The notes under the pieces: generated by a model
Database searches by the model: none
Told to the model about the DNA's origin: nothing
The model's input: the letters and a program-made list of their open reading frames with translations, nothing else
Translations under genes and position numbers: made by a program
In this document: positions 1 through 64,000 of the stretch, in pieces
Numbering within the stretch: the first letter of the stretch is position 1
Layout of the letters: each line of letters opens with the position of its first letter
Sequence record: LC494302.1
Origin: Escherichia phage SP27
Length of the DNA stretch: 64,000 nt
Direction: 5' to 3' (one strand)

Positions 1-321
1 GAAGTGAATTCTCTTAATGCTGGTAATACAGTAGATAAGTTCTTTATTGCTCAAGGGTACAGGAAAGATATTCATCAATATTGTTCAGTATATGGGGAGT
101 ACAATAGTACTGAAGATATAATTTATTGGTCAACACATCAAGATTATCTAACTAAAATTGGCGTTCCAGATGTTAGTACTTTATCTGAAGAAGAATACTT
201 TCAGTACAGCTTAGTACATGATTTACATATACCTTTAGGGTTAATCAAGGGTATGCAGGAAGAGGTTCATAAGCTTAAATCCATGAGTAAAGGTACTTTC
301 ATTAGAACAGTGCAATACTAG
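1..321 (+). CDS. FQxS-motif paralog family member, 5' end probably outside window
   Basis: ORF in frame from window edge, no in-frame ATG near 5' end; motif LSEEEYFQYSLVHD. Confidence 0.6.
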   Translation, partial: EVNSLNAGNTVDKFFIAQGYRKDIHQYCSVYGEYNSTEDIIYWSTHQDYLTKIGVPDVSTLSEEEYFQYSLVHDLHIPLGLIKGMQEEVHKLKSMSKGTFIRTVQY

Positions 322-322
322 C

Positions 323-351
323 TTGACAGTACTTTTCTTTAGTGCTATAGT
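323..351 (+). promoter_or_regulatory. sigma70-like promoter
   Basis: TTGACA (323-328), 17-nt spacer, TATAGT (346-351); upstream of ORF starting 381. Confidence 0.5.
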
Positions 352-380
352 ACCTGTACGTTAATCATAGGGTAGAAATT

Positions 381-626
381 ATGTTAAATTTTTTAAATTT
401 TCTTATCGTCTTGTGTATTGTTCTTGGGATTGCACCATTTGTATTGTATTTCATGGATTCAGATGAAATGCAGAAGATGAATTGCACAAGGACAGGACAG
501 AGTAGAGTAGAGACGATTCTTATGCCTGTTACGGTTATTGTTAACAACATGCCCATTACGAACATGGTCCCTACCCTAACGACAACGTACCAGTACTCTT
601 GTACAGACGGAGAGAGGTGGAGATGA
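381..626 (+). CDS. small hydrophobic protein (N-terminal TM segment)
   Basis: ORF directly downstream of promoter; N-terminus LNFLNFLIVLCIVLGIAPFVLYF is hydrophobic. Confidence 0.45.
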   Translation: MLNFLNFLIVLCIVLGIAPFVLYFMDSDEMQKMNCTRTGQSRVETILMPVTVIVNNMPITNMVPTLTTTYQYSCTDGERWR

Positions 627-943
627 AATTTAATATAGCAAAAACATCGAGTATATGTATTTTTGGTTATGCAGAAGAGTTAGGTGATATTGACATTCTT
701 TTGTACAAAAAGGATGGTGTTATGCATTTCAAGTACCAGGATGAAGAGGCAGACAATTATCTTTTACCTAATTTAGTACAAATGCAGGAAGAGGAATTAT
801 TCCAGTACAGCTTAATATACGACATTGTTATTTGCACGATGCCAGTACTAATTAGTATTCAAAAAGTGATGCTCGATATGTATGATAAGCTAATACAAGG
901 TACATCAGGGAGAATCATTGAAATCGATATACAAGACAATTAA
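623..943 (+). CDS. FQxS-motif paralog family member
   Basis: ATG 623 overlaps upstream stop (ATGA); RBS GGAGAGAGGTGGAG; motif EEELFQYSLIYD. Confidence 0.65.
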   Translation: MKFNIAKTSSICIFGYAEELGDIDILLYKKDGVMHFKYQDEEADNYLLPNLVQMQEEELFQYSLIYDIVICTMPVLISIQKVMLDMYDKLIQGTSGRIIEIDIQDN

Positions 944-1136
944 TCAAGAATGGAAGACCCAAAAGTACAGGGAATTCAACAGGAATTTTACAAAAGATGC
1001 ATTGAATTTAAAAACAACAGAGTTTGATATGTTTATTTTTCTTGGAACACGTTCACAAGAACAATTTGTTCATTATTATATAAATTCGTTGCGAACGGAG
1101 ATAGTATGCAAAACACAGGGTATTATAAAAAGGTAA
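918..1136 (+). CDS. small protein, family B (FLGT..QEQ motif)
   Basis: ORF; motif FIFLGTRSQEQFVHYYINSL shared with 1106, 13552 and 13748 genes. Confidence 0.55.
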   Translation: MKSIYKTINQEWKTQKYREFNRNFTKDALNLKTTEFDMFIFLGTRSQEQFVHYYINSLRTEIVCKTQGIIKR

Positions 1137-1372
1137 ACCAATATTTGTACGCTACAAAGTACAGGGATTTTTGTTTAAAGGGTGGTGATGAAGATTTTTC
1201 TTTGCGATTATCAGAATTTAATCTGTTATTTTATCTTGGTACAAAAGAACAAGAAGAAATGGCACAGAAATTTATCAAGCACCTTTTACAAAAAATTAAT
1301 ATGCAAATTTTGATGCTTAAGTTACAGAATGAGATAAATGAATATGAATCCAGAAATAGTTCAGGATCTTAA
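1106..1372 (+). CDS. small protein, family B
   Basis: ORF; motif LFYLGTKEQEEMAQKFIKHL; tandem to previous paralog. Confidence 0.55.
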   Translation: MQNTGYYKKVNQYLYATKYRDFCLKGGDEDFSLRLSEFNLLFYLGTKEQEEMAQKFIKHLLQKINMQILMLKLQNEINEYESRNSSGS

Positions 1373-1730
1373 AAAAGTAATATTTCTTTTGAATACCAGA
1401 AGTGAATTGTATACAGAGTTAAAAGAGATTAATGCATTTTATCAGAATTTTGTAATCCAAGAGATCAGTGATTTAATTACAGATGCATTATTTGAATTCT
1501 CGGAGAAATACAAAGGTTCAGAGTTCAGTGTTAAGAATGTTATTCGTCCAAGTGCAAGGAAAATTATATTATCACATTTTACATTTGACAATAAAGATTT
1601 ATTCAGTCATAATCCAAGTACAGCTTTATATTTTATTCCTGATTCAGACAAAAATCATCCTATTCATTACGGATGGATTTTGTCATATATAGTACAAGGA
1701 AAGGAGTATCCTATTAAATGGAAAGATTAG
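1338..1730 (+). CDS. hypothetical protein
   Basis: 130-aa ORF, same polarity, overlapping upstream gene end. Confidence 0.55.
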   Translation: MNMNPEIVQDLKKVIFLLNTRSELYTELKEINAFYQNFVIQEISDLITDALFEFSEKYKGSEFSVKNVIRPSARKIILSHFTFDNKDLFSHNPSTALYFIPDSDKNHPIHYGWILSYIVQGKEYPIKWKD

Positions 1731-1878
1731 GGCGATTAGATTATTACACAATTAATACAAATTATTTGTTGCGTAATATAAAATCCGATTACAAAATATG
1801 GATAAAGAACAGAGATAGCATGTGTTATGAATTTTATTTAGATTATGCTATCAAACGATTTTTAAGAGAAGAACATTA

Positions 1879-2082
1879 ATGCAAAAGATTAATACGATAA
1901 CATTAAATGCATTACAGGATTCATTATTAGATAGTATTAAGATGTATTACAATATACATTTGAAGGGTGGTATTGATAATTACGATTATTATTTGAGTTT
2001 AATTACATTTGAGCACCTTTCAGTACAGGACAGGATTTTACATCCTACAAATCCTAGGTATCCATCGATAGGTAAATTATGA
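1879..2082 (+). CDS. hypothetical small protein
   Basis: 67-aa ORF whose stop overlaps next start (ATGA). Confidence 0.45.
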   Translation: MQKINTITLNALQDSLLDSIKMYYNIHLKGGIDNYDYYLSLITFEHLSVQDRILHPTNPRYPSIGKL

Positions 2083-2627
2083 ATGAGATAAAGTTATTAG
2101 CACACAAGATAAGTACAATAATGCTTATCCTCAATAACAACCATCCTATATCGCATATAGATGGAATCCTGAGTCAGAGGACAGGTGGTAGTTTATATTT
2201 GTCCATAAACGCGGATATCGCAAGGAAATACATTGATATTGATGTTGAAATCGAATATGATACAACGGGGATTGTTGATGTAGGTGCATTAATCAGTTCA
2301 AATCCAGTATCAGCATCCCCATTGACCAAAGATGTTAGTACAGGATTCGAAGGATATTTGTGGTACAATACCAATGATGATTATTTTATATATCAGCATT
2401 CCAATACAAATTATGATGAAGACAAATTTCAGTTCATAGACCCTTATGATGAAGCTGAAGTATTTCAAAAATCATTAATCACAAAACCGCATGAGATGAT
2501 GTATCTAATGTTATTCAGTACAATGCATTTGAATCCATTAATTAAAGGTTTAAAATTTTATATTCAATTAAATTTAGTCCATGTAGTTTATGATTTATTA
2601 ATGCAAGGATATAGTTATGAAGTATAA
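2079..2627 (+). CDS. divergent FQxS-family member
   Basis: ORF; degenerate motif DEAEVFQKSLI. Confidence 0.6.
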   Translation: MNEIKLLAHKISTIMLILNNNHPISHIDGILSQRTGGSLYLSINADIARKYIDIDVEIEYDTTGIVDVGALISSNPVSASPLTKDVSTGFEGYLWYNTNDDYFIYQHSNTNYDEDKFQFIDPYDEAEVFQKSLITKPHEMMYLMLFSTMHLNPLIKGLKFYIQLNLVHVVYDLLMQGYSYEV

Positions 2628-2928
2628 AATGATGTATACCCCAGATATGATTTATGTTGAATTAGAAGATGATGACGATGGGTGGAATTTGATTTATTCA
2701 AGAAGTTCAGGTTGGTACATGGCACATTTAAATGATTCGATAGTTACAGATTATTTTGTAGATTTCAATACATTATCCGATGAAGAATTGTTCCAACAGC
2801 AATTAGTGATTGACACGGGTGGTTATGATGTCTTATTATTAAAAAAGATACAGAAAGCTGTTATTGATTTTAAGCCCATGATATGGCAAAGGAAATATTA
2901 TGACCTCGAAGTACCATACCAGCAATGA
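2617..2928 (+). CDS. FQxS-motif paralog family member
   Basis: ORF; motif LSDEELFQQQLVID. Confidence 0.65.
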   Translation: MKYKMMYTPDMIYVELEDDDDGWNLIYSRSSGWYMAHLNDSIVTDYFVDFNTLSDEELFQQQLVIDTGGYDVLLLKKIQKAVIDFKPMIWQRKYYDLEVPYQQ

Positions 2929-3466
2929 AATTCAGTACACCTACGCTAATGCAATCCTTATGGGACAAAAGTTAGCTTGTATTGTTGCAGCCTTATATAA
3001 TGCCCAGAAATATCACAAGCGTCATTTCCACAAATGTATTGGTATTATTCCATCGAAGTACAATACATATATTGCGTGCACGAGTCATTTTGATAAACGA
3101 TTCAATACACCAGATATACCAAATGCCCGTAGTGTTATTGGTCTTTTGGATTTCGCACCTGGTGCTGTTATTGGAAAGAATGATTTAGAGTACGCATGGT
3201 ATAATAAAAATGCCCCGTTAGTAATGGTAACATATGATAAAGAAACGAACAACGCAATAGAGTACAATACATATAAATCAGAGGAAGAATTTTTTCAAGG
3301 TTCAATGCTTGTACCAGTGCGTTTGTTATTTTATAATGTCATAATGAGTACAGTACACAATAGTCCATTACACAAGAATCACAAAATTAATTTCAATTTT
3401 TGTGCTTATGCGATTGATGGTGTGTATGAGTGTTTAATGGAGGTATTGAGTTATGAAGCTGAATAA
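2900..3466 (+). CDS. FQxS-motif paralog family member
   Basis: ORF; motif SEEEFFQGSMLV. Confidence 0.65.
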   Translation: MTSKYHTSNEIQYTYANAILMGQKLACIVAALYNAQKYHKRHFHKCIGIIPSKYNTYIACTSHFDKRFNTPDIPNARSVIGLLDFAPGAVIGKNDLEYAWYNKNAPLVMVTYDKETNNAIEYNTYKSEEEFFQGSMLVPVRLLFYNVIMSTVHNSPLHKNHKINFNFCAYAIDGVYECLMEVLSYEAE

Positions 3467-3794
3467 TACATTTGATATTAATAAGTTAAGAGAATGGTTT
3501 TATAGTATTGAAATTGAAGCCATCCCGTATCATAGATATGAACAATATAATTTAACCAGTATTGATATCAGTGAGTTGTACGCGTATTATCAAAGTGCAT
3601 TAGAGATGCATAAGTTATTTTTGAGTACAGATTTTGTTCTAAATTACAATTTTGAGGAATTTAAAAATTATAATTTAGTACAGAAATATGTAGTAGCAAA
3701 GTACATGTACCTTCAAGGAATTACAAGTATAGTGGAATTCAATACAGTCCTTGCTTTAGTTGAGGTAATTTTATGCAGTACATGTATGATTTAG
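3453..3794 (+). CDS. hypothetical protein
   Basis: 113-aa ORF in gene array, overlapping neighbours. Confidence 0.55.
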   Translation: MKLNNTFDINKLREWFYSIEIEAIPYHRYEQYNLTSIDISELYAYYQSALEMHKLFLSTDFVLNYNFEEFKNYNLVQKYVVAKYMYLQGITSIVEFNTVLALVEVILCSTCMI

Positions 3795-4279
3795 AGTTCA
3801 GCTTAGATGCTGCATTTAAATATGTTCACAAGATAGAAACAATATACAGTACATTATGTGCAATAAAATCAGTAACAGAAGAGCTTGATGTTGGTGAAAA
3901 ATATCAGGTATGGAATAATACATTTTTAAATAAAGAACGTTGCTCTACGGGGTTTAATATTTTAACATTTAATCCCAGCAATTGTTACCCAGAGAAGCAT
4001 GAACGTTATCCGAATGACGACATGTGGTTTGAGTACAAAGAAGATTGTGATATGTCGTTCATTGAAGTTCCTGATGATTTTAATGCACAAGATTTAACAG
4101 ACGAGTGGTGGTTCCAGCAGAATTTAGTCCACGATGATATTGATTTATTTTTTTATGTAGTATTTAAAATGCTTTATCACAACAATATAGTACAAGATAG
4201 TGTATTTTTTTCATGTCTATATATTGATGATTTGTACAATGAAATTCAAATCAACATGCCCAGAACGCCTGTATCGTAA
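3773..4279 (+). CDS. FQxS-motif paralog family member
   Basis: ORF; motif TDEWWFQQNLVHDDID. Confidence 0.65.
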   Translation: MQYMYDLEFSLDAAFKYVHKIETIYSTLCAIKSVTEELDVGEKYQVWNNTFLNKERCSTGFNILTFNPSNCYPEKHERYPNDDMWFEYKEDCDMSFIEVPDDFNAQDLTDEWWFQQNLVHDDIDLFFYVVFKMLYHNNIVQDSVFFSCLYIDDLYNEIQINMPRTPVS

Positions 4280-4304
4280 GATATGGGCTTTTTTCGTTTT
4301 GGTA

Positions 4305-4333
4305 TTGACATAGAAGACCAAAGCTGTTATCAT
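4305..4333 (+). promoter_or_regulatory. sigma70-like promoter with extended -10
   Basis: TTGACA (4305-4310), 17-nt spacer, TGt-TATCAT (4325-4333). Confidence 0.45.
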
Positions 4334-4361
4334 GTGTATTCATTTTAAAGGAGAATATATA

Positions 4362-4874
4362 GTGAGTTTCATAATCCCAAGTACATACGAAGATGCATCA
4401 AGTGCAGTTCATAAGATTCATTATATTTTTAATTTAATTATTAGATCTGCAAAAATTAAAATGTATGCACCTCTTGTGACAAATAATCGAAATGAAGAAA
4501 TTTTTATTAGCACAGACAAAATTATTTTTCCATATTTCAATGAAGATAGATTGTGGTTCATACATTTAGCTGCATTACAAAAATATAAGATGTCAATTCG
4601 TAATAATTTGGTTATACCGTTATATCATCCCGATATTGGAGAGGATGAGTATTTTCAGTACAGCACAGTACACCGCCATGAAGATATCTTTGCTGCTATG
4701 CTTATTGCTAAATTGAACACCGTTGATTTGGAGCAGTACAAATACAATAATAAATCATGTAAGATCATAATCCCTGCATTCATAGCTCTTTATGATTATG
4801 TGGTGCATAACAAAAAAGATGATACATATGCTTTCAATGAAGAGTATTTGGATTTTTTTAAGGATAACATATGA
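4362..4874 (+). CDS. FQxS-motif paralog family member
   Basis: ORF; likely GTG start 4362 after RBS AAAGGAG (ATG 4332 lies inside the -10 element); motif GEDEYFQYSTVH. Confidence 0.6.
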   Translation: MSFIIPSTYEDASSAVHKIHYIFNLIIRSAKIKMYAPLVTNNRNEEIFISTDKIIFPYFNEDRLWFIHLAALQKYKMSIRNNLVIPLYHPDIGEDEYFQYSTVHRHEDIFAAMLIAKLNTVDLEQYKYNNKSCKIIIPAFIALYDYVVHNKKDDTYAFNEEYLDFFKDNI

Positions 4875-5410
4875 GCAGTACAACAGTATCAAAAGTACAG
4901 AAAGCAATGTCATTCAATGAAATTGGTACATTTAAAGATAAGATCATTGATTGCCTTGAATACATGATTTGTAGTAATATCGAAAGTATCGAGATATTTA
5001 ACAAGACAAATCGCTCTTACCATATGATGTACATTGCAAACAATAATGGTATCATTCCATTTATTTCGGATAGTACAATATGGTACGCATGTGATACGAA
5101 AAAAACCACAATAGGTTTACATTTATTTGAGACACATTATGATCTAATTATTCCTGAGCATTGTATGCAAGAAGAAGAATATTTTCAAATGCAATGTATA
5201 CATTCACCATTAGTGTTGTTTAGTTTATATATTATACCTTATATCACCAAATGTGTTCATGAGAATAAAGCTCCGTGGAATCATGAATTTGTATCGTTGA
5301 AGTTATTGTATAATGTATTAGTAGAATATTATGATTACAGGCACAATGGTACAATCAGTGATGTATGGGATTTTGAATCGCTAAGGGTGAAAACATACAC
5401 AGGTGAATGA
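4871..5410 (+). CDS. FQxS-motif paralog family member
   Basis: ORF; motif MQEEEYFQMQCIH. Confidence 0.65.
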   Translation: MSSTTVSKVQKAMSFNEIGTFKDKIIDCLEYMICSNIESIEIFNKTNRSYHMMYIANNNGIIPFISDSTIWYACDTKKTTIGLHLFETHYDLIIPEHCMQEEEYFQMQCIHSPLVLFSLYIIPYITKCVHENKAPWNHEFVSLKLLYNVLVEYYDYRHNGTISDVWDFESLRVKTYTGE

Positions 5411-5411
5411 T

Positions 5412-6026
5412 ATGACCAGAATTAAAATGTATGATTTGATGCAGTACAGTAAAATTGCCATTCCAGTGCTTAATAAAGTGCTGGATGCATTCATTGCCAA
5501 ATACCCTGAGAATTCAGTGTTATGTATTCCATTTAGTGTTCCAGATAAAGATGATATATTCCAAGTGAATGTCAGTACACGTGGTATTACATTACAGCAG
5601 AAATACATGGATACGGAATATTATGGAATAAAGTTGGATTCAGTACAGGGTTCAAAATCAGCCTATGATTTTTTTGTTCCTAATAATATAGAGTCATGGG
5701 AAACAAACATTTCAAAGAAAGATGAAAATGATGTTCCTATTAGTGGTGTGTTCAACAATAAAGTTTTTTATTATTACGAAACCGACAAATTCCCTGAAGA
5801 GTTATATTACAATTCAGAAATGAATGAAGATGTAGATGCATTCATGTTTCAATTATCTTTAGTACATGATATCATTGATGTTAAAGAGTTAAGAGCAGAA
5901 ATCAATTTAGCTAAAGAGTTATCGGACATGCTGCCACCGTTTAGTATGCTTTTTTGTGAAGGTGGTTATTTTTCAAAAGAAGTGTTTGAACATTTCGTAG
6001 ATGTTGTAAAAGGGTTGGATATATAG
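5412..6026 (+). CDS. FQxS-motif paralog family member
   Basis: ATG 5412 after RBS AGGTGA; motif DAFMFQLSLVHD. Confidence 0.65.
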   Translation: MTRIKMYDLMQYSKIAIPVLNKVLDAFIAKYPENSVLCIPFSVPDKDDIFQVNVSTRGITLQQKYMDTEYYGIKLDSVQGSKSAYDFFVPNNIESWETNISKKDENDVPISGVFNNKVFYYYETDKFPEELYYNSEMNEDVDAFMFQLSLVHDIIDVKELRAEINLAKELSDMLPPFSMLFCEGGYFSKEVFEHFVDVVKGLDI

Positions 6027-6027
6027 T

Positions 6028-6222
6028 ATGCTTACAGTTGATGTTAAACAAAAATACCGTAAGTTTGATTGGTTCACCGACAGTTTCCAGCTTGAATTAT
6101 TACATTTGAATATCTGTGAAACATTATGTGCAGAAACACAAGATGAATTTGATGATAGAGTGATGAACATAGTAATGCTTTCTTGCTTTAAACATTTTGG
6201 TTATTTTTTCGGACAGAATTGA
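6028..6222 (+). CDS. hypothetical small protein
   Basis: 64-aa ORF starting 2 nt after upstream stop. Confidence 0.4.
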   Translation: MLTVDVKQKYRKFDWFTDSFQLELLHLNICETLCAETQDEFDDRVMNIVMLSCFKHFGYFFGQN

Positions 6223-6230
6223 GGTAAAAA

Positions 6231-6749
6231 ATGCATCAACACAAGCATCATTCATATGATTTTGCAATTAACATTATGAAGTTCATTCGAGCGTTGGAGG
6301 ATGGGAAGCTTAGTCATAAGTACAGAAAAGAGGGTAACAATTGGTTCAGAAATGATGATGATGAGTTCAGAAGTCATAAGATTGTTTACAGCAATAATTA
6401 CAGTGCCAATTACCTACAAGATGTAGTGATGTGTTTTGAATACGTGTTGCAGTTCAGGGGTTCAATCCAGGATGAGTTGATGGAGCACATGTACATCAGA
6501 TACCTTCCAATGCTCAAAGATGAAAATGTATTATTAAATTCAATATACCAACGAGTTCGTGAAATTGAGTGCAGGGATATATTAGATACAGAAGAATCGT
6601 ATTTCCAGCAATCCCTGATTTATGCACCTGATTTATTACAGGTACATAATTTGTTTAATACATTACGTCAAAACATCAGTACAGACATATTTTTGTCATT
6701 ATCGGATTATGATACATTTGTCAAAGATTTAGAGGAAATAGGTTTATGA
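6231..6749 (+). CDS. FQxS-motif paralog family member
   Basis: ORF; motif TEESYFQQSLIYAPD. Confidence 0.65.
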   Translation: MHQHKHHSYDFAINIMKFIRALEDGKLSHKYRKEGNNWFRNDDDEFRSHKIVYSNNYSANYLQDVVMCFEYVLQFRGSIQDELMEHMYIRYLPMLKDENVLLNSIYQRVREIECRDILDTEESYFQQSLIYAPDLLQVHNLFNTLRQNISTDIFLSLSDYDTFVKDLEEIGL

Positions 6750-7090
6750 GTATATTTTCGGTTTATATAGTAAACGTCAGTAAAGATGGTAGTTTAATTG
6801 AATTTGATGTAGTTGATAACAATGATAATTCATATGGTATTAAGGTACAGGACAATGATGTACAGTTCAGTACAAGGACAAATTTTGAGAATCCAGTCCA
6901 AGTTCCGAATTTCATAGAAGATGAAGCTGCACGATTCCAATACGAAACGGCATATGACAATGTACATATGCATATTATTATGCAAACGAGTTTAGTTCAA
7001 TTAGTTCCTTTGTTCAGACAAAATATATATGTACATGAAGTGTCGATTAATGGCATTCAAAGTTCCGTTTTGTTCGGTACAAATATGTAA
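6746..7090 (+). CDS. divergent FQxS-family member
   Basis: ORF (ATGA overlap); degenerate motif EDEAARFQYETAYD. Confidence 0.6.
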   Translation: MSIFSVYIVNVSKDGSLIEFDVVDNNDNSYGIKVQDNDVQFSTRTNFENPVQVPNFIEDEAARFQYETAYDNVHMHIIMQTSLVQLVPLFRQNIYVHEVSINGIQSSVLFGTNM

Positions 7091-7100
7091 GGAAAGTACA

Positions 7101-7652
7101 ATGAGTTCAATGAGTTTATTAGATACATTAGAAAAAGACAGAAGTGCAATTAAGCGTTTAAAAGAGCAAGTACAAAAGATTGTATACAACGTTGATAAGT
7201 TTGAAGTCCCAGGAAGATTTGGTGATATTTCCCATACGGAGATCAAATCCCTTAAGTCAGATTTGTTGATTAAAAATAAAAATGGGTTGATTTTAGTTTT
7301 GAGTTCAGATATGATGGGGGCAACACATAGTTATAATGCAGTATCGGTGCGTTCAGAGTGTGAAGGTATATATCTATCACAGGGTTTCAATAGCGAGACA
7401 CAGGTTTGTTTTTGTGATGCAGTACATGACCCTATGAAGTTCACGAGAAGTGAAGCCCAAGCGTTATTAGAGCTATCAGACGAGAGTTTGTTTCAGTACA
7501 GTACAATGTATGACAATGATAAGCTTCGTTGTATGTACGCTGTAAAGCATTATACACATGAGTTCTCTGGATTTGCATACCTTTTAGTTAGAACCAATAC
7601 CAGATATATTGATATGTTAGAAGATTACATCGATAAAGTTGTTAATGTATGA
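7101..7652 (+). CDS. FQxS-motif paralog family member
   Basis: ATG 7101 after RBS AAGGAAAG (longer ORF from 7029 overlaps upstream gene); motif DESLFQYSTMYD. Confidence 0.65.
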   Translation: MSSMSLLDTLEKDRSAIKRLKEQVQKIVYNVDKFEVPGRFGDISHTEIKSLKSDLLIKNKNGLILVLSSDMMGATHSYNAVSVRSECEGIYLSQGFNSETQVCFCDAVHDPMKFTRSEAQALLELSDESLFQYSTMYDNDKLRCMYAVKHYTHEFSGFAYLLVRTNTRYIDMLEDYIDKVVNV

Positions 7653-7674
7653 TGTATGATTATGTGATGGGATA

Positions 7675-7842
7675 ATGCTGATGAAAGAGTTATTTGAAGA
7701 TCAGTTCAATGCATATGTGGATAATATTCTTTATTCCAGTCGTGCCAGTCAACGAGGAAATCGTGCTTACAACATAGATTACCTATTAACGGTGCTGAGT
7801 TCACAGTACACCTACGCTGTACAGAGGACATATTATGAATAA
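7675..7842 (+). CDS. possible small protein (55 aa)
   Basis: ORF below the 60-aa track cutoff filling an otherwise empty gap; stop overlaps next start. Confidence 0.3.
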   Translation: MLMKELFEDQFNAYVDNILYSSRASQRGNRAYNIDYLLTVLSSQYTYAVQRTYYE

Positions 7843-8038
7843 TTTTAGAGATGTTGCTAAGGAGAAGTTCAAGTGCAGTTTAGATTACGGTTTAAATGAT
7901 TTTCTTACATGCACAATGTACAGGAATGATGATTATGAGCAATCCGTAATTTCGTTGCACAGATATTTCGAAATAATTTACGCAAGATATCTTAGAAGGT
8001 TAGATGGGATAGGGGATTGGAATTATGATTACGTTTGA
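7835..8038 (+). CDS. hypothetical small protein
   Basis: 67-aa ORF. Confidence 0.45.
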   Translation: MNNFRDVAKEKFKCSLDYGLNDFLTCTMYRNDDYEQSVISLHRYFEIIYARYLRRLDGIGDWNYDYV

Positions 8039-8234
8039 AGAGCCGGAAGTGTTAAGTTCGCATAGTATTAAGGGTTTTGAATACATGATGGATTTGATTT
8101 TGAAGGATACATATTTGGTTCAGAGTGTAGATAATACGGTACACCGAGTATTGAATTTATACGAGATGACGAGTCGAAGGCTTTGTGCTATGAAAAGGAT
8201 TGAAGAAATCAAGCTTTCTAGGCTGAATAAATAG
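8025..8234 (+). CDS. hypothetical small protein
   Basis: 69-aa ORF overlapping upstream gene end. Confidence 0.45.
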   Translation: MITFEEPEVLSSHSIKGFEYMMDLILKDTYLVQSVDNTVHRVLNLYEMTSRRLCAMKRIEEIKLSRLNK

Positions 8235-8433
8235 AGACGTTTCATTTTTACAGGCCGCTGGGGGGGGTCAAAAAAATTTCCGCTGAAAAACATGCTAAGG
8301 TATATGTTTAATATAAAGTTTTATATTGTGTTTTTCAGAGTACAGTTCATGTTTCCTGAAACAAAAAATACCCCGCCCCCGCAACGTGCTCCTTATATTG
8401 GAGTTTACCTTATTAATTATAGTAGAGATTAAG
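8235..8433. other. structured intergenic spacer with G-tract, C-tract and inverted repeat
   Basis: GCCGCTGGGGGGGG (~8262-8277), CCCCGCCCCCGC (~8377-8388); 10-bp inverted repeat CTGAAAAACA/TGTTTTTCAG. Confidence 0.5.
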
Positions 8434-8811
8434 ATGGAAATAAAATATAATGAATTTTGTGCAAGGACATGGATGTACACTGGTGAGTTAGTTACGCACT
8501 CTAACTTATACAAGGGTGATTTAAACTACGCTAGGGACAAGATTTTAAAGTACTGGAATGCTGACTTTTATTTGATGGATTTTAGTACTGGGTTTCATGG
8601 GATATCTATCGAGATGCCGGACTATACAGTACTTGATGATGCTGCACTGTTCCAGGAGGCATTAGTATTTGATAAGAAGTACATCTGTACATTAGAAGAG
8701 ATGATTGAATTACAGCGTAGAATTAAATGTATTCACAGGGAATGTATAGATATCTGGTGCAGTACTGGTGAGGCCGATTTCTGGAAATTTTTTAATCTAG
8801 GAGAAGAGTGA
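8434..8811 (+). CDS. FQxS-family member, tandem trio copy 1
   Basis: ATG 8434; motif MPDYTVLDDAALFQEALVFDKKYICT. Confidence 0.7.
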   Translation: MEIKYNEFCARTWMYTGELVTHSNLYKGDLNYARDKILKYWNADFYLMDFSTGFHGISIEMPDYTVLDDAALFQEALVFDKKYICTLEEMIELQRRIKCIHRECIDIWCSTGEADFWKFFNLGEE

Positions 8812-9167
8812 TGGAATTTGATTTTTTAATATCAGTACATACTTTCAAGCACAGTTATCAGTACTTTTGTAATTTAAACAAAGGTGATTTAATGCACAGT
8901 GCGAATGAGTATATTCATTACACTCAGGGTAAATTTACATTCATTGATTACAGTTCATTACAGTATCCACACCAAGATATGCCGGACTATACATTAATGG
9001 ATACCGCAGAACTATTCCAAGAATCATTAGTATTTGATAAGAAGTACTTGTGTACATTTGAAGAAGTTATTGCAATACAAAATGAAATGAAAGAGTATGC
9101 TGCTTTGCATAAACCCAATTCAAGTATTAATCAAGAATACAAATTCAATTTAGGAATTCAAGAATGA
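8808..9167 (+). CDS. FQxS-family member, tandem trio copy 2
   Basis: ATGA overlap; motif MPDYTLMDTAELFQESLVFDKKYLCT. Confidence 0.7.
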   Translation: MMEFDFLISVHTFKHSYQYFCNLNKGDLMHSANEYIHYTQGKFTFIDYSSLQYPHQDMPDYTLMDTAELFQESLVFDKKYLCTFEEVIAIQNEMKEYAALHKPNSSINQEYKFNLGIQE

Positions 9168-9523
9168 CATATGATTATTCTATGTACTATTATAAGTTAC
9201 CTAAAGGATGGGACTTGTGCTGTAATCTTATTAAGGGCGACTCGGAACATGAGTTGAGTTTATATATGCATTACAAAGATTCTTGTTTTAAATTTATTCA
9301 TGTATCACATGACGACTATGACTATGAATCTGAGAGTCTTATAGATTATACAGTACTGGACGATGGCGAACTATTTCAGGCTGCATTAGTGTTTGATAAG
9401 AATAAGTACTCCTGTACATTTGAAGAAATGGTTTCTTTGCAAAATGAAATGAAGAGATTTGAAAAAGAAAACGTATTTAATCCATCCCCATCAAGAACGA
9501 ATAATTATTATTTCAATATATGA
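9164..9523 (+). CDS. FQxS-family member, tandem trio copy 3
   Basis: ATGA overlap; motif DYTVLDDGELFQAALVFDKNKYSCT. Confidence 0.7.
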   Translation: MTYDYSMYYYKLPKGWDLCCNLIKGDSEHELSLYMHYKDSCFKFIHVSHDDYDYESESLIDYTVLDDGELFQAALVFDKNKYSCTFEEMVSLQNEMKRFEKENVFNPSPSRTNNYYFNI

Positions 9524-9532
9524 GATTATAAA

Positions 9533-10024
9533 ATGACATTACAGAGTTCATTGGAAAAAGCAAAGAAGATTCATGAGTACATGAATATGGCAAAAGAAGG
9601 TTCAGTTTACGGTGTTTTCAAAGACACAAGTACTCAATATTATGTACCGGATAACCTCCTTTATAATGACTGCTCAGATACAGAAACGTGCGTACTGGAT
9701 ACAGAAACGTGTGTACTGGATACCGACCCTAATGATTATGAATGCTACATTAATATGCATAATGAGTACATGGTCTATATTAATGATACAGATACCATCA
9801 ACAGTACTGACAGCGATTCCAATGACATTATAATTCCGAGTGAAGTACTGGAAGGTCCGTGGGATAGTGAAGAGTATTACTTCCAACAAAGTACTGTATA
9901 TGATAATGAAGTACTTGATGTTATTATAATTATGTGGTACTTTAAAAGTATTGGTTCTGGGAACTTCTATTTCGATTACAAATACGTAAAGAAAACTGTA
10001 GATAACGGTATTAACAGGGGTTGA
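9533..10024 (+). CDS. FQxS-family member, quintet copy 1 (MSLQSAL N-terminus, WYFK C-terminus)
   Basis: motifs VLEGPWDSEEYYFQQSTVYDNEVLDVIIIMWYFKSIGS; contains in-frame 21-bp tandem repeat. Confidence 0.7.
   Translation: MTLQSSLEKAKKIHEYMNMAKEGSVYGVFKDTSTQYYVPDNLLYNDCSDTETCVLDTETCVLDTDPNDYECYINMHNEYMVYINDTDTINSTDSDSNDIIIPSEVLEGPWDSEEYYFQQSTVYDNEVLDVIIIMWYFKSIGSGNFYFDYKYVKKTVDNGINRG
9677..9718 (+). repeat. 21-bp tandem repeat (2 units, 1 mismatch) inside CDS
   Basis: GATACAGAAACGTGCGTACTG / GATACAGAAACGTGTGTACTG, encoding DTETCVL twice. Confidence 0.85.
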
Positions 10025-10025
10025 A

Positions 10026-10496
10026 ATGAGTTTAGAAAGAGCATTAGAGATTGCGAAGTTAATTGATTTATGCAGCAAAGAAATTGTAGCAAATTGTCTT
10101 AATGGATATCTATTCAAGGAAGGTAAATCTTATTGTCGAATGAGATACGATGACAGTAGTGAGTACATTCACATGTATGAAGAAAACTTAGATTCTTCTG
10201 AAACAACACTCAATGGGTGTGATGTTAATTTGGAAGATAATTACATGTACTTCTGTCGTGATGCTGATATTTTAATACAAGATTCTGACATTATATCTGG
10301 TGCAGCAGAGAAACATCTTCCGTATTCAGTACTGGATAATGACTGGGGAAGTGAAGAGTTCTACTTCCAGCAGAATACTATCTACGAGGAATATGTGCTT
10401 GACAAGCTTGTCATTCTGTGGTACTTTAATAATACCGATTGTCCTAGCTTCTATCTGGACTTGGATCTACTACGAGTTATTAAAGAGGATATATGA
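10026..10496 (+). CDS. FQxS-family member, quintet copy 2
   Basis: motif DNDWGSEEFYFQQNTIYEEYVLDKLVILWYF. Confidence 0.7.
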   Translation: MSLERALEIAKLIDLCSKEIVANCLNGYLFKEGKSYCRMRYDDSSEYIHMYEENLDSSETTLNGCDVNLEDNYMYFCRDADILIQDSDIISGAAEKHLPYSVLDNDWGSEEFYFQQNTIYEEYVLDKLVILWYFNNTDCPSFYLDLDLLRVIKEDI

Positions 10497-10936
10497 GTTT
10501 AGCAAGTGCACTTAAACTGGCACACAAAATACATCACTTCCACGATAACATAAAAAGTGGTTTCTATGGTGATAAAGTAAGTGCATTTGGTAATGAGTAT
10601 TATCTATCAGGTATAAAGACATACTCTGATGATATTTTACTTATGGGCCATGATAAAGACAATACTATACAGTACTCTTCATGTAGTCAATATACTAGTT
10701 TTTTTGTATATATTCCAGGTACTAAGATTACGTTTGACACATCAAATACACCTGTTGACTTCGGGGTACTTGATGGCCCGTGGGGTACTGAAGAGTATTA
10801 CTTCCAACAGAGTCTTATTTTTAACCAAGAAATGCTTGATTCCTTGGTTGTTTTGTGGTACTTTAAGGAATTGAAGTTTGAACCATTTTTTCTTGACTGG
10901 GGAGCATGTGAATATTTAAGTACAGGGGATTTGTAA
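10493..10936 (+). CDS. FQxS-family member, quintet copy 3
   Basis: motif DGPWGTEEYYFQQSLIFNQEMLDSLVVLWYFK. Confidence 0.7.
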   Translation: MSLASALKLAHKIHHFHDNIKSGFYGDKVSAFGNEYYLSGIKTYSDDILLMGHDKDNTIQYSSCSQYTSFFVYIPGTKITFDTSNTPVDFGVLDGPWGTEEYYFQQSLIFNQEMLDSLVVLWYFKELKFEPFFLDWGACEYLSTGDL

Positions 10937-11427
10937 TGTCGTTACAAAGTGCATTGAAAGAAGCAAAGAAGATTCATGAGTACATGATTATGGTACAGGA
11001 AGGTTCAGTACCTGGGGTGTATAAAACATCTGATACTGAATTTTTTGTAAAAGACCGTGACGATTATGACGAGTCCGAGATATGTGCAGAAACATTAGTA
11101 CTGCACACTGATACTGGTGACAGTGATAACTGTGAATATCATATGTACAATCAGTACATTAGTTATTGCCGTAATGAAGATATTACCATCTACAACACAG
11201 ATAGTGATGCTGATGACACTATCATTCCTTATTCAGTACTGGAAGGACCGTGGGATAGTGAAGAATATTACTTCCAGAATAGTACGTTGTACAATGAAGA
11301 AGAACTGGATGTTATTGTGATTATGTGGTACTTTAAAAGTATTGGTTCTGATAGTTTCTATTTCGATTATGAATACGTAGAGAATACTGTAGGGGAAGAT
11401 AATGTCATTACAAAGTGCACTGGATAA
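10936..11427 (+). CDS. FQxS-family member, quintet copy 4
   Basis: motif EGPWDSEEYYFQNSTLYNEEELDVIVIMWYFKSIGS. Confidence 0.7.
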   Translation: MSLQSALKEAKKIHEYMIMVQEGSVPGVYKTSDTEFFVKDRDDYDESEICAETLVLHTDTGDSDNCEYHMYNQYISYCRNEDITIYNTDSDADDTIIPYSVLEGPWDSEEYYFQNSTLYNEEELDVIVIMWYFKSIGSDSFYFDYEYVENTVGEDNVITKCTG

Positions 11428-11845
11428 AGCAAAAGAACTACAGGTATATATTGAAGATATCAAGGCTGGGAAGTTCGAAGAAGTATACAAAGCCGAGAAT
11501 GGTAACTACTACAAGGATAGTGATTTTACCACAACTACAGTTATTCTTGGGCTGAATTCCAAAAGTCCCGCAGATTTTTCACAATACAATCCAGATGCAG
11601 AATTTATCAGTTATGCTTATGGTGGTGAAATCCGTTTTTATAATCGCAGCAGACCTTTAAAATTGAACTTTGAAGTACTGAAAGGTCCGTGGGATAGTGA
11701 AGAGTATTACTTTCAGAATAGTACTTTGTATGATGATGAAGTACTAGATACTTTAGTTATTATGTGGTACTTTAAAAGTATTGATAGTACAAGATTTTAT
11801 TTGGATTATGAATATGTACGTGAAGCATATAAGGGCAAACGATGA
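11402..11845 (+). CDS. FQxS-family member, quintet copy 5
   Basis: motif KGPWDSEEYYFQNSTLYDDEVLDTLVIMWYFKSIDS. Confidence 0.7.
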   Translation: MSLQSALDKAKELQVYIEDIKAGKFEEVYKAENGNYYKDSDFTTTTVILGLNSKSPADFSQYNPDAEFISYAYGGEIRFYNRSRPLKLNFEVLKGPWDSEEYYFQNSTLYDDEVLDTLVIMWYFKSIDSTRFYLDYEYVREAYKGKR

Positions 11846-12156
11846 AATTCTTATACAGTATTCAGTACATTCCTGGTACAATTAGTTTAATGTATTTCTT
11901 CGATCATGATAATTTCCAGCACCTTGCCGTTAGAAGATGTAATGAATCTTTAATGATTGAATATCTTCACGATTGTGATTATATTCCTGACTTCCTTGAA
12001 TGTGATTACAGAGATGATCATGAAACATTTCTTTTTCAGGAATCACTTGTATGGGATAAGAGAATTAATTTTTATGCTTTACTTGAGATACAAAAACAAG
12101 TGAAGTACTACTGGGATTACTTAATTACCCAAGAATATATAGAGATTGAAATATAA
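11842..12156 (+). CDS. FQxS-motif paralog family member
   Basis: motif DHETFLFQESLVWDKR. Confidence 0.65.
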   Translation: MKFLYSIQYIPGTISLMYFFDHDNFQHLAVRRCNESLMIEYLHDCDYIPDFLECDYRDDHETFLFQESLVWDKRINFYALLEIQKQVKYYWDYLITQEYIEIEI

Positions 12157-12629
12157 TGTACGAAAGTGATCTTAAGCACGCTGAGGAATTAGTTAATATA
12201 GTAAAGTTCTTTCAAAATAATGTAAAGTACTTAGACGACAAAGGGGCATATATTAGTACTATAAGTGTTGGTACAGATATTCTAGGATTAGGTAATGAAT
12301 ATAAGTACGAGTCCCATGATTATGATTTGGAATTCAAGTACTTCGAATGGAATCCTGGAACTTTCTATTCAATCGATGAAAGTGGGAAATATTTTGAATT
12401 CACCGAAGAAGACGTACTATTCTTAAATTCAGAAGATGCTTACTTCCAGTACAGTACTATATACCCAAATAGTGCATTAAGAGCTTTAGTAGTTTTTAAT
12501 GCATTTCTGAAAGAGAACTTTAATAATTCTATATTCATTGATTTAAATTATGTATATGAACTAAATCAGGTGATATATATGGAGTCCAGAAAAAATGAGT
12601 TACGAAAGTGCAATCAAGAAAGCAAATGA
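12156..12629 (+). CDS. FQxS-motif paralog family member
   Basis: motif NSEDAYFQYSTIYPN. Confidence 0.65.
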   Translation: MYESDLKHAEELVNIVKFFQNNVKYLDDKGAYISTISVGTDILGLGNEYKYESHDYDLEFKYFEWNPGTFYSIDESGKYFEFTEEDVLFLNSEDAYFQYSTIYPNSALRALVVFNAFLKENFNNSIFIDLNYVYELNQVIYMESRKNELRKCNQESK

Positions 12630-13041
12630 TATTCTAAAAGTTGTTAAGTTCTTCAAAGAAAATCCTGAATACGTAGATGATGAACGAAGAGAAGTTTCTA
12701 ATGGCACGAAGATTACAATTGATTCTTTATTTGACACTAGCAACAACAACTGTAGTACTATTGAATTAGCATACGATTATATTTCATTGAACAGAAAATA
12801 TGATGAAGTTACGATAGAGCGTCATGAGAATGAAGAATCTTTTAAAATTTCTGATATTTTATCTCTGAGTACAGAAGAAGGGTACTTCCAGGGAAGTACT
12901 GTTTATAATGAAGGAACACTAGACAATCTATGTACATTTAGTGTACTATATCAGAAGTCAGTACTGGATATATTTTATCTAGACACTGAAAAACTTGATA
13001 GGTTAGTTGATTTCGTTACTATAGAAGAGGCATCCGTTTGA
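12595..13041 (+). CDS. FQxS-motif paralog family member
   Basis: motif STEEGYFQGSTVYNEGTLD. Confidence 0.65.
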   Translation: MSYESAIKKANDILKVVKFFKENPEYVDDERREVSNGTKITIDSLFDTSNNNCSTIELAYDYISLNRKYDEVTIERHENEESFKISDILSLSTEEGYFQGSTVYNEGTLDNLCTFSVLYQKSVLDIFYLDTEKLDRLVDFVTIEEASV

Positions 13042-13574
13042 GAAAAATTAACATTAATGATTATGATGCATTACAAGATTTATCAAAAAAGATTCGCACT
13101 ATCGTACCAGTACTGAAGAAATGCAGTACTGGATTAATCGATCCTAGTACTGTTGTTAATGAGAAGTACAATTTTCATTATGTATTACAGGGTACTGGGG
13201 CATTCCAGAAGTGTGAGGTGCGTGAGAAACACGTAATTGATACATCATTGTTTTCTATTGGTGCACCTATGTCGAATAATACTATTTTCCTGGATGACGC
13301 AGGAAATATTCAACAATTAACATTTAAGAAAAGGAAAAAGAACAATAACATTGGTGTGTACGCGATGAAGTGGGGTCAACCTGATTTGAAGCGTGAAATT
13401 CACATCCCTAAGTACAATTACAATTCATTTGAAGAACAGTGCTTTCAACTATCGTGTACTGACCCTGACTATGCTATCATTCAGTTCTATATGGAATTGC
13501 AGATAGCATTTAACAGTAATTTGTATATTAACTTATTGGCGATTAACATTGATGAAGTATTCAAAAACATTTAA
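13038..13574 (+). CDS. divergent FQxS-family member
   Basis: motif SFEEQCFQLSCTDPD. Confidence 0.6.
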   Translation: MRKININDYDALQDLSKKIRTIVPVLKKCSTGLIDPSTVVNEKYNFHYVLQGTGAFQKCEVREKHVIDTSLFSIGAPMSNNTIFLDDAGNIQQLTFKKRKKNNNIGVYAMKWGQPDLKREIHIPKYNYNSFEEQCFQLSCTDPDYAIIQFYMELQIAFNSNLYINLLAINIDEVFKNI

Positions 13575-13770
13575 TCGAATTGAATACATGAGAACTGTGA
13601 GTGCAGTGTGGGACATATGGTTCACTACTAAACCAAAAATGGATTACCATGACTTTAAGCTCTTGTTCTTCGTTGGCTCTAACAAACAGGATGTTGCAAT
13701 GAAGGGTTATATTCAGCACTTACAGGAACTAATCCAGAAGAGAATATATGAAAATAATAGACCAAAATGA
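13552..13770 (+). CDS. small protein, family B
   Basis: motif LLFFVGSNKQDVAMKGYIQHL; start 13552 or 13588 uncertain. Confidence 0.5.
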   Translation: MKYSKTFNRIEYMRTVSAVWDIWFTTKPKMDYHDFKLLFFVGSNKQDVAMKGYIQHLQELIQKRIYENNRPK

Positions 13771-13939
13771 CATTGCTAAACTATTCAATATATATTCTAC
13801 TAGAATGATGCAAACAGACTCATATAGTACTGAATTCAAAGAGTTGAAAGTACTGATGTACTTAGGAACCCAATACCAAGAACAAGTTATTTTAGAATAT
13901 ATTAATTCGTTGAAGAAGGATATCCGTTATGTACGATGA
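13748..13939 (+). CDS. small protein, family B
   Basis: motif VLMYLGTQYQEQVILEYINSL. Confidence 0.5.
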   Translation: MKIIDQNDIAKLFNIYSTRMMQTDSYSTEFKELKVLMYLGTQYQEQVILEYINSLKKDIRYVR

Positions 13940-14489
13940 TTTAGATCTTGCGTTTGAACGTATGGTAATTTTAATGCAATGCAATGAAATGCATGAAACA
14001 ATCCGTCGCACCAAAGGGATTGAATATACAAGTAAACTATTCTCATACGAAAGTCGTCGAGGGATGGATCATTTTTACTGCACTGATTGTTCAAAGTTTT
14101 CAGTACTGAAATATTATCATCCTACTGTTTCCAATAATAGTTTAATATCCACATATGACGGTGATCTGTTTAGTGTAATGTATGACACATTACATCCATC
14201 AATTTCAATCTATAAAGATTGCGATAGTAGTTTATCGTATATAATTGAAGATTACTTATCTCCTAATACTGAAGAGAATATTTTTCAGAACAGTGTGTTG
14301 CATGATGAATTAAGTATAAAATGCATCTATATGTTCAATAAGTTAAAAGAGTACGCCGATAATAATTACTTCATTGATGATTTAGCGGTATTGTCTGTTT
14401 CCGTTTTTAATACAAATGATATTGATATGAAATACTATAATGAGATTTGTAAAGTACATAATATGTATAAGGAACTATTATGCCAATAA
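13929..14489 (+). CDS. FQxS-motif paralog family member
   Basis: motif NTEENIFQNSVLHDE. Confidence 0.65.
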   Translation: MYDDLDLAFERMVILMQCNEMHETIRRTKGIEYTSKLFSYESRRGMDHFYCTDCSKFSVLKYYHPTVSNNSLISTYDGDLFSVMYDTLHPSISIYKDCDSSLSYIIEDYLSPNTEENIFQNSVLHDELSIKCIYMFNKLKEYADNNYFIDDLAVLSVSVFNTNDIDMKYYNEICKVHNMYKELLCQ

Positions 14490-15082
14490 ATGCAAATAAA
14501 TGTTGTAGTGCAGATGTGCATTTGTTTTTTAAGAAATTAGTAAATGATATTATCTATATGCAAGAAATCATTTATCACAAAAGAATGGACTTAGAAAAAG
14601 CATTAGTTCAGTTCTCTTTTATGCTGGATGGGATTATTACTCTAGATGGTGATGGATTGCGTATAGCATTTGACGGTAATTCAAATAGGGTTTTCTATTG
14701 GATGAATAATAAATTATGTTCCTCAATTTGCCGCACTTTTTATAACCCTATTTCGGACTTATATCAATTGGTGTATTCTAAAGGTGCAGTAGAAGCATCA
14801 TATGGTGATAGTTATGCCCTAGGAAAGAGTATTCCATATATGCAATCATTTGATATTGAATTAGTCAGTACTGATGAAGATGCAATGTTCACAAATGATT
14901 TAACGATGGAACGTGAATCTGCAATGAGATATATTACAAATTCTATGCATACATTCTTTCAACGAGTAGAATTTGATAATGTATATATAGCAAATGTAAA
15001 TATTTTTACTGACCTGTGTCAGTACTTGAGAAGTGTTTGTGATTTTGATGAAAGCTATTGTAAGCTTTATACTGAGGTATAA
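14480..15082 (+). CDS. hypothetical protein (possible degenerate FQxS member)
   Basis: 200-aa ORF; only a weak DEDAMFTNDL match. Confidence 0.55.
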   Translation: MPINANKCCSADVHLFFKKLVNDIIYMQEIIYHKRMDLEKALVQFSFMLDGIITLDGDGLRIAFDGNSNRVFYWMNNKLCSSICRTFYNPISDLYQLVYSKGAVEASYGDSYALGKSIPYMQSFDIELVSTDEDAMFTNDLTMERESAMRYITNSMHTFFQRVEFDNVYIANVNIFTDLCQYLRSVCDFDESYCKLYTEV

Positions 15083-15087
15083 AACAA

Positions 15088-15450
15088 ATGAACACATTAA
15101 GTATTACATACTATACAACTAAAAAATTAGTTACTTGTTTAATATCATTGAAGACAAACCATGATGATATGTTTGATATGGCTGCATATGAATTAGAATT
15201 ATCAGAAGATGGCTTCAAGAGCTATGAAGTATATAGCTATGTTCGTGAAGATGTAATTGACACTACACTAATGCAAGAGGATGAGTTATTCCAAGAAAGT
15301 TTAGTATGGGATAATAAGTACGATTGTAACTTTGATTTCTTATGTTTAATCCAGAAAGAAATGAAAAGAATCTTTGATAATTATCCAGTGAAGAGATTGA
15401 GTACTGGACCGGAGCAGTACAGGAGAATTTTATTCCGTTATGAAGACTGA
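15088..15450 (+). CDS. FQxS-motif paralog family member
   Basis: motif MQEDELFQESLVWDNKYDC. Confidence 0.65.
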   Translation: MNTLSITYYTTKKLVTCLISLKTNHDDMFDMAAYELELSEDGFKSYEVYSYVREDVIDTTLMQEDELFQESLVWDNKYDCNFDFLCLIQKEMKRIFDNYPVKRLSTGPEQYRRILFRYED

Positions 15451-15775
15451 ATTAGTGAAAGTAATGTACGCTACTCATATTAAACTACTACTTGTGAAAT
15501 TTGATTATAATAAAAAACATAATGATTTCTATACTTTAATTCGTGATGAAAATACATTCTCCTTGCGATGCAACAATATACCGTTGAAGATAAATGATTT
15601 TACTTCACTTGACGAGGGTGAATTATTTCAAGAATCATTAGTTTTTAATAGTAATATAAAAATTGATATAGAAGTTATTAAAAAATACCAGATTTTATTG
15701 AACAAAATTATGAATTGTTATCCATGTGAAATAGGTGGTCATATGCAGTTCAAATCAAAAATGTATGAATTATGA
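15440..15775 (+). CDS. FQxS-motif paralog family member
   Basis: motif LDEGELFQESLVFNSN. Confidence 0.65.
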   Translation: MKTELVKVMYATHIKLLLVKFDYNKKHNDFYTLIRDENTFSLRCNNIPLKINDFTSLDEGELFQESLVFNSNIKIDIEVIKKYQILLNKIMNCYPCEIGGHMQFKSKMYEL

Positions 15776-15782
15776 GGTTTAT

Positions 15783-16319
15783 ATGTTAGATGAAAAAATG
15801 AACAATGGAACACAATATAATCATCTTAAGTTAGATACATTCGAATCAGCTATCAGTACTGCACAAGATATAATTGATATTATCAAGTTCATTAAAGAAA
15901 ATAAGTTCAAATGTTTGAAAATACTAAATCGTTCAATGTACCGTGATAACAATATTCATGTATCAGTACGTAGACCGAAAGATAAAGAAAGTGGGAGAGA
16001 TTTCTATAACAACAGTGAGCAGTTCGAATGTGAATATGATCCAGAATTCAGAGGCGGTTTCATGTGTTACAGTATAAAGGATACCTCACACATTGAGATA
16101 CGTTCATCGAAAGGTGGCATACGTACATTAGAGTTCATTGATATAGTTTTAAATCAGGAATACTACTTTCAACTATCATTATTGTTTCCTGCATACGATT
16201 TAGGAGTTCTATTCATGTATAAGTACTTTTATGAGCACTGGAATGAAGACTTCTATCTGGACTTAGAAGATTACCAATTAGTTTGGAAAGAAATGGTAGA
16301 ACTTCGCAATCCCTCTTGA
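15783..16319 (+). CDS. FQxS-motif paralog family member
   Basis: ATG 15783 after GAGG; motif NQEYYFQLSLLFPAYD. Confidence 0.65.
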   Translation: MLDEKMNNGTQYNHLKLDTFESAISTAQDIIDIIKFIKENKFKCLKILNRSMYRDNNIHVSVRRPKDKESGRDFYNNSEQFECEYDPEFRGGFMCYSIKDTSHIEIRSSKGGIRTLEFIDIVLNQEYYFQLSLLFPAYDLGVLFMYKYFYEHWNEDFYLDLEDYQLVWKEMVELRNPS

Positions 16320-16368
16320 CACCCACCGATTCTTTGTGATATAATCCCTTTATATTAATTGTAAAGGG
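16316..16368 (+). promoter_or_regulatory. sigma70-like promoter with extended -10 and leader hairpin
   Basis: TTGACA (16316-16321), 18-nt spacer, TG-n-TATAAT (16337-16345); hairpin CCCTTTA...TAAAGGG (16346-16368). Confidence 0.6.
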
Positions 16369-16378
16369 TTATAACACA

Positions 16379-16855
16379 ATGTCCAAAGACCTATCATTTA
16401 GCAATGCACAAAAAATAGCAAAAGACATTATCAGGGTTTATAAATTCCTTGCGAATGTTACTGAAGATTTTTCCGTGGGGGAACATAAAGTTATTAAACG
16501 AAATGGATACCTTTCATTTATGGATGGGTTACTCTATAGTTCAGATGAATCAACTTGTAGCATTAGAGTACTTGATGAAGTACCAAGTGGTGATTTTATT
16601 TCATACCATTTTCCAAGTTCAGATAATTTCAAATACTACAATCATCTTCTTATAAATGAAGCATTTAATACGATTGTAATTAACACTGAAGAAGAGTTCT
16701 TCCAGTACAGTACTGTGTATCCAGAGAGGATTGTTTTCAGTTCAGTGATTTTAACAGCCCTTAAAAATGAACTAAATTCCGATAGTGATCATTTCTACTT
16801 GGACCTGAACAATGTCGATTGTATTATTGAGTACCTGGAGAAAAATGGTTTATGA
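16379..16855 (+). CDS. FQxS-motif paralog family member
   Basis: motif NTEEEFFQYSTVYPE. Confidence 0.65.
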   Translation: MSKDLSFSNAQKIAKDIIRVYKFLANVTEDFSVGEHKVIKRNGYLSFMDGLLYSSDESTCSIRVLDEVPSGDFISYHFPSSDNFKYYNHLLINEAFNTIVINTEEEFFQYSTVYPERIVFSSVILTALKNELNSDSDHFYLDLNNVDCIIEYLEKNGL

Positions 16856-17337
16856 TTACTACAGAATATGATTACTATGGTGTTTTAGAATTTACAGAAA
16901 ATATCTATCGCATTGCAAAGGAGTTCAGAAGTCCTAAGCCTTTTGGTGGAATGCCTTTTGGTGGTATGTTTCAATACGATGAGTTCAGTTCATCTAAAGG
17001 AAGACTAGCATTTACTAATGGTAGAGGTAATCAAATCTACGCGGAGTACTTTGATGATAATGACTTTCATTACAAAGCCGAATACATTTCATATTGCCCT
17101 GGGTCTGATTTGAAGATTAATATTGATACATTTAGAGAAGCAGTATTTGTTCCGTATAATGATTTAGTCTTCATGTCAGAGGAAATGTACTTTCAGGGTT
17201 CTTGTATTCATGATGTAAAAGTACTTAATGCTATGTTATTTTATGGTGCACTACTTAATCATTACAAATACAATCAACGATTCTTTTTAGATTTAGCAGT
17301 CTACTATAAATGCGTGGATTATTTGAATGCAAAATAA
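16852..17337 (+). CDS. FQxS-motif paralog family member
   Basis: motif MSEEMYFQGSCIHD. Confidence 0.65.
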   Translation: MITTEYDYYGVLEFTENIYRIAKEFRSPKPFGGMPFGGMFQYDEFSSSKGRLAFTNGRGNQIYAEYFDDNDFHYKAEYISYCPGSDLKINIDTFREAVFVPYNDLVFMSEEMYFQGSCIHDVKVLNAMLFYGALLNHYKYNQRFFLDLAVYYKCVDYLNAK

Positions 17338-17689
17338 GAAAACAATTCAGTACATGACGGATGGCAATGAATGCTTTGCTTCAAGATATGAATTCAACAA
17401 GAACCATTTCGTAACCTATATCCCTGAATATAATCAGTTTTATCTACAGATTTACCAAAATGATTCATATATGAATGAGATATATTCTGAAATAAAAATC
17501 CCGGATTATAGTACTTTATCAGAAGAGGAATTGTTTCAGCAGAGCACTATCAGTACTGAAGATGTGTATGAAATAATGGAATACCAGAAGGTACTTAAAT
17601 ATTTCCATGAAGTTCAGGATATACAAATGGATAGTGTTAAAGCGTGGAATTATAACACATACGAGGTAAATTATGTTCGAAATGATTAA
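17327..17689 (+). CDS. FQxS-motif paralog family member
   Basis: motif IPDYSTLSEEELFQQSTIS. Confidence 0.65.
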   Translation: MQNKKTIQYMTDGNECFASRYEFNKNHFVTYIPEYNQFYLQIYQNDSYMNEIYSEIKIPDYSTLSEEELFQQSTISTEDVYEIMEYQKVLKYFHEVQDIQMDSVKAWNYNTYEVNYVRND

Positions 17690-18086
17690 AATTATGCAAC
17701 GATGTATTGTAGACCAACACGGGATATATGGATATCGTTTAAGTGCTCCTATTGACAAAAATAAAACAACCTATGTAAGCTATAATGCTGTACAAGGATT
17801 TGATATATTCATTGATGCCAACAATAAAATCAAACAAGCTAAGGATGTGTCTATAATGACCCCTGATGAGTTATTTCAGTACAGCTTAGTCTTTCCTACA
17901 TGTATCGATTTACAACGTCTAGGAGCGATACAGAAGGTTTTACGCGAACATAAAGTACAACCCAATAAAGTCACACACATTCCAGAAACAATCTTCAAAA
18001 CCATAGAAGTAGAAACTCCTGATTATATGTTAAGTGATGATGAGTACTACGAGAAACACTTCCCTGGTAAAGTTTGGAGAGACTAA
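17673..18086 (+). CDS. FQxS-motif paralog family member
   Basis: motif MTPDELFQYSLVFP. Confidence 0.65.
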   Translation: MFEMIKIMQRCIVDQHGIYGYRLSAPIDKNKTTYVSYNAVQGFDIFIDANNKIKQAKDVSIMTPDELFQYSLVFPTCIDLQRLGAIQKVLREHKVQPNKVTHIPETIFKTIEVETPDYMLSDDEYYEKHFPGKVWRD

Positions 18087-18568
18087 TGAACCGAAAGTAC
18101 AGAGAAACTATGAAGTTCGCTAAGGAGTGTTTAGAGACATTTGATTTCATTTTCGATAACAAAGACTCACTGGGTCATCACTTCGTAATTACAAAGAAAG
18201 AAGATAAGAGATACAAGTGTGAAAGATTAGGATACAGTATTGAGTTCTCCTTAATGATTGATGGAATGATAAACTCCTTATATGAATGTGGTAAGACTGA
18301 TTACCTTTCATTTAGATCATGGAGTGAAGGTATCATGTTCTTGAGAACAAATGGAGTTTTATATCCGTTTCTTGATGATTTATCAGAAGAAAGTTACTTT
18401 CAAAATAGTTTAATTTACACAGAAAAAGAACTCAAGATGCTATTCATTATGTCGTACTTTAAAAAGTACTGCAATTTTAAATCATTATCTTTTGAGATCT
18501 CTGCAATGAAAGTATTCATTAAAAATGTAAAAGAATTAAAGAGGATTTACGATGTACATAGAAAATGA
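18086..18568 (+). CDS. FQxS-motif paralog family member
   Basis: ATG 18086 (TAATG overlap) after GGAGAG; motifs SEESYFQNSLIY and LFIMSYFKKY. Confidence 0.65.
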   Translation: MNRKYRETMKFAKECLETFDFIFDNKDSLGHHFVITKKEDKRYKCERLGYSIEFSLMIDGMINSLYECGKTDYLSFRSWSEGIMFLRTNGVLYPFLDDLSEESYFQNSLIYTEKELKMLFIMSYFKKYCNFKSLSFEISAMKVFIKNVKELKRIYDVHRK

Positions 18569-19094
18569 TAATGTAAAATGCATTGCCGACATTTGTATAA
18601 AATTAATGAAAATTTTCATTAACCCAAAATACAAGACTCGTTCTTTACGTCATAATATTGATGAGCATTGTACCATTAATATACTAGGTAGTATTCTTGA
18701 TGTAAAATATGATGGTAAAATGTTATTCGGTATAAGAGAAGAGAAGATAGATGATGCATTCTTTTCTTCTAAAGATAAATTTGAACCTTCTGATTATAAA
18801 GTGATTATTCGTGATGATAGCATCTATATTAGTAGTGATTATTCAAATTACTTCGATAAAATATACACTGAAAACGTTGACTACCATTATGAAATGATTG
18901 ATTTACCAGTAACAGACATTGATATGGAGAGAATCAAATTTTCATTATCAGATAATGAGTACTTAGGTATACAAACATATTATTCACTACAAGGAAAGAT
19001 TCCACCTGCTATGTATATAAGGATTGAGATTGGTAATGTATTCAATGATAAGGTTATATCAATTGCTGATAAAATATTGAGGGTTGAATTATGA
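18552..19094 (+). CDS. hypothetical protein
   Basis: 180-aa ORF in array; no clear FQxS core. Confidence 0.55.
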   Translation: MYIENDNVKCIADICIKLMKIFINPKYKTRSLRHNIDEHCTINILGSILDVKYDGKMLFGIREEKIDDAFFSSKDKFEPSDYKVIIRDDSIYISSDYSNYFDKIYTENVDYHYEMIDLPVTDIDMERIKFSLSDNEYLGIQTYYSLQGKIPPAMYIRIEIGNVFNDKVISIADKILRVEL

Positions 19095-19654
19095 ATATCA
19101 ATGATTACCAATTTCATAGGCTTGAATTTCGTCATTGTGTTGCATTTGCAAAAACATTGATGTGCATCATTGACACTCTTTCATCCAAACAATTTCGTAA
19201 GGATAATGATTTATTTCTGAAAAAAGGTCGTGTAACATCATCCGATATCAGTGTTGAACTATTTGTTGATATCAGTGTTGATACCGGAGACAGTACAAGG
19301 GTTGGTTGTATAGGTCATATTGGTACACATTGCTTCACATGGAATCCAAATACAAGTCAAGTACGAATTGATTATAGAAATTCACGTTGGGTTGATCTTA
19401 GTACTGAATCCGATTTAGAATCAGCTATGTTCCAGCTAAGTTTAATTCACAATCCTAATGAACTTCTTTACATTATTACTTTCAGTTATCTGTTACAAAA
19501 CTACGATAATCCATCAGGGTTTTTCATAGAATCGGATATAGAAGAAATTATGGAAGAGTTTCCTAGTTTAAAGGATATTCTGGTAGAAAAAGATTTCTAT
19601 GAAGACTTCAGAGATTTATACGACATGCACTTGGAGTTATTTAAGAATGGATAA
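19091..19654 (+). CDS. FQxS-motif paralog family member
   Basis: motif ESAMFQLSLIHNPNE. Confidence 0.65.
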   Translation: MNINDYQFHRLEFRHCVAFAKTLMCIIDTLSSKQFRKDNDLFLKKGRVTSSDISVELFVDISVDTGDSTRVGCIGHIGTHCFTWNPNTSQVRIDYRNSRWVDLSTESDLESAMFQLSLIHNPNELLYIITFSYLLQNYDNPSGFFIESDIEEIMEEFPSLKDILVEKDFYEDFRDLYDMHLELFKNG

Positions 19655-20165
19655 AGATGATATTCTAATTAGACTAATTAAGAGTTTAATAAAGTTCTCA
19701 AATAATGATGTCGATACATACAAAGTAGGGGATATTGAATTCAAATCATTTGGTATGTACGGTGAGGACAAAACATATTATGCGTCAATGAAATTTCAAG
19801 ATTTTCACGAGATGTTAATATCGTTATCATATGAAGATGTTGATCCAAGATGGAGTTCCAGTATTTCACTATCGAGAATGGTAATTCGTAGTAAGCATCG
19901 TTACATTTCGTCAAAGAATACTCCTAACTTGATTAATATTGTGTTGAATGAAAATACCAATCCTATATCTAAACTTGATATCGTACCGTTAACCGATGAA
20001 GTACTTTTTCAATTGAGTACCATTTGTGATGAAGATGTGATATCATGTATGAAAATTTATGAGACGGTTGGGAGTGATATTCACATGAACTATTACCTAA
20101 CGATAGATGGAACATACCTCAGAGATGAAGCTCTAGCGTACATTGACAGTGTTTTACCAAAATAA
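19647..20165 (+). CDS. FQxS-motif paralog family member
   Basis: ATG 19647 after GGAG; motif TDEVLFQLSTICDED. Confidence 0.65.
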   Translation: MDKDDILIRLIKSLIKFSNNDVDTYKVGDIEFKSFGMYGEDKTYYASMKFQDFHEMLISLSYEDVDPRWSSSISLSRMVIRSKHRYISSKNTPNLINIVLNENTNPISKLDIVPLTDEVLFQLSTICDEDVISCMKIYETVGSDIHMNYYLTIDGTYLRDEALAYIDSVLPK

Positions 20166-20186
20166 AGACCCTTATGGGTCTTTTTG
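20166..20186 (+). terminator. intrinsic terminator
   Basis: stem AGACCC/GGGTCT, loop TTAT, then TTTTT. Confidence 0.7.
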
Positions 20187-20196
20187 TGTTTATGTC

Positions 20197-20225
20197 TTTA
20201 CAGTAGCATTCAGATGTGTTATAAT
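20197..20225 (+). promoter_or_regulatory. sigma70-like promoter with extended -10
   Basis: TTTACA (20197-20202), 17-nt spacer, TG-n-TATAAT (20217-20225); RBS AGGAGAAG before ATG 20253. Confidence 0.5.
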
Positions 20226-20252
20226 CACTTTTAATAGAGGATAGGAGAAGAT

Positions 20253-20819
20253 ATGAGTACTGAATTAATTAAAGAAGTTACCTTACTTCTGAAGCATTGT
20301 TTTAAGTTCATTCCTGATACTGGTTCACGCCAGTACATTAAAGTTAATGAGAAATATAACATCAATATCCTTGTATCTGAAACTGCGAGCAGTTATGCTA
20401 ACATTGAGTTGGATTCTGAAGAAAAATATACAGTATTACAAATCATAGCAGATGTACAACGTAAACAAGATTACCGTTCTTCATTTTACAACGATTATCT
20501 GTGTGTTTGCTCAAACTTCAGTGAGAATAAAATTGTGTATAAGAATTTATACACACATGAAGTGATTGATACATATAATTATAAAATTTCATCTGATGAA
20601 TACAATGTGCTAATGTTCAACGCAAACCTTTTGTATGATGCCAGTACTGTACGCTGTTTAGAGTTAGCATATAAAATTCCAAAGATCATGGAAAGAAAAG
20701 ATTTGATTCACTTTAAAACTATTTTAAAATACAGTACAAAAGAATTAGAGGATTTAGTACAGGCTCTTAAGAATTTCATTAATGAACATGTACCTGTTAA
20801 ATTCGAGGATGCACAATGA
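20253..20819 (+). CDS. hypothetical protein (possible degenerate FQxS member)
   Basis: 188-aa ORF, first gene after promoter. Confidence 0.6.
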   Translation: MSTELIKEVTLLLKHCFKFIPDTGSRQYIKVNEKYNINILVSETASSYANIELDSEEKYTVLQIIADVQRKQDYRSSFYNDYLCVCSNFSENKIVYKNLYTHEVIDTYNYKISSDEYNVLMFNANLLYDASTVRCLELAYKIPKIMERKDLIHFKTILKYSTKELEDLVQALKNFINEHVPVKFEDAQ

Positions 20820-21400
20820 ACCATATCAGAACTAAAATTTTGAGACTCATGCATGACATTGCAGAACTTTCAGAGATTCATGACATTACAGAAATTGTTG
20901 AATTTGATGATTATCGACTGAAAATTGAAAACAAATCCAAACATCGTTTTGGATCAGTTCAGTTGGATGTATATAAAACTTATGAATTTTCTAAAAAAAT
21001 TAAAAGTTCATGGGATACGATTACTATGTACATTCGCACATCCAGAAATCGTGAACGTATTGGTTCTATTTCTTCTAATATGGTATTTGCGAATGCATTA
21101 CATGAAAAAATGAATAAAATTGTAGAATCTGATTTCAGTGAAGATGATGGTTTTATTGGGTTGGATGTTCCACCAGAATTAGACCAAAGTGAAGATATTC
21201 GAGATGCATTCATTTTCCAGAAATCATTGTTGGACAATTACAAAGAATTCGAGTACTTAATGCTTTGTTACGATACTGCAAAAGTTCTTGATTGTGGTGA
21301 ACTAGTTATGTACAATGATTTTATCAATTACAAGACTGATGTTCTGAATACACTACTTCAAAATATAGAATCGGTTAAGGAAAAATATGAACGCTTATAG
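20816..21400 (+). CDS. FQxS-motif paralog family member
   Basis: motif RDAFIFQKSLLDN. Confidence 0.65.
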   Translation: MNHIRTKILRLMHDIAELSEIHDITEIVEFDDYRLKIENKSKHRFGSVQLDVYKTYEFSKKIKSSWDTITMYIRTSRNRERIGSISSNMVFANALHEKMNKIVESDFSEDDGFIGLDVPPELDQSEDIRDAFIFQKSLLDNYKEFEYLMLCYDTAKVLDCGELVMYNDFINYKTDVLNTLLQNIESVKEKYERL

Positions 21401-21965
21401 TTATATGACAGAACGCCATCAGTTATTATATGATATCAGTACAAAAATGTTATCAATTGTTAGTAGTGCAAAAGAAATTGAAAAACAATACCTCATCCGT
21501 GATGTAGCAATTTCATCTAAATGTTGGTCCAATGAATATTACGATCACGGTATTCTTACTATTTCTGGGGCTAGAAATATTTGTATTGTAAAAAATAAAA
21601 ATAAAAGTAATGAAGAGTGTGAGATTATAACCGATATACAAATTAAGGATGATGGAAGTTTTTCACACCACCCATTCCATATTAGTACTATTGGTGTTTT
21701 ATATAATATTAAAGTACTATTCGGTGATGAAGAGTATGTGTTAAAATCTATCAATCCAGAATCAAGTACAGTTGAAGAAGAACTGTTCCAGATGAGCACT
21801 GTTATACCTGAAGAGGTTCTTAGTACTGTTATTTTTTGTAGTTTAATTTATCATGAATACAAAAAGTACCAGTTCGATTTCCACATGTTAGGAACATACA
21901 TCTTCAATAATTTGAATGTAGATCGTTTAACAGCATTAAATGCAGCAATGGATAAGGTGCTATAA
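21387..21965 (+). CDS. FQxS-motif paralog family member
   Basis: motif TVEEELFQMSTVIPEE. Confidence 0.65.
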   Translation: MNAYSYMTERHQLLYDISTKMLSIVSSAKEIEKQYLIRDVAISSKCWSNEYYDHGILTISGARNICIVKNKNKSNEECEIITDIQIKDDGSFSHHPFHISTIGVLYNIKVLFGDEEYVLKSINPESSTVEEELFQMSTVIPEEVLSTVIFCSLIYHEYKKYQFDFHMLGTYIFNNLNVDRLTALNAAMDKVL

Positions 21966-22393
21966 TGACAAGAGATGATTGTTTGTACATATGGGATATA
22001 ATTGAAACTACACTTTCAAATCCAGAAAATTATAAAACAAAAAAAAGACAACGACACAAAATATGGATAGATTTGTTCGTTGAGGGCATACACGCAGTGA
22101 CTATTTGGGATTCACCGAGGGCATCATCATCTACTCTGTTGGACAATGAATGCATTGATTGCATTAATTCCACTTTTCATCTCTACGGTACTACAATTTT
22201 TGGTACATTTCTGGATATTGAAAGTAAAGATGATATTGATTCACTTGCGTTACAATACCAAGTACTATATAATACTAAATTAATTTACGATTTAGTACTA
22301 GCTTCTTATGTGTATAAATTAATGATGAAATATAATCATATTTCTGTTTCAGTTTATACTAAGGATATTCTTTCATTAAGAGACAAAACATGA
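21965..22393 (+). CDS. hypothetical protein (possible degenerate FQxS member)
   Basis: 142-aa ORF; weak LALQYQVLYN match. Confidence 0.55.
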   Translation: MTRDDCLYIWDIIETTLSNPENYKTKKRQRHKIWIDLFVEGIHAVTIWDSPRASSSTLLDNECIDCINSTFHLYGTTIFGTFLDIESKDDIDSLALQYQVLYNTKLIYDLVLASYVYKLMMKYNHISVSVYTKDILSLRDKT

Positions 22394-22899
22394 GTTTATT
22401 AAATGCACGCGAATTGGTTGAGATGTATGAGATTTTGTCTTCATATAAAAATTCTCCAAAAGATGTAATTCTAAACAAAAAGTTCCATGTCAGTGTTGAA
22501 CATATAACAAATATAGATATGATTTCTTTGGTGGAAAGTAATAAGTCAGGTCTGGAGCGTGATATCATGCGTTTGATTTATATTCCTAAACCATCATATA
22601 CTAATGATAGTACTATTAGCAATGAGACATTCATGTATAGTCCTGGTACGGATTCTACTATAGTATCGCTGTCCAATAAATCAATGGATACTTTCCAATT
22701 CATCTATACCAGTACTGATAACATTGAAGAAATTGAATTTCAAAACAATACATTAAGTCCATGTAGTAGTGTTATAACCTTTATGTCATATCTATGGTCA
22801 ACTAAAACAAGTGCTGTTGTATATAGTTCAAATTATACACAAGATAGTATTGTTGAATCATATAAAGTTCTAAAGGAATACTATGAAAATAACAAATGA
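22390..22899 (+). CDS. divergent FQxS-family member
   Basis: motif EEIEFQNNTLSP. Confidence 0.6.
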   Translation: MSLLNARELVEMYEILSSYKNSPKDVILNKKFHVSVEHITNIDMISLVESNKSGLERDIMRLIYIPKPSYTNDSTISNETFMYSPGTDSTIVSLSNKSMDTFQFIYTSTDNIEEIEFQNNTLSPCSSVITFMSYLWSTKTSAVVYSSNYTQDSIVESYKVLKEYYENNK

Positions 22900-23464
22900 T
22901 TTTATTAAAAGTGTAGTACACCCTATGCTTAGTATTATGAAAAAAATACAGAATCTACCGGAAGATAACGATTACAAGTTTAATCGTTTTGATTCAGATG
23001 TGTTTTGTATTGAAATTGAAATTAATAACAATCGTAATTTACATTTAAAATTCAAAGAATCTTCGAGTCCGTACTACAACTTTGATATGAATTTTAAAAT
23101 AGATACTGACATTGAAGAAAACGTAATATCAAATCATACTAGCAAAAATGGTTTTATGCATAGAACTACTATGTACAATAATAAAAATAGTATTATATCT
23201 AAATGGAATCAACAATTCACTAAAATTTGTGAAATTGAATATAATGATTTTGGTAAAGAACATTACTTTCAGTTAAGTACAATTCATGAACTTCCACCAT
23301 ATGATTATGTTAAAACATGGTTTGATATTCATAATATAATTGATGATGCAATCAAACTTCCATTTGGTGTGTCAATATCATATACTGCTCCTAAAACATT
23401 TGTTTTTACTGAAGATATGATTATGAAAAAGATATGGGCAATCATCCCACTTATGATGGATTAA
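22883..23464 (+). CDS. FQxS-motif paralog family member
   Basis: motif GKEHYFQLSTIHE. Confidence 0.65.
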   Translation: MKITNDFIKSVVHPMLSIMKKIQNLPEDNDYKFNRFDSDVFCIEIEINNNRNLHLKFKESSSPYYNFDMNFKIDTDIEENVISNHTSKNGFMHRTTMYNNKNSIISKWNQQFTKICEIEYNDFGKEHYFQLSTIHELPPYDYVKTWFDIHNIIDDAIKLPFGVSISYTAPKTFVFTEDMIMKKIWAIIPLMMD

Positions 23465-23470
23465 ATTTGT

Positions 23471-23496
23471 ACCAGGGGTTGACTCTGGTTTTTTTG
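23471..23496 (+). terminator. possible intrinsic terminator
   Basis: short stem ACCAG/CTGGT followed by T7. Confidence 0.4.
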
Positions 23497-23525
23497 TATG
23501 ATACATTGTTCTCAAGGAGAATTTT

Positions 23526-24077
23526 ATGAACTACAATCATGATCTTTTTACATTATGTGCATCCAAATGTGTTGAAGGATGGGCAGATAAAATCAATATC
23601 ATAATTCATCGATATCTCGTCTTTAGTTCCCGTGCACGAAGTGAGGGGGCTATGGATTTCAAATATACACTATCTATTGATGGTGTAACTATCCATGCAG
23701 ACGAAGAACGTCTGAACATTAATTTGTATGATTCCTGTGTATTTGCTATTCACCAAAAGATGGGGAAAGGATGGGGTTGTAATAACATTAACTCCAAAGC
23801 TATCTTTTGGGTTGGTCACCATCAGACAGTACTTGATCCTTCAATCAAATCTAATCTTTTATCCGATAATATGGTTTATGATTTATTGTACTCCGAAGAA
23901 CAACATTTTCAGTTAAGTACATTGCATGTTCTGGCACAGTACGAGGATTGTTACAAAACATTAGAACTATGCCATTCCCTTGAACTTAAAGATAAATTAA
24001 TACAAGTTTACCCTTCATTCTTTCATGAAGAAGTCCAAAGTACACTAGATCATATTTTATATGGATACGATAAATGA
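23526..24077 (+). CDS. FQxS-motif paralog family member
   Basis: motif SEEQHFQLSTLHV. Confidence 0.65.
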   Translation: MNYNHDLFTLCASKCVEGWADKINIIIHRYLVFSSRARSEGAMDFKYTLSIDGVTIHADEERLNINLYDSCVFAIHQKMGKGWGCNNINSKAIFWVGHHQTVLDPSIKSNLLSDNMVYDLLYSEEQHFQLSTLHVLAQYEDCYKTLELCHSLELKDKLIQVYPSFFHEEVQSTLDHILYGYDK

Positions 24078-24676
24078 GAAAAAGTTATCAAGAAGCTATT
24101 GACTTAATTCGTGAAGTTATCAAGGTGGCTCCTGCTGCTATTGAGTTCAAGAAGTCCATATACAAGAAGTATGGGTCAATGTCGAGTATGTGCTTTCAAA
24201 AGAAACGTAGAGCATTCACTACCCAGTACTGGAATGATTCTATCATCCTGAGCAATGAGACTCAGCGTATTTTAACACTAGAATCTGAACCTAATGAGTA
24301 CGGGGAAGGAAACATTTGTGTACCTGATTATGATGAAATTAACTTCAACTGCGGTGATTTTGAAACAACATTATTACTTCATGAGGGTTATCCAGAAGGT
24401 GATGTATTAGCTGAATACAATCCAAAAACTAAAATTCTCAAAAGAGGAATTCAGTTCACTATTAATAACAAAGATGATGTTGAAGCAGCACTGATGCAAC
24501 TGAGTACAAGTGAACCTATCACTATTAGTGTAGAAGAGTTATGGGGAATTATTTCAGTACTCAATGAGTGCTATAAAGTAAAATCATTGCGTAATCACAC
24601 CCTTATATTGCATACTAATATGGCAAATATAAAATGTAAGCACATTCAAGAAATGGTGGTTCCAGATGGACTTTAA
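24074..24676 (+). CDS. divergent FQxS-family member
   Basis: motif VEAALMQLSTSEP. Confidence 0.55.
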   Translation: MRKSYQEAIDLIREVIKVAPAAIEFKKSIYKKYGSMSSMCFQKKRRAFTTQYWNDSIILSNETQRILTLESEPNEYGEGNICVPDYDEINFNCGDFETTLLLHEGYPEGDVLAEYNPKTKILKRGIQFTINNKDDVEAALMQLSTSEPITISVEELWGIISVLNECYKVKSLRNHTLILHTNMANIKCKHIQEMVVPDGL

Positions 24677-25250
24677 AGAAATTGAAAGTAAATTAAAGTA
24701 CTTCAAAGATATCAAACTTCTTTGGGAAAAGTATAAAATTGATTACAATTTCAGTGATGATGAGACAATAAAATACATTGAGATTAATATCAAAATCAAG
24801 TTCAAGAATAATAATTATGGTGAAGTAAGCTTAAATCATGCTGGTATATCACTCAAGGACTATGATGGTTCAACACTCGCATATTTCGACTTCACACCAG
24901 AACCAGGTGAAACACTACTTAGTGAGATAAATTCCTATGACATGGAAGTGTTCGGCGGGAATCCGTTACTGTTCCGACTTTCTGAAGAGTGGAGTGAAGA
25001 ATACTACACTTACAAAGATGGTGTAGTACTTGACATTCATGGAGAAGTTGTGAATGACTTGGAAGAACGTTTGTTCCAAGAATTGTGTGTTTCAAATACT
25101 TCATATGCATACAATCATATCCTTGACATGTTTGATTTATATAGTAAAATAGATGCTGAAATGAATGCACATGGTATTCATTACCTTACAATTAACGACT
25201 ATGCTCAACTCGAAACCGCTGTGAAAGCATTGACTAAAGTACTGAAATAG
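24666..25250 (+). CDS. divergent FQxS-family member
   Basis: motif LEERLFQELCVS. Confidence 0.6.
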   Translation: MDFKEIESKLKYFKDIKLLWEKYKIDYNFSDDETIKYIEINIKIKFKNNNYGEVSLNHAGISLKDYDGSTLAYFDFTPEPGETLLSEINSYDMEVFGGNPLLFRLSEEWSEEYYTYKDGVVLDIHGEVVNDLEERLFQELCVSNTSYAYNHILDMFDLYSKIDAEMNAHGIHYLTINDYAQLETAVKALTKVLK

Positions 25251-25259
25251 GAATGAAAT

Positions 25260-25673
25260 ATGAAACTGTATCATGCGAGTACTGTAAAAATTGATAACTT
25301 TTATATCCCGTATGGTGGCCTTCATATGGGAGGTAAACACAGTGCTTTAGAAGCTGCCTTACGCAAGCTGAGAAGCCCACTAAACGTTGTTGACGCATGT
25401 ACAGTATACTTGCATACCTTAGAAGTTGATGTTGATAACGTGCTTCTGTGTGAAGATTTAGGCAGTGATGATGAGTGGCGTTCACTTATTGAGAATTGCA
25501 CGGCTCAAGGTTATGATGCTGTTCAGTACAAAAATGATTACGAGCCAGACAATGTTCCTAGCTTTATGATTTGGGATACATCTAAAATTCGTATTATTGA
25601 AGTTGATGCGATGCATATGGATGAAGCTGAAATGATCATCGAAGATTTCCTTGATGAATATGAAGGTGTATAA
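25260..25673 (+). CDS. hypothetical protein, compositionally distinct from neighbours
   Basis: 137-aa ORF with RBS; visibly GC-richer; three shadow minus-strand ORFs cluster here. Confidence 0.6.
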   Translation: MKLYHASTVKIDNFYIPYGGLHMGGKHSALEAALRKLRSPLNVVDACTVYLHTLEVDVDNVLLCEDLGSDDEWRSLIENCTAQGYDAVQYKNDYEPDNVPSFMIWDTSKIRIIEVDAMHMDEAEMIIEDFLDEYEGV

Positions 25674-26191
25674 TGATTGAACCTATGACAGTACTAGCAC
25701 GTACTAAATTATTATTGAAGATTGCTGAAATATTCACTGTTCTTATGTACAATAATCAAGACATAACTGACTTAGGTATTAAGCAACCGTGGCAAATTAC
25801 AAAGTTCACGGCGTTCCACCGATTGTCATATAATGGTGAAACTGTTCTTGATTTTAATCCAAAAGCCACGTTCGTGAATTACGCTGCATTATATGGATGT
25901 AATGGTGGATTAACAAATGACTTCACTGAAATAAAAGTACAATCAGAATCATTAGAATTTAATGACTTAATATATCCAGAATTTAAGTTAACAGAAGAAA
26001 CACTATTTCAGTACTCACTAATTATAAAAGATGTATATGATCTTGAGTACTACAAAGAGTTAGTAGATATTTTTAAGAATACTCGACTTTCAAAAGATAT
26101 TGTGATATTCTGGTATGTTGAGTATGTTACAGAGGAATTGCTAGAAGAATTTCTTCTAAATATGACAGCTATAAAGGAGAAGTTATGTTAG
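25673..26191 (+). CDS. FQxS-motif paralog family member
   Basis: motif TEETLFQYSLIIKD. Confidence 0.65.
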   Translation: MIEPMTVLARTKLLLKIAEIFTVLMYNNQDITDLGIKQPWQITKFTAFHRLSYNGETVLDFNPKATFVNYAALYGCNGGLTNDFTEIKVQSESLEFNDLIYPEFKLTEETLFQYSLIIKDVYDLEYYKELVDIFKNTRLSKDIVIFWYVEYVTEELLEEFLLNMTAIKEKLC

Positions 26192-26658
26192 ATATTTTAG
26201 GAAACATCGACACTGCAAATTATTTTATTCAAGATGCATTGTTTAATACAGTACAACAAGGTTTAGAAGTTCACCACAATGTTTATCAGGGTGATGGATA
26301 TTTTGTTGATATTATCGAGACACGTAAAAATACATTTAATGTTAACATTACGACGCTTGGAAGACAGAACATTGCACGAATTTTAGTAAGTAAAGATGAA
26401 ATAGTACTGAGATACAGTGCTAAGTTTATGTTGACTTATAAGAAAAAAACTGATATGTTCAGTACTAATTTATTTGATGAGCCATTTGACCTTGAAGATA
26501 TTGAAGCTACTTTCTTTACTCAAAGTACTATGGTAAAATACACTGATGTTCAATTTTCTGCTGATGTAATGTCAGAAACATTACAAATGATCAAGGTATT
26601 ATTTTATGCATTTGAGCAATTTAGAGAAGAAAGAAACAAGGTTAACAACCACAGATGA
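26185..26658 (+). CDS. divergent FQxS-family member
   Basis: motif EATFFTQSTMV. Confidence 0.55.
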   Translation: MLDILGNIDTANYFIQDALFNTVQQGLEVHHNVYQGDGYFVDIIETRKNTFNVNITTLGRQNIARILVSKDEIVLRYSAKFMLTYKKKTDMFSTNLFDEPFDLEDIEATFFTQSTMVKYTDVQFSADVMSETLQMIKVLFYAFEQFREERNKVNNHR

Positions 26659-27019
26659 ACTAATAGAGGCGATCACTAAGGAGTCAAAATACCATAAAGG
26701 GATTCGTCTATACTTTATAGATACTGGTTCGATGGAAGGTACATACATTTATGGTTCACAATCGTTGTCTTATGATGCAATGCCAAATAAACATGTTAAA
26801 ATCTTTTTAGGTTCAAGTAATAAAACTTTCTTGACAATTAATGATAAAAACGTTATTATGAATTCGTTGGGTCATGATAAGGTGGAAATTGATCTAAACA
26901 CGCTGGAGGATATTGATTTTTTTCAATACGAGTGTTTAGGTGTTGACTTACATGGCATTAGTAGCGATATGATAAAATCATTAATCAAATATTTCGAAGG
27001 TGTTCATAAATGTATCTAA
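26606..27019 (+). CDS. divergent FQxS-family member
   Basis: motif EDIDFFQYECLG; start uncertain (53-nt overlap). Confidence 0.55.
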   Translation: MHLSNLEKKETRLTTTDELIEAITKESKYHKGIRLYFIDTGSMEGTYIYGSQSLSYDAMPNKHVKIFLGSSNKTFLTINDKNVIMNSLGHDKVEIDLNTLEDIDFFQYECLGVDLHGISSDMIKSLIKYFEGVHKCI

Positions 27020-27507
27020 CTAAATCAATGAAAAATTCATTTGATAAAATTAAGAGTTGTCTTGATGGAGAAAATATTACAAGTGTTACACAAACTGCTG
27101 ACCAAATTCAAAGCAGTTCAAGTGATTGCACTGTTATTTTTGGTTTACATAGTCTGCGTTTATCAATAGTAAATAATATTGACAACACTGCTATTGTAAT
27201 CACACCATGCAATATTCAAAATGAGAATGGTGTATATCTTCATCACATGGGAACAGTATTTCACATTTTCAATTCAAACGAAAACATTGTTAAGGAATAC
27301 AATACTCTTAATATTGATTCAGGTGAATTATTTCAAATGAGTACTTTGTACTCATGTAATTTTACAGATACTTCATGTATTTTGCCATTTTTCTTGGAAA
27401 TTATTAAGAAAATGGAAAATTTAAAACGTGAATACAATAAAGAAATGGTTCCTGAAGCTATATTAAATATTACTAATGCTATAGAGAAGTATAATGCAGT
27501 GACTTAA
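27010..27507 (+). CDS. FQxS-motif paralog family member
   Basis: motif DSGELFQMSTLYS. Confidence 0.65.
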   Translation: MYLTKSMKNSFDKIKSCLDGENITSVTQTADQIQSSSSDCTVIFGLHSLRLSIVNNIDNTAIVITPCNIQNENGVYLHHMGTVFHIFNSNENIVKEYNTLNIDSGELFQMSTLYSCNFTDTSCILPFFLEIIKKMENLKREYNKEMVPEAILNITNAIEKYNAVT

Positions 27508-27549
27508 TAAAAACGCACATGGAGTGCATTAGAAGATCAAGGATAGATC

Positions 27550-28023
27550 ATGGAGATTAAAACTGTTGAAAATGGGAAAATTGATGACATTTTAGAGTTG
27601 GACGCATTCAAAGTTCATGATATAATGTTTAATGTGAAGGACATTATTCAATGTCTATTTTTGTGTAGCAAGACAATGCATGATTTTTTTCACAACCCAA
27701 ATACTAACGTTTTTATACTAACAATCAGTACTGAAAACTCGTTTATCATGGGTATGCCTATGAGTACAAATGAACAATATATTGATTGTGTTATTCGTAA
27801 TAACGATAGTATTACGCCACAATCTGAAGTACGTAAAAAGAAAAACACCTACACAATCAAAGATGATAAAATTATGATGTGCTGTAGTAAAGGGTTTATA
27901 TTAGATAATTTTATCGTAAAAGACAGTTATCACGACTTTAAAGTATCTGAAAATCAATCCAATGTAGTTCTTTATGCGAGTGACATAGAAAGTCTAACAG
28001 TTAAAGATCCTAGTTTGGAGTAA
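27550..28023 (+). CDS. hypothetical protein
   Basis: 157-aa ORF. Confidence 0.55.
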   Translation: MEIKTVENGKIDDILELDAFKVHDIMFNVKDIIQCLFLCSKTMHDFFHNPNTNVFILTISTENSFIMGMPMSTNEQYIDCVIRNNDSITPQSEVRKKKNTYTIKDDKIMMCCSKGFILDNFIVKDSYHDFKVSENQSNVVLYASDIESLTVKDPSLE

Positions 28024-28025
28024 TT

Positions 28026-28157
28026 ATGTCGAAGAAAGTTAACAATTTCGTACAGAAACATATGAATGAGTTTAATAAACCTCAGACACATGTGGATCGT
28101 AAAAAAGAAATGAAAAATGGTAAAGTAAAACACAAGTCGAGATTTATTCTCGACTAA
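28026..28157 (+). CDS. possible small basic protein (43 aa)
   Basis: ATG 28026 after GGAG; Lys-rich; stop sits inside the downstream terminator hairpin. Confidence 0.35.
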   Translation: MSKKVNNFVQKHMNEFNKPQTHVDRKKEMKNGKVKHKSRFILD

Positions 28158-28164
28158 TTTTTTG
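28136..28164 (+). terminator. intrinsic terminator
   Basis: stem GTCGAG/CTCGAC, 6-nt loop, then T-run. Confidence 0.5.
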
Positions 28165-28186
28165 TCTAAATTTATGAGGATTGTAT

Positions 28187-29035
28187 ATGTTAGACATTTC
28201 AGATTTTCTTAATTTTAAAAAGTATTCAGTACTTGAACATATCAACGAATTTCTGAATTCTACTACACCATTTGGTATCAGTACATCAGATGCATACGAT
28301 GGATATACAATCTTCCCATACAATGACTTTCAAATTTCCGTCAAAAAAGGTTTTACAAAAGAAGTTGCAATTCGTGATGTAGTAATGTATAGCGATTCTT
28401 CTATTTCTTACTGTCATGATGTGAACAAGTTTGAATCTCTTGCAACACCTAATTGTTCATACTACAAATCACATGACACGATGATGTATAAAGAACAACA
28501 TATCAATGGTGTTTCGTTCTATAAAACTAGCAGTGATAAATCATATACATCTAGAGATGATTTTGGAAAATACACATGTACTATGCACACGGATAATGAA
28601 AAAACAAATTACACTCATTCATTCGAGTCCAAATTCCAAGAGAGTGAAGTTTCAAATATCACTATACAAGAACAGGTTTCAGAAGGCATTGTATATCGTA
28701 GCACTGCATTCTTTCGCATGAAAGATATTGCCACAGGCAGACCAATGATGTACAATATTGACATATACATGAAAGGTGATATATCCGAAGTAGTGATTAG
28801 TACTGGTTATCGTGAAAAATATACAGTTACAATGGAATCACCAGATGCATCATTAGTTCATCTCTTTAACAATTTATATACATTCCAATTCGAACTTAGT
28901 TTCGATCCAAATGAATATCAAATATTTGATATATTAAAAAGTAATATTATTAATAAGTTAGAATATTACTACAAGTTAGGTGGTAAGATGTGCATAGTTA
29001 ATACTATGTTACATAACATAAAAGAAACATTATAA
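28187..29035 (+). CDS. hypothetical protein
   Basis: ATG 28187 after GAGGA; about 282 aa; no FQxS core. Confidence 0.6.
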   Translation: MLDISDFLNFKKYSVLEHINEFLNSTTPFGISTSDAYDGYTIFPYNDFQISVKKGFTKEVAIRDVVMYSDSSISYCHDVNKFESLATPNCSYYKSHDTMMYKEQHINGVSFYKTSSDKSYTSRDDFGKYTCTMHTDNEKTNYTHSFESKFQESEVSNITIQEQVSEGIVYRSTAFFRMKDIATGRPMMYNIDIYMKGDISEVVISTGYREKYTVTMESPDASLVHLFNNLYTFQFELSFDPNEYQIFDILKSNIINKLEYYYKLGGKMCIVNTMLHNIKETL

Positions 29036-29051
29036 ATCTGGAGGATTTGGT

Positions 29052-29345
29052 ATGGATACTAAATTCAAAATTATTTTTAAAACTAAGCCGTATATTCCAC
29101 ATACAGCAGAACGTTTTATACCACATGGTGCTGAGGAAATTATTCACCAAGATGGTACTAAGTTATACCTTGTTCCTTGTTCTTATGAACGTGCAGTAGA
29201 AATGTTACTAATGAATGCTAGACTATGCAAAAACAAGTACATTAGTTACCTATACAATGAACATATTTTAGATTTCAATGATGAAAATATGTTCATTCTA
29301 GCAATTGAGGATTTTGATAACTGGTACAATATTATTAAAATCTAA
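29052..29345 (+). CDS. hypothetical protein
   Basis: 97-aa ORF with RBS GGAGGA. Confidence 0.6.
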   Translation: MDTKFKIIFKTKPYIPHTAERFIPHGAEEIIHQDGTKLYLVPCSYERAVEMLLMNARLCKNKYISYLYNEHILDFNDENMFILAIEDFDNWYNIIKI

Positions 29346-29353
29346 TGAAAATA

Positions 29354-29401
29354 ATGTGAACATATTAGATTCTTGTGATATAATGTTCACATCTTTTTTT
29401 T
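29354..29401 (+). terminator. intrinsic terminator whose loop embeds an extended -10 promoter
   Basis: perfect 10-bp arms ATGTGAACAT/ATGTTCACAT, 19-nt loop, T8; TG-n-TATAAT at 29376-29384. Confidence 0.65.
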
Positions 29402-29417
29402 GATAACGGAGATATAG

Positions 29418-29804
29418 ATGAATACAAGTTCAATCCTAAAAGCAATTGGTGGTGTTTTACTCATTGAAGTAAAAGGTGAACCAAAGCTATGCTGTTTAGA
29501 AGATATGAAGAATACAAAACACTTCAGTACTGGTCAGATTTTCAATGCCATTCGTATTCTAAATGACAAATCCATTGCTGATTATGGAAAAGTTTGGCCT
29601 GTATATCAAAATGCTGATGGTGATATCAGTACTGATTGGAAAACAATTGAGGCGGTACGACAAAGTTGTGAGAGTGATTGGGACTTCATTGTTGAAGTTT
29701 GTGATCAACTACAAGAAGATGTTCCAGAAATTGTCGAACGAAAAGAAGTCCTAGCACGACTTGAAAAATTCCGTCACGGAACACTACAGTATGACACAAT
29801 CTAA
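29418..29804 (+). CDS. hypothetical protein
   Basis: 128-aa ORF with RBS GGAG. Confidence 0.6.
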   Translation: MNTSSILKAIGGVLLIEVKGEPKLCCLEDMKNTKHFSTGQIFNAIRILNDKSIADYGKVWPVYQNADGDISTDWKTIEAVRQSCESDWDFIVEVCDQLQEDVPEIVERKEVLARLEKFRHGTLQYDTI

Positions 29805-29853
29805 TCTGCTTATTAAAAATATCTAATTAACATTATATAAAAGGAATTTAAAA

Positions 29854-30159
29854 ATGGAAGACAATGGAATGAAATTTGATATGTTTGAAGGTGTACCAGA
29901 GTTCGATTTCAATAAACTTGAAAATGGTGAAGAATCAGAACTAGTAAGTGTTACACTAAAATCAGATACCAAAAAGAAATATTCCCCATCAGTTCGTTCA
30001 CGTTCTCAAGAAGAATATGAAACCTTCATTGAGAGTATTCATTACGAAACGTTCCATCATGCAGATGGTACTCCGTATGAAGTTCGTGTTACAGTACTGA
30101 AGCCTGAAGTAAACCCAATGGAAAATCTACGTCCTGTTTACTGCTGGGCAAGCCACTAA
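29854..30159 (+). CDS. hypothetical protein
   Basis: 101-aa ORF with RBS AAGGAA. Confidence 0.6.
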   Translation: MEDNGMKFDMFEGVPEFDFNKLENGEESELVSVTLKSDTKKKYSPSVRSRSQEEYETFIESIHYETFHHADGTPYEVRVTVLKPEVNPMENLRPVYCWASH

Positions 30160-30168
30160 TAAACCAAA

Positions 30169-30198
30169 GGACGGGATATAATATCTCGTCTTTTTTTT
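30169..30198 (+). terminator. intrinsic terminator
   Basis: near-palindrome GACGGGATAT/ATATCTCGTC followed by T8. Confidence 0.6.
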
Positions 30199-30210
30199 GT
30201 CTGGAGATAT

Positions 30211-31059
30211 ATGAAACTTTATCTAATCGTTGACTACAGTAAGGGTTATTATGACTACGCAGAAGAATCTGAAGGGTATTGCTCGTCTACTAATGTCAAT
30301 GTACGCACCAGTAGTACACATGAGCATGAATCTATTACAAACCTAAAAGATTTCATCGCATATCGAGCATTTGAAAAGAATTTCTGTCGTAGTAGATATT
30401 CGAAGTTTGAGTACCCGTTAATTGATGTTCCTGATGAATTGATGTTCCAGTTAATGCTCACTGGAGTACAAGATTATGATTACATCGCGTACAATCACAT
30501 TACTAAGAAAATTTATATCGGTACGTCAACACATGACATTTCTATGTATGCATCATGCCCCGATGATCGAATGAATGATAGAAAATCATACTATAGTGGT
30601 TCAGTTGGTTCAAATGATTCATTAAATGAAAATTTATTCTTTGAGTACGAGTTTGATAATCATCGAGGGAAAAAAGACCGAGAAGATTATTGTACTGAAA
30701 TTGATAGTACCAATGGATATGAAGAAGTGAAAGAAGCGATAATGCCATATATCCTTGACAAGTACTACAAAGATTTTCAGTACTGTAGTAATTTTCTAAT
30801 CCGAAATTCTATCATAATCGGTCGTCAAAGTACTGCATTCTCTAAGTACTACAATGATTCCCCTGTTGCTGAAAATGAAAACTGTAATATTCTCTCAATC
30901 CCACGTGAAGATATGGTATTCATGTTCACATCTTTCATTGAAGATGATGAGTTGTATGTAAAAAACAAGCACAGGTTCATGCCAAGTAAGATTGAGGTTA
31001 TGAGAAGCTTAAGTGCAGATATCTTAACTAATTTCACTGAAAAAACAGAATACAACTGA
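30211..31059 (+). CDS. hypothetical protein with internal FQ-type motif
   Basis: 282-aa ORF; motif PDELMFQLMLTG. Confidence 0.6.
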   Translation: MKLYLIVDYSKGYYDYAEESEGYCSSTNVNVRTSSTHEHESITNLKDFIAYRAFEKNFCRSRYSKFEYPLIDVPDELMFQLMLTGVQDYDYIAYNHITKKIYIGTSTHDISMYASCPDDRMNDRKSYYSGSVGSNDSLNENLFFEYEFDNHRGKKDREDYCTEIDSTNGYEEVKEAIMPYILDKYYKDFQYCSNFLIRNSIIIGRQSTAFSKYYNDSPVAENENCNILSIPREDMVFMFTSFIEDDELYVKNKHRFMPSKIEVMRSLSADILTNFTEKTEYN

Positions 31060-31089
31060 GACATACCATAAGTTTATGATATAATGTAA

Positions 31090-31122
31090 GGTGACAGCAG
31101 AATATGTTGTCGCCTTTTTTTT
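31090..31122 (+). terminator. intrinsic terminator
   Basis: 10-bp stem GGTGACAGCA/TGTTGTCGCC (2 G-U pairs), 5-nt loop, T8. Confidence 0.75.
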
Positions 31123-31659
31123 AATCCTGAAAGGTTCCATATGGAAATGATTAAAGCCTAATCCACTCGAAAAGTAGAGGGTAGATGAGTAGTCCTTTCA
31201 GTACGAACAGCAAATGAAACCCGTTAGATGATGGCATAGTTTGAACCACTCACGGCAATGCGGCTGTATAAAGAACTCCAATAGGATAAAGAGAGTTCCT
31301 CGATAGACATATAAGGATCGCACCTTACCAATTATCTAAGGGAGATTTCATGAGAAATTTGCGGTCGGAATTATACAATATAGTTGCGTCCAAATTTTGT
31401 GAAATCAAATACAAGTACTGGTCATATGGTATTTGTATTATGTGTCGGGATGTTTAAGACCGACGACCGTTGCTACAAGAACCGCGATAGAGAGAAACAG
31501 AGCAACCCGCTTTCGTCTCGTAAGAGAATTCGTGATATGAACTATGTGAAGGCCACCAGCGTCAAACTTTTTTGTTCTTTCCCCTGCGGGGGGATGAAAT
31601 ATGCTCAAGCAAACCCCGTCAATATTAATTAAAAGAAAATAGTACTTGTAGAATTAGAC
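31123..31659. other. ORF-poor, GC-richer island; candidate structured or non-coding RNA region
   Basis: about 530 nt with no convincing CDS in a genome otherwise near 95 percent coding. Confidence 0.4.
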
Positions 31660-32280
31660 ATGCGTAGCATGGTAATTCTACTGATGTTGATGAAATCAAC
31701 GTCACGTATATTCATTGATGTTTCCATAGGAATAATGATGGCATTTATTAGAAAAGAAAAAACTGTTACTTATAAAACTTTGAATTTTGATGATTGCATT
31801 AATCAATCACAAGACGAAGATATCTTTACTGGATATGTGGTTATTAAAGAAAAAGGATGCATTTCTTATATAAAGGAATTGCAAAATGGAATTGAAGTGA
31901 CTTCAGTTAAATTACTTCCTACTCAAAAACCAACAATATCAAAAGCCCAGTATGGTAATTATTTTGAAGAAAGATATAGTAATAATTCAATAAGTGTTAA
32001 GGCTCATATTATTAAAGGAGAACTAGAAGGAGAATATAGAAAATACAACCCACAAGGAAAATGTGTTTGGGTTAAATACTTCAATTCAGGATATGATGTA
32101 ACATCTGAAATTATAGAGTTCTTAGGTTTAAAATGTACCCCTGAGACTATTCATGATTACAAGTTCAATACTGAAGAAGAGTTTAATCTGATGATGCGTT
32201 ACGGTTCACATTTTAAATTTTTATATGAATATAACATTGACAGTAGTACTTTTGATAAGATAGTACACAACTGTCTCTAA
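31660..32280 (+). CDS. hypothetical protein
   Basis: 206-aa ORF; start uncertain (ATG lies in a 9-bp hairpin GTAGAATTA/TAATTCTAC). Confidence 0.5.
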   Translation: MRSMVILLMLMKSTSRIFIDVSIGIMMAFIRKEKTVTYKTLNFDDCINQSQDEDIFTGYVVIKEKGCISYIKELQNGIEVTSVKLLPTQKPTISKAQYGNYFEERYSNNSISVKAHIIKGELEGEYRKYNPQGKCVWVKYFNSGYDVTSEIIEFLGLKCTPETIHDYKFNTEEEFNLMMRYGSHFKFLYEYNIDSSTFDKIVHNCL

Positions 32281-32296
32281 CAAAAGGAATTATATA

Positions 32297-32818
32297 ATGT
32301 CGAAGAAGGATGCTTCGAAAAAACATTCAGTACATTTTAGTACTGGAAAAGATAACTGGACAACTCCAAAGGATTTCTTTGAAGATTTGGATGAACTCTG
32401 GGAATTTACACTAGATGCAGCATGTGTCAAAGAAACTGCATTGTGTGATAATTTTTTCACTCCAGAAGATGATTCACTGTCACAGGATTGGGGAAATAAT
32501 ATAGTTTGGTTGAATCCACCATATAGTGACTTGAAAACTTGGTTATCTAAAGCAGTAGATGCATATAATAACGGGGCAACTGTAGTTATTCTTGTACCCT
32601 CAAGAACCGATACAATTGCTTTTCAGGATTATGCTGCTAAAATATGTGATTGTATTTGTTTTATTAAGGGAAGATTGAGATTTGGTATACCAGAAGAACC
32701 CGATAAGAAAACAGATTCAGCACCATTTCCTTCGTGTCTGATAGTACTGGATAAGTACTTAACCACTGCTAAAATCAATTATCTTAAATCTCTTGGGTTG
32801 GTGATGAAGAATTTATGA
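32297..32818 (+). CDS. DNA N6-adenine methyltransferase (phage Dam-type)
   Basis: WTTPKDFF N-terminal motif and NPPYS catalytic motif. Confidence 0.8.
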   Translation: MSKKDASKKHSVHFSTGKDNWTTPKDFFEDLDELWEFTLDAACVKETALCDNFFTPEDDSLSQDWGNNIVWLNPPYSDLKTWLSKAVDAYNNGATVVILVPSRTDTIAFQDYAAKICDCICFIKGRLRFGIPEEPDKKTDSAPFPSCLIVLDKYLTTAKINYLKSLGLVMKNL

Positions 32819-33348
32819 AAGAAACATGCGTATTAACTTTTGGACGTGTTAATCCCGTACATCGTGGACATGGTTTAGTTTTTGAAAAGGCCAAAACATT
32901 ACAAGAACAGTACAATGCTGATTTAAAAATATATCTAAGCACCAGTACTGACAATATAAAAAACCCACTCCCACCTGAACTAAAAATGTATTATACAGAG
33001 GGATTCTATCCTTCAGTGCAAGAGAACATCTACACAGAAGACAATCTATTTGATATAATGAGAGAACTGGATGGAAAGTACTTAGATGTTCTTTTCATAT
33101 GTGGTTCTGACCGTATTGATTCTTTTCAAAAAACTCTTGACATGTACAATGGTAAGTTGTATAATTTTTGTAGTATAAAAGCAATTCAAGCAGGTATTGA
33201 CCGTAATGTAAGTCAATATAGCTCAACACAAATGCGTAACTTCGCAAAAAATGAAGATTTTGATAGTTTTCGTGAGTTTTTACCTGGAAATGACGAGGAC
33301 TTAAAAATACAATTATTTGAAGACGTTATAAAATACATGAGGAAATAA
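32815..33348 (+). CDS. HxGH nucleotidyltransferase, NMN/NaMN adenylyltransferase-like
   Basis: GRVNPVHRGH (HxGH) and SSTQMR (ISxTxxR-like) motifs; ATGA overlap with Dam gene. Confidence 0.6.
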   Translation: MKETCVLTFGRVNPVHRGHGLVFEKAKTLQEQYNADLKIYLSTSTDNIKNPLPPELKMYYTEGFYPSVQENIYTEDNLFDIMRELDGKYLDVLFICGSDRIDSFQKTLDMYNGKLYNFCSIKAIQAGIDRNVSQYSSTQMRNFAKNEDFDSFREFLPGNDEDLKIQLFEDVIKYMRK

Positions 33349-33350
33349 TT

Positions 33351-33644
33351 ATGTCAGTACTGTTCAAAACCAATCCAGTACTTTGGGATCAAAATGAGCA
33401 ATCAGGATTTCGTTCCATCCATGTTGAATACAAAGGTAATACTGTAGTTGCAATTATTGCTAACAAAACTCTAGGAAACTGGACTGCACAGGTTGTTCCT
33501 ATGGGATATTCTTACACATCTGATGAGGTTCAATTCCTGGCTGAACTATATCGTCAAGTGCCGTTTATCATTAATGTACTAGAAGGTAATGATACATTAT
33601 CACATGCAGATGTGATTAATTTTCTTGGAAACTTGCATGTGTGA
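33351..33644 (+). CDS. hypothetical protein
   Basis: 97-aa ORF. Confidence 0.55.
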   Translation: MSVLFKTNPVLWDQNEQSGFRSIHVEYKGNTVVAIIANKTLGNWTAQVVPMGYSYTSDEVQFLAELYRQVPFIINVLEGNDTLSHADVINFLGNLHV

Positions 33645-33924
33645 TGAAATAAATCTTACAGGATATTTTTTACAAGAATCAATGATTAAATTTAGTGATA
33701 AATTTTCAGTACTGGATGGTATCGAAATGTGGCATGTCAAACCACTGTTCCACACTTTCAGTAAAGAGCACAAAATGTTATTGACTGAAGCCAGTAAATC
33801 AAATAACATATGTGAAATCAAAATTGGTGTAAATGTCTATAAAGGGATGGTTATCTTTTTTGACAATAACAGCAACTACTTTTATATTGTTAAGGAGCAT
33901 TACGTTGACAAATACAAATACTAA
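33625..33924 (+). CDS. hypothetical protein
   Basis: 99-aa ORF. Confidence 0.5.
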   Translation: METCMCDEINLTGYFLQESMIKFSDKFSVLDGIEMWHVKPLFHTFSKEHKMLLTEASKSNNICEIKIGVNVYKGMVIFFDNNSNYFYIVKEHYVDKYKY

Positions 33925-34519
33925 TACATATTTCCGTTATCTTCGCTTAGGTCTTTCCCTACGTCCGATCCGTGGAAAGTGCGATTCACTCGCTGACCTT
34001 GACTATGCATATGCATTACATCATGAAGGTGTACAGTATGTATTGGGTGATTATGGTGAATTTGAAGAAACAAATGACAGTACTGGAATTAATGCTGGTG
34101 TAGAAAATCTTAACAACATTGCTAACAGTTCTCGCCATGACATTGTGTTACAGATTCAAAACTTTATTGAGCAACACACAGGCAAACGTGTTTGGTGCTA
34201 TGTCGGTACTGATGCACAAATGTCAATTTCATTCGGTAACGATGAAGGATATGTTGCACAGCTTATTATGGATTTTGAATCTGAAGAGAAGTTTTTAGAA
34301 TTCAAAGAAAAGATTATTCAGTCACTTGTTGATATGGGTATCCCCGAAGATAAAATGCCAGAAGTCCAAAACATTGATGAATTTGTTTTGATTCCATCTG
34401 ATGAGAAATATGATGCAATGTTTACTGCTCTTAATATTCCAAGAGTTATTGTGGAGTACTTTGATGATGGTGATGATAGTATCTATATCGATCTAGATGA
34501 CGATGACGACGATGAATAA
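33833..34519 (+). CDS. hypothetical protein with poly-acidic C-terminus
   Basis: ORF ends IYIDLDDDDDDE; true start unclear (no in-frame ATG downstream of upstream stop). Confidence 0.5.
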   Translation: MSIKGWLSFLTITATTFILLRSITLTNTNTNTYFRYLRLGLSLRPIRGKCDSLADLDYAYALHHEGVQYVLGDYGEFEETNDSTGINAGVENLNNIANSSRHDIVLQIQNFIEQHTGKRVWCYVGTDAQMSISFGNDEGYVAQLIMDFESEEKFLEFKEKIIQSLVDMGIPEDKMPEVQNIDEFVLIPSDEKYDAMFTALNIPRVIVEYFDDGDDSIYIDLDDDDDDE

Positions 34520-34526
34520 TGTACAT

Positions 34527-34553
34527 AGCCCGACATAAGTTCGGGCTATTTTT
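34527..34553 (+). terminator. intrinsic terminator
   Basis: stem AGCCCGA/TCGGGCT, 7-nt loop, TTTTTG. Confidence 0.7.
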
Positions 34554-34565
34554 GTAAGGGGATAT

Positions 34566-34841
34566 ATGAATTATAAAGTTCTACAATATACATACAGTGT
34601 TTTGTTTGATTTACATCACAATGGAAGATATCTCAATACAATACGAGAAAACACATTCACTCATACTATCTGGATTAATCACTTAATAATGATACGTGAA
34701 TATTTTGTTAATAGTGAGATAATCATTCGTGGTAAAAAACAGAAGATAGAACAAGTTAATAGTTTTGGTGGTAAATTAGTACTATCATTTATAGATAGTA
34801 ATACTAATGAAAGATATAGTATAGATTTGGTGGACATATGA
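34566..34841 (+). CDS. small protein, family C
   Basis: about 90 aa; N-terminus MNYKVLQYTYSVLFDL. Confidence 0.6.
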   Translation: MNYKVLQYTYSVLFDLHHNGRYLNTIRENTFTHTIWINHLIMIREYFVNSEIIIRGKKQKIEQVNSFGGKLVLSFIDSNTNERYSIDLVDI

Positions 34842-35104
34842 ATTATAAAGATTTCCTACTAACATACAAGATTATTCGAGATTTAGCACACGACAATGAT
34901 AGCCCTAGTCTAGAAGACACATGCACTGAAATGATTCATACGATTCGTGGTAAGATTAAAAAAAAATTCAGTACTGTTATTATTAATGACGACCATGCAG
35001 AATTTTCTGATATAATCATTAGACGTGATGGTAAAGTTGAGGTTCAGTACTACACTGATTTTGGATTTACTAGTGTTCCGTTGGAGATATTCCCTTGGTA
35101 TTAA
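34838..35104 (+). CDS. small protein, family C
   Basis: N-terminus MNYKDFLLTYKIIRDL; ATGA overlap. Confidence 0.6.
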   Translation: MNYKDFLLTYKIIRDLAHDNDSPSLEDTCTEMIHTIRGKIKKKFSTVIINDDHAEFSDIIIRRDGKVEVQYYTDFGFTSVPLEIFPWY

Positions 35105-35406
35105 ATTTAAATGATATACAATTCACTTATAAGATCCTATATGACTTGTATGATACATACCTTGTTAGTAACAAAATAGGTTCACATAACCCATCTAAAG
35201 AACAACAATTTATTGATTTATATATTGAGTACTTAGATTCTATTGAAAACTATCTCAAAAAGAATTACAGTACTTTTATCGATGGAAATGATAAATTCGA
35301 TTTCTATGGTGTACAATCATATAATGGTATAATCCATGTTCAATTTCAGGAAATAACCGATAGGGGATTTATCGAGATTAAAGTTGTGAAGTTGGTGAAT
35401 TTATAA
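35095..35406 (+). CDS. small protein, family C (probable TTG start)
   Basis: N-terminus LNDIQFTYKILYDL; no in-frame ATG near start. Confidence 0.5.
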   Translation: MVLNLNDIQFTYKILYDLYDTYLVSNKIGSHNPSKEQQFIDLYIEYLDSIENYLKKNYSTFIDGNDKFDFYGVQSYNGIIHVQFQEITDRGFIEIKVVKLVNL

Positions 35407-35416
35407 GAGGTTACAT

Positions 35417-35728
35417 ATGAATATAAATGATATACAATTCACATACAAATTTTTGTATATCCAATACGCTACGGTTGATGCTGGAGAATATCTCTACAGT
35501 GAAATCTATCGTTCGGTATGGATAAAGTTTTTGGATGAATTACATGAATATTACCATGATTTGTGTATAGTTCGTGATAATAAAATATACAAATTCCGCG
35601 ATATTGTTAGTCATAGCGGTAAGCTACGATTGGAATTAAGTACTGATAGTGATGTTGATTGGATTGGTGTAAATTTACTGGAGTTGGAGAATGAAAAACA
35701 ACTTAAAGGAAATACAAGTATTTTATAA
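35417..35728 (+). CDS. small protein, family C
   Basis: N-terminus MNINDIQFTYKFLYIQ. Confidence 0.6.
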   Translation: MNINDIQFTYKFLYIQYATVDAGEYLYSEIYRSVWIKFLDELHEYYHDLCIVRDNKIYKFRDIVSHSGKLRLELSTDSDVDWIGVNLLELENEKQLKGNTSIL

Positions 35729-35975
35729 ATTCTTATACTTATCATATGTAAAAGATGAGTACTATGAAAGTGTGTATTATTTTTTATGGCAACATTACCG
35801 TACTATAGTAAGAGATTTATATATAGGAAAATCTATCATATCCAATGGTGAAAAATGTATCTGTACGGATGTAGTTAGTTTTAATGGTTCTTTAACACTG
35901 TGTTTCAGATGCGATAATAATAGTGGGTCATTTTCATTAAACGTATATCAGTTAGAAGGAATAAATTTTGAATAA
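35691..35975 (+). CDS. small protein, family C
   Basis: N-terminus MKNNLKEIQVFYKFLYL. Confidence 0.55.
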   Translation: MKNNLKEIQVFYKFLYLSYVKDEYYESVYYFLWQHYRTIVRDLYIGKSIISNGEKCICTDVVSFNGSLTLCFRCDNNSGSFSLNVYQLEGINFE

Positions 35976-36168
35976 ATGTCCATATTGTAACAGTACTCAA
36001 TTAGCTCGTTTCCGTTTAGATTCAGACTGGGCGACTGGTGCTGGTGATTTCTTCCCTATTAATGATGATGCAGAATACACCGAAGAACAGCACAAAGATT
36101 TTGATAAATCATGGCGACCTGACATTGAGTGCATTTATTGCCTTAATTGTGAGCGTGTTCATGACTAA
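35968..36168 (+). CDS. small zinc-ribbon protein
   Basis: CPYC ... CIYCLNC cysteine pairs in 66 aa. Confidence 0.55.
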   Translation: MNKCPYCNSTQLARFRLDSDWATGAGDFFPINDDAEYTEEQHKDFDKSWRPDIECIYCLNCERVHD

Positions 36169-36424
36169 AGCTGAACTAATAGTTCATACATATAAAATGA
36201 TATCAAGTACTGAGTTATCATATAGTGCAGATAATCCAGTACTGGATTATTTTGTTGAATTATTGAAAGAGCATTATATTGGTAAATCACTGATTCTTAA
36301 TAATATTAATTTCACGGTAAAGGATGTAGCACCTGGAAAAAACGTACTAATAGTATGTGTTACTTCATCTGATAACCCAGTATACCCAATATCAATAATT
36401 TTTGAGATATTAGGAGATTTATGA
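36161..36424 (+). CDS. hypothetical small protein
   Basis: ATG 36161 overlaps upstream stop (ATGACTAA). Confidence 0.5.
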   Translation: MTKAELIVHTYKMISSTELSYSADNPVLDYFVELLKEHYIGKSLILNNINFTVKDVAPGKNVLIVCVTSSDNPVYPISIIFEILGDL

Positions 36425-36711
36425 ATATCATTTTAATGCAGAAAACATATGCTATATTGGTGAAAGATTATTCCATTACTTTCGATTCACAAGAAAGTGC
36501 TCTACATAACCTATACAAAAACGTAACACAAGAATACAGAAATATGTTTTCTGACTTAGTAGTAGGAAGGTATTTCAGTACTAGAAAATACCCAAAACTT
36601 CAAATAGTTGATGTTTCTTTTTATTTCAATGGTCATATTACTATTCATAGTTTAGACCAAGATTCAACAACGTACTTAAACTTTTCATTTGATGAGGTAA
36701 CATTTTTATGA
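36421..36711 (+). CDS. small protein, family C
   Basis: N-terminus MNIILMQKTYAILVKDY. Confidence 0.55.
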   Translation: MNIILMQKTYAILVKDYSITFDSQESALHNLYKNVTQEYRNMFSDLVVGRYFSTRKYPKLQIVDVSFYFNGHITIHSLDQDSTTYLNFSFDEVTFL

Positions 36712-36884
36712 GAACAGTATTTTTTATCTGGAGTCTTTTTTCATTGGCAGTACTGACAGTATGTGGGATTTGTTTCCTTTCATCAATTAATACTTGGTAT
36801 ATCAATTTACTATTTCCATTTGTCGGTGTTGGTTTAGGGTTTACTTTGCATAGTGTATGTAAGGATTACAATGAGAACAAATGA
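36708..36884 (+). CDS. small hydrophobic membrane peptide (58 aa)
   Basis: ATGA-overlapping ORF below track cutoff; two hydrophobic stretches. Confidence 0.4.
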   Translation: MRTVFFIWSLFSLAVLTVCGICFLSSINTWYINLLFPFVGVGLGFTLHSVCKDYNENK

Positions 36885-37149
36885 AGTACTTATTGCTGAA
36901 ACAATGAAGATGATTTACAATATCACGTCAGCACAGAATATGCCCTATCCAACTAAGTCTTTATTGAGGACTGTGTATCTGGGGATAGTACAGGAGTACT
37001 ACAAATCCAAGCACCGAAGCATTATTAGTGTTTATCGTGATTATGAAAGGATTCGTATTTTATTCTGGAACAAGAATCGAGTACGTTCTGAATGTGACCT
37101 AGTGGACTTTAAATTAGAGAATCTTTATTGCTATAAACAGGGACAATAG
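36871..37149 (+). CDS. hypothetical protein
   Basis: ATG 36871 after AAGGA. Confidence 0.55.
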   Translation: MRTNEVLIAETMKMIYNITSAQNMPYPTKSLLRTVYLGIVQEYYKSKHRSIISVYRDYERIRILFWNKNRVRSECDLVDFKLENLYCYKQGQ

Positions 37150-37207
37150 TTTAATTCATGATATAATAATGGGTAAGGAACAATAATTAACACAAGGAGT
37201 GTGTGAA

Positions 37208-37936
37208 ATGCTTGACCGTATCCGTTTCGCTACAGAGATGGCGAATGAATTAAACATGGCAAATTTCCAAATGTTAACATCAGTAATGGCTGAACATGCA
37301 TGTGCTTATTCTGTAAGTGGTGTGCAGTGTGGTCAGGAGAATATGTTAGCAGATGTTTATAGTGAAGTGCAAAGTAAGCAATATAGTGTAAAGACATATA
37401 AGGATAAGTTTGTTAGTCTTTATATGAACGAAGATATTGCCGAAGACCGTAAATTCACTGATTTTATTATTGAACGCCGAGTATCAGGTGTATCTAATCC
37501 TAATGCATCAAGCGAGGAAGTTTTTGCAGAAGTACTGAAAGATATATACGAAAATGAATTAAAAAGTAAGAATCATTACAATGTACGTGAAACTAACACA
37601 GTGCTCTTGGGATATGATGAAGACGAAGAATACTATTATTTTCGTATGACTGAAGTTCCTTTTGAATATAAATCACCAAGTACTACTGCTGTAAAAGAAT
37701 TTACCGAGAAAAGCAAGAACTACAAGAAACATGAAGGCAACCGTTGTAGTATAAATGGTTATAATGAAGATGGTGTTCATATATATGAATGGGTACATCC
37801 TAATTGCCAGACATACACCCGTTGCTTAAAGAAACGTTATAATTTAGAAGATAATGAATCCTTCTACTTTAAAGTTAAGAAACAAAGTTATACTCGTCCT
37901 GAAGATTCAGAATTGATGGGTATGGTATATTTCTAA
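37208..37936 (+). CDS. hypothetical protein
   Basis: ATG 37208 after AAGGAG; 242 aa. Confidence 0.6.
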   Translation: MLDRIRFATEMANELNMANFQMLTSVMAEHACAYSVSGVQCGQENMLADVYSEVQSKQYSVKTYKDKFVSLYMNEDIAEDRKFTDFIIERRVSGVSNPNASSEEVFAEVLKDIYENELKSKNHYNVRETNTVLLGYDEDEEYYYFRMTEVPFEYKSPSTTAVKEFTEKSKNYKKHEGNRCSINGYNEDGVHIYEWVHPNCQTYTRCLKKRYNLEDNESFYFKVKKQSYTRPEDSELMGMVYF

Positions 37937-37945
37937 GGAACTGTT

Positions 37946-38230
37946 ATGGATTTTAACTCACATGCTTGGACATTCGAACAGTATATTTCTTTGTATAATG
38001 AAATATACAATACTGATATGTCATACTGCAATTATTTTAGCAATATGATTGATGAATATTCAAAGGAATTTAATAGTTTATACCTTTATGTGAATAAAGA
38101 AGTTACACATAAGACTATGAATAAAACAGGTACAATTGATGAAATTTCATTTGATACCCGTGGTGTGTATTTCTATATTACATTTTCTGATGATACTCTC
38201 GGTATATACACTTGTAGTGAGTTAAAATAA
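37946..38230 (+). CDS. hypothetical protein
   Basis: 94-aa ORF followed by terminator. Confidence 0.6.
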   Translation: MDFNSHAWTFEQYISLYNEIYNTDMSYCNYFSNMIDEYSKEFNSLYLYVNKEVTHKTMNKTGTIDEISFDTRGVYFYITFSDDTLGIYTCSELK

Positions 38231-38237
38231 AAATATA

Positions 38238-38261
38238 GGCCAGCGTTTGCTGGTCTTTTTT
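38238..38261 (+). terminator. intrinsic terminator
   Basis: stem GGCCAGC/GCTGGTC, loop GTTT, T6. Confidence 0.7.
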
Positions 38262-38274
38262 CGCAGGTACAAAG

Positions 38275-38577
38275 ATGCTCAGTATAGATTTAATTAACAG
38301 TACTATCAAAATGTTGGCTGATTTGGTGAGACAATCCAATGGAACTTTATATCCATCAATGTATAAAATGTTTGACCGATACATCAAGGATTGTAACATA
38401 TCATTATATGGACTTGCTGTTGATATAGACGATTACTATGGAATTAATACTTCATATAAAACAGGAATTTTAATTGGTATTAATATAAAGATGGGGTATT
38501 TCCCTTATTACTGTATAGGATTACCAGATAATACTTTGGTAGAATATCCAGCCAGTACTATTAAATTAAGAGGATAA
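38275..38577 (+). CDS. hypothetical protein
   Basis: 100-aa ORF. Confidence 0.55.
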   Translation: MLSIDLINSTIKMLADLVRQSNGTLYPSMYKMFDRYIKDCNISLYGLAVDIDDYYGINTSYKTGILIGINIKMGYFPYYCIGLPDNTLVEYPASTIKLRG

Positions 38578-38584
38578 AACTAAA

Positions 38585-39163
38585 ATGAATGTATTAGAAT
38601 TAAGTACTAAGCTGATTAGTATGCGTAATGAGTGGTACGATTGGTTTTATAATGGTACTGATATGGATTTTTCAAAATATCCATTTATGGAATCAGGATG
38701 TGATGCAAGATACCGCTGGTTGAGCAAAGATTGTTCTGGTTTACATATTCTAGTTGACGATAGTGGTCAGGGAATTATAAAAGATTTACTTCAAGTTGAA
38801 CAACTCGTCCATGATAATTGGTGTGATAACGATCCATACCTTGGAAATATGATTTATGTAAGTGAAGATGATTGCATATTCGTTATCCAGCGTCATGGTA
38901 ATTCTATGTTTTATGTAGCAGACAGCAGTACACCAGAAGGTGCAGCAGCCGATGGACTTATGCCTAAGATTGATATATTGGAATTTGGATTACCTGAGCA
39001 CTTCCAGATTAGTACTTTATACGATATTCCACCACTTGAGTTCTTTGAAGAATTTAAATTGTACTACAATGATCTTCAAAAATTGAGTACTGATCGACGC
39101 ATTGAAATAACTGTTAAGTACATGGACGGAACGAAATTAACTGATACGGGGATAGAATTTTGA
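38585..39163 (+). CDS. hypothetical protein with FQxS-like motif
   Basis: motif LPEHFQISTLYD. Confidence 0.6.
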   Translation: MNVLELSTKLISMRNEWYDWFYNGTDMDFSKYPFMESGCDARYRWLSKDCSGLHILVDDSGQGIIKDLLQVEQLVHDNWCDNDPYLGNMIYVSEDDCIFVIQRHGNSMFYVADSSTPEGAAADGLMPKIDILEFGLPEHFQISTLYDIPPLEFFEEFKLYYNDLQKLSTDRRIEITVKYMDGTKLTDTGIEF

Positions 39164-39849
39164 TTAAAGATTTAGATAGAATTTTATATGTACTAAGGGG
39201 TGTAATTACATTACATCCACAAATCAATCGAATTGAAAGTACATTTCAGTTGGAGTCAAGAGAAACTCCATATTCACATATATCAAATGTAGTTGGTTCA
39301 CTCAGTACTGAAGACTCGTCTTACGATATTTGTGTATGTGAAGTACAACCAAGTTCGGATCTTGGATTTGCTATTTTTGATAAAAATCAAAATCTCATTA
39401 GTATGTTTCAGTGCAATAATCCTTTTTGGAAAACATGCCTGTATCCAGAGTGGGCTATGCTTGATCCAACCAAGAGTACCATTAAAGTTTATGACTCTAA
39501 AAATGATGAAGTCGTTATTGATTTAGATGAGTCAATGTCAGAGGAAGAACACTTTCAGCTAATGATGATGCGTGCTATGCCTGAATACAATGCAATGATT
39601 AACACTGTGCAATACATTAAGGATACCATGCCAGCGTTGCGTACACATGAGTTTTGTCATCCGGTATTGTATGAACATCTAGATTTAGACTTCAGTACTA
39701 TTCAATTTAAAGATAGTGTTAAAAAATATATTCAAGAGAATGTTAAATTTGATTTTATTAGTACTATGAACAATAATCCAAAAACTAATTTTAGGCATCA
39801 GTACAATGAATCTTTGTCTAATGGACGTGATACCAGTTGGTGGAAATAA
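39160..39849 (+). CDS. hypothetical protein with FQ-type motif
   Basis: motif MSEEEHFQLMMM; ATGA overlap. Confidence 0.6.
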   Translation: MIKDLDRILYVLRGVITLHPQINRIESTFQLESRETPYSHISNVVGSLSTEDSSYDICVCEVQPSSDLGFAIFDKNQNLISMFQCNNPFWKTCLYPEWAMLDPTKSTIKVYDSKNDEVVIDLDESMSEEEHFQLMMMRAMPEYNAMINTVQYIKDTMPALRTHEFCHPVLYEHLDLDFSTIQFKDSVKKYIQENVKFDFISTMNNNPKTNFRHQYNESLSNGRDTSWWK

Positions 39850-39850
39850 T

Positions 39851-40114
39851 ATGAATATTCAAGATAGATTACAATTACTGTACACACTTGAACAGGCTGC
39901 TTATGATCTTGTTCGAAAAATCTCAGATGAACTACCTAAAGGAACTAAAGTTCGTGTACGTGAGATGAATTATTTTTCTGGAGTAATTGAAGAACAAGTA
40001 CTAACAGTGAATAAAGTAACATACTATGAATCTGAGTTGTCTATTCAGTGTGAATCTGATGATGGATTAATATCATATTATGGAACTGATGTAGATATAG
40101 AGGTAATAAAATGA
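39851..40114 (+). CDS. hypothetical small protein
   Basis: ATG 39851 one nt after upstream stop. Confidence 0.55.
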   Translation: MNIQDRLQLLYTLEQAAYDLVRKISDELPKGTKVRVREMNYFSGVIEEQVLTVNKVTYYESELSIQCESDDGLISYYGTDVDIEVIK

Positions 40115-41253
40115 CCCTTTTGCAAATATATGAAGATTTAATGCACTTATGTAATACAAACGATGCATTCTTTTATGTGGATCATAAAAGTCCTGCTGGT
40201 GGCACGTATCGTGTATTCAGTTATCGTCTAGCATCATACACTGATTTCATGCAACCAAATGCGTTGGAAACCCGTGGCTCTATGTGGGAAATTGATGAAG
40301 AAGGTGACATGATACGTTGTGCAGCACGTACAATGAAAAAGTTCTTCAATGCTTACGAGAATCCTGCTACAATGTTCCCTGCTAACACCACATGCGATGA
40401 CATTGCGGTAGTGATGCCTAAGTTGGATGGCTCGATCATCAGTACTTATCGTGATAATGATGGTGAGATTCGTTGTAAATCACATACTGCATTGTATTCT
40501 GACCATGCGATTAACAGCACTCGACTTATTAACGAGAACCAGAATTTGTATCAGTACATCGACGAAGCGGAACGTTTAGGTTACACAGTTAATATGGAGT
40601 ATACAAGCCCAGAGTACCGAATTGTATTACCATATCAGGTAGAACAACTGTTTGTACTGAACGTTCGTCATCGTGTGAGTGGTGAGTTGCTTTGTGGTAA
40701 AGCACTACGTGATAAGTTTCCATGTCTTGCACAGTACAGTACTAATATGACTGGAAAAGATATTCATCACACTTTTCCGGTACGAAATACCTTCCGTGAA
40801 AGCGTGGAGGAAGTTCATAAAATGCTTGATATTGAGGGTTTTGTGTGCATCCTAAATAATGGGACAATGTGTAAAATAAAGACTGACTGGTACAGTTCAT
40901 TACATCTTACAAAAGATAGTATTATTATTGATTCTCATTTATATGAAGCAGTATTAAATGGTTCAAGTGATGATTTAAAACAATTGTTCAGTACTGATGA
41001 ATATGCTATGCAAAAGATATTAAGAATGGAACAATTGGTATTTTCGTGCTATAATGCATTACAAGATGAAGTAGAAAGCTTCGTCAAGGAACACAAGCAC
41101 TTGGAGCGAAAGGAATTCGCAATGAAGGTTCAGGAGTGTTTAACTAATGAACTGAATCGTCAGGGCTTGGCCTTTGCAATGTATAACAATAAGAAAGTTG
41201 ATTACAAAGAGACTCTTATAAAATACATGAAAATTGTACTAAAGGATTTTTAG
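40111..41253 (+). CDS. rnlA: RNA ligase 1 (T4 Rnl1-like)
   Basis: near-collinear with T4 Rnl1 as recalled: FFYVDHKS..GTYRVFSY, KLDGS ligase motif I, IKTDWY. Confidence 0.9.
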   Translation: MTLLQIYEDLMHLCNTNDAFFYVDHKSPAGGTYRVFSYRLASYTDFMQPNALETRGSMWEIDEEGDMIRCAARTMKKFFNAYENPATMFPANTTCDDIAVVMPKLDGSIISTYRDNDGEIRCKSHTALYSDHAINSTRLINENQNLYQYIDEAERLGYTVNMEYTSPEYRIVLPYQVEQLFVLNVRHRVSGELLCGKALRDKFPCLAQYSTNMTGKDIHHTFPVRNTFRESVEEVHKMLDIEGFVCILNNGTMCKIKTDWYSSLHLTKDSIIIDSHLYEAVLNGSSDDLKQLFSTDEYAMQKILRMEQLVFSCYNALQDEVESFVKEHKHLERKEFAMKVQECLTNELNRQGLAFAMYNNKKVDYKETLIKYMKIVLKDF

Positions 41254-41283
41254 TACTATCTAGCCTAAGCACAAGGAGAAGTG

Positions 41284-41538
41284 ATGGCTAAACCTAAGTA
41301 TAAAAATGACGGTTCCCTTTCTCCGACTGAGTTCAGGAAAATACAAGAAGAAATCGATGAATTACAGCACAAACGCTCAATGAAAGGTGTGAAGATAAGT
41401 AAGAAACGAATCGAGAATACCTTCGGATGTAGTAGTACTGAATACAAGAAGAAAAGGAAACCAAAAGGTGTTAAGCCGAGAATACATGATGTAACTCGCT
41501 ATACATCGAAACGTGAAAATAAATTTGATCCACTATAA
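41284..41538 (+). CDS. small basic protein
   Basis: ATG 41284 after AAGGAGAA; Lys/Arg-rich. Confidence 0.55.
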   Translation: MAKPKYKNDGSLSPTEFRKIQEEIDELQHKRSMKGVKISKKRIENTFGCSSTEYKKKRKPKGVKPRIHDVTRYTSKRENKFDPL

Positions 41539-41547
41539 GGAGTTCAT

Positions 41548-41784
41548 ATGAAAGTTGAAGTTCAGCATAGTATTGTTCAGGATATGTCAGTAGTTAAATT
41601 TCTTTCTCTGAAAGATTACTTCAGATGTATCAAGTTCCTAGAAGAATCTCAATTACAGTGGACCCCATTAAAGTACAGTTCATCCAATGATACTGCTAGT
41701 ATTCGTTGTGATGAATCTGTACTTGTGAAAATCTCCAAGCGATTTGGAGTTGGGAAATATAATGATAAACAATGCACAAAGTAA
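41548..41784 (+). CDS. hypothetical small protein
   Basis: 78-aa ORF. Confidence 0.55.
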   Translation: MKVEVQHSIVQDMSVVKFLSLKDYFRCIKFLEESQLQWTPLKYSSSNDTASIRCDESVLVKISKRFGVGKYNDKQCTK

Positions 41785-42073
41785 TTTACTATATATAAAG
41801 TCAGTAGAAGCTGAAATTAAAAATTCAGTACAAACTATCGTCGATGAAATGATTGACAAATACAAGAGCAATCTTATTGGGAAGAAAGTCAGATGTTGGG
41901 ATTACACATTCAAACACTGGTACGATTCCGAGATTGTGAAAGTTGATGTGAATACTGATAGTAATGGTCTAATTAATGGTATTGCGTATATTGGTGTTTT
42001 AATACGCAAGGGAACACCACAGGAATGGCTAACTTATCATAATATAGAGCATGTTAAATTTTTAGAGGATTAA
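41762..42073 (+). CDS. small protein, family D (KY.G..VR motif)
   Basis: motif DKYKSNLIGKKVRCWDY. Confidence 0.55.
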   Translation: MINNAQSNLLYIKSVEAEIKNSVQTIVDEMIDKYKSNLIGKKVRCWDYTFKHWYDSEIVKVDVNTDSNGLINGIAYIGVLIRKGTPQEWLTYHNIEHVKFLED

Positions 42074-42076
42074 AGG

Positions 42077-43009
42077 ATGCCAACTATCACACTAACAGTT
42101 GGATTGCCTGGGTGTGGTAAAACTACATGGGCAGTGCAAGAGATTAAAAACGCCAAATCCAAGACTATCAACATCAACCGTGATGATATTCGTGAATCTA
42201 TGGCTGGGTCACATGATGCTTACAAATTCAACGATGCTAATGAGCAGTACGTAACTAATTTACAGTTCAGTGCAGCAAATTCAGCAGCAGAGAATGGTTG
42301 GAACATCATCATATCCGATACGAACCTTAAACAACATTTCCGTAATCTATGGAAAGTATGGGCTAAAGATAATGGCTATGATTACAAAGAAAAGAACTTC
42401 TATGATGATTTTGTACCTAATGAAGACCGTGGTGCAGATGTTCATGAATTCTTTAAGATTAAAGAGTTCGTAAAACTTTGCAAGAAATATAATCTCCAGC
42501 GTGAGCGTTCAGTACAAGATAATATCATTGACACTATGGCAGATACGTACTATTATAGTAAAGCATTGCACATTGGTTACTATGGTAATTCACGAGAAGC
42601 TGCTATTATCGTTGATATCGACGGTACTCTTGCTCATAAATGGGGTCGTAATCCTTACGATGAAAGTACTGTTCTTCAGGATACACCTGATGAAGAAGTT
42701 ATTTTGTCTATTATCGCTGAAGCAGTTTTTCATAAACGCAAGATTATCGTCATGAGTGGGCGTACTGAAGGGTGTCGTGCTGATACCGAACAGTGGCTTA
42801 AGAATTGGGGTGTTCCTTACGATGCATTGTTTATGCGAGATATCGATGATAAACGTCCTGATGATGTTGTAAAATTCGACCTGTACATGAAAAATGTGGT
42901 TGATCATTACGATGTTAAAAAGGTATATGATGACCGCGATCAAGTTGTATTCATGTGGCGTAAACTACTTGGGTTGAAAGTTTTCCAAGTGGCTGAAGGA
43001 AATTTCTAA
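42077..43009 (+). CDS. pseT: polynucleotide 5'-kinase / 3'-phosphatase
   Basis: Walker A GLPGCGKTT; phosphatase DxDGT motif VDIDGTLA; T4 Pnk-like C-terminus WQVAEGNF. Confidence 0.9.
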   Translation: MPTITLTVGLPGCGKTTWAVQEIKNAKSKTININRDDIRESMAGSHDAYKFNDANEQYVTNLQFSAANSAAENGWNIIISDTNLKQHFRNLWKVWAKDNGYDYKEKNFYDDFVPNEDRGADVHEFFKIKEFVKLCKKYNLQRERSVQDNIIDTMADTYYYSKALHIGYYGNSREAAIIVDIDGTLAHKWGRNPYDESTVLQDTPDEEVILSIIAEAVFHKRKIIVMSGRTEGCRADTEQWLKNWGVPYDALFMRDIDDKRPDDVVKFDLYMKNVVDHYDVKKVYDDRDQVVFMWRKLLGLKVFQVAEGNF

Positions 43010-43016
43010 TACAAAA

Positions 43017-43045
43017 GGGATCATATATTGGTCCCTTTTTCTTTT
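43017..43045 (+). terminator. intrinsic terminator
   Basis: stem GGGATCA/TGGTCCC, loop TATAT, T-run. Confidence 0.7.
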
Positions 43046-43076
43046 AAGGTACATTATAGTGAATGTAACAACACAG

Positions 43077-43235
43077 ATGTTATTACGAAAAGACTACTTA
43101 GAAAATATAGAACGATACTATAGATTGTCTTTGTATGAAAATAAGCATAAAAATTATAGTTTTGATAAACTACTAAATTCCAGTACTGATGATTATCTAT
43201 TTTCATCAATGTTTTATGTGAGAGGTTTATTATAA
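43077..43235 (+). CDS. possible small protein (52 aa)
   Basis: ORF below cutoff; stop overlaps next start (TAATG); no clear RBS. Confidence 0.3.
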   Translation: MLLRKDYLENIERYYRLSLYENKHKNYSFDKLLNSSTDDYLFSSMFYVRGLL

Positions 43236-43495
43236 TGGATAAATTTCACACAGATATAACACAGATAGGTAATCTTATCAATAGTCTAATTACTGATTTA
43301 GAAGAAAAGTACTTAGGTCGAAATGTATACGTAGAAATGTATGAAACATATGGTGTTATTGATATGATTTATTACAGTGCATTGAAGTGTGAAATACGTT
43401 TAACAATATGTTTGTTTGAAAAAAATACATTCAACAGAAGTACTGCAATTCGCCAAGTTGGAGTTGATGATATAGAATTATACGAGGAACAATAA
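43235..43495 (+). CDS. small protein, family D
   Basis: motif DLEEKYLGRNVYVEMY. Confidence 0.6.
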   Translation: MDKFHTDITQIGNLINSLITDLEEKYLGRNVYVEMYETYGVIDMIYYSALKCEIRLTICLFEKNTFNRSTAIRQVGVDDIELYEEQ

Positions 43496-43746
43496 TGTTT
43501 GAGCAGGACTTAGAGATATTCAAAAGTCATATTGATTACTTGACTATATTAGAAAATGATTTAACTACAAAGTACAAAGGCATTCGTGTTCTGTGCTGGT
43601 ATGATGATTGGGATTATAAACGTGAACTCACGATTGATCGAATTTATTTCAGTGACGGTGTACTAAATGTACATGGTGTAAATGATTTTGGTCATTCATA
43701 TACATATTCTAATAATGCTAAATTTAAAAGGATCTACAATGAATGA
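43495..43746 (+). CDS. small protein, family D
   Basis: motif DLTTKYKGIRVLCWYD. Confidence 0.6.
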   Translation: MFEQDLEIFKSHIDYLTILENDLTTKYKGIRVLCWYDDWDYKRELTIDRIYFSDGVLNVHGVNDFGHSYTYSNNAKFKRIYNE

Positions 43747-44041
43747 ATATTATCATAATTTATTCGATTACATAAAACTAATAGATGATCTTTCTTTTGA
43801 ATTTCTCAGTACTGAAAAAGTTCTTGAACCTCTCTATTATGATTGTATTAGTTCACTATGTTTAGATGAAAAAGAGATATTAGCAAACAACTTACCATCC
43901 ACGGTCTGTACAATCAATGGTTCCAAGGCATTAGTGTGCGAGGTTAATTTTCATAAATCACTTAATACAATTGTTTACAAGTTCGATAACACTTGGGTAA
44001 ATCATGTAACCAGTAATATTAAATCTGTGAGATTTTTATGA
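43736..44041 (+). CDS. hypothetical protein
   Basis: ATG 43736 overlapping upstream stop. Confidence 0.55.
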   Translation, partial: TMNEYYHNLFDYIKLIDDLSFEFLSTEKVLEPLYYDCISSLCLDEKEILANNLPSTVCTINGSKALVCEVNFHKSLNTIVYKFDNTWVNHVTSNIKSVRFL

Positions 44042-44334
44042 ATATAAAAAAATTATTTGAACAAGTAAATTTATTGTACTGGTGTTCAGACGGGTCAGAT
44101 AAAGAAAATAGTGAAGCTTTTTTAGAATTATTCAGAAATGAAATACACATAATTAGAAGATACTTAATTGATAATAAAACTGAAGTAAAAGTTAGATACC
44201 ATAATGGTACTTTAAAGAATGGTATAATTATTGGATTGATAGTTACACGAATGTCTAGTAATATTAAAGTTGCAGTAAGATTAATGACTGATGATGGTGT
44301 CTACACAATAGAAGCTAGTGAGATTATATATTAA
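44038..44334 (+). CDS. hypothetical protein
   Basis: 98-aa ORF, ATGA overlap. Confidence 0.55.
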   Translation: MNIKKLFEQVNLLYWCSDGSDKENSEAFLELFRNEIHIIRRYLIDNKTEVKVRYHNGTLKNGIIIGLIVTRMSSNIKVAVRLMTDDGVYTIEASEIIY

Positions 44335-44640
44335 ATGGATATACAAACATTCAATAAACTTAAGTACTATGATGATGGTTTTGCATTAATAATTAACGAA
44401 CTTGATGGAATACCATACGAATATCATAATCAAGTAATGAAGATAATAAAATGTATATGTGAAGAATTAAAAAGTATATTTAAAAATGAATATGTTTATG
44501 ATTTAGGTAATAATAGCAAAAAACTATACATAAAGAAATTCTGGGGAACGCATTGCGGTTTGATGGTCGATTTAGGTTTAAGTTTAGACGATAATTCTGA
44601 ATCATGTTCATTATATATAGATGAAATGCGAATATCATGA
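44335..44640 (+). CDS. hypothetical protein
   Basis: 101-aa ORF abutting upstream stop. Confidence 0.55.
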   Translation: MDIQTFNKLKYYDDGFALIINELDGIPYEYHNQVMKIIKCICEELKSIFKNEYVYDLGNNSKKLYIKKFWGTHCGLMVDLGLSLDDNSESCSLYIDEMRIS

Positions 44641-44655
44641 GACGTATCAGAATTC

Positions 44656-44680
44656 GGTGATATAATTTGATTACATCACC
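44656..44680 (+). promoter_or_regulatory. extended -10 promoter inside a short inverted repeat
   Basis: TG-n-TATAAT (44658-44666); arms GGTGAT/ATCACC; RBS GGGAGA before GTG 44698. Confidence 0.4.
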
Positions 44681-44697
44681 AATAGGGAGAAGTTGAA

Positions 44698-45024
44698 GTG
44701 AATGGTTCGTTTTTAACAATATTAGAAAAGACAACCGAGATGCTTTCTAGCTCGTTAATGCAGATTTTCAGTACTAATAATTTATACAATACCAAGGTGT
44801 TAGATTCAATTAATAATAACTATGTGGTAAGTATATCTGATGAAATATGTCCATTTAACGCGTATTCAATTTATAGTGTAGAAGAGTTTCATATATCCGA
44901 GATTCGATGTGGTTTTGGTGCTTGGTTAGTTCTAAATGAACGTTCAGGGTTGTCTTTATACATCGAAGAAGTTAGTAAATTTATATACAAAGGAGTAGAA
45001 TATGTTAACCCCAATTATTCTTAG
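44698..45024 (+). CDS. hypothetical protein (GTG start)
   Basis: 108-aa ORF after RBS AGGGAGA. Confidence 0.5.
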   Translation: MNGSFLTILEKTTEMLSSSLMQIFSTNNLYNTKVLDSINNNYVVSISDEICPFNAYSIYSVEEFHISEIRCGFGAWLVLNERSGLSLYIEEVSKFIYKGVEYVNPNYS

Positions 45025-45631
45025 CAGTGCATATGTAATCGGTATTATTATTTCTGGTATGCTTGCATATAACTATAACAGAAGTGTTCTAGGTTATGTA
45101 GTACTTGGTACAGTACTAAGTCCAGTGATTGCCATTGGTCTTCTTGTTATGCTAGGTGAGAAAAATACAAGCTTCTTTATTACTAAAGAACTTGATAAAA
45201 TCACTCCAGCACCAGAAACAGTTATTCCAGAAGTTAAAGAAGAAGTTAAAGAAGTTGAAGTTCAAATGCAAGTTAAAGTGTATAATACACTTGAAGAAAC
45301 TGATCCTAAAGTTGTAGTGAATGTAGTTCCAGTAGTTGAAGATGTGAAACCAAAAGCTCCTAAAGTACAGAAAAATACTAAAACTGCAAAGAAAGCTCGT
45401 TACACTAAAGGTAAGAACAAAGGTAAATCTAAGGATGAACCACAACTAGGTGTTCATGACCATACTGCACAAATTGCAACGGCAGCGACCGCAGCAGCAA
45501 TCGTAACATCACCAATCTACAACAATGATGATTACAGTGATTATAGCCGTCACAGCAGTTCTTCCTCTGATTCTTGTTCCTATGATAGCTCTAGTTCTGA
45601 TTCAAGTTCATCGTCTGGAAGTTGTGATTAA
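45002..45631 (+). CDS. membrane protein with low-complexity Lys/Val/Glu and Ser-rich tail
   Basis: two N-terminal hydrophobic segments; PEVKEEVKEVEV repeats; C-terminus SSSSSDSCSYDSSSSDSSSSSGSCD. Confidence 0.6.
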   Translation: MLTPIILSSAYVIGIIISGMLAYNYNRSVLGYVVLGTVLSPVIAIGLLVMLGEKNTSFFITKELDKITPAPETVIPEVKEEVKEVEVQMQVKVYNTLEETDPKVVVNVVPVVEDVKPKAPKVQKNTKTAKKARYTKGKNKGKSKDEPQLGVHDHTAQIATAATAAAIVTSPIYNNDDYSDYSRHSSSSSDSCSYDSSSSDSSSSSGSCD

Positions 45632-45966
45632 TGTCAATGAAACCACTAATTCAACATAATATTTTTTATAGGTCATTATTCAAAATTCAAGATGATTTTT
45701 ATCAGACGTTGAGTAATGATCTTATAGGTAAAACTGTACGATATTCGGAACAATACATCAAACGTATGACAAGTCAGTATATTGACCCTGAATACGAATA
45801 CGAATACGACATTGAACACATTAATCCCAATACTAGAATGAAAATCATTGAGATATTTAAGAATGGGAGAACTATAGGTGCTGAAATTGAGTACTTGAAT
45901 TGTGATTGTTACATAGATACAGAGTTGAGTTTGGATTATCTTGTTTTAGTGGATGATGAGGAATAA
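45631..45966 (+). CDS. small protein, family D
   Basis: motif LSNDLIGKTVRYSEQ. Confidence 0.55.
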   Translation: MSMKPLIQHNIFYRSLFKIQDDFYQTLSNDLIGKTVRYSEQYIKRMTSQYIDPEYEYEYDIEHINPNTRMKIIEIFKNGRTIGAEIEYLNCDCYIDTELSLDYLVLVDDEE

Positions 45967-45968
45967 TT

Positions 45969-46184
45969 ATGATAACATTTTTTGCAATATATGGATTTGT
46001 AGCATTTGTTACATTTATAACCAACTTTCTAGTACTCAATTGGGGTTGTTTTAAAGATGAAATCATGATTATCATGAATCTCCAAACAGCAGCACTGATG
46101 GCTATTATTTGGCCTATAACGTTAGTATATATTTTTATTTCACTTACCCAAGATATTATTAACAAATATAAGAGAAAGAAATAA
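45969..46184 (+). CDS. small membrane protein
   Basis: 71 aa with two hydrophobic helices. Confidence 0.55.
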   Translation: MITFFAIYGFVAFVTFITNFLVLNWGCFKDEIMIIMNLQTAALMAIIWPITLVYIFISLTQDIINKYKRKK

Positions 46185-46435
46185 TGTTCAACACTGACTT
46201 ATCACATTTGCGATATCTTATGTCTTTGGCTGATGATTTTATAAATGATCTGAAGCCAAAATATATTGGTCAAGAAGTACGATTAATAAACTCCAGAGGG
46301 TATGGAAAGTATATTATTACTGATATGTATATTAGTGGTGGTGAATGGCGTTTTAAAATTAATACTTATCTTAAAGATGGTTCTTTTGCTGGAACACAAG
46401 TTACTAAACACACTAATATTATATGGTTGGAGTAA
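46184..46435 (+). CDS. small protein, family D
   Basis: motif DLKPKYIGQEVRLINS. Confidence 0.6.
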   Translation: MFNTDLSHLRYLMSLADDFINDLKPKYIGQEVRLINSRGYGKYIITDMYISGGEWRFKINTYLKDGSFAGTQVTKHTNIIWLE

Positions 46436-46437
46436 TA

Positions 46438-47181
46438 ATGAAACACTTCTTAGAAGTAACCGTACCTGATGATAAAGATTTATACATTGTAGGTGATTTG
46501 CATGGTAATGGTAAACTATGGGATGCTACAGTGAAAGAATTTGGTATTACACACAATGATTATGTTTTCAGTGTAGGTGATATTATCGACCGTGGAGAAC
46601 AAAATTCAAAGCTCCTTTTTGAATTTTTGTTCGGAGAAAATCGTTACATGATTGCGGGTAATCATGAGATGATGTGCGTTGATTCGGAAACACTTCGAGA
46701 TTGGTATCATTGTTGGATAAGTAATGGTGGTGATAAATTCCTTGATGAAGTTGGAGGAACAGGCATTCAATTCTTTCGTCAGTACTTAAAGGATCTCCCT
46801 ATGATTATCCAAATCAATCACCGAGGATTGAAGATTGGGTTAGTTCATGCTGGAGTTCCGTTGGAATATACAACATGGGAACGATTTGTTAATGGGACAA
46901 AATCACTTAGTGCTGATATAATTGATAAGTGCTTGTGGGATAGAAAAACATTCGATTATTGTAGAACTAATAATACATATTATGCACCTAAGTTAGATGG
47001 AGTGCATTGTGTCTTTAGTGGACATACAGCAGTTACAGACCCACTCATTTACGGTAATCGTATTTGGATTGATAGTCAGTTCTTGACGGGTGACTTAACT
47101 CTCGCTACTCCACAAAGTGGTGGGATGAGATACTTACGTAAAGAAAAAGATGAGTACTCATTCAATCGTTTCAAAAGGTAA
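46438..47181 (+). CDS. calcineurin-like metallophosphoesterase (Ser/Thr phosphatase-like)
   Basis: GDLHGN, GDIIDRG and GNHE motifs. Confidence 0.8.
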   Translation: MKHFLEVTVPDDKDLYIVGDLHGNGKLWDATVKEFGITHNDYVFSVGDIIDRGEQNSKLLFEFLFGENRYMIAGNHEMMCVDSETLRDWYHCWISNGGDKFLDEVGGTGIQFFRQYLKDLPMIIQINHRGLKIGLVHAGVPLEYTTWERFVNGTKSLSADIIDKCLWDRKTFDYCRTNNTYYAPKLDGVHCVFSGHTAVTDPLIYGNRIWIDSQFLTGDLTLATPQSGGMRYLRKEKDEYSFNRFKR

Positions 47182-47186
47182 TAATT

Positions 47187-47456
47187 ATGCATGATGTAGT
47201 TAAAAAATATTTGAATGATAGATATATTATGAAAAAATCTATTAATTCTATCCTAAAAGACCATGCAAATCAAATACGTGAGATTCTATCAAATAAACTT
47301 ATTGGTTGTTCAGTTGAGTTCAACTACAAAAAGAATGTCGTGAAGATTGGAGTTATTAAACGTGTAGTTGCTGTTTATGACCAAGATGTATATGTTGAAA
47401 TAGAATATGATGGTAAATTATCACAATTAAGTACTGAAGATTTAACATTTTTATAA
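47187..47456 (+). CDS. small protein, family D
   Basis: motif LSNKLIGCSVEFNY. Confidence 0.55.
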   Translation: MHDVVKKYLNDRYIMKKSINSILKDHANQIREILSNKLIGCSVEFNYKKNVVKIGVIKRVVAVYDQDVYVEIEYDGKLSQLSTEDLTFL

Positions 47457-47466
47457 GGAAATAGAA

Positions 47467-47694
47467 ATGAAAGTAATTCAAGTTATGGTAGAAAAATACC
47501 AAACTGAAGATGGTCGTATTTTTGATTCAGCTAAACAAGCTGAACACCATGAACGTATTATTTCTGGTGCACGTAAAGTATGTCCTACATGTAATGGAAC
47601 ACAACAAGTACCGTCAGAAGATTACCGCAGCTTTTATGCTTGTCCACACTGTGATGGGAAAGGCTACGTAGAAAAACAAGAGGTATGGAAATGA
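47467..47694 (+). CDS. small zinc-ribbon protein
   Basis: CPTC ... CPHC cysteine pairs. Confidence 0.6.
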   Translation: MKVIQVMVEKYQTEDGRIFDSAKQAEHHERIISGARKVCPTCNGTQQVPSEDYRSFYACPHCDGKGYVEKQEVWK

Positions 47695-48104
47695 AATTGT
47701 ATTGCTTAACTAATATGTACTGCCAAGGTGTCCAAGCTGGTATTCAAGCATTCCATGCTGGTGTTAAACTAATTAAAGAATATGAAGGTACTGCTTTCAG
47801 TACTATTATTGATGAATGGTACTATGAACACGAAACTATTGTAGTACTAAATGCTGGTGGTCATGATAAGTTAAATTCTTATTATAACAACCTTAGCAAA
47901 CAGGGAAAAGTTCCGTTTGCCAAATTCAATGAAGCTGGATTGAATGATGCTATTACCTGTGTAGCAGTACTGTGTACGTCTGAAATGATTGAAGACATGG
48001 CTGTTATGCGTATGAATCTTCCTGCTGGTGATCAACTAATGCAAGTAAAATATGGTGCATTGTTTGACACATTAAAAGCAATCAGCACAATGAGGACCAT
48101 TTGA
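47685..48104 (+). CDS. hypothetical protein
   Basis: ORF; start 47685 or 47691. Confidence 0.6.
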   Translation: MEMKLYCLTNMYCQGVQAGIQAFHAGVKLIKEYEGTAFSTIIDEWYYEHETIVVLNAGGHDKLNSYYNNLSKQGKVPFAKFNEAGLNDAITCVAVLCTSEMIEDMAVMRMNLPAGDQLMQVKYGALFDTLKAISTMRTI

Positions 48105-49303
48105 TGGATTTTCCAGAGAAGTTATTTGTTGCACGTTCCTATGTAAACCACAACCAAGTTGATGGTTTTATTATCGATGCAACAAAATCACATACAAAAG
48201 CGTTTGAAACAAAGAAAGAGAGAGCAGAGTACTGGGCAAAGAAGAACAATCTTCCATCGTTATATATTGACAACGTTCCAACCACGGGATTTTGTGTAGT
48301 TGATAAATTAACAACTCATGCACGAGAAACATATTTCACGATCCGTCACCCAGAAGGATTTGAATTTATGATTAGTGCAAAAAACATGAATGATTTAATT
48401 ATCAATAACGATATAATCAAAGGTGTTTTTGTAGACCCAATGTTTTTCAACAATAACTTAGAATTAATTAATGGTAAAACAAAAACGTTTGCTAAGTTAG
48501 TTGAAAAAGAAAATAAAAAAGAACAACAAAAAGAAACTGTAGCAGGTCTTAAAGTTGGTGATGGTTTCACTTATCTTAAAGAAGATTACTATTACTGCGG
48601 TAAAGTACATGCAATTTGTATAAAGAAAACTAAAGAATTTGCATATCCCGACAAAAGTTCAGTTTATCATTTACTTTTTAACAGTACTCGTGGAACTTAT
48701 GCATTGAATCAACGTTTGGATAATTACAATCTTGAACCTCGTGCACTCTTGAATAAGAAGACTACGGCAGATGAAGAAATTAAACTTGCTAATGAATTTT
48801 GGCAAAGCTATAGAACAAACAGACATAACCCATTAGGTGAATCTAACATTCCAGTACTGGTACACAATAAATCATTTAAAGCAAAAGACCTTAAAATTAA
48901 ATACGAAGAAATAAATGTTGATGATCTTATGAATAATGGACGTTTCAACGAGAACGTACCATTTATGACTAAAGATAATGAACAAACATATCGCGTATTT
49001 TTTGGTGTAAGTAATAATACAACGCGTAGTTATTATGGGCGTAGTGGAGATTATAATATCCATTATAATGATAAATTTGAACGCTTTAGTGCATATCCAG
49101 TTCAAATTGATGATAATGGGATTATGGTAATGGATGTTGATATTAATGAACACTCATCATTTAGTACATGGAATGGCTATCGTTCCCCATTCTTCCCACC
49201 AAATGAACGCAAAACATCAAGCACTCGTTACTACCAAGACAAACCATGTCACGTCCAACTATCAATTAGTAATCCACTTTATATTGGAAAGTATTATCTA
49301 TAA
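48101..49303 (+). CDS. hypothetical protein (400 aa)
   Basis: long ORF, ATGA overlap. Confidence 0.65.
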   Translation: MMDFPEKLFVARSYVNHNQVDGFIIDATKSHTKAFETKKERAEYWAKKNNLPSLYIDNVPTTGFCVVDKLTTHARETYFTIRHPEGFEFMISAKNMNDLIINNDIIKGVFVDPMFFNNNLELINGKTKTFAKLVEKENKKEQQKETVAGLKVGDGFTYLKEDYYYCGKVHAICIKKTKEFAYPDKSSVYHLLFNSTRGTYALNQRLDNYNLEPRALLNKKTTADEEIKLANEFWQSYRTNRHNPLGESNIPVLVHNKSFKAKDLKIKYEEINVDDLMNNGRFNENVPFMTKDNEQTYRVFFGVSNNTTRSYYGRSGDYNIHYNDKFERFSAYPVQIDDNGIMVMDVDINEHSSFSTWNGYRSPFFPPNERKTSSTRYYQDKPCHVQLSISNPLYIGKYYL

Positions 49304-49314
49304 AGGAATATACA

Positions 49315-50733
49315 ATGAGCATTTTAGCAATTCTTGAAAGCATTAAAAATACTAGCAGTACACTAGGCAAAAAGGCTATTCTTGAACAAAATAAAGATAA
49401 TGTAACTTTACAAAAAGTACTGAAATATACTCTAGACCCTTCTATCGTAAGTGGCTATAAGAAGCTCCCTGACGCTGATGACGTATATCAACATATGACG
49501 TTAGATGAAGCAATTGATAAGTTAGAATGCATTTACAAGCGTGATGTGACAGGAAATGCGGGGCGTGATTTCATTGCTTCAGTACTGGGTTCAGTATCAG
49601 AAGATGATCAAGAAGTTCTCCGTAAAATGCTTACTAAAAACCTTGATTGTGGTATTCAAGAAAAGAACTGCAATGATGTATTTGGTAAAGGCTTTATTAA
49701 AGACGAACCATATATGCGTTGTTCTTTGATTGACAAAAAGACTGCAAAGAACATCAACTTCAAAGATTATGGTTACGCTATATCAGAAGTGAAAATGGAT
49801 GGTCAGTACTTGAACCACGTTGTCATTAATGGTTCATTAACTTCTACATCCCGTAATGGTAAACTATACGACTTCCTGGGTTGTCGTGATGGTGAGATGG
49901 CAGGTCTTGCTCACATCATCCAAAGTAAAGATGAACGTTTTAGTAGTGGTGTGGTCTTTATGGGGGAAGGTGTAGTACTGGACAATGATGGAGAAACCAT
50001 TCTCCCACGCACTACTGGCAACGGTATAATTCAGAAAGCTGGTAAAGATAGCATCAGTCAGAATGAAGCAATGCGTACTGTATTCGTTCTATGGGATGTT
50101 GTTCCATATGATGCATTTTGTGAAGGTGTATGGGATGTAAAACGTAAAGAACGTCGCGAGATCTTAGTAGATGCAATTAACGAACTCAATAGTGATTTTG
50201 TTCGTATGGTTGGATTCCGTAAAGTTCTAAACATTAAAGAAGCATTTGAGTACAATAGTGAACTAATGAACGAAGGTGAAGAGGGTTCAGTACTGAAATG
50301 TGAAGATGGTATCTGGAAATCTCATACTTCACCTAAGCAGTTGAAAATGAAATTGAAAATGCAACTGGACTTACGTATTGTTGGTTTCAATGAAGGTGAA
50401 GGTAAACGTAAAGGAAGCCTAGGTTCTTTACAACTGGAAAGTGCTTGTGGTTCATTGAAAGTTAATGTGGGTACTGGTATCAAAGAGAAAGATGCTGAAT
50501 GGACATTTAAAACCATTTGGGAAAGAATGCAAGAACTTATTGGTAAAGTGGTTACAGTTGAGTGTAATGACATTGTATTCGACAAGCGTACTGGTGAGCC
50601 ATCACTGTTCTTACCAGTGTTTATTGAATTTAGATTTGACAAAAACACTTGTGATGATTATACTCGTATCTTAGAAATTCGTGAGAGTGCAGTTGAAGTG
50701 TTCTCAAACAGTATTATTGACGCATTAGGTTAA
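49315..50733 (+). CDS. 30: ATP-dependent DNA ligase (T4 gp30-like)
   Basis: N-terminus ILESIKNTSSTLGKKAILEQNKDN resembles T4 ligase as recalled; KMDG adenylation motif. Confidence 0.9.
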   Translation: MSILAILESIKNTSSTLGKKAILEQNKDNVTLQKVLKYTLDPSIVSGYKKLPDADDVYQHMTLDEAIDKLECIYKRDVTGNAGRDFIASVLGSVSEDDQEVLRKMLTKNLDCGIQEKNCNDVFGKGFIKDEPYMRCSLIDKKTAKNINFKDYGYAISEVKMDGQYLNHVVINGSLTSTSRNGKLYDFLGCRDGEMAGLAHIIQSKDERFSSGVVFMGEGVVLDNDGETILPRTTGNGIIQKAGKDSISQNEAMRTVFVLWDVVPYDAFCEGVWDVKRKERREILVDAINELNSDFVRMVGFRKVLNIKEAFEYNSELMNEGEEGSVLKCEDGIWKSHTSPKQLKMKLKMQLDLRIVGFNEGEGKRKGSLGSLQLESACGSLKVNVGTGIKEKDAEWTFKTIWERMQELIGKVVTVECNDIVFDKRTGEPSLFLPVFIEFRFDKNTCDDYTRILEIRESAVEVFSNSIIDALG

Positions 50734-50752
50734 CCATTTATTGGAGGTAATT

Positions 50753-51544
50753 ATGAAATTTGTTGTAACATCTGATGTACACGGTGGGACTGATTACCTC
50801 CATAGTGGTGATTACAGTGATACAGTACTGATTATTGCTGGGGACTTCGATGAAGTTAAACGCAGTCGTTACCGTACTGGTATAGAATCACTATGTAAGC
50901 AGTTTAAGAATGTAGTACTGGTTCCTGGCAATCATGAATATTATGGTTCCAATATCCACAAAACGCATAAAGTACTGTCCGATATGCAAGATGAGATTCC
51001 AAATTTCATCTTTTTGCAAAACAAATTTGTATGGCTGGATGGAGTACTGCTTGTTGGTAGTACTCTGTGGACAGACTTCGATAAAGGTAATTCTTTGACG
51101 AAGTTTGATGCTTGTCAGAAGATGAACGATTACAAACATATCCGTCATGGAACAACATCAGAGCCTTGGCGTAAGAAACTGACACCAGATGATACTGAGT
51201 TTATGCATCACAAAGATAAACAATTTATCAAAAATTCTATTGACACAGTTCGCTTTATGCATGATAATGATTTCAAGGTCATCGTGGTTACCCATCACGC
51301 ACCAAGTTATCAAAGTGTTTCACCAAAATATAAAAATGATTCACTGAATGGTTGTTACTGTTCCGATATGGATCAGTACATTGAAGATTTGGGTGCTGAT
51401 GTTTGGATTCATGGACATGTTCATAGTAGCTTTGACTACCACATTGGTAAGACACGTATCATTTGTAATCCAAGAGGCTATGAATCATACAGTGGAGCTT
51501 GTGAGAATTTTGATTACAATCCTAAATTTGTATTTGAAATTTAA
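50753..51544 (+). CDS. calcineurin-like metallophosphoesterase
   Basis: ATG 50753 after GGAGG; motifs SDVHGG, GDFDE, PGNHEYYG. Confidence 0.75.
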   Translation: MKFVVTSDVHGGTDYLHSGDYSDTVLIIAGDFDEVKRSRYRTGIESLCKQFKNVVLVPGNHEYYGSNIHKTHKVLSDMQDEIPNFIFLQNKFVWLDGVLLVGSTLWTDFDKGNSLTKFDACQKMNDYKHIRHGTTSEPWRKKLTPDDTEFMHHKDKQFIKNSIDTVRFMHDNDFKVIVVTHHAPSYQSVSPKYKNDSLNGCYCSDMDQYIEDLGADVWIHGHVHSSFDYHIGKTRIICNPRGYESYSGACENFDYNPKFVFEI

Positions 51545-51556
51545 TGAGAGGATATT

Positions 51557-51940
51557 GTGTCATTAATTTATTTTGAACTACCAGAATATACCAATTATCC
51601 AAGCCGAGTTATTTGCTCAGTTTATAGTAATGCATATCATCACTTGTTAGTGAATAGTAATAAAGCTGTGCATTATTATCGAAATAAAGAACCACGTACA
51701 TTAAAGAATCGTTATGGGTTTGACCCAACTAACACTGAAGTTGAACTCTGTGATCTGTTCGGGGAAGTAATGGTGGTGTTGAAACGAGATATTCATCTTT
51801 TCCATACATACAAACTTAATCAGTACTTTATGGAAACACTGTCTATACGTTCCCATGCTCCGATGATTAAAGTTGATTTGAATTATGTTGATGATAAATT
51901 GAAATATGATTTCATTAATTCACTTGTTTATTTGGAGTAA
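51557..51940 (+). CDS. hypothetical protein (GTG start)
   Basis: 127-aa ORF after RBS GAGAGGA. Confidence 0.5.
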   Translation: MSLIYFELPEYTNYPSRVICSVYSNAYHHLLVNSNKAVHYYRNKEPRTLKNRYGFDPTNTEVELCDLFGEVMVVLKRDIHLFHTYKLNQYFMETLSIRSHAPMIKVDLNYVDDKLKYDFINSLVYLE

Positions 51941-51941
51941 T

Positions 51942-52346
51942 ATGAATATACGTTCAGTACGAATATTTTCATTTGTTGATATGAATAAAAAACACTCTTA
52001 TGTTTTTGAAAATGTCAATAAGTTAAATCCTCATACGGCAAAAATGATTGAAACCATGAAGAACTTGAGTTTACATATAGAAGTTTACTATCTTCATGAC
52101 GATTCTGTTTATGTATATGATGATGGATGGTATGACGGTGTGTTTTATGATGACATTAGCACTACTGCTGATTACTACTTTCTAGTGAGTAATCCACTAT
52201 TCAGTACTAAAACTTTGTTTGACATTACCGATACAAGCGTGTATGATACAAGTCATGTTGAGTTACTTAAGTTTGATCCAGTATTATTCAACAAAGAGAC
52301 GGCGTATTGGATGACTGATTTCTTTTCAAATATTCCAGTAAAATAG
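51942..52346 (+). CDS. hypothetical protein
   Basis: ATG 51942 after GGAG. Confidence 0.55.
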   Translation: MNIRSVRIFSFVDMNKKHSYVFENVNKLNPHTAKMIETMKNLSLHIEVYYLHDDSVYVYDDGWYDGVFYDDISTTADYYFLVSNPLFSTKTLFDITDTSVYDTSHVELLKFDPVLFNKETAYWMTDFFSNIPVK

Positions 52347-52348
52347 TT

Positions 52349-52376
52349 TGGACATTTTAAATCTTAGTGATATAAT
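52349..52376 (+). promoter_or_regulatory. sigma70-like promoter with extended -10
   Basis: TGGACA, 16-nt spacer, TG-n-TATAAT (52368-52376); 35 nt upstream of ClpP-like start. Confidence 0.5.
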
Positions 52377-52410
52377 ACTCACAACAACGAAATAATAGAG
52401 GAAATTAATA

Positions 52411-53106
52411 ATGGTTGAACAATTCATGTTTGGTGGTTATGCTAATGGCGAAGTACGTAACATTTCTATTCCTTACGTAGTTGAGAAAGTTAATGGTTCA
52501 GAACGTACATATGATCTAGCATCTCGTATGATGCAAGACCGTATCATTTTCCTTGATACTGATTTCAATGATCAAATGGCACATATCATCAAACAACAAT
52601 TGGTATGGTTAGACTCACAAGGTGATTCCCCTATTACATTCTACATTAGTTCACCGGGTGGTTCAGTACACGCAGGTTTGGGTATTGCAGACGTTGCTAA
52701 GTCTTGTATTTCGCCAATTCGCACTGTAGTAATGGGCTATGCAGCATCAATGGGTTGCTATACACAATCTGTTATTGGGACTAAAGGTTTCCGTTTAGGT
52801 GGTAAACGCTCATACTTCATGTGTCATCAAGTAAGTTCTGGTACACAAGGTCTAATTACAGACCAGAAGATTTCCCTACAACATTCTGATGCACTGAATA
52901 CATTGTTGACCAAAGAAATTGCAGAAGCTGTAGGTGTATCACATGAACAATTACTAAAAGATGCTGACCGCGATTTGTGGTTAAATGCAGAAGAAGCACT
53001 TGAATATGGTGAACATGGTTTCATTGATGGTATTATTCTTGGACCACGTAACGAAGAAGGCAAGTACTTAGTTAAGCGTCGCGGTGGTGTAGAAGAGTGG
53101 GTGTAA
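52411..53106 (+). CDS. clpP: ClpP-like serine protease subunit
   Basis: ClpP signature ERTYDLASRMMQDRIIFL, SPGGSV, MGYAASMG. Confidence 0.85.
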   Translation: MVEQFMFGGYANGEVRNISIPYVVEKVNGSERTYDLASRMMQDRIIFLDTDFNDQMAHIIKQQLVWLDSQGDSPITFYISSPGGSVHAGLGIADVAKSCISPIRTVVMGYAASMGCYTQSVIGTKGFRLGGKRSYFMCHQVSSGTQGLITDQKISLQHSDALNTLLTKEIAEAVGVSHEQLLKDADRDLWLNAEEALEYGEHGFIDGIILGPRNEEGKYLVKRRGGVEEWV

Positions 53107-53154
53107 GATAGATTTTGATGCCTCAATATGGGGCATCATCTTTGTGGAGATTAT

Positions 53155-53445
53155 ATGAAAGTACTAGTACGTAATAATACGGAAGTAGCAAATGTATTAG
53201 AAGATTCCGATTTTATTAATGTTGCGTTCGATCAAATTAGTGCAGTAGCACTTGAATTAAAAAATGTAGATGAATCTGAGCGTGTGCTGAATGGTTTTGC
53301 AATTGTACTTGAATTAATGAAGGAAGTACTAATTAAAAAGAACATTAATCCAGTTGATGCGGTTCAACATGCAGAAGCTGTGCGTAAAGAACACGGTACA
53401 TTCTCTGACAAAAAATACATTCAAACTGATGAGGTAAAAGAATAA
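53155..53445 (+). CDS. hypothetical protein
   Basis: ATG 53155 after GGAGA (alternative ATG 53128). Confidence 0.55.
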   Translation: MKVLVRNNTEVANVLEDSDFINVAFDQISAVALELKNVDESERVLNGFAIVLELMKEVLIKKNINPVDAVQHAEAVRKEHGTFSDKKYIQTDEVKE

Positions 53446-53446
53446 T

Positions 53447-53893
53447 ATGTCCAATGCACAATATAAAGATGGTTATGACGCATACAAAGCAAAAGTAGTT
53501 CTAAGTGCTGAACAGCTAAAAATGCAGCATCCATTATATCGTCAGGGCTATCGTGCAGCACAAGCAGAAGCAATGAAGAAAAATAATGTAACTTTCCCTA
53601 CTACACTATATGATATTCCAAAACGTCCACACATTTTTAAAGCTGAATGGACTGATATTATGGCAGCGACAAAGCGTCCACGCTTTGCTAAATTACACAC
53701 CGATGAAGGTCGCTGGTTGCTAATGGGGATTATGAAAGCAGTTGAGAATCAATCTCATAAGATTGTTCGTTATAAAGATGTTGTTGCTATGGTTGATAAA
53801 GCATTTGACCTTGTACTTCAATATGGTTATGATGAAGGTGTTCTAACTGTTTCTGATTGTGAAAAATATCAGTACACCCCATATCAAAAATAA
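53447..53893 (+). CDS. hypothetical protein
   Basis: 148-aa ORF followed by terminator. Confidence 0.6.
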   Translation: MSNAQYKDGYDAYKAKVVLSAEQLKMQHPLYRQGYRAAQAEAMKKNNVTFPTTLYDIPKRPHIFKAEWTDIMAATKRPRFAKLHTDEGRWLLMGIMKAVENQSHKIVRYKDVVAMVDKAFDLVLQYGYDEGVLTVSDCEKYQYTPYQK

Positions 53894-53903
53894 TATTGTG
53901 AAA

Positions 53904-53935
53904 AGGAATCCTATCATGGGATTCCTATTTTTATT
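53904..53935 (+). terminator. intrinsic terminator
   Basis: 8-bp stem AGGAATCC/GGATTCCT, 7-nt loop, ATTTTTATT. Confidence 0.7.
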
Positions 53936-54019
53936 GCTGTATATCAATTTTCCATTGATCATATTTTGATCTATATGAGCTAAATACCCAAGGAATCATT
54001 GTTACTAGGGTAGGTGAAT

Positions 54020-54568
54020 ATGCAGCAATATAATTTAACTGAAGAACAAAGTGATATTTTTTACCATCATATGTTTTTAATTGATGAATTTGCTTTAAAA
54101 ATTAATTCTGAAGCAATTGATATATTGAAGAAATGGTATAGTTGTTATAATAAAAACAAAAAGTGGTATTGGTTTAATAGAAATATAAAATCATTTCTAA
54201 AAACAATCACATACACTGATAGTATTGAGTTAATACATAGTTCTATTGGATATAGTTACTTAACTAAACACAACAGTACTATGATGTTATCAGGGTTTAA
54301 AGTTGAAAGAATTTCCAAATTAACAGGTTTGTCATTAGAAACAATTCTATATGATATTGAGAAAATTTGGAAAACTATAGAATTAATGCATAAAAATATG
54401 TCATTCATATATAGAAATTATGATATATTCACTGATGTACGACAATATCATAATAAACCGTATGTATTGGATGAAAAGTACTATAATCATATGGAAGTTT
54501 GTTCTAAACTCGTTGATGATTGGAATCTAGAGGGACATAATGAAATACACACACCTAAGTATAGATGA
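54020..54568 (+). CDS. hypothetical protein
   Basis: 183-aa ORF from ATG 54020. Confidence 0.55.
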   Translation: MQQYNLTEEQSDIFYHHMFLIDEFALKINSEAIDILKKWYSCYNKNKKWYWFNRNIKSFLKTITYTDSIELIHSSIGYSYLTKHNSTMMLSGFKVERISKLTGLSLETILYDIEKIWKTIELMHKNMSFIYRNYDIFTDVRQYHNKPYVLDEKYYNHMEVCSKLVDDWNLEGHNEIHTPKYR

Positions 54569-55064
54569 TACTAATATCTGGTTAGATAACATAATCAAGA
54601 CATTAGAATTAATTAAACTTACATTACAAAAAACTACTGATATTGAAATTAATATTAAACAAGAAATATTAAACTATTATCATAGAAACAAATATAGCAC
54701 GTTTATCTCTAAATTAATTTATGGATTATATGATATTGAAGATATTTGCATCGGTTACAGTACTGGTATTTGCTTCACAGTTAATGGTTTAAAAAATGAT
54801 TTAAATTTCAGACTTTCCGATGAAGAGCAAGATTTTCGTAGATTTTGTGATAATATTATGGATACAGATAAAATTACATTTGTTATTGAATTAAATCAAA
54901 CGTGGTCTACATATGCAGATAAACCATTTGAAATTAATGAAACAGATGTGTTAAACTATATTCGAGTTATGAAAATTCATGATTTGTGTAAAAACGCATT
55001 GTTAAGTATTGGAGCTTATAATGAAACATACGACTTGGTTGAAGATAGCAGAAGTAGTTGCTGA
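54540..55064 (+). CDS. hypothetical protein
   Basis: 174-aa ORF. Confidence 0.55.
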   Translation: MKYTHLSIDDTNIWLDNIIKTLELIKLTLQKTTDIEINIKQEILNYYHRNKYSTFISKLIYGLYDIEDICIGYSTGICFTVNGLKNDLNFRLSDEEQDFRRFCDNIMDTDKITFVIELNQTWSTYADKPFEINETDVLNYIRVMKIHDLCKNALLSIGAYNETYDLVEDSRSSC

Positions 55065-55500
55065 GGAAAGTAAATGTATTTCACAAAAAGTTGGTTGTGT
55101 TATTGTTAAAAATAACCGAGTATTGAGTACTGGATACAATGGTACTCCATCAAAACAACCAAATTGTTGTGATGTGAATCAACACTTAGTCAATGATGGA
55201 CGTTTTCAAGACTGGGTTAGTGATGAAGCAAAGCATGAACATCATGAGTGGAGTAATATTCATGAAATCCATGCTGAAATGAACGCTTTACTCTATAGTT
55301 CTCCTACTGAACGTCAAGGTGCTACTCTTTACACAACACTACAACCATGTTATACTTGTTCTAAGTTGATCGCAGGTAGTGGGATTTCACGTGTAATTTA
55401 TCTCAAAAATTATCCTCGTACACCACCAGAAGCTATTAAAGTACTGGAAGATGCTGGAATTATTGTTAATTGCATTTATGATAAGGGTCTTGATAAATGA
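55021..55500 (+). CDS. cd: dCMP deaminase
   Basis: ATG 55021 after GGAG; zinc motifs HAEMNAL and PCYTCSKLI. Confidence 0.85.
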   Translation: MKHTTWLKIAEVVAEESKCISQKVGCVIVKNNRVLSTGYNGTPSKQPNCCDVNQHLVNDGRFQDWVSDEAKHEHHEWSNIHEIHAEMNALLYSSPTERQGATLYTTLQPCYTCSKLIAGSGISRVIYLKNYPRTPPEAIKVLEDAGIIVNCIYDKGLDK

Positions 55501-55754
55501 CAGTAATAATTATTATTGCTTTTCTAATAACAGTGTTTTTCATTTTTATGTTATATATAGTTGCTATGGATGAACCTAATACTTCTTTTCGAAATTATGA
55601 AGTTCGTTTTTCTGCACAAAATAATAAGTACTATATTGTAAACTGTATACACCGTAGTGAGAAAAGGGTAACAAGTAGATTTGGATTTACCATTTATTAT
55701 AAAGACCGAGTAGAAGCTGATATGATTTGTCAGAAGCTTAATACTGTAGAATAA
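55497..55754 (+). CDS. small membrane protein
   Basis: N-terminus MTVIIIIAFLITVFFIFMLYIVA; ATGA overlap with cd. Confidence 0.55.
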   Translation: MTVIIIIAFLITVFFIFMLYIVAMDEPNTSFRNYEVRFSAQNNKYYIVNCIHRSEKRVTSRFGFTIYYKDRVEADMICQKLNTVE

Positions 55755-55782
55755 AAAAAGGAGCCGTATGGCTCCTTTTTTT
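55753..55782. terminator. bidirectional intrinsic terminator
   Basis: A7-GGAGCC-GTAT-GGCTCC-T7, between convergent genes. Confidence 0.8.
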
Positions 55783-55783
55783 G

Positions 55784-56161
55784 TTAACCAGGGAGGTTAC
55801 AATAATACAAATCCCAAGGGTGATATTTCATCGCACCAGTACTCAATTTAATTTTATGAAACTGGAATGATTCGGCAAATGCACTATCGTCAATCTTAAT
55901 ACAAAAAGTGTTTTTGGCTAGAGTTGGTGCAATTTCCAATGCTGTTTTAGATGCATCTAATCTAATTTTATCTTTATCATAACTAGTGATAGTTACAAAA
56001 CGATAAACATTAAAATCAGTATCAATGAGATCGTAAACACAACTAGAACGTTGATTAAAGATGTTCAAGTTATATTTCAATTCACCGTTTATATTAGCTG
56101 CGGTTACACAAAACCCGCCGATATTGAATGGTAGTTTACCTTGTGCTGCGATAGCTTTCAT
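55784..56161 (-). CDS. hypothetical protein (only convincing minus-strand gene in window)
   Basis: 125-aa ORF in a gap free of plus-strand ORFs, convergent on the bidirectional terminator. Confidence 0.5.
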   Translation of the reverse strand: MKAIAAQGKLPFNIGGFCVTAANINGELKYNLNIFNQRSSCVYDLIDTDFNVYRFVTITSYDKDKIRLDASKTALEIAPTLAKNTFCIKIDDSAFAESFQFHKIKLSTGAMKYHPWDLYYCNLPG

Positions 56162-56386
56162 ATTTTATTTCCTTTTTTAAATATAAGTATGAAATATATT
56201 TGTTTTTTACATCAGATGCACCATGAACTAGTTGACAAAACATCAGTGGTATGATATGATCTGTTATAAACTGTACACCTTAAGTTTTATTTTTAAAAAT
56301 TTGAGTTAAGTACAGAAAAAGTTTGACTTAAGTGTTTAAGTACTATATTATTTATATCTTCCTAAACAAAATTGAGGACTTGTTAT

Positions 56387-56995
56387 ATGAAAAGACTATG
56401 GCTTGAAGTGATACAAGCAGCAATGTTTCTATTGTTAATAAATTTTCCAGCCAGTGCTGGTATTGAAAGTAAAAATGTGATAAAGTATAATCCTGAAACC
56501 CGAAATGTATATTTCATATCAGATATTACAGATGGGTCACTCAAGAGAATGATAGAGTTGTATGATAAAGAACACTATGATACCATCACAATTACATCTC
56601 CTGGTGGTGATTTTGATGCAGGTATTCGAATGGCAAACTTTGTTAGAGACAATGGGATAAATTTAATTGTTTCTAGGTATTGCAATTCAGCATGTACTGT
56701 GGTATTCTTTAGTGTATCTCCCGAAAAGCGATATATGACAAATCGCTCAGTACTGGGTCTTCATAACATTTCGATTAAAAGTAATGTTACTGATGGTGAT
56801 AATTCATTTGTGTCTGTAAGACAGCTATCAACTTTTACCGAAGAAATGGCAACAAAGGTAGGTTTCCTTTTTTCACTATATGCAGCAAATGGAATCCCAC
56901 CAGAAGTTCTATTTAGAGTTAGTCGTTCTCGTGGTGAAGATGTTGTAATATTAACAAAACCAGAACTGGTTTTTTACGGTTCAGTCAAACAATAA
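56387..56995 (+). CDS. secreted ClpP/S49-fold serine peptidase-like protein
   Basis: signal-peptide-like N-terminus ending ASAG; TSPGGDFDAG motif. Confidence 0.6.
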   Translation: MKRLWLEVIQAAMFLLLINFPASAGIESKNVIKYNPETRNVYFISDITDGSLKRMIELYDKEHYDTITITSPGGDFDAGIRMANFVRDNGINLIVSRYCNSACTVVFFSVSPEKRYMTNRSVLGLHNISIKSNVTDGDNSFVSVRQLSTFTEEMATKVGFLFSLYAANGIPPEVLFRVSRSRGEDVVILTKPELVFYGSVKQ

Positions 56996-57065
56996 AAATA
57001 ATTAAAATAACAGGATGATTATGATGTACTTCCTTTGTTATTAATTATATTGAGATTATATAACT

Positions 57066-57326
57066 ATGACAAACATCCAAAACTTGACATCTATTATTTT
57101 TTATGCTACTGTAGTAATGTATGCTACAGTTATTTTTCTAACAGTTTTCATTTACAAAGATTATCGTAATGGCTTTATTGATCCAACTACAATGAAGTTC
57201 AATTCAAAATTCGAAGCAATAATTTATTATGTACTATCAACTTCATACTTGGTGTGCCTAATGTTGTTAGGAGCACTAATTTATATCTTATACACAACAT
57301 TATTTGCAATTGGAGCTATTTTATGA
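57066..57326 (+). CDS. small membrane protein
   Basis: 86 aa, three hydrophobic segments; ATGA overlap with next gene. Confidence 0.55.
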   Translation: MTNIQNLTSIIFYATVVMYATVIFLTVFIYKDYRNGFIDPTTMKFNSKFEAIIYYVLSTSYLVCLMLLGALIYILYTTLFAIGAIL

Positions 57327-57916
57327 CCTGTATTATTGCACACACTGACGGAGTAAGTTCTTTTATTGCTGGCGATAAGTTAGGAAGCAATGGATTTACA
57401 AAAACTGTTCAAACTGAGCCAAAGGTATTCGAGAAAGAATTTATCAAGTTACATGATGATGGACTAACTAGAACTAAAGAAGTAATGGCATTGGGTTATA
57501 CTACATCATTTCGTATGGGTCAGTTGTTAAATTATAACCTTAATTTACCTGAACAAGCTGCTGGTCAAACATTTTCACAATATTTGGTTCTTAAAGTTAT
57601 TCCAATCATTCGTCAAATGTTTAAAGAAGAATGGGGTTCACGAGATGCATCACAAGATGTAGGTGGTGGACAATTTATCATTCTCCACAATCATACAATC
57701 TATGAAGTTCAAGAAGACTTTTCAGTACTACAACCTAAAACAAGAATTACCGCAGTAGGTAGTGGGACATATCATGCAATTGCAGCAATGCAAGCATATA
57801 TTGAAGTTGAGAACGAATCTAAAAAACCACTACACGAACGTATCAAATCAATTTTTAAAATTGTTAGTGATAATGTAACAAGCGTAAGCGAAGAGTTTGA
57901 TGTTTTAAAATATTAA
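57323..57916 (+). CDS. HslV/proteasome beta-like Ntn hydrolase
   Basis: Thr at position 2 (MTCIIAHTDG..IAGD) and AVGSGTYHAIAAMQAY resemble HslV TTIV..IAGD and GSG..YA.AAA segments. Confidence 0.7.
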   Translation: MTCIIAHTDGVSSFIAGDKLGSNGFTKTVQTEPKVFEKEFIKLHDDGLTRTKEVMALGYTTSFRMGQLLNYNLNLPEQAAGQTFSQYLVLKVIPIIRQMFKEEWGSRDASQDVGGGQFIILHNHTIYEVQEDFSVLQPKTRITAVGSGTYHAIAAMQAYIEVENESKKPLHERIKSIFKIVSDNVTSVSEEFDVLKY

Positions 57917-57943
57917 AAGTACTAATATTATAAGAGAGAATAG

Positions 57944-58138
57944 ATGATGGCATACACAATTTATGAATGGGTTTTGAGTTTTTTTATAGTTTTTTCTATT
58001 GTTGTAATTTATAACAATGCTAAATGCTTATATAGGGACTTGAAATCCAATGGTTATCACAAAGATAATAATTTTATGTATGCCTATCATATTGGAATCA
58101 TTCTGTTATTATCAATATATTTAATTGTTTTTTTATAA
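57944..58138 (+). CDS. small membrane protein
   Basis: 64 aa, two hydrophobic segments. Confidence 0.5.
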   Translation: MMAYTIYEWVLSFFIVFSIVVIYNNAKCLYRDLKSNGYHKDNNFMYAYHIGIILLLSIYLIVFL

Positions 58139-58147
58139 GGATTGAAT

Positions 58148-58900
58148 ATGATATCAGAAAAATTTATAAGAAATGAAGGTAAAAAGCGATTACTGATTAT
58201 ATCAGGTGCAGGACTTTCTGTTGAAAGTGGTATGGAACCTTTTCGATTTGATGATGGTTTGTGGGATACATTTAAAATTAATGATGTATGTAACATTGCG
58301 AGTTTAACTACAAAATATCATGTTGTTCATTCTTTCTATAATACATTACGTGTAAAATTGGGACAATGCGAACCGAATGCAATGCATTATTTTATAAAAT
58401 CGTTAGAAGATCAATATGGTGATTGCTTCCTTCATATGACTTCTAACATGGACGATCTTTATACTCGTATTGGTGGTCATGAGCTTAAACTTCATGGAAA
58501 CTTGTGTGAAGTTATTGAAAATTATAGTATCAATTCCGATGATTATAATGTTATTAACTGCGGATACGAACCATACATACCAAAACATGATGTTTTTGCT
58601 AAACCAAATGTAGTAATGATTGGAGAATATCATCGTTATGTTGATGGTATTCGCTTACCAATTTACGAAGAACGAAATAATGTGTTGAAATCTCTTAATG
58701 AAAATGATACAGTTATTGTAATTGGTAGTAGCGATACAGTACTGGTATGGTCGAGATTAGCAGCAGCATTGCCATGTTATAGTGTTAATGTTAACATTCG
58801 TAAAAATGATAATGATTTTTTGTTTAATGAAAAAGTTATCAAGCCAGCAACCAAAGCAATACCGCATCTAGAGACTATAATTAAGGAACGTATGAAATGA
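58148..58900 (+). CDS. Sir2-like NAD-dependent protein (sirtuin family)
   Basis: GAGLSVESGMEPFR (Sir2 GAGISxxSGIPxFR), LHGN catalytic His motif, VIVIGSS. Confidence 0.7.
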   Translation: MISEKFIRNEGKKRLLIISGAGLSVESGMEPFRFDDGLWDTFKINDVCNIASLTTKYHVVHSFYNTLRVKLGQCEPNAMHYFIKSLEDQYGDCFLHMTSNMDDLYTRIGGHELKLHGNLCEVIENYSINSDDYNVINCGYEPYIPKHDVFAKPNVVMIGEYHRYVDGIRLPIYEERNNVLKSLNENDTVIVIGSSDTVLVWSRLAAALPCYSVNVNIRKNDNDFLFNEKVIKPATKAIPHLETIIKERMK

Positions 58901-59448
58901 GTGTTAAAGAAGTTCCCTTTGGTGAATATGGCACACGTGCAAATTTTGTATTTTGTTATTTCTTTGCAAGAAAATGCAACCCTTACAAAAACTATGAGTT
59001 GAATGATATACCAGAAGTAAATTTAGTATTACTGCAATTACGATGGGATGGTCTTCTTGGTGGATGTGGTGGAACCGTAGAAAGTACTGATATCTCACTA
59101 GAAGATGCGTTGCGTCGTGAAGTTCAAGAAGAAATGGATTACAATATTTTTGTTTCCCATCTTCGACCACTCAAAACTTTTGAAATTTACCCAGGTGCAA
59201 ACAGTCATAGTTTTAGCTATGAAGTGAGCTATGACGAGTTGAAACACATTAGAGATGGATACACTAATGCTAAACATGCAAGTGCAGAAGTTGCTGGTGT
59301 AAATTTATGTCATATTTCTCGTTATTCTAAGGGACAAAATCGAGAAGCGGGATATAATAATCTTATGACACAGAACTTCATCGGTACAGCAAAACAAGAA
59401 TTGGAGTATCTGGTTCAAAAAGAAAACTTACTAATTAGTTATCTATAG
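58897..59448 (+). CDS. Nudix hydrolase
   Basis: Nudix box GGTVESTDISLEDALRREVQEEMDY; ATGA overlap with Sir2-like gene. Confidence 0.8.
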   Translation: MSVKEVPFGEYGTRANFVFCYFFARKCNPYKNYELNDIPEVNLVLLQLRWDGLLGGCGGTVESTDISLEDALRREVQEEMDYNIFVSHLRPLKTFEIYPGANSHSFSYEVSYDELKHIRDGYTNAKHASAEVAGVNLCHISRYSKGQNREAGYNNLMTQNFIGTAKQELEYLVQKENLLISYL

Positions 59449-59457
59449 GAGTTTAAC

Positions 59458-59778
59458 ATGTCTTACTCAATGTTTTTGGATGATATTCGTGATGCAAATC
59501 TATATTATCCAAACCAAGATATGGTGGTATGTCGTGACTTTAAAAGTGCATGTGAATATGTTATTGAAAATGGAATTCCAGCATTTGTATCATTCGACCA
59601 TGACTTGGGTGATGTGAGCGAAGACGAAAAGACTGGATATTCTTTTGCTAAGTTTCTTATTGATTATATGTTTGATAATAATATTAAAGAACCGTTTGAG
59701 TACTTTGTTCACAGTAGTAATCCTGTTGGTAAAATTAATATTGAAACATACTTAAACAATGGATTTAACGCATTATGA
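59458..59778 (+). CDS. hypothetical protein
   Basis: 106-aa ORF. Confidence 0.55.
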   Translation: MSYSMFLDDIRDANLYYPNQDMVVCRDFKSACEYVIENGIPAFVSFDHDLGDVSEDEKTGYSFAKFLIDYMFDNNIKEPFEYFVHSSNPVGKINIETYLNNGFNAL

Positions 59779-60077
59779 TTCAAACACACATCAAAAGTCT
59801 TATTTGTACTGTTCTGTTAGGTGCAGGAGTTCTTTGGTTCGGACAGTATCACGAGAACACTAAGCGTACCAACATTCACTACAATACCGCAGAAGTTGTT
59901 AGTTTAGGACAATGTAGCGAGTCCAAATGTTCATTTATGTATAAAACCCAAAATGGTGAAGTACGTAATGGACTATCAAGAGAACCAGTTTCAATTGGTC
60001 AACTTGTTTACCAGGAGTGCTGGGAAGAAAAGGTTCGAGGTTCACGTTGCTATGTTGAATACGAACCAAATATGTAA
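59775..60077 (+). CDS. hypothetical membrane-anchored protein
   Basis: N-terminal hydrophobic segment LICTVLLGAGVLWF. Confidence 0.55.
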   Translation: MIQTHIKSLICTVLLGAGVLWFGQYHENTKRTNIHYNTAEVVSLGQCSESKCSFMYKTQNGEVRNGLSREPVSIGQLVYQECWEEKVRGSRCYVEYEPNM

Positions 60078-60137
60078 TAATCCGAGTCAATAACATTAGT
60101 CGAGTACAAGGATGTACTCATAACTCAAGGATGTTTT

Positions 60138-61577
60138 ATGAAAAAATATACAATTGACACAAACGTACTACTATCTGACCCTAATGCATCTATTGCTTTT
60201 GATGGTGCTACAATCATTCTACCATTTACAGTACTGGAAGAATTGGATTCAATTAAGAGTCGTAATGTAGATGTTTCACGCGATGCTCGTGTTGCTATTC
60301 GTAACATTGAAGCAATTATTGCAGATGCATCACATGATGAGATTAGTAGTACTGGTGTTAATATTGCTGATGTTCATACCAATATGAATCCTGATAGCAA
60401 ATTGTTTGTTATTACAAACGAAGAAGCTGAAGCACTAATTCGTACTAAAGGTTCAGAAGAGAAAGTTCAAACCCTTCTCAAAAGCACAGTACCTGATGAT
60501 AAAATCATTCTGGTAGCTTTAGCAACAGAATCAGTACTGGTAACTCGTGATATCAACATGCGTATCAAAGCACTAAGTTATGGTGTCGAGGTACAAGATT
60601 ATCGCCATGATATTGTTATTGGTGATAGTGATTTGATTCACATTGGTCAACACCATTTGGAAATTAATTTTTGGGAAGTATATAGCAACTTAACCAATAC
60701 TAATATTCAATCCGAACAAGTTGGTCGTCGTTTGTATCATTACATTTCTAAAAGCTTGATTGAACATTTGCTTCCACAAAATCTATGCATCGGTGATTAT
60801 CTATATGATGATGCAGACGTATTATTTGTGTACGAAGGTCAATCAGCAATTGAGGAAGATGATGGAACACTAACACCAGAAGATATTTTGGTATTCCAAG
60901 ATATTGGACAATCAGTAGCTTTACGTGCTAAAGTATGGGATATTAAAGCAAAGAATATCCAACAAGCACTCGCCATCAACAGTATTCTCGATCCTGATGT
61001 ACATCTAACAGTACTGCTAGGTTCTGCTGGTACTGGTAAAACACTAATTACGATTGCTACTGCATTAGAATTAGTACTGGAAAAACGTAAATACGACCGA
61101 ATCATCTTCTCTAAAACTCAAGACTCACAGTTTGAAGATATTGGTTTCTTGCCAGGTTCAGAAGCAGAAAAAGTGATTCCATTCTGTGGAGCCGCAATTG
61201 ACGCGTTAGAGTTTCTTCATAAAGATGATGCTAACCCACAAGGTAGTATTGAAGAGATTATGAAACGTAATGTTATTCAATTTAAAGCACTAAACTTTGT
61301 ACGTGGACGTTCATTCACCAACACTATTCTAGTAGTTGATGAATTCCAAAACATTACACCTGCACAAGCCAAAACAATCTTGACACGAGCAGGATTAAAC
61401 TGTAAAGTAGTAATTATGGGTAACTTGAGTCAGATTGACAGTAAGTTTATTAGTCCTGTTAACAGTGGTTTGACATATGTAACTGAGAAGTTTAAAGATT
61501 GGGCAGGTTGTCGTGTCATCGAACTAGAAGGTGTTGTTCGTTCACCACTTGCAGAATTTGCTGAAGAAAATATGTAA
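60138..61577 (+). CDS. phoH: PIN-domain PhoH-like ATPase
   Basis: N-terminal PIN-like YTIDTNVLL; Walker A GSAGTGKT; 479 aa. Confidence 0.85.
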   Translation: MKKYTIDTNVLLSDPNASIAFDGATIILPFTVLEELDSIKSRNVDVSRDARVAIRNIEAIIADASHDEISSTGVNIADVHTNMNPDSKLFVITNEEAEALIRTKGSEEKVQTLLKSTVPDDKIILVALATESVLVTRDINMRIKALSYGVEVQDYRHDIVIGDSDLIHIGQHHLEINFWEVYSNLTNTNIQSEQVGRRLYHYISKSLIEHLLPQNLCIGDYLYDDADVLFVYEGQSAIEEDDGTLTPEDILVFQDIGQSVALRAKVWDIKAKNIQQALAINSILDPDVHLTVLLGSAGTGKTLITIATALELVLEKRKYDRIIFSKTQDSQFEDIGFLPGSEAEKVIPFCGAAIDALEFLHKDDANPQGSIEEIMKRNVIQFKALNFVRGRSFTNTILVVDEFQNITPAQAKTILTRAGLNCKVVIMGNLSQIDSKFISPVNSGLTYVTEKFKDWAGCRVIELEGVVRSPLAEFAEENM

Positions 61578-61581
61578 TATT

Positions 61582-61614
61582 GTATGGGACATAATGTCCC
61601 ATACATGATATAAT
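61582..61614 (+). promoter_or_regulatory. 23-bp perfect palindrome abutting an extended -10 promoter (candidate operator)
   Basis: GTATGGGACAT-A-ATGTCCCATAC (61582-61604), then TG-n-TATAAT (61606-61614). Confidence 0.45.
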
Positions 61615-61645
61615 GTTGTTATCATAATACAGAAGGAGATATAAA

Positions 61646-61834
61646 ATGGCTAAACAACCTAAGAAAAAAGAACCAGTAGCAAAAGTTAAGAAAGAGAAAG
61701 TTATTCAATCTAAAGAACAACGTATGTACGAACAACGTAAGAGTGAAACCCTATCCGGTCTACAAGCTCTACGCAAACAAGGTGTACTAACTCGTGCACA
61801 GTACCGTGAACTAGTAGCTCAGAAAGGTTTTTGA
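61646..61834 (+). CDS. small basic protein
   Basis: 62 aa, Lys-rich N-terminus; RBS AAGGAG. Confidence 0.6.
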   Translation: MAKQPKKKEPVAKVKKEKVIQSKEQRMYEQRKSETLSGLQALRKQGVLTRAQYRELVAQKGF

Positions 61835-61948
61835 TTCATTTGAAGACATATTGTGGAGTTCTTAATAAATACTTTTATAAGAATAATAATACTTTTTATT
61901 AAATTAAAAAGAACTCCATGTGTTATTTCAGTTTTTCGTCCCTGTCTT

Positions 61949-61975
61949 TTGGCAGGGATTTTTTATATCTATATC
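61949..61975 (+). terminator. intrinsic terminator
   Basis: 8-bp stem TCCCTGTC/GGCAGGGA, loop TTTT, T6; preceded by a 10-bp inverted repeat with AT-rich loop (61864-61928). Confidence 0.7.
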
Positions 61976-62060
61976 TTGACAAAAGGAACAAATCATGAGA
62001 ACATGTATTAAAGGAAGAATGACTTTCCATTAGGTTATTTTAACTTAAAGGAGATTTCAT

Positions 62061-62618
62061 ATGTTTTTTGACCAAACATTTACGTTGTATCACGATTCTG
62101 GTAAAGTTGAGATTATTGATAATCTGTTAGAGTACATTGCGGAACATGACGGTATAGACCGTTTCCACAGTAAGATGAAATTCGATTTAGCTGAATTCAA
62201 CAAAAAGAATCGTGAAACATTTTGGAAGAACCGTTTCTATTACGAAATGTTTCCAGAAAAGTTTGTGGGTTATTATCTTTGTACTGAAAAAGGATTACTT
62301 GTATCTCCTGATTTACTTATGGGTGAATACATGATACTCTATAATGAGTACTGGGAACATAAACGTAAAGCTCGTGATACGGAATGGCGACATAAGCGTT
62401 CGTATATGTACAAACATAACCACTCCCGATACAAGCGTCCTAAGACTCAGCAAGAGCGTCGTATGGCTTGTGCAGTACTGAAGGATGAGGGGGAACCTGA
62501 TATACGTGGAAGACGTAAGATGCGTTCATTACCATCGTATTGGGACGATATCAGAACAAGACATAGTACTGGCTGGAAATACAGTACTAAACGTAAACAT
62601 CAATACAAAGGGAGCTAA
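62061..62618 (+). CDS. hypothetical protein with Arg/Lys-rich C-terminal half
   Basis: 185-aa ORF with RBS AAGGAGA. Confidence 0.6.
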   Translation: MFFDQTFTLYHDSGKVEIIDNLLEYIAEHDGIDRFHSKMKFDLAEFNKKNRETFWKNRFYYEMFPEKFVGYYLCTEKGLLVSPDLLMGEYMILYNEYWEHKRKARDTEWRHKRSYMYKHNHSRYKRPKTQQERRMACAVLKDEGEPDIRGRRKMRSLPSYWDDIRTRHSTGWKYSTKRKHQYKGS

Positions 62619-62636
62619 TGCTCCCTAATTTTATAG

Positions 62637-62975
62637 GTGAACTTTATGAACAAAATTGACGTTACTGTAGTGATTGGTTATATTGAAATTGAACCGTGTG
62701 GCATTGATACCTTTATTGACACTCTTAATAAGTATCGTGCTGAATATAACGGTCCCATTAGTCTTTCACCCGACGGTGGTTACGGCGGTTTTCATGGATA
62801 CAATGTAATTTGGACCAGAGAAGAAACTGACGAAGAATATAATACACGAATTGAAGCTGAATCTAAAAGATGTGAAGAAATTGAACGCCAAGAAATGAAA
62901 CACTTAATGAACAAGAAATCATTAAGTACCGAAGAGAAATCTAAACTGCTAAAATACATCAAGGATTACATGTAA
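62637..62975 (+). CDS. hypothetical protein
   Basis: 112-aa ORF. Confidence 0.6.
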   Translation: MNFMNKIDVTVVIGYIEIEPCGIDTFIDTLNKYRAEYNGPISLSPDGGYGGFHGYNVIWTREETDEEYNTRIEAESKRCEEIERQEMKHLMNKKSLSTEEKSKLLKYIKDYM

Positions 62976-63625
62976 TGAAAAATGTAACTCAAGAAAAGAT
63001 TCTGTACCTTGCAAAGTACAATGGTGGTTTCAATATCATTAGCCGTGAGTACAGTGGCAATTTGGCTAAGTTGATTGACAGTTTGTTAGAATTTGATTTC
63101 ATTAAATGGGAAACTAATGAACTTTGGTACGAATATGCTGGTCAGAAATGGGAAAGTGATTATGATAATGCAATACATTCATACACTATCACCAAAGCAG
63201 GTGAAGTTCGATTAGCCATTATGCGTTGTGCATATACTTACAAAAATCATAAAGGTGAAGAAAAACATATTCGCAGAAATGAAGAGCTATTACTTCTCAT
63301 GGAAGCAGCAAAAGTTACAATGCATGATTTGTTCCACCACCCACGTTGGTATGAAAATTTAACAAAAGCAGAGTACAAAGCTTTACGTTACATTGATGAA
63401 CAAAACAACACCCCAGTTGAAGTTAATGTTGTTAGTGATGATGAACTAAGCCTCAAAAATGTATTTGAAAGTACCAGTACTGAAAGTATTACAGACATTT
63501 CTGTACAGATGGCACTAAAAGCAATGGAACTTTTCAAGACACAATATGAAGGACACAGTGCTGAAGAAGTAGAGCGTGAGTTCATTACACGCGTACAGAT
63601 TGCATTGTTCCAATCGAAAAAGTAG
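62975..63625 (+). CDS. hypothetical protein
   Basis: 216-aa ORF, TAATG overlap. Confidence 0.6.
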   Translation: MKNVTQEKILYLAKYNGGFNIISREYSGNLAKLIDSLLEFDFIKWETNELWYEYAGQKWESDYDNAIHSYTITKAGEVRLAIMRCAYTYKNHKGEEKHIRRNEELLLLMEAAKVTMHDLFHHPRWYENLTKAEYKALRYIDEQNNTPVEVNVVSDDELSLKNVFESTSTESITDISVQMALKAMELFKTQYEGHSAEEVEREFITRVQIALFQSKK

Positions 63626-63637
63626 GATGATGTGCAC

Positions 63638-63666
63638 TTGACATGTTCGCTTTGCAATGCGATAAT
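63638..63666 (+). promoter_or_regulatory. sigma70-like promoter
   Basis: TTGACA (63638-63643), 17-nt spacer, GATAAT (63661-63666). Confidence 0.5.
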
Positions 63667-63756
63667 ATGAGTTCAGAAGAGATGGAACGTGAGTTCCTTA
63701 CTTACATGAATGTTAAACTAGCCAAATGGCGTAAATCAATTCAATAGGTATTTTAA

Positions 63757-64000
63757 ATGAAAACTAAAATTATTTCTGAACAAAAAATTGGCAATACTAC
63801 AGTACTGAATCTTGAAGTTCAAGGTCTTAGTAATGTTCGTTCTCTTACGGTTTGTACTCAGAGAGATGATTTGACTGATTTCTATAGCTCAGAATACATG
63901 TCAGAAGAACCTTGGGATATGGGATGGTTGGACGGTAGTAGTTATATCAGTTCACGTTATAGTTTTGGTTCTCATGAAAATATTGAACAATTAAAAAATG
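63757..64000 (+). CDS. hypothetical protein, 3' end outside window
   Basis: ORF from ATG 63757 after AGGTA, runs to window edge. Confidence 0.5.
   Translation, partial: MKTKIISEQKIGNTTVLNLEVQGLSNVRSLTVCTQRDDLTDFYSSEYMSEEPWDMGWLDGSSYISSRYSFGSHENIEQLKN

Follow-up and report, generated by a model that had tools for sequence, protein, structure and literature searches.

A tandem family of small FQ-motif genes beside the left terminal repeat of an Asteriusvirus jumbo phage

Layout of the array

The DNA analysed here is a stretch of 64,000 nucleotides (the window) from a 350-kb jumbo phage of E. coli belonging to Asteriusvirus (PBECO4/121Q-type, RaK2-like). The first-pass annotation had spoken of a T4-like phage, but the phage is RaK2-like rather than typically T4-like. 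Its description of a single-strand, overlap-coupled array was confirmed. The array is laid out with 66 plus-strand ORFs; 50 of the 65 gene junctions overlap, only seven gaps exceed 40 nt, and the intergenic gaps in 1-28 kb total 451 nt, which is 1.6% of the region.

Promoter punctuation had also been proposed, and four of the nine strongest plus-strand sigma-70-like sites of 1-28 kb were located in intergenic gaps. All four are TG-extended and on the plus strand: TTGACA-17-TATAGT at 323-351 (11/12 consensus, gap 322-380), TTGACA-17-TATCAT at 4305-4333 (11/12, gap 4280-4331), the perfect-consensus TTGACA-18-TATAAT at 16316-16345 (12/12, gap 16320-16378), and TTTACA-17-TATAAT at 20197-20225 (11/12, gap 20166-20252). 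A weaker TG-extended site, TTGACT-17-TACATT, was found at 23479-23507 (plus strand, 9/12, gap 23465-23525). Terminators were paired with three of the gap-located sites. These are plus-strand terminator-like hairpins at 4267-4288, which is followed by a T run and lies just upstream of the next promoter-like site, at 20164-20183 and at 23471-23489. The sites were identified only by their match to the consensus, and in total they were no more numerous than expected from shuffling.

Size and members of the FQ-motif family

The shared FQ motif on which the first-pass annotation was built proved to be real, far above chance in shuffles, with homology reaching beyond the motif. The strict pattern [DE][DE]..FQ.[SNAQ][LTC][VILM] was counted in 25 of the 65 plus-strand ORFs before 27.6 kb and in none of the 74 ORFs in the remainder of the window; 500 shuffles of the same proteins gave a mean of 0.004 and a maximum of 1. 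Family membership was set by profile searches calibrated on shuffled decoys. BLASTP single linkage joined 24 genes, and an iterated full-length HMM collected 34, with no shuffled decoy among the matches listed. A core-only HMM collected 40 (23-71 bits; best decoy 9.6 bits), and a cross-genus iterated HMM 41 at 18 bits or more (decoys at most 13 bits). Profile-profile comparison (hhalign) added 22390-22899 (89%) and 18552-19094 (62%), and left the genes at 24666, 21965, 24074, 6746 and 20816 as possible members only (15-46%). The tally in the window was thus 41 solid and 43 likely members, and up to ~48, in agreement with the 45-50 paralogs first claimed; the copy number is at least 41 and probably about 45.

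All member genes are on the plus strand; bit scores below are from the core HMM unless stated otherwise. The array opens with the short-type genes 4-321 (LSEEEYFQYSLVHD, 60.1 bits) and 599-943 (MQEEELFQYSLIYD, 58.4). The former is 5'-truncated by the window start; its ortholog in phage phAPEC6 has 134 aa, and in relatives the array reaches at least one gene further upstream. Long-type and short-type genes then alternate at 2079-2627 (long; YDEAEVFQKSLITK, 51.6), 2617-2928 (short; LSDEELFQQQLVID, 51.0) and 2900-3466 (long; KSEEEFFQGSMLVP, 48.5), followed by a series of long-type genes at 3773-4279 (LTDEWWFQQNLVHD, 47.4), 4332-4874 (IGEDEYFQYSTVHR, 44.8), 4871-5410 (MQEEEYFQMQCIHS, 50.6; full-length HMM 91 bits), 5403-6026 (DVDAFMFQLSLVHD, 34.9), 6231-6749 (DTEESYFQQSLIYA, 46.3) and 7029-7652 (LSDESLFQYSTMYD, 48.6). 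Between the last two lies a possible degenerate member, 6746-7090 (EDEAARFQYETAYD; hhalign 18%), whose cross-genus HMM score of 16.0 bits exceeds all decoys of that round.

Three short-type genes come next, 8326-8811 (LDDAALFQEALVFD, 55.0), whose true start is probably the ATG at 8434, 8808-9167 (MDTAELFQESLVFD, 62.1) and 9164-9523 (LDDGELFQAALVFD, 49.1). They precede the long-type genes 9533-10024 (DSEEYYFQQSTVYD, 71.3), 10026-10496 (GSEEFYFQQNTIYE, 56.8), 10493-10936 (GTEEYYFQQSLIFN, 61.6), 10936-11427 (DSEEYYFQNSTLYN, 71.2) and 11402-11845 (DSEEYYFQNSTLYD, 67.8). After the short-type 11842-12156 (DHETFLFQESLVWD, 47.9), the long type continues at 12156-12629 (NSEDAYFQYSTIYP, 51.0), 12595-13041 (STEEGYFQGSTVYN, 50.2), 13038-13574 and 13929-14489 (NTEENIFQNSVLHD, 52.9). 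Gene 13038-13574 has a degenerate motif (SFEEQCFQLSCTDP; cross-genus HMM at least 18 bits), and its reciprocal-best match is the RaK2 member L002:13295-13828.

Further along are the short-type 15088-15450 (MQEDELFQESLVWD, 52.4) and 15440-15775 (LDEGELFQESLVFN, 40.7), and the long-type 15735-16319 (LNQEYYFQLSLLFP, 44.4), 16379-16855 (NTEEEFFQYSTVYP, 57.3) and 16852-17337 (MSEEMYFQGSCIHD, 58.9), the last with RaK2-group relatives at 31% identity by tblastn. The short-type 17327-17689 (LSEEELFQQSTIST, 46.8) and 17673-18086 (MTPDELFQYSLVFP, 37.5) and the long-type 18074-18568 (LSEESYFQNSLIYT, 49.3) lead to the probable member 18552-19094 (hhalign P 7e-5), in which the Q is lost; its reciprocal-best match is the RaK2 member L002:23747-24331, and its MERIKFSLS is aligned with the ortholog's WEEEMFQLS. 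Long-type genes follow at 19091-19654 (DLESAMFQLSLIHN, 45.8; reciprocal-best match RaK2 L002:22607-23215), 19599-20165 (LTDEVLFQLSTICD, 59.2) and 21387-21965 (TVEEELFQMSTVIP, 52.2), the last of them flanked by the possible degenerate members 20816-21400 (IRDAFIFQKSLLDN; cross-genus HMM 16.1 bits, hhalign 15%) and 21965-22393, which has no FQ and is aligned over the motif region (hhalign 39%, P 3e-4).

The probable member 22390-22899 (NIEEIEFQNNTLSP; hhalign P 2e-6) has a RaK2 ortholog, L002:26027-26518, that is itself a family member. The long-type 22883-23464 (FGKEHYFQLSTIHE, 44.9) and 23526-24077 (YSEEQHFQLSTLHV, 25.2) are followed by two possible degenerate members, 24074-24676 (hhalign 25%, P 8e-4) and 24666-25250 (DLEERLFQELCVSN; hhalign 46%, P 2e-4). 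The long-type 25673-26191 (LTEETLFQYSLIIK, 23.0; full-length HMM 47.7 bits) and 27010-27507 (IDSGELFQMSTLYS, 37.4; reciprocal-best match RaK2 L002:30742-31239) complete the contiguous array.

Three outliers had been listed downstream. Those at 38585-39163 (FGLPEHFQISTLYD, 28.6) and 39160-39849 (MSEEEHFQLMMMRA, 34.4) are dispersed members, with 22883-23464 and 23526-24077, respectively, as nearest paralogs in the best-paralog analysis, but the gene at 30211 is a non-member (hhalign 6%). The statement that nearly every gene of the array carries the motif was too broad: 1-28 kb has some 65 plus-strand ORFs, of which about two-thirds are members and about 17-24 are not. Four of these form a second small family unrelated to the FQ family, and several are conserved, such as those at 14480, 25260 and 26185. 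The FQ genes form a true paralogous family, and their proposed origin in many rounds of duplication and divergence was supported: mean column identity is only 13%, and a member's closest paralog usually scores 25-35 bits.

Motif and predicted fold

The family consensus is [ST]-E-E-x-[YL]-F-Q-x-S-[LT]-[VIL]-[YHF]-[DN]; its F and Q are present without exception in the 183 family sequences that two database searches yielded. The motif stands 40-75 residues from the C-terminus, about as first described, in all members but 39160, where it is 98 residues from the end. The product of each gene would be a single-domain cytoplasmic protein of alpha/beta fold, small (about 100-210 aa) and mostly acidic; the median pI is 4.7, and acidic residues exceed basic ones by 9.

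AF2 models were obtained for the long-type 10936-11427 (pLDDT 89, pTM 0.83; motif helix at residues 109-115) and the short-type 8808-9167 (pLDDT 86, pTM 0.81; motif helix at residues 66-76). For the short form, a five-stranded antiparallel sheet is predicted together with two helices and a strand at the C-terminus; the long form would have, in addition, a helix at the N-terminus, two more strands and a helix at the C-terminus. The helix that directly follows the sheet would be formed by the motif, which would also cover the turn leading to the helix after it. The family had not been recognised in the first-pass annotation, and it was without match in Pfam, NCBIfam, PADLOC and PDB; the predicted alpha/beta fold had no match among solved structures.

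The suggested division into a conserved module and variable parts was not borne out, because the models show each protein as a single compact domain, and conserved hydrophobic and aromatic positions are distributed over the full protein length. The motif is a helix within the part of the fold that was modelled with the highest confidence (block pLDDT 96-98). The models place it inside the fold and not in an exposed linker or a detachable peptide, which argues against the proposed processing site. We do not read F-Q and the flanking residues as a detachable peptide for docking or cleavage; the invariant F-Q, together with the capping-type residues around it (S/T, E-E, D/N), may be the structural keystone of a common scaffold. 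Against the keystone reading, a polar Gln that never varies in a family of ~13% mean identity would more typically be a functional residue than a structural one.

Distribution, selection and proposed role

The family was found only in RaK2-like jumbo phages, with 6-8 copies in CBB, GAP32 and Serratia BF, 17 in fENko-Kae01, 32 in RaK2 and 38-44 in Asteriusvirus; its expansion is tandem, lineage-specific and confined to this clade. It is rare: 1.84 billion proteins yielded only 167 cluster representatives, which are all 65-250 aa long and in no case fused to another domain. The family adjoins the left terminal repeat on its unique-DNA side. It spans 27,270 to 56,262 in fEgEco12, whose ends are experimentally confirmed (terminal repeat 20,993 bp), and begins ~25-65 bp from the repeat boundary in fENko-Kae01 and CBB.

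One-to-one orthologs in phAPEC6 were found for 39 of 40 members, 12156-12629 being the sole one without a reciprocal-best ortholog. The dN/dS of members against phAPEC6 was about 0.30 (median 0.25), and the median for genes beyond 32 kb was near 0.05. In six cases a member is replaced by a divergent allele (dS 0.4-0.8); 11402-11845 (dS 0.74) and 18074-18568 (dS 0.77) are among them. From the one-to-one orthologs and dN/dS, each copy is retained. A value of 0.3 for dN/dS points to purifying selection and not to an arms race, which we count against the explanation preferred below.

The 62 proteins of the phAPEC6 virion include none of gp404c-gp466c (PMC7247149), and from this absence the family members are not structural proteins. 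In the proteome of an ultrafiltered fENko-Kae01 lysate, however, CDS_077 was detected, and was thus present in material above 300 kDa. This array gene carries the motif but scores below the HMM threshold, and its position corresponds to that of gene 27010 in the window; its detection speaks against the explanation that we prefer.

That explanation, to which we give about an even chance as a whole, is a clade-specific tandem family of early, host-directed binders on a common scaffold. An effector or host-takeover role is most plausible from context, namely position, promoter-like sites, absence from virions and the selection pattern, and our best guess is that the members are early effectors that act inside the cell, share a single scaffold and are directed at the host. 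In RNA-seq of PA5oct, the small genes in the region of the terminal repeat fall into the early class (PMC7318152); by analogy with this distant relative, we infer early expression of the array. Its genes lie in the unique DNA that comes first after the left terminal repeat, and host sigma-70 RNA polymerase would probably transcribe them shortly after the DNA has entered the cell, in a few long operons with translational coupling. We infer that the products function as host or counter-defence binders. The paralogs would most likely bind stoichiometrically, each to its own target among the proteins of the host or of competing elements, with binding specificity provided by the divergent surfaces of the shared scaffold, and their binding would serve host takeover or counter-defence.

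Membership of the FQ family

The window was placed by megablast in the Asteriusvirus group, the 350-kb jumbo phages of E. coli. Its array was 98% identical to that of BAU.Micro_ELP-22 and 91% identical to that of PBECO4, and its DNA-ligase region was 99.8% identical to PBECO4. In every record, without exception, the array genes are labelled 'hypothetical protein'.

A simple scan detected about 40 plus-strand ORFs in which an E/D-rich stretch is followed by FQ-x-S-[LT]-[VI]. The strict FQ pattern was present in 25 of the 65 ORFs before 27.6 kb and in none of the 74 ORFs in the remaining window (mean 0.004 and maximum 1 in 500 shuffles). BLASTP linked 24 array genes, and an iterated HMM gathered 34 genes with no shuffled decoys listed. 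The core HMM of 70 columns retrieved 40 genes at 23-71 bits, with the best decoy at 9.6 bits. When a cross-genus profile was iterated over five phage genera and used with a membership cut-off of 18 bits, 41 members scored at or above that value and decoys stayed at 13 bits or below. These decoy-calibrated profile searches bore out the homology proposed in the first-pass annotation and extended it beyond the motif. Inside 27.5 kb, on the plus strand, lie 39 of the 41 members. Tandem, same-strand and homologous, the array is a lineage-specific paralog expansion of a jumbo phage.

Profile-profile comparison using orthologs added two genes to the family, 22390-22899 at 89% and 18552-19094 at 62%. 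In the latter, 'MERIKFSLS' aligned with 'WEEEMFQLS' of the reciprocal-best RaK2 ortholog, which is an FQ member. Five more ORFs, starting at 24666, 21965, 24074, 6746 and 20816, were possible members at 15-46%, and the controls (ORFs starting at 14480, 25260, 26185, 27550, 3453, 1338 and 29418) scored at or below about 1%. The earlier estimate of 45-50 copies was thus fair, with 41 solid members, two by profile-profile comparison and five possible, but the statement that nearly every gene belonged to the family was too broad, as non-members account for about a quarter to a third of the ORFs in 1-28 kb. Three outliers had also been named; 38585 and 39160 are members, but 30211-31059 is not (6% in hhalign). 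ORF 30211 and its neighbour 28181, both coding for proteins of ~280 aa, fall in other PHROGs of unknown function.

Some details of the array concern annotation. A 64-aa ORF at 6028-6222 carries 'FTDSFQLELLHLN' and may be a truncated remnant of an FQ member. ORF 8326 is listed with a TTG start, which is probably wrong; the alternative ATG at 8434 is probably the true start. The stretch 8235-8433 is an unusually long non-coding gap (~200 nt) within the array and contains a G8 run (8260-8267), a C-rich run (8372-8381) and several AT-rich inverted repeats. It had no Rfam match, and Rfam and tRNA scans of the whole window gave no matches. Directly downstream of its ortholog of 8326-8811, the relative phAPEC6 has at least two extra annotated genes, gp446c and gp445c, and gp445c is another FQ family member.

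Two other small families were noticed. One, of ~65-95 aa with the motif LGT[ND][YF]Q[EQ], is found at 918-1136, 1106-1372, 13549-13770 and 13748-13939, and has 27 tandem copies in fEgEco12 (4092-10281 of the locus L011), between the terminal repeat and the FQ array. Its kinship with the FQ family, considered for the aromatic-Gln motif in both, was rejected (hhalign 0.3%). The other consists of five tandem paralogs of 88-103 aa at 34566-35975 with an N-terminal 'F/LTYK..YDL'-like start and had no Pfam match.

Copy number and evolution of the array

The gene at 27550-28023, directly downstream of the array, is conserved and serves as a landmark of the syntenic locus in every RaK2-like jumbo phage. 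Copies were counted with one profile threshold between the left direct terminal repeat and this marker gene. We counted 6 FQ members in CBB, 7 in Serratia BF, 8 in GAP32, 17 in fENko-Kae01 (where ~5 more ORFs with the motif stayed below the threshold), 32 in RaK2, 38 in coliphage A4, 41 in the window and 44 in fEgEco12. The copy-number comparison proposed in the first-pass annotation therefore showed variation from 6 to 44 among related lineages. In CBB and fENko-Kae01, the first member begins about 25-65 bp from the annotated repeat boundary. In fEgEco12, whose ends and 20,993-bp repeat were verified by restriction digests (PMC13070987), the repeat is followed by the 27 copies of the unrelated ~70-aa family (21.1-27.3 kb) and then by the FQ family (27,270-56,262).

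The non-family genes 25260-25673, 26185-26658, 27550-28023 and 29418-29804, which lie within the array or right behind it, were present in all seven loci examined. They were 40-64% identical to RaK2, much better kept across genera than FQ members, and had no Pfam match.

When the window was compared with phAPEC6, which is a different species, 39 of 40 members had one-to-one orthologs in conserved order, and the reading frames were intact in all members. The dN/dS ratio was 0.30 when weighted by length (median 0.25), against a median near 0.05 for genes beyond 32 kb. Six members were divergent alleles (dS 0.4-0.8) with nearly identical neighbours, indicating recombinational mosaicism. The mosaic hot spots at 11402-13041, 17327-18568 and 25673-26191 (amino acid identity 66-80%, dS 0.4-0.8) imply allele replacement by recombination among co-circulating Asteriusviruses.

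Between Asteriusvirus and RaK2, positional orthologs were kept in the right-hand array at 22-30% identity, and the non-family genes interspersed in the array were 58-64% identical. The left-hand array showed many-to-few relationships, indicating lineage-specific duplication. Most paralogs in the window are old, with best matches of 20-40% identity, and two clusters, 8326-9523 and 9533-11845, are younger. The dispersed members at 38585-39849 are mutual neighbours, and the genes 22883 and 23526, which also adjoin, are their respective closest paralogs. This suggests an old two-gene block duplicate of 22883-24077 moved 15 kb downstream.

The nearest paralog was at most two gene ranks away in 29% of members, against 9% expected, and the motif was degenerate or lost in several array genes. 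Both observations would fit an array of largely dispensable DNA, produced by tandem duplication and kept to fill the large capsid with little function per copy, in line with the ratchet idea of Hua et al. 2017 (PMC5646251). However, a dN/dS of ~0.3, intact frames in all members and one-to-one orthologs for 39 of 40 members in a different species all argue against it. Moreover, the paralogs are ancient and still have an invariant F-Q, and some orthologs between Asteriusvirus and RaK2 keep their position. We regard largely dispensable DNA as an improbable explanation. It is secure that the FQ family is a real, ancient, clade-restricted multigene family, that each copy is under purifying selection, and that in coliphages of the genus the family has grown to as many as about 45 copies.

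The FQ motif and the predicted fold

FQ proteins exist in a long form of 147-229 aa and a short form of 103-137 aa; the latter, encoded by 11 genes, has an additional invariant Gln ~20 residues downstream of FQ. The consensus of 183 family sequences from two database searches was [ST]-E-E-x-[YL]-F-Q-x-S-[LT]-[VIL]-[YHF]-[DN]. In these sequences F and Q were conserved at 100%, the two E at 80% and 76%, S at 88% and D/N at 60%. Invariance was limited to F and Q, since E, E, S and D were each substituted in 12-40% of members. The family was otherwise 13% identical, and aromatic or aliphatic positions of moderate conservation were spread along the full length of the protein. The distance of the motif to the N-terminus was 58-154 residues, and that to the C-terminus 40-98. 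Members are mostly acidic, with a median pI of 4.7. No fusion partner was found among the 183 sequences; P0021, with 242 aa, consists of two joined short members.

AlphaFold2 gave confident models despite shallow alignments. The long member 10936-11427 (pLDDT 89, pTM 0.83) was modelled with a helix at 3-22, seven strands, helices at 99-103, 109-115 and 121-135, a strand at 141-144 and a helix at 146-152. The short member 8808-9167 (pLDDT 86, pTM 0.81) was modelled with five strands, helices at 66-76 and 84-100, and a strand at 109-113. In both models the motif formed a helix after the sheet, SEEYYFQ in the long and TAELFQESLVF in the short member, and this helix was in the best-modelled blocks (pLDDT 96-98 in the long form and 96 in the short form). 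The models thus place the motif within the fold. The conserved S/T was at the start of the motif helix and D/N at the start of the following helix, so that the S/T, E-E and D/N positions would fit helix N-cap roles. WxxxE type III effectors are very divergent proteins in which two invariant residues hold the fold and are non-catalytic. We prefer the reading that F-Q and the capping-type residues are likewise a keystone of the scaffold; the likeness lies in the two invariant residues, whose structural role in FQ proteins is predicted, and the folds and organisms are unrelated. A shared-interface role of the motif is also conceivable, because the Gln is invariant though polar.

No curated family match common to more than one member was found when all 40 members were searched against Pfam, NCBIfam and PADLOC (best E-values 0.014, 0.017 and 0.0013, respectively), and the best E-value of the FQ profile against PDB sequences was 1.2. 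In PHROGs, members were scattered over 9317, 12674, 33775, 28549, 15629, 13866 and others, all of 'unknown function'; a link to the 'peptidase' phrog_15439 was discarded because a single weak match (E 0.003) was not repeated in other members. Foldseek against BFVD matched only uncharacterised proteins of 121Q, SP27, RaK2, GAP32, Serratia BF and Yersinia fHe-Yen9-03. Among 1.84 billion cluster representatives, only 167 proteins reached E ≤0.001 in an exhaustive HMM search; all were 65-250 aa long and had no extra domain. The remote-homology search called for in the first-pass annotation thus gave no recognised relative for the family and no PDB match for its fold. Proteins of the p32/MAM33/gC1qBP type are very acidic, with one helix at the N-terminus, seven antiparallel strands and further helices at the C-terminus. 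This candidate fold was rejected: its scores were in the noise, beside RNA polymerase lobes and polo boxes, p32 was absent from the best 60 matches of the long-type model, and Pfam MAM33 gave no match.

The polar set of the motif (E, E, Q, S and D/N, within 12 residues) could be read as the active site of small enzymes with varied substrates. We think this very improbable. Only F and Q are invariant, whereas an active site of Glu-Glu, Gln, Ser and Asp would include the residues that are replaced in 12-40% of members; the searches found no similarity to any enzyme fold or family, and the S/T, E-E and D/N positions would serve as N-caps at the two modelled helix starts.

Another reading, which was the one of the first-pass annotation, takes the motif as a common docking or processing site. 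The proteins would be adaptors and not simple inhibitors; the motif would bind one shared partner, which could belong to the host machinery or to the phage (for example a phage-encoded ClpP system), and the rest would pick the target. The strong conservation of F, Q, E-E and S in a family otherwise so divergent fits this idea, and interfaces are often marked by conserved polar residues. The window codes for a true ClpP subunit (52411-53106; PF00574, E 4e-41), the only recognisable protease within the 64 kb, and a ClpA-like ATPase is listed for relatives, in one case in both annotation and proteome. The sequence E-E-x-Y-F-Q also resembles the TEV-type pattern, E-x-x-Y-x-Q. On the other hand, the motif was modelled as a helix in the best-defined part of a compact domain, not as an exposed linker or terminus, while the Clp degrons and adaptor tags that are known are peptides at protein termini. 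Conservation extends outside the motif, fusion to other domains was seen in no member, and S or G right after Q is rare, the conserved S being one position further on. A docking or processing site thus appears unlikely, although it deserves some weight.

A specific form of the adaptor idea, which we hold to be quite improbable, would make the E-E-x-Y-F-Q helix a handle for one partner (the phage ClpP/ClpA-like protease or a host machine), and the divergent sheets would capture different host proteins, including those of defence, for destruction or sequestration. The family would then be the equivalent, in a virus of bacteria, of the ankyrin/F-box or BTB adaptor families of poxviruses. If this were true, the number of copies in a phage lineage would follow how diverse the defences of its hosts are. 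In a more exotic version, E-x-x-Y-F-Q would be the actual cleavage site of an unrecognised Gln-specific protease. Set against the TEV/3C-type pattern, in which S or G follows the Q, P6 was E in 80% of sequences, P3 was Y in 44% and P1 was Q in 100%, while P1' was variable and the conserved S fell at P2'. This version has a low probability because the site was modelled as a well-ordered helix (pLDDT 96-98), and an exposed flexible segment was not seen there.

Likely role and relation to known systems

All 66 ORFs of 1-28 kb are on the plus strand, and 50 of their 65 junctions overlap. No more than seven gaps are longer than 40 nt; together they span 451 nt and contain four of the nine strongest plus-strand sigma-70-like sites (323, 4305, 16316 and 20197). 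All four are TG-extended, the site at 16316 with a 12/12 consensus match, and a weaker sigma-70-like site is found at 23479. As consensus matches, near-consensus TG-extended sites were thus present in five of the seven gaps, and three of the promoter-like sites in gaps lie directly behind terminator-like hairpins. The total of promoter-like sites was no higher than the shuffled expectation, and hence only the placement of the best sites is informative. A literature search found no transcriptome of an Asteriusvirus or Alcyoneusvirus. In PA5oct, a distant relative, small genes of the terminal-repeat region were early by RNA-seq (PMC7318152).

Of the 62 proteins in the phAPEC6 virion, none belongs to gp404c-gp466c, the array orthologs (PMC7247149). 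These published data answered the proposed check by virion proteomics and, together with the motif position, ruled against the idea of virion or internal proteins. T4-type internal proteins have a conserved N-terminal peptide, which targets them to the capsid and is cut off by the prohead protease. They resemble FQ proteins as small, otherwise diversified proteins of a variable region with a short conserved sequence, but the FQ motif is internal and helical and the members are absent from the phAPEC6 virion. In fENko-Kae01, CDS_077 alone among CDS_051-077 was detected in the >300 kDa retentate of a lysate (PMC11218385), a preparation from which small soluble proteins would wash out.

The most likely role of FQ proteins, to which we give about an even chance, is that of early intracellular proteins that would act on host or competitor targets. 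Genomic context points to this role: the array lies at the left end with host-type promoters, its products are acidic and not of the virion, and the family has diverged fast from genus to genus and expanded in a lineage-specific way.

Downstream of the array, a block of genes for host conflict or repair (32297-33348, 40111-43009, 49315-50733 and 58142-61577) encodes, according to phAPEC6 annotation and Pfam, a Dam methyltransferase, a cytidyltransferase, RNA ligase 1, PseT polynucleotide kinase/phosphatase, DNA ligase, a Nudix hydrolase and a PhoH-like ATPase. The same block encodes a Sir2-family protein (PF02146, E 4e-20). The literature search found no papers tying array genes to counter-defence.

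FQ proteins could instead serve phage development, as chaperones or assembly factors of a complex virion or as regulators of transcription or replication. The retention of every paralog under purifying selection, the order conserved within the genus and the one motif-carrying array gene in the >300 kDa fENko-Kae01 material would agree with such a function. However, copy number ranges from 6 to >40 across genera with very similar virion architecture, and the genes are at the left end with sigma-70-type promoters, distant from the structural genes. The much lower identity of the family between genera than that of the flanking non-family genes (22-30% against 58-64%) and, for DNA binding, the acidic pI also speak against a service to phage development, which we judge rather unlikely.

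T5 and T7 carry early or pre-early gene blocks at their leading genome ends, and T4 has small early genes. These genes and those of PA5oct (PMC7318152) share with the FQ array small and mostly acidic products of unassigned function, a place adjoining the terminal repeat, one reading direction and host-type promoters, which in the FQ array are promoter-like sites. They are blocks of unrelated genes, whereas the FQ block is a single family whose early timing is presumed by analogy. Diverged paralog families at genome ends are also present in African swine fever virus (ASFV; MGF110/360/505) and in poxviruses (ankyrin/PRANC and further host-range families). Like FQ genes, these are tens of diverged paralogs near a terminal repeat, vary in copy number by lineage, and code for non-structural products that are presumed or known to be host-directed. 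They have no sequence or fold relationship to the FQ family, whose host is bacterial and whose role is proposed from context, and their copy number changes like an accordion, while FQ copy content is stable in the genus (39 of 40 orthologs).

Among phages, Bacillus phage G has a ~35-copy zinc-ribbon expansion (Iyer et al. 2021, PMC7824862), termed unprecedented in that comparative survey. For 121Q, which belongs to the same genus as SP27, '>30 very similar genes' were mentioned in one sentence by Hua et al. 2017 (PMC5646251), and a 2026 review repeats the statement (PMC13282480), both without stating which genes are meant. In all of them, a jumbo phage carries tens of tandem copies of a single small protein family that expanded in its lineage. 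The FQ family, with 41 copies or more, differs from that of phage G in its high divergence and in not being a zinc ribbon. The 121Q sentence neither defines a family nor gives a motif, fold or distribution, and it may be about the neighbouring ~70-aa 'LGTNYQE' family, which has far more similar copies and fits it at least as well as the FQ family. The literature search found no published account of the FQ family past this sentence, and the genome papers of CBB, phAPEC6, Sharanji, fEgEco12 and fENko-Kae01 do not describe it. We rate the FQ family as new and uncharacterised, and paralog expansion in jumbo phages and large viruses as an already known phenomenon.

FQ genes make up about 8% of a 350-kb phage genome, and their fold, family and function are nowhere described. 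At 41-45 copies, the family is larger than the ~35-copy expansion of phage G. Its profile allows consistent annotation of 'hypothetical proteins' across RaK2-like phages, and the range of 6 to 44 copies across sister genera with different Enterobacterales hosts is a natural experiment on the growth of a phage gene family. If FQ proteins are early effectors, the array would be a ready-made library in which one scaffold comes in more than 40 variants, and each of these might have a different host target. It would then be of use for finding new mechanisms of host takeover or counter-defence, and for understanding the host range of jumbo phages proposed for therapy.

What the first reader, a model, noticed from the sequence alone, without database searches (positions are those of the whole stretch)
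918..1372. Second small-protein family (FLGT..QEQ motif) occurring as tandem pairs inside the main array
The gene pairs at 918-1372 and 13552-13939 (70-90 aa each) share a C-terminal motif (FIFLGTRSQEQFVHYYINSL, LFYLGTKEQEEMAQKFIKHL, LLFFVGSNKQDVAMKGYIQHL, VLMYLGTQYQEQVILEYINSL). The same pair is inserted twice about 12.6 kb apart, suggesting a duplicated two-gene cassette or a small accessory module travelling with the large family.
Basis: seen in the sequence. Interest (0 to 1): 0.45.

Follow-up and report, generated by a model that had tools for sequence, protein, structure and literature searches.

The report
Stray copies of a phage mini-protein family
The four small genes are truly related, but they are stray members of a roughly 30-copy family of tiny helical proteins of unknown function that Asteriusvirus jumbo coliphages carry as a long tandem array just upstream of this window, and they are not a two-gene cassette inserted twice.

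Summary
ORFs 918-1136, 1106-1372, 13552-13770 and 13748-13939 (+ strand) are homologous. A profile built only from paralogs outside the window finds exactly these four (E 6.5e-12 to 6.7e-5; next best 0.71).

The window is an Asteriusvirus jumbo coliphage (99% identical to phage G17). The four genes are outliers of a 31-33-copy family, PHROG 4148, of unknown function. Its core is 27-29 head-to-tail genes that start about 100 bp inside the 20.7-kb right terminal repeat and end 1.3 kb upstream of pair 1.

The "same cassette twice" reading fails. There is no DNA or protein similarity in the flanks. Pair 1 is a local tandem duplicate, and the pair 2 genes are not each other's or pair 1's closest relatives.

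AlphaFold predicts a roughly 70-aa three-helix bundle (pLDDT 74-85). LGTxxQE is the turn and N-cap of helix 3. No Pfam, PDB or fold match is informative.

The genes are under purifying selection (dN/dS about 0.24). No gene from this region is among the virion proteins detected in phAPEC6. Copy number varies between phages, and the genes lie downstream of sigma70-like promoters.

My best guess, inferred and not shown, is that they are early-expressed diversified small binding proteins for host takeover or counter-defence. The finding is ordinary, and the family remains uncharacterised.

The parts
918..1136 (+). S-family gene (72 aa, TTG start; Shine-Dalgarno GGGAG at 908-912). It overlaps the end of the upstream gene and the start of 1106. 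It is not annotated in G17 but is annotated in 121Q and Turkey3.
1106..1372 (+). S-family gene (88 aa, ATG, GGAG at 1097-1100). It is the tandem sister of 918-1136.
13552..13770 (+). S-family gene (72 aa from ATG 13552; TTG 13549 also in frame). It is the most divergent member (VGSNKQD in place of LGTxxQE).
13748..13939 (+). S-family gene (63 aa). It is the most canonical of the four (MKII..., LGTQYQE, YINSL).
323..351 (+). Sigma70-like promoter match (TTGACA-17-TATAGT with TG, 11/12) in the intergenic gap 322-380. It is the candidate promoter of the transcription unit containing pair 1.
   Evidence: consensus match only
4267..4288 (+). Intrinsic-terminator-like hairpin plus T-run, also annotated as a terminator in G17. 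It is the candidate end of the unit containing pair 1.
4305..4333 (+). Sigma70-like promoter match (TTGACA-17-TATCAT with TG, 11/12) just after the terminator. It is the candidate promoter of the long unit that contains pair 2.
   Evidence: consensus match only

Best explanation
SHOWN: The four ORFs are dispersed members of a lineage-specific multigene family, called S here (= PHROG 4148), of about 65-90-aa soluble proteins. The family is found in Asteriusvirus jumbo coliphages and a few uncultivated relatives. A complete genome carries 31-33 copies. Of these, 27-29 form one uninterrupted, mostly overlapping head-to-tail array that begins about 100 bp inside the inner edge of the 20.7-kb right direct terminal repeat. 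The remaining four lie 1.3 kb (pair 1) and about 14 kb (pair 2) further downstream, embedded in the unrelated L (EExFQxS) array.

The family grows and shrinks by local tandem duplication, deletion and allelic replacement. Pair 1 is such a local duplicate and is present in 2, 1 or 0 copies in different phages.

The proteins are predicted three-helix bundles. The conserved N-terminal MKxL strand and the LGTxxQE turn and helix-3 N-cap pack together at one end, the hydrophobic core is conserved, and the helix surfaces and net charge vary widely.

INFERRED (about 0.35-0.4): the genes are transcribed early by host sigma70 RNA polymerase as parts of long polycistronic units. They act in the cytoplasm as a diversified set of small binding or inhibitor proteins, each recognising a different host (or competing-phage) target, for host takeover or counter-defence.
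For: Identity of the window: 99.0% to G17 and Sharanji.

Family: leave-out HMM, PHROG 4148, and a 33-sequence alignment with T, Q and L near-invariant.

Array and census: 28-29 contiguous copies in G17. A whole-genome scan of OR844650.1 finds 31 copies, only in the array, pair 1 and pair 2, with the next best E 0.46-0.6. 24 of 28 junctions in the array overlap. The terminal-repeat boundary follows from G17_00001 = G17_00614 and equals the 20,668-bp repeat reported for Sharanji (PMC11895373).

Tandem growth: the nearest paralog is the adjacent gene in 12/29 cases and lies within two genes in 19/29. 918 and 1106 are mutual best hits.

Turnover: pair 1 has 2 copies in the window, 121Q, PBECO4, Turkey3 and A4, 1 in fEgEco12 and 0 in SD-15_S21. 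Gene 918 is 44% identical to its PBECO4 allele with dS about 1, while the flanks have dS 0.07-0.15.

Functional constraint: pooled dN/dS is 0.24 for 25 S orthologs, against 0.27 for L genes and 0.16 for other genes.

Fold: AF2 pLDDT 74.3 and 84.6, three helices, and a beta-bridge between K2 and T41.

Variable surfaces: net charge ranges from -8.5 to +8.8, and the conserved columns are mostly core hydrophobics.

Not virion-associated: the phAPEC6 virion MS table lists no gp between gp347 and gp549, and an S member is gp481c.

Early expression: sigma70-like promoters lie in the few intergenic gaps. In the related PA5oct, terminal-repeat genes are transcribed early by host RNAP (PMC7318152).

Restricted distribution: only 54 clusters in 1.84 billion representatives. 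Cultured hits are only Escherichia and Salmonella Asteriusvirus phages.
Against: No experiment and no homology ties any member to a target, to toxicity or to a defence system.

Promoter-like matches are no more frequent than in shuffled sequence, and no transcriptome exists for this genus, so early timing rests on position and analogy.

The most conserved residues may be purely structural (helix capping), which neither supports nor contradicts a binding role.

Most S orthologs are 98-100% identical between phages, so arms-race-like divergence is confined to hot spots. Dispensability of pair 1 in some phages also fits weak or redundant function.
Confidence: 0.4

Rival explanations
1. Near-neutral 'filler' duplicates. 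The array is a by-product of tandem duplication that pads a genome fitted to an enlarged capsid (the ratchet idea of Hua et al. 2017), with little or no individual function.
For: [quoted passage not shown] Copy number varies: 27 against 29 in the array, and 0-2 at pair 1. No function is detectable.
Against: Paralogs are only 18-39% identical, so they are old, yet all remain intact ORFs. Pooled dN/dS is 0.24. The core, turn motif and length are conserved across lineages that share no DNA similarity. Tight translationally coupled packing is maintained.
Confidence: 0.2
2. Small nucleic-acid-binding regulators (helix-turn-helix-like) or other phage-internal accessory factors for transcription or replication, rather than host-directed binders.
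For: The helix 2 - Gly-containing turn - helix 3 geometry is reminiscent of an HTH. About half the paralogs are basic (pI > 9 in 13 of 33). Other jumbo phages show expansions of small DNA-binding domains, for example about 35 Zn-ribbons in phage G (PMC7824862).
Confidence: 0.12
3. S proteins are partners (chaperones, antidotes or adaptors) of the neighbouring L-family proteins, so that S and L form one functional module.
For: S and L arrays are adjacent and interleaved at the junction in Asteriusvirus and in three divergent metagenomic contigs. Both families show similar dN/dS (0.24 and 0.27) and local hot spots of replacement.
Against: There is no 1:1 pairing. The 27-29-gene core array contains no L gene, and about 30 L genes in the window have only 4 S genes among them. 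No S-L fusion or profile similarity exists. Pair 1 can be deleted while its L neighbours stay.
Confidence: 0.12
4. One reading: one two-gene cassette was duplicated or inserted twice, 12.6 kb apart.
For: There are two adjacent, overlapping gene pairs of the same family, on the same strand, with similar sizes.
Against: There is no DNA similarity beyond 41 nt or less and the flanking proteins are unrelated. The expected reciprocal-best-hit pattern is absent: 918 and 1106 are sisters, 13549 against 13748 gives no hit, and 918 against 13549 gives E 0.024. Pair 2 is stable in 32/34 genomes while pair 1 varies.
Confidence: 0.03

Closest known systems
PHROG 4148 (phage orthologous group, unknown function)
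   Same: All four window proteins match its 74-position profile (E 1.2e-16, 7.2e-9, 8.2e-4, 1.6e-3), with the same length class.
   Different: The PHROG carries no function, structure or description of the array organisation. Nothing beyond membership can be transferred.
Tandem gene arrays noted in jumbo phages 121Q and G (Hua et al. 2017, PMC5646251) and the roughly 35-copy Zn-ribbon expansion of Bacillus phage G (Iyer et al. 2021, PMC7824862)
   Same: These are lineage-specific expansions of about 30 or more small paralogs in head-to-tail arrays in a jumbo phage genome. 121Q is the same genus as the window.
   Different: The 121Q remark is one sentence without naming the family, so it could refer to the S or the L array. 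The phage G family is a Zn-ribbon, whereas S proteins have 0-3 cysteines and an all-helical prediction.
Host-takeover module of Bacillus phage SPO1 (from my own knowledge: 24 small early genes in the terminal redundancy)
   Same: Many very small genes next to or in a long terminal repeat, with host-type promoters. The products are presumed to redirect the host.
   Different: The SPO1 genes are not paralogs of one another and several have demonstrated targets. Here expression timing and targets are untested.
Terminal multigene families and 'genomic accordions' of poxviruses and ASFV (from my own knowledge)
   Same: Tandem paralog families near genome termini, copy-number variation between close strains, and birth-and-death evolution.
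   Different: Those are eukaryotic viruses with different folds and known immune-evasion roles. No amplification under selection has been shown for the S array.
Small three-helix-bundle binding scaffolds (e.g. staphylococcal protein A domains; from my own knowledge)
   Same: A predicted 60-70-aa three-helix bundle with a conserved core and variable helix surfaces.
   Different: This is an analogy of architecture only. No sequence or significant fold match was obtained.

Membership tests
PHROG 4148 / S family | Significant match to the family profile over most of the protein | tested here: met
   phrog_4148 E 1.2e-16 (13748), 7.2e-9 (918), 1.6e-3 (1106), 8.2e-4 (13549). An independent HMM from seven out-of-window paralogs gives E 6.5e-12 to 6.7e-5.
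PHROG 4148 / S family | Core motif [LM]xxLGT[ND]xQE ... YIxxLxxxIxxK in the second half of a 63-90-aa protein | tested here: met
   918, 1106 and 13748 carry LGTxxQE. 13549 has the variant VGSNKQD. All four keep the I..L...I pattern.
PHROG 4148 / S family | N-terminal MKxL[ST]xxEY motif | tested here: inconclusive
   It is present in degenerate form in 13748 (MKIIDQND). It is replaced by a YK.[IV]NQ...KYR[ED]F motif in 918 and 1106 and differs in 13549. The four window genes are therefore peripheral subfamilies.
Duplicated two-gene cassette | DNA similarity extending through both genes and flanks | tested here: not met
   blastn with word size 7 finds only matches of 41 nt or less, E >= 0.001. 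The MAFFT alignment shows no conserved block.
Duplicated two-gene cassette | First genes and second genes of the two pairs are reciprocal closest relatives | tested here: not met
   918 and 1106 are mutual best hits. The best hits of 13549 and 13748 lie in the main array. 13549 against 13748 gives no hit.
Large EExFQxS (L) family of the same window | Profile-profile similarity to the L family | tested here: not met
   hhalign S against L gives probability 0.4%. No ORF is hit by both HMMs.
Helix-turn-helix DNA-binding proteins | Match to an HTH sequence profile or HTH fold | tested here: not met
Virion structural proteins | Detected in purified virions | tested here: not met
   The literature table for phAPEC6 lists no protein between gp347 and gp549, and an S member is gp481c. 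Small proteins can escape MS, so this is supportive and not conclusive.
Known anti-defence or defence proteins | Homology to a catalogued system component | tested here: not met
   PADLOC gives only two sub-threshold chance hits for one protein. Anti-defence libraries as such were not available.
Early (host-RNAP-transcribed) genes | Transcribed in the first minutes from sigma70 promoters | not testable with these tools
   Only consensus matches in intergenic gaps are available, together with an analogy to PA5oct terminal-repeat genes.

The most novel reading that the evidence does not exclude
The S array is a hard-wired repertoire of about 30 miniature three-helix 'binders'. Each would be tuned to neutralise a different host defence or host-takeover target. 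The repertoire would be kept as a library next to the terminal repeat and updated by cassette-like allelic replacement at hot spots such as gene 918. It would be a phage counterpart of the terminal immune-evasion multigene families of large eukaryotic DNA viruses.
Probability: 0.2. Interest if true: 0.7.

Novelty: new member of a known kind. Interest (0 to 1): 0.3.

Why it matters
As flagged, the finding is ordinary: two gene pairs that belong to a catalogued but uncharacterised phage protein family. The wider picture is modestly useful. About 5% of the genes of a 350-kb coliphage are copies of one tiny helical protein. They sit directly inside the terminal repeat, are under purifying selection, and show local hot spots of replacement and copy-number change. 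If the family proves to be a diversified host-takeover or counter-defence repertoire, it would offer about 30 small, easily expressed candidate inhibitors of E. coli functions. It would also offer a tractable model of how jumbo phages expand gene families. If the copies are dispensable filler, that would bear on the capsid-ratchet idea of genome growth.

Tried and rejected
(1) Same cassette twice: rejected by DNA alignment, blastn, flank protein comparison and best-hit topology.

(2) S is a short version or domain of the L family: rejected (hhalign 0.4%).

(3) More members hidden in the window: none. The HMM's next best is E 0.13-0.71.

(4) Members elsewhere in the genome: none in G17 1-30,000 or in a complete 351,992-bp genome outside the three sites.

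(5) Functional annotation by sequence: Pfam, NCBIfam, PADLOC and a PDB profile search gave only noise.

(7) Annotation of neighbours: all belong to PHROGs of unknown function, with no Pfam hit.

(8) Relatives in other cultured genera: tblastn with five members, including divergent ones, hits only Escherichia and Salmonella Asteriusvirus phages or nothing.

(10) RNA genes on either strand: no Rfam or tRNA hit in the window. Antisense ORFs at 13561-13719 and 13927-14094 are short and unsupported.

(11) Literature: the genome papers for this genus describe no function for these arrays.

Full report
**What the window is.** Bases 1-6000 are 99.0% identical to Escherichia phage vB_EcoM_G17 (MK327931.1, 337,313-343,312, minus strand) and to phage Sharanji. 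They are 94-99% identical to some twenty other Asteriusvirus jumbo phages of E. coli and Salmonella. The whole window is AT-rich (29-36% G+C) with uniformly positive GC skew. Almost all long ORFs are on the + strand.

**Checking the observation.**
- The four ORFs exist as described: 918-1136 (72 aa), 1106-1372 (88 aa), 13549/13552-13770 (73/72 aa) and 13748-13939 (63 aa). The quoted motif strings are exact.
- 918 starts with TTG, five bases after GGGAG. 1106 starts with ATG after GGAG. In 121Q the ortholog of 918 has an ATG start and is annotated.
- A four-way alignment gives 25-34% identity to the first sequence, with similarity beyond the motif, notably YK.[IV]NQ...KYR[ED]F shared by 918 and 1106.
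- The decisive test was independent. An HMM built only from seven paralogs lying outside the window recovers exactly these four ORFs from all six-frame ORFs (E 6.5e-12, 5e-10, 8.8e-8, 6.7e-5), and the next hit is 0.71.
- All four match PHROG 4148.
- A motif regex, written post hoc, occurs four times in six frames against 0.005 in codon shuffles.

- In G17 the DNA immediately upstream of window position 1 holds a run of small genes with the same LGTxxQE motif.
- Iterated HMM searches on G17 343,300-370,817 find 28 members in one contiguous block. A 29th, divergent copy with an insertion sits in the same block.
- 24 of the 28 gene junctions overlap.
- G17_00001 equals G17_00614. This puts the inner edge of the right direct terminal repeat at about 350,150, so the repeat is 20,668 bp, the same length PhageTerm gave for Sharanji.
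- The first S gene starts about 100 bp inside that edge. A TTGACT-16-TAAAAT match lies in the gap.
- The last array gene ends 1.3 kb upstream of gene 918.
- A six-frame scan of a complete, unannotated genome (OR844650.1, 351,992 bp) finds 31 members: 27 in the array, pair 1 and pair 2, and none elsewhere (next best E 0.46-0.6).
- G17 positions 1-30,000 also hold none.
- The four window genes are thus stragglers of a 31-33-copy family.

**Testing the cassette idea.**
- blastn (word size 7) between window 1-3500 and 11,500-16,000 gives only matches of 41 nt or less with E >= 0.001. One of them is the motif-coding stretch itself. The MAFFT alignment shows no conserved block.
- The upstream neighbours (623-940 and 13038-13571) and the downstream neighbours (1338-1727 and 13929-14486) are unrelated.
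- 918 and 1106 are mutual best hits (E about 4e-10). In the core array the closest paralog is the adjacent gene in 12/29 cases and lies within two genes in 19/29 cases. This is the signature of local tandem duplication.
- 13549 and 13748 do not hit each other, and their best hits lie in the core array.
- So pair 1 is a local duplicate, pair 2 is two unrelated family members side by side, and neither pair is a copy of the other.

**Relation to the large family.**
- An iterated profile for the 100-200-aa EExFQxS family (L) marks about 30 ORFs in window 1-22,000. No ORF is hit by both profiles, and hhalign of S against L gives 0.4% probability.
- The two families are nonetheless linked in genome architecture. 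In three metagenomic contigs, S arrays are followed by L arrays with S genes interleaved at the junction. These contigs carry S proteins only 29-38% identical to their closest G17 or window paralog, and one of them has no blastn match to any GenBank phage.

**Distribution.**
- An exhaustive HMMER scan of 1.84 billion cluster representatives finds only 54 clusters at E <= 1e-3. One, an 830-aa repetitive protein, is probably spurious.
- About 20 clusters are under 50% identical to any G17 paralog.
- tblastn of members and divergent representatives hits only Escherichia and Salmonella Asteriusvirus phages, including the divergent Turkey5/JNE01 lineage, or nothing.

**Evolutionary dynamics.**
- Pair 1 is polymorphic. 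Both genes are present in the window, 121Q, PBECO4, Turkey3 and A4. Only the second is present in fEgEco12, and neither in Salmonella phage SD-15_S21.
- Gene 918 is 44% identical to its PBECO4 allele with dS about 1, whereas the flanking genes have dS 0.07-0.15. This indicates replacement by an old divergent allele and not rapid drift. dN/dS is 0.3-0.45.
- Pair 2 is collinear in 32 of 34 records.
- Between G17 or the window and OR844650.1, most S orthologs are 98-100% identical. The exceptions are a hot spot of 7-8 genes in the core array (including two missing genes) and pair 1.
- Pooled over 25 collinear orthologs, dN/dS is 0.24, against 0.27 for L genes and 0.16 for other genes. These are functional coding genes under somewhat relaxed purifying selection.

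**The protein.**
- AlphaFold2 with family alignments predicts a three-helix bundle. For gene 918 the pLDDT is 74.3, with helices 2-23, 26-40 and 47-71. For gene 13748 with 56 sequences the pLDDT is 84.6, with helices 6-20, 29-37 and 44-62 and a beta-bridge between K2 and T41.
- LGTxxQE is therefore the helix 2 to helix 3 turn and the N-cap of helix 3, and it packs against the conserved N-terminal MKxL segment.
- Column statistics show that conserved positions are mostly core hydrophobics plus G, T, Q and E of the turn and one Lys. Other positions are near maximal entropy.
- Net charge ranges from -8.5 to +8.8. The proteins are hydrophilic, and the four window proteins have 0-1 Cys.
- Neighbouring genes are equally unannotated.

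**Expression context.**
- The few intergenic gaps carry good sigma70-type matches: window 323-351 and 4305-4333 (both 11/12 with an extended -10 TG) and a terminator hairpin at 4267-4288 that is also annotated in G17.
- This suggests that pair 1 lies in a unit of about 3.9 kb and pair 2 in the next, longer unit.
- Overall, promoter-like matches are no more frequent than in shuffles, so this is weak evidence.
- The phAPEC6 virion proteome lists no product between gp347 and gp549, and an S member is gp481c. The family is therefore non-structural as far as tested.
- In the related jumbo phage PA5oct, which depends on host RNAP, terminal-repeat genes are the early class.

**Interpretation.**
- Shown: a real, lineage-restricted, roughly 30-copy family of tiny predicted helical-bundle proteins. 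It evolves by tandem birth and death with local allelic replacement. The window's two pairs are peripheral members.
- Inferred (about 0.35-0.4): early cytoplasmic binding or inhibitor proteins with diversified surfaces, used for host takeover or counter-defence.
- Rivals: near-neutral filler in the sense of Hua et al. at about 0.2; nucleic-acid-binding or phage-internal factors at about 0.12; partners of L proteins at about 0.12; the two-gene cassette at about 0.03.

**Novelty.** The sequences are in GenBank as hypothetical proteins, and the family is PHROG 4148. A single sentence in the literature notes an array of more than 30 genes in 121Q. It is a new (uncharacterised) member of a known kind of feature, namely lineage-specific tandem expansions in jumbo phages.

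Noticed in passing
window 381-626 (+): This 81-aa ORF (phrog_8826) has a strongly hydrophobic N-terminus (MLNFLNFLIVLCIVLGIAPFVLYFM), so it is probably a small membrane protein. It is the first gene after the sigma70-like promoter at 323-351.
   Followed up: partly
window 4258-4333 (+): This is the only sizeable intergenic gap in the first 16 kb. A terminator hairpin (4267-4288, also annotated in G17) is followed immediately by a TTGACA-17-TATCAT promoter match with TG (4305-4333), which marks an operon boundary inside the L array.
   Followed up: partly
window 11402-13038 (+): This is a hot spot of divergence in the L family. Products are 27-73% identical to those of phage ECO103 4-12-1, while neighbouring genes are 94-100% identical. 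The pattern of allelic replacement is the same as at gene 918.
   Followed up: partly
window 1-6000 versus 13000-14500: The window is a mosaic. It is 99.0% identical to G17 and Sharanji at 1-6000 but only 95.6% at 13000-14500, where BAU.Micro_ELP-22 and PBECO4 are the closest (97.7-97.9%).
   Followed up: no
window 34566-35975 (+): A further small paralog set of four adjacent ORFs of 91-103 aa that hit one another by BLASTP. They are unrelated to the S and L families.
   Followed up: no
L003 (G17 MK327931.1) 20934-24937, minus strand: Just inside the left terminal repeat there is another run of about 17 back-to-back genes of 60-75 aa. The S-family HMM does not hit them (best E 0.57 in the region).
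   Followed up: partly
L006 (ENA ERZ14189038 NODE_1, 101-kb contig), 9234-20243: This uncultivated phage contig has the same layout: spaced small genes, then an S array, then L genes. It has no blastn match to any GenBank phage, so it is a lineage outside the sequenced Asteriusvirus isolates. L008 and L009 (41-kb contigs, 29% G+C) are similar.
   Followed up: partly
L002 (G17) 4423-4671, minus strand: One member of the core array (G17_00603) carries a 6-7-residue insertion right after the GT of the motif (MTGTDKTAIARSIEQ). It forms its own subfamily with several database clusters (P0085, P0119).
   Followed up: no
window 1-64000, both strands: There is no tRNA gene and no Rfam family at gathering threshold anywhere in the window.
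   Followed up: yes

Follow-up and report, generated by a model that had tools for sequence, protein, structure and literature searches.

On comparative sequence evidence, the three genes (T1 to T3) and the five genes (Q1 to Q5) that follow one another at positions 8434-11845 of the window (the whole 64,000-nucleotide stretch of phage SP27 DNA analysed here) prove to be two sub-families that were duplicated in place, long ago. The first-pass annotation had taken this trio and this quintet for recent in situ duplications; their pattern is ordinary for a multigene family, and the specific claim of recent duplication is wrong. The best explanation overall, which we regard as probable, is that of old in-place sub-families specific to RaK2-like jumbo phages, remodelled by recombination, whose products may interact with the host.

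The genome is closest to that of Escherichia phage BAU.Micro_ELP-22 (ELP-22; 98.2% nucleotide identity) and 35 Asteriusvirus records were matched; by sequence similarity, the window is from an Asteriusvirus (121Q/PBECO4-like) jumbo coliphage. Iterative HMM search of the window gathered 37 + strand genes into one family. The array that they form (Table 1) is about 28 kb long. It lies immediately inward of the long terminal repeat, some 27-56 kb from the left end of the genome (window position 8300 corresponds to 36,751 in ELP-22 and to 37,090 in fEgEco12, a genome with a 20,993-bp terminal repeat; PMC13070987), and its neighbours include Dam, Rnl1 and PNKP genes. In the alignment, the core motif of the family reads [ST]EEx[YFW]FQxS, with F and Q invariant and E and S nearly so, and a motif census found FQx[SNTQ] in 146 of 160 database relatives. 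Most pairs across this FQxS family are only 15-40% identical. Five PHROGs (phrog_15629, 9317, 12674, 13866 and 34017), which are separate and functionless in that database, are joined here in one superfamily by profile search, motif and predicted architecture. The family matches only 140 clusters among 1.84 billion representative proteins and its structural relatives are confined to RaK2-like jumbo phages. At this level of comparison, both blocks belong to one large multigene family specific to these phages.

A tandem gene array in phage 121Q was mentioned in one sentence by Hua et al. (2017; mBio, PMC5646251). It is the same kind of object in the same genus, and the orthologs of the eight genes are 121Q genes 365 and 368-374. 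However, that sentence gives no coordinates, family definition, motif, sub-families or dating, and its wording, 'very similar', does not fit the FQxS family, given the low identity of most pairs; a second array nearby, with about 28 genes of 65-90 aa (ELP-22 21.5-27.5 kb), could just as well be what was meant.

The eight open reading frames were found where the first-pass annotation had placed them, all on the + strand and in two sub-families. The non-coding gap upstream of T1 is the last sizeable one before about 22 tightly packed genes (8434-16319), and its predicted fold is no better than that of shuffled sequences (z -1.18). Of the seven junctions between the eight genes, five have adjoining or overlapping stop and start codons and two have gaps, T3/Q1 (9 nt) and Q1/Q2 (1 nt). 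T2 likely starts with the ATG at position 8811, overlapping the stop codon of T1 (TGATG). The T1 start is annotated 13 codons further in by BF17 and 121Q.

Table 1. Positions of the array, of the eight genes and of features within them (window coordinates).
Feature	Position	Strand	Basis or detail
Whole one-directional array, at least 37 members of one family	4..27507	+	iterative HMM, alignment, motif census
Non-coding gap before T1, 200 nt	8235..8433	+	G8 and C-rich runs
T1, trio gene 1, 125 aa, short form	8434..8811	+	ORF, phrog_15629 (E 1.5e-54)
Conserved core of T1 (…DYTVLDDAALFQEALVFDKKYICT…)	8611..8727	+	repeat families D3, D5, D7
T2, trio gene 2, 118-119 aa	8808(8811)..9167	+	ORF, phrog_15629
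85-bp segment, 5' end of T2, single copy in window	8809..8893	+	alignment
Homologous core of T2	8976..9092	+	repeat families D3, D5, D7
T3, trio gene 3, 119 aa	9164..9523	+	ORF, phrog_15629
Homologous core of T3	9344..9453	+	repeat families D3, D5, D7
Q1, quintet gene 1, 163 aa, long form	9533..10024	+	ORF, phrog_9317
21-nt tandem duplication in variable middle of Q1 (TETCVLD twice)	9677..9723	+	TRF
Q2, 156 aa	10026..10496	+	ORF, phrog_9317
Q3, 147 aa	10493..10936	+	ORF, phrog_9317
Q4, 163 aa, net charge -27	10936..11427	+	ORF, phrog_9317
Approximate inter-lineage recombination breakpoint, conserved core of Q4	11270..11330	.	200-nt-window identity and column-by-column alignment
Q5, 147 aa	11402..11845	+	ORF, phrog_9317

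Full-length PHROG profile matches were obtained with phrog_15629 for the trio (E-values 1.5e-54 to 8.4e-60) and with phrog_9317 for the quintet (4e-50 to 4e-65), and BLASTP E-values ranged from 1e-14 to 1e-24 inside the trio and from 1e-14 to 1e-56 inside the quintet. All motifs quoted in the first-pass annotation are present, but the N- and C-terminal strings fit Q1 and Q4 well and Q2 and Q3 only loosely. The core motif reads EEYYFQ(Q/N)S in Q1, Q3, Q4 and Q5, EEFYFQQN in Q2, and (A/E)LFQ(E/A)(A/S) in the trio. The layout of conserved ends and variable middle ascribed to the quintet was confirmed: conservation extends over about 25 residues at the N-terminus and about 45 in the C-terminal core, and the middles, which carry indels, are 13-44% identical.

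In a neighbour-joining tree (147 columns, 37 family members), the quintet formed a clade with 70% bootstrap support, within which Q1, Q4 and Q5 grouped together (69%). Support for the trio was weaker: it was a clade in only 40% of bootstraps, and in 39% together with the gene at 15088-15450, its nearest relative in the tree; T2 and T3 were sisters (82%). Copies Q4 and Q5, which had been described as nearly identical, share only 44% of their residues, with no identical run beyond 16 aa (GPWDSEEYYFQNSTLY), and their grouping received 1% bootstrap support. The closest pair in the window is Q1-Q4 (61% amino acid identity, 72% nucleotide identity, 96% bootstrap), and no DNA repeat shared by two copies exceeds 209 nt (81% identity). 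As Q1 and Q4 are sisters yet not neighbours, the duplication history involved more than simple copying of neighbouring genes.

Synonymous divergence contradicts a recent origin, dS between paralogs being 0.9 to >2.5, at or near saturation. Trio paralogs share 38-42% of their amino acids and quintet paralogs 29-61%, and nucleotide identity is 47-72%. One-to-one orthologs of all eight copies are present in BF17, 121Q and PBECO4, and of all but Q1 in Turkey3. These orthologs are mostly 85-100% identical in amino acid sequence, with the exceptions of Q5, of T1 and T3 compared with Turkey3, and of T2 compared with 121Q (81%). T1 is 90-92% identical to its orthologs in PBECO4, 121Q and BF17 and T3 97-100% identical to those in the same three phages, and each is 72% identical to its Turkey3 ortholog. 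Q2 and Q3 are 92% and 96% identical, respectively, to their orthologs in phage A4. For all eight genes, dN/dS between orthologs is 0.05-0.45 and is lower in the cores, indicating purifying selection; since it acts on each of the eight copies, these are distinct working genes and not dosage copies. The gene-wide dN/dS values of the eight genes against their orthologs are below 1 and thus give no sign of an arms race. Of the two observations that the first-pass annotation named as speaking against recent duplication, old age of the blocks was found, but genes of one block, with weaker tree support in the trio, still resemble one another more than they do distant members of the array.

Unequal recombination between paralogs, also proposed in the first-pass annotation, is documented by natural variants. 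Copy number also differs across the genus: by tblastn, each genome has 1-4 places of the trio type and 3-6 of the quintet type. In a metagenomic relative (locus L006), T1 and T2 are fused into a T1::T2 hybrid gene. Its crossover falls within LFQESLVFDKKY of the conserved core (8611-8727 in T1), and the locus is about 900 bp shorter than that of Turkey3. Alignment also revealed an indel of 530-590 bp in some members of the genus, flanked by an 85-bp direct repeat: the 85-bp segment is duplicated either side of the indel in BF17, 121Q and Turkey3, and the window has the short form. The repeat within Q1 was detected by TRF with a period of 21, 2.2 copies and 96% matches, and its unit is present in one or two copies among orthologs (P0008-P0010 and P0013 versus P0007, P0014 and P0016).

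The conserved ends of Q1, Q4 and Q5 are less diverged at synonymous sites than their middles. In the core, dS is 0.5-0.64 versus a saturated middle, and core residues that are identical (31-34) are encoded by the same codon in 23-27 cases, when about 15 are expected; between Q1 and Q4, the same codon is used at 46/57 positions in the ends and at 15/31 in the middle (Fisher p = 0.003). Such a lower divergence of the ends is what partial gene conversion would produce, although the lower core dS could in part reflect nucleotide-level constraint or weak alignment of the middles instead. Diversification of the middles by a diversity-generating retroelement was rejected: no template/variable repeat pair is present in 8300-12700, and the middles differ by indels and at 56-87% of residues, unlike an adenine-focused, near-identical repeat pair.

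The array now evolves by birth and death, crossovers at the conserved cores of neighbouring paralogs fusing, deleting or adding genes. In Q1, Q4 and Q5, short conversion-like tracts limit the divergence of the ends relative to that of the middles. Small slippage duplications change the variable middle. Alleles are swapped between phages by homologous recombination, and here too the breakpoints fall in the conserved cores.

Exchange between phages could be given a larger part, if the blocks had been assembled from cassettes and neighbours were alike because related cassettes insert at conserved cores. The window is a mosaic of BF17-like and Turkey3-like segments, BF17-like to the left of the Q4 breakpoint and Turkey3-like to its right. 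For Q5 and the genes that follow it, alleles share only 69% identity: Q5 itself is 97% identical to its Turkey3 ortholog and only 69% to those of BF17, 121Q and PBECO4, two deeply diverged alleles within the genus with a dS of 0.7-0.8 between allele types. Furthermore, Turkey3 and L006 have, in place of Q1, a trio-type gene (114 aa) and a 61-aa ORF, and the sisters Q1 and Q4 are not adjacent. Assembly from cassettes is nevertheless unlikely. Among 50,697 phage records, the two sub-families occur in 35-36, all of them Asteriusvirus, so that any cassette donor would belong to the same gene pool; the gene order Q1-Q2-Q3-Q4/5 is preserved even in the divergent phage A4; and exchange of alleles leaves the first origin of the paralogs unexplained.

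Recent in-place duplication with ongoing unequal recombination predicts that copy number should vary among near-identical phages. In its favour, both blocks run in tandem in a single direction, the quintet forms a clade, and relatives show products of unequal recombination as well as the ortholog-variable 21-nt duplication. However, the variants observed are a deletion or fusion and the gain or loss of a different member, and not new copies of the eight genes, and the same 3 + 5 genes are found one for one in BF17, 121Q and PBECO4. With a between-copy dS at or near saturation, amino acid identities of 29-61% and no pair in the window closer than Q1-Q4, we consider a recent origin very unlikely, and old duplication in place, followed by remodelling, is retained.

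AlphaFold2 models were obtained for Q4 (pLDDT 86.8, pTM 0.82) and for T2 (pLDDT 85.2, pTM 0.83). The long form of the quintet (about 150-165 aa) has an extra N-terminal helix compared with the short form of the trio (about 120 aa). The proteins are acidic, with a median pI of 4.7 and net charges of -20 to -27 for Q1, Q2 and Q4.

In T4-like phages, the internal proteins (IP) are cargo of the head that the prohead protease processes, and their hypervariable loci typically combine a conserved N-terminus with a variable body. The genes described here resemble these loci in encoding small acidic proteins with, in the quintet, such a layout, and in forming a locus that differs between related phages; the quintet N-terminus (MSLQSAL..AK) would then be a capsid-targeting signal and the variable rest an injected anti-restriction payload. 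This is highly implausible. None of the 62 proteins of the phAPEC6 virion proteome maps to this part of the genome (none lies between gp347 and gp549, an interval that includes gp442c, the Q1 ortholog; PMC7247149), although absence from a single virion proteome does not prove absence from virions. In addition, the N-terminal segment, which the trio lacks, is predicted to be a 20-residue helix packed in the fold as an integral part of it (pLDDT 93-96). Equally implausible is the proposal that the core E-E-x-Y-F-Q-x-S is a glutamine-specific protease cleavage site or a degron, the family acting as substrates or decoys. The core matches the tobacco etch virus protease pattern, ExxYxQ|(S/G) (NIa/TEV-type), the motif is kept in most of the database relatives and several members read EEGYFQGS (STEEGYFQGST in the gene at 12595-13041); the trio core has no E at P6. 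However, both models place the motif in a helix of their best-predicted part (pLDDT 95-97), followed by conserved hydrophobic residues, as would be usual for a structural core but not for an exposed linker, and no 3C-like or NIa-like protease was found among the window proteins scanned.

Searches of Pfam, NCBIfam, PADLOC and Rfam gave no match for the eight proteins or the window, a profile search of PDB sequences returned only AcrIIA2 with a non-significant E-value of 0.54, and no known fold was matched by these proteins. No functional or expression study of the family or of any Asteriusvirus early region was found in the literature, and a comparative survey of jumbo phages does not mention the family. 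By-eye consensus matching found sigma-70-type promoter-like motifs in what few gaps the array has, and ahead of nearly all genes in the first 21 kb of ELP-22; an automatic promoter and terminator scan of 7000-13000 detected no excess over shuffled sequence. Tentatively, the products could be acidic non-virion proteins, made early from host sigma-70 transcription and directed at paralog-specific host or defence targets, that is, a host-takeover or counter-defence set. The proposed protein plan is a conserved helical scaffold around the invariant Phe-Gln with a differing beta-sheet surface, and each paralog would bind a different host or defence factor.

The MGF360/505 families of African swine fever virus (ASFV) and the host-range families of poxviruses consist of many diverged tandem paralogs, in one direction and close to a terminal repeat, and isolates differ by gain, loss and fusion through recombination between paralogs. 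The FQxS array is likewise near a terminal repeat with members gained or lost between isolates, but it has no sequence or fold relationship with these families and its host is bacterial; a role in host range or immune evasion is established for the ASFV and poxvirus families, and for the array it is only inferred. By analogy, the FQxS family, which numbers about 40 or more paralogs in each genome, might be a phage counterpart of these terminal multigene families, an early arsenal, which we regard as doubtful. In such an arsenal, the variable beta-sheet face of each paralog would neutralise a different host defence or factor, and recombination in the core would serve as an inherent mechanism for shuffling and fusing members and for exchanging them between co-infecting phages.

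Gene accordions also change tandem copy number by recombination as a route of adaptation, as does the array. Amplification of poxvirus K3L is one example, and SegB-driven segmental amplification of counter-defence genes in phage T6 is among the results described in PMC13096335. Accordion copies, however, are new, essentially identical and act by dosage, whereas the eight genes arose long ago, share 29-61% of their residues and are each conserved.

Arrays of tandem paralogs have been proposed as one way in which jumbo phages reached their size, and this locus provides a dated, concrete example: an old expansion of which every copy was kept, with remodelling by crossovers in a short conserved core. 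If the array is a counter-defence or host-interaction set, it would provide a large reservoir of inhibitors, not yet exploited, whose fold has no solved relative. As a host-interaction set, it could also help to explain the host range of the Asteriusvirus phages considered for therapy.

All eight open reading frames proposed in the first-pass annotation are present at the positions it gave, a trio of short-form genes (T1 to T3) followed by a quintet of long-form genes (Q1 to Q5). At five of the seven junctions between neighbouring genes the stop codon abuts or overlaps the next start codon, and the region 8434–16319 contains no intergenic gap of 40 nt or more. The trio members are homologous to each other (mutual E 1e-14 to 1e-24), as are the quintet members (1e-14 to 1e-56); they match phrog_15629 and phrog_9317, respectively, both PHROGs without known function, and searches of Pfam, NCBIfam and PADLOC gave no match. 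The quintet layout, conserved ends with a variable middle, is real. The near identity claimed for copies 4 and 5 is not: Q4 and Q5 are 44% identical, with a longest identical run of 16 residues. The closest pair is Q1–Q4 (61% amino acid and 72% nucleotide identity), and when 37 family members were placed in a neighbour-joining tree, Q1 and Q4 grouped with a bootstrap of 96%, compared with 1% for Q4 and Q5. The quintet clade was recovered at 70% and the trio clade at only 40% (T2 with T3, 82%), gene 15088–15450 being the nearest relative of the trio. The original observation is thus confirmed in part.

Coordinates of the trio and quintet genes and of genes downstream of the array
Feature	Position	Remark
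T1	8434-8811	+ strand, trio
T2	8808(8811)-9167	+ strand, trio
T3	9164-9523	+ strand, trio
Q1	9533-10024	+ strand, quintet
Q2	10026-10496	+ strand, quintet
Q3	10493-10936	+ strand, quintet
Q4	10936-11427	+ strand, quintet
Q5	11402-11845	+ strand, quintet
Dam methylase	32297-32818	downstream of array
T4-type RNA ligase 1 and polynucleotide kinase-phosphatase	40111-43009	downstream of array
Sir2-family protein	58142-58900	downstream of array
Small-gene family, example	34566-34841	
Small-gene family, example	34838-35104	
Small-gene family, example	35095-35406	
Small-gene family, example	35417-35728	
Small-gene family, example	35691-35975	

The duplications had been read as recent, which is refuted by paralog dS values of 0.9 to >2.5 in every pair, at or near saturation; no pair in the whole window is younger than Q1–Q4. 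Each of the eight genes has one ortholog in phages BF17, 121Q and PBECO4, and likewise in Turkey3 except for Q1. These orthologs are mostly 85–100% identical in amino acids; lower values were found for Q5 (only 69% to BF17, 121Q and PBECO4), for T1 and T3 (72% to Turkey3) and for T2 (81% to 121Q). Because each gene has its own ortholog across phages and paralog dS is at or near saturation, the duplications are older than the spread of this phage group. In comparisons between orthologs, every one of the eight genes had a dN/dS within 0.05–0.45, with values in the cores below those in the rest of the gene; each of the eight copies is a maintained gene.

Recombination between paralogs is real. 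The T1–T2 interval is 530–590 bp longer in BF17, 121Q, Turkey3 and others (at least seven among the 20 records listed, judged from span lengths). The insert encodes an ORF of 53–74 aa, the first 28 residues of which repeat the T2 N-terminus, and a further 123-aa member of the family; on either side of it lies a direct repeat of 85 bp (about 96% identical), which is present in exactly one copy in the window and in PBECO4. A 28-kb metagenomic contig from a Turkey3-like phage (Logan SRR27732228) carries a single gene with the 5' part of T1 and the 3' part of T2, the crossover lying inside the shared core LFQESLVFDKKY; compared with Turkey3, about 900 bp are missing, including the 123-aa gene. In both Turkey3 and this contig, the place of Q1 is held by a fourth trio-type gene and a 61-aa ORF.

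The window itself is a mosaic. Its identity to BF17 is 98–100% between about 8900 and 11300; to Turkey3 it is 94–100% over 10014–12800, except for one 200-nt segment at 85% (11100–11300). Over Q5 and the next gene, identity to BF17, 121Q and PBECO4 falls to 68–76%, and the switch from BF17-like to Turkey3-like sequence, at about 11270–11330, lies inside the conserved Q4 core. The gene after Q5 (11842–12156) is 97% identical to Turkey3 and 68–69% to BF17, 121Q and PBECO4; the following one (12156–12629) has an ortholog in Turkey3 only, a different 102-aa gene taking its place in the other comparison phages.

Core dS in Q1, Q4 and Q5 is 0.5–0.64, against a saturated middle, and in these cores the same codon is used at 23–27 of 31–34 identical residues (about 15 expected from codon usage). 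For Q1–Q4, the same-codon counts were 46/57 in the ends versus 15/31 in the middle (Fisher p = 0.003). This pattern fits a partial homogenisation of the ends of Q1, Q4 and Q5. Q1 also has a tandem duplication of 21 nt; among orthologs the unit occurs in one or two copies. Copy number is unequal among divergent members of the genus Asteriusvirus: A4 carries a single trio-type gene and four of the quintet type; in Turkey5 there are two of the trio type and three or four distant ones of the quintet type.

Both groups belong to a larger family, FQxS, named after its core motif. An iterative profile search seeded with the quintet converged on 37 + strand genes at 4–27507, the trio among them; a few further genes are borderline. 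Aligning 37 long-form sequences shows the core Phe and Gln to be invariant, and one Glu and one Ser nearly so. Database relatives share the motif [ST]-E-E-x-[YFW]-F-Q-x-S-[TL]-[ILV]-[YH], with FQx[SNTQ] in 146 of 160. Within the array, four short genes (63–88 aa) occur as pairs 12 kb apart, at 918–1372 and 13549–13939; three of the four are linked by BLAST (33–37% identity), and the genes share a (Y/F)LGT..QE segment. A separate tandem family of small genes (about 90–103 aa, mutual identity 24–29%) occupies 34566–38577.

The region 8300–12200 is matched by 35 phage records, all from jumbo phages of Escherichia or Salmonella with genomes of about 310–386 kb, assigned to Asteriusvirus wherever classified; G+C content is 29–36% throughout. 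The best match is BAU.Micro_ELP-22 (98.2% nucleotide identity). Window position 8300 corresponds to 36,751 in ELP-22 and to 37,090 in fEgEco12, whose mapped ends give a direct terminal repeat of 20,993 bp (PMC13070987); this puts the locus about 16 kb inward of the left terminal repeat. The FQxS family starts at 27,489 in ELP-22, where it is directly preceded (21506–27499, i.e. about 21.5–27.5 kb) by another, unrelated tandem family, whose roughly 28 genes encode 65–90 aa and are mostly 30–55% identical to each other.

ELP-22 positions 1–21000 agree in size and position with the 21-kb repeat mapped in fEgEco12. Nearly every small gene there is preceded by its own near-consensus promoter-like element (TTGCA/TTGACA-N17-TATAAT, the first element being AGTACTTGCA or TTGACA) and, downstream of it, by a conserved hairpin, GGGGAG…CTCCCC (GGGGAGAA..GTTCTCCCC), together with a ribosome-binding site; judged by these motifs, the stretch resembles a series of about 45 separate units of immediate-early transcription. 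In the FQxS array, sigma-70-type promoter-like hexamers and terminator-like hairpins occur in the few gaps (322–380, 16320–16378, 20166–20252 and 23465–23525). At the last two, hairpins AGACCCTTATGGGTCTTTTT and CCAGGGGTTGACTCTGGTTTTTTT are immediately followed by the hexamers, and these pairs suggest that the array is divided into several operons. The promoter-like motifs are consensus matches read by eye; an automatic scan of 7000–13000 showed no enrichment. The genome is otherwise AT-rich, but the 200-nt gap before T1 (8235–8433) has a G8 run (GCTGGGGGGGGTC) and, at a distance of 90 nt, a C-rich run (ACCCCGCCCCCGC); the predicted structure pairs the two runs, but the fold is no better than those of shuffled sequences (z -1.18).

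The AlphaFold2 model of Q4 is confident (pLDDT 86.8, pTM 0.82). It begins with an N-terminal helix, continues with a seven-stranded sheet in which the variable part lies, and ends in helices that hold the FQ motif and a hydrophobic segment, MWYFK. T2, also confidently modelled (pLDDT 85.2, pTM 0.83), has the same layout minus the N-terminal helix. The proteins are acidic (median pI 4.7; net charge -20 to -27 for Q1, Q2 and Q4). The RNA ligase 1 and kinase-phosphatase encoded downstream of the array form a tRNA-repair pair that counters anticodon nucleases. The virion proteome of phAPEC6 (PMC7247149) comprises 62 proteins, none of them encoded in the array's part of the genome; gp442c is the Q1 ortholog of this phage. 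Taken together, the models, acidity, absence from this virion proteome, promoter-like motifs and downstream genes tentatively point to early, non-structural products with a common scaffold and diversified surfaces, possibly host-takeover or counter-defence proteins. The core E-E-x-Y-F-Q-x-S, seen family-wide and as EEGYFQGS in some members (12595–13041), fits ExxYxQ|S/G, the pattern that tobacco etch virus protease recognises; this resemblance is probably a structural coincidence, since the motif is predicted in a well-ordered helix. A 103-aa partial protein 86% identical to T2, labelled Actinomadura adrarensis and encoded on a 563-bp contig, most likely reflects coliphage DNA contaminating that assembly.

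Tandem arrays in this genus are already on record, from a mention in coliphage 121Q by Hua et al. (2017; PMC5646251) that lacks coordinates, dating and any definition of the family, and that may refer instead to the neighbouring small-gene array. The larger FQxS family is uncharacterised and mildly interesting. In concept it comes closest to the multigene families near the genome ends of African swine fever virus and poxviruses. Accordion-type amplification (PMC13096335) is a different process, as its products are new, identical copies. In conclusion, tandem origin and recombination between paralogs stand, recency does not (paralog dS as above), and the pattern is that of an old birth-and-death multigene family.
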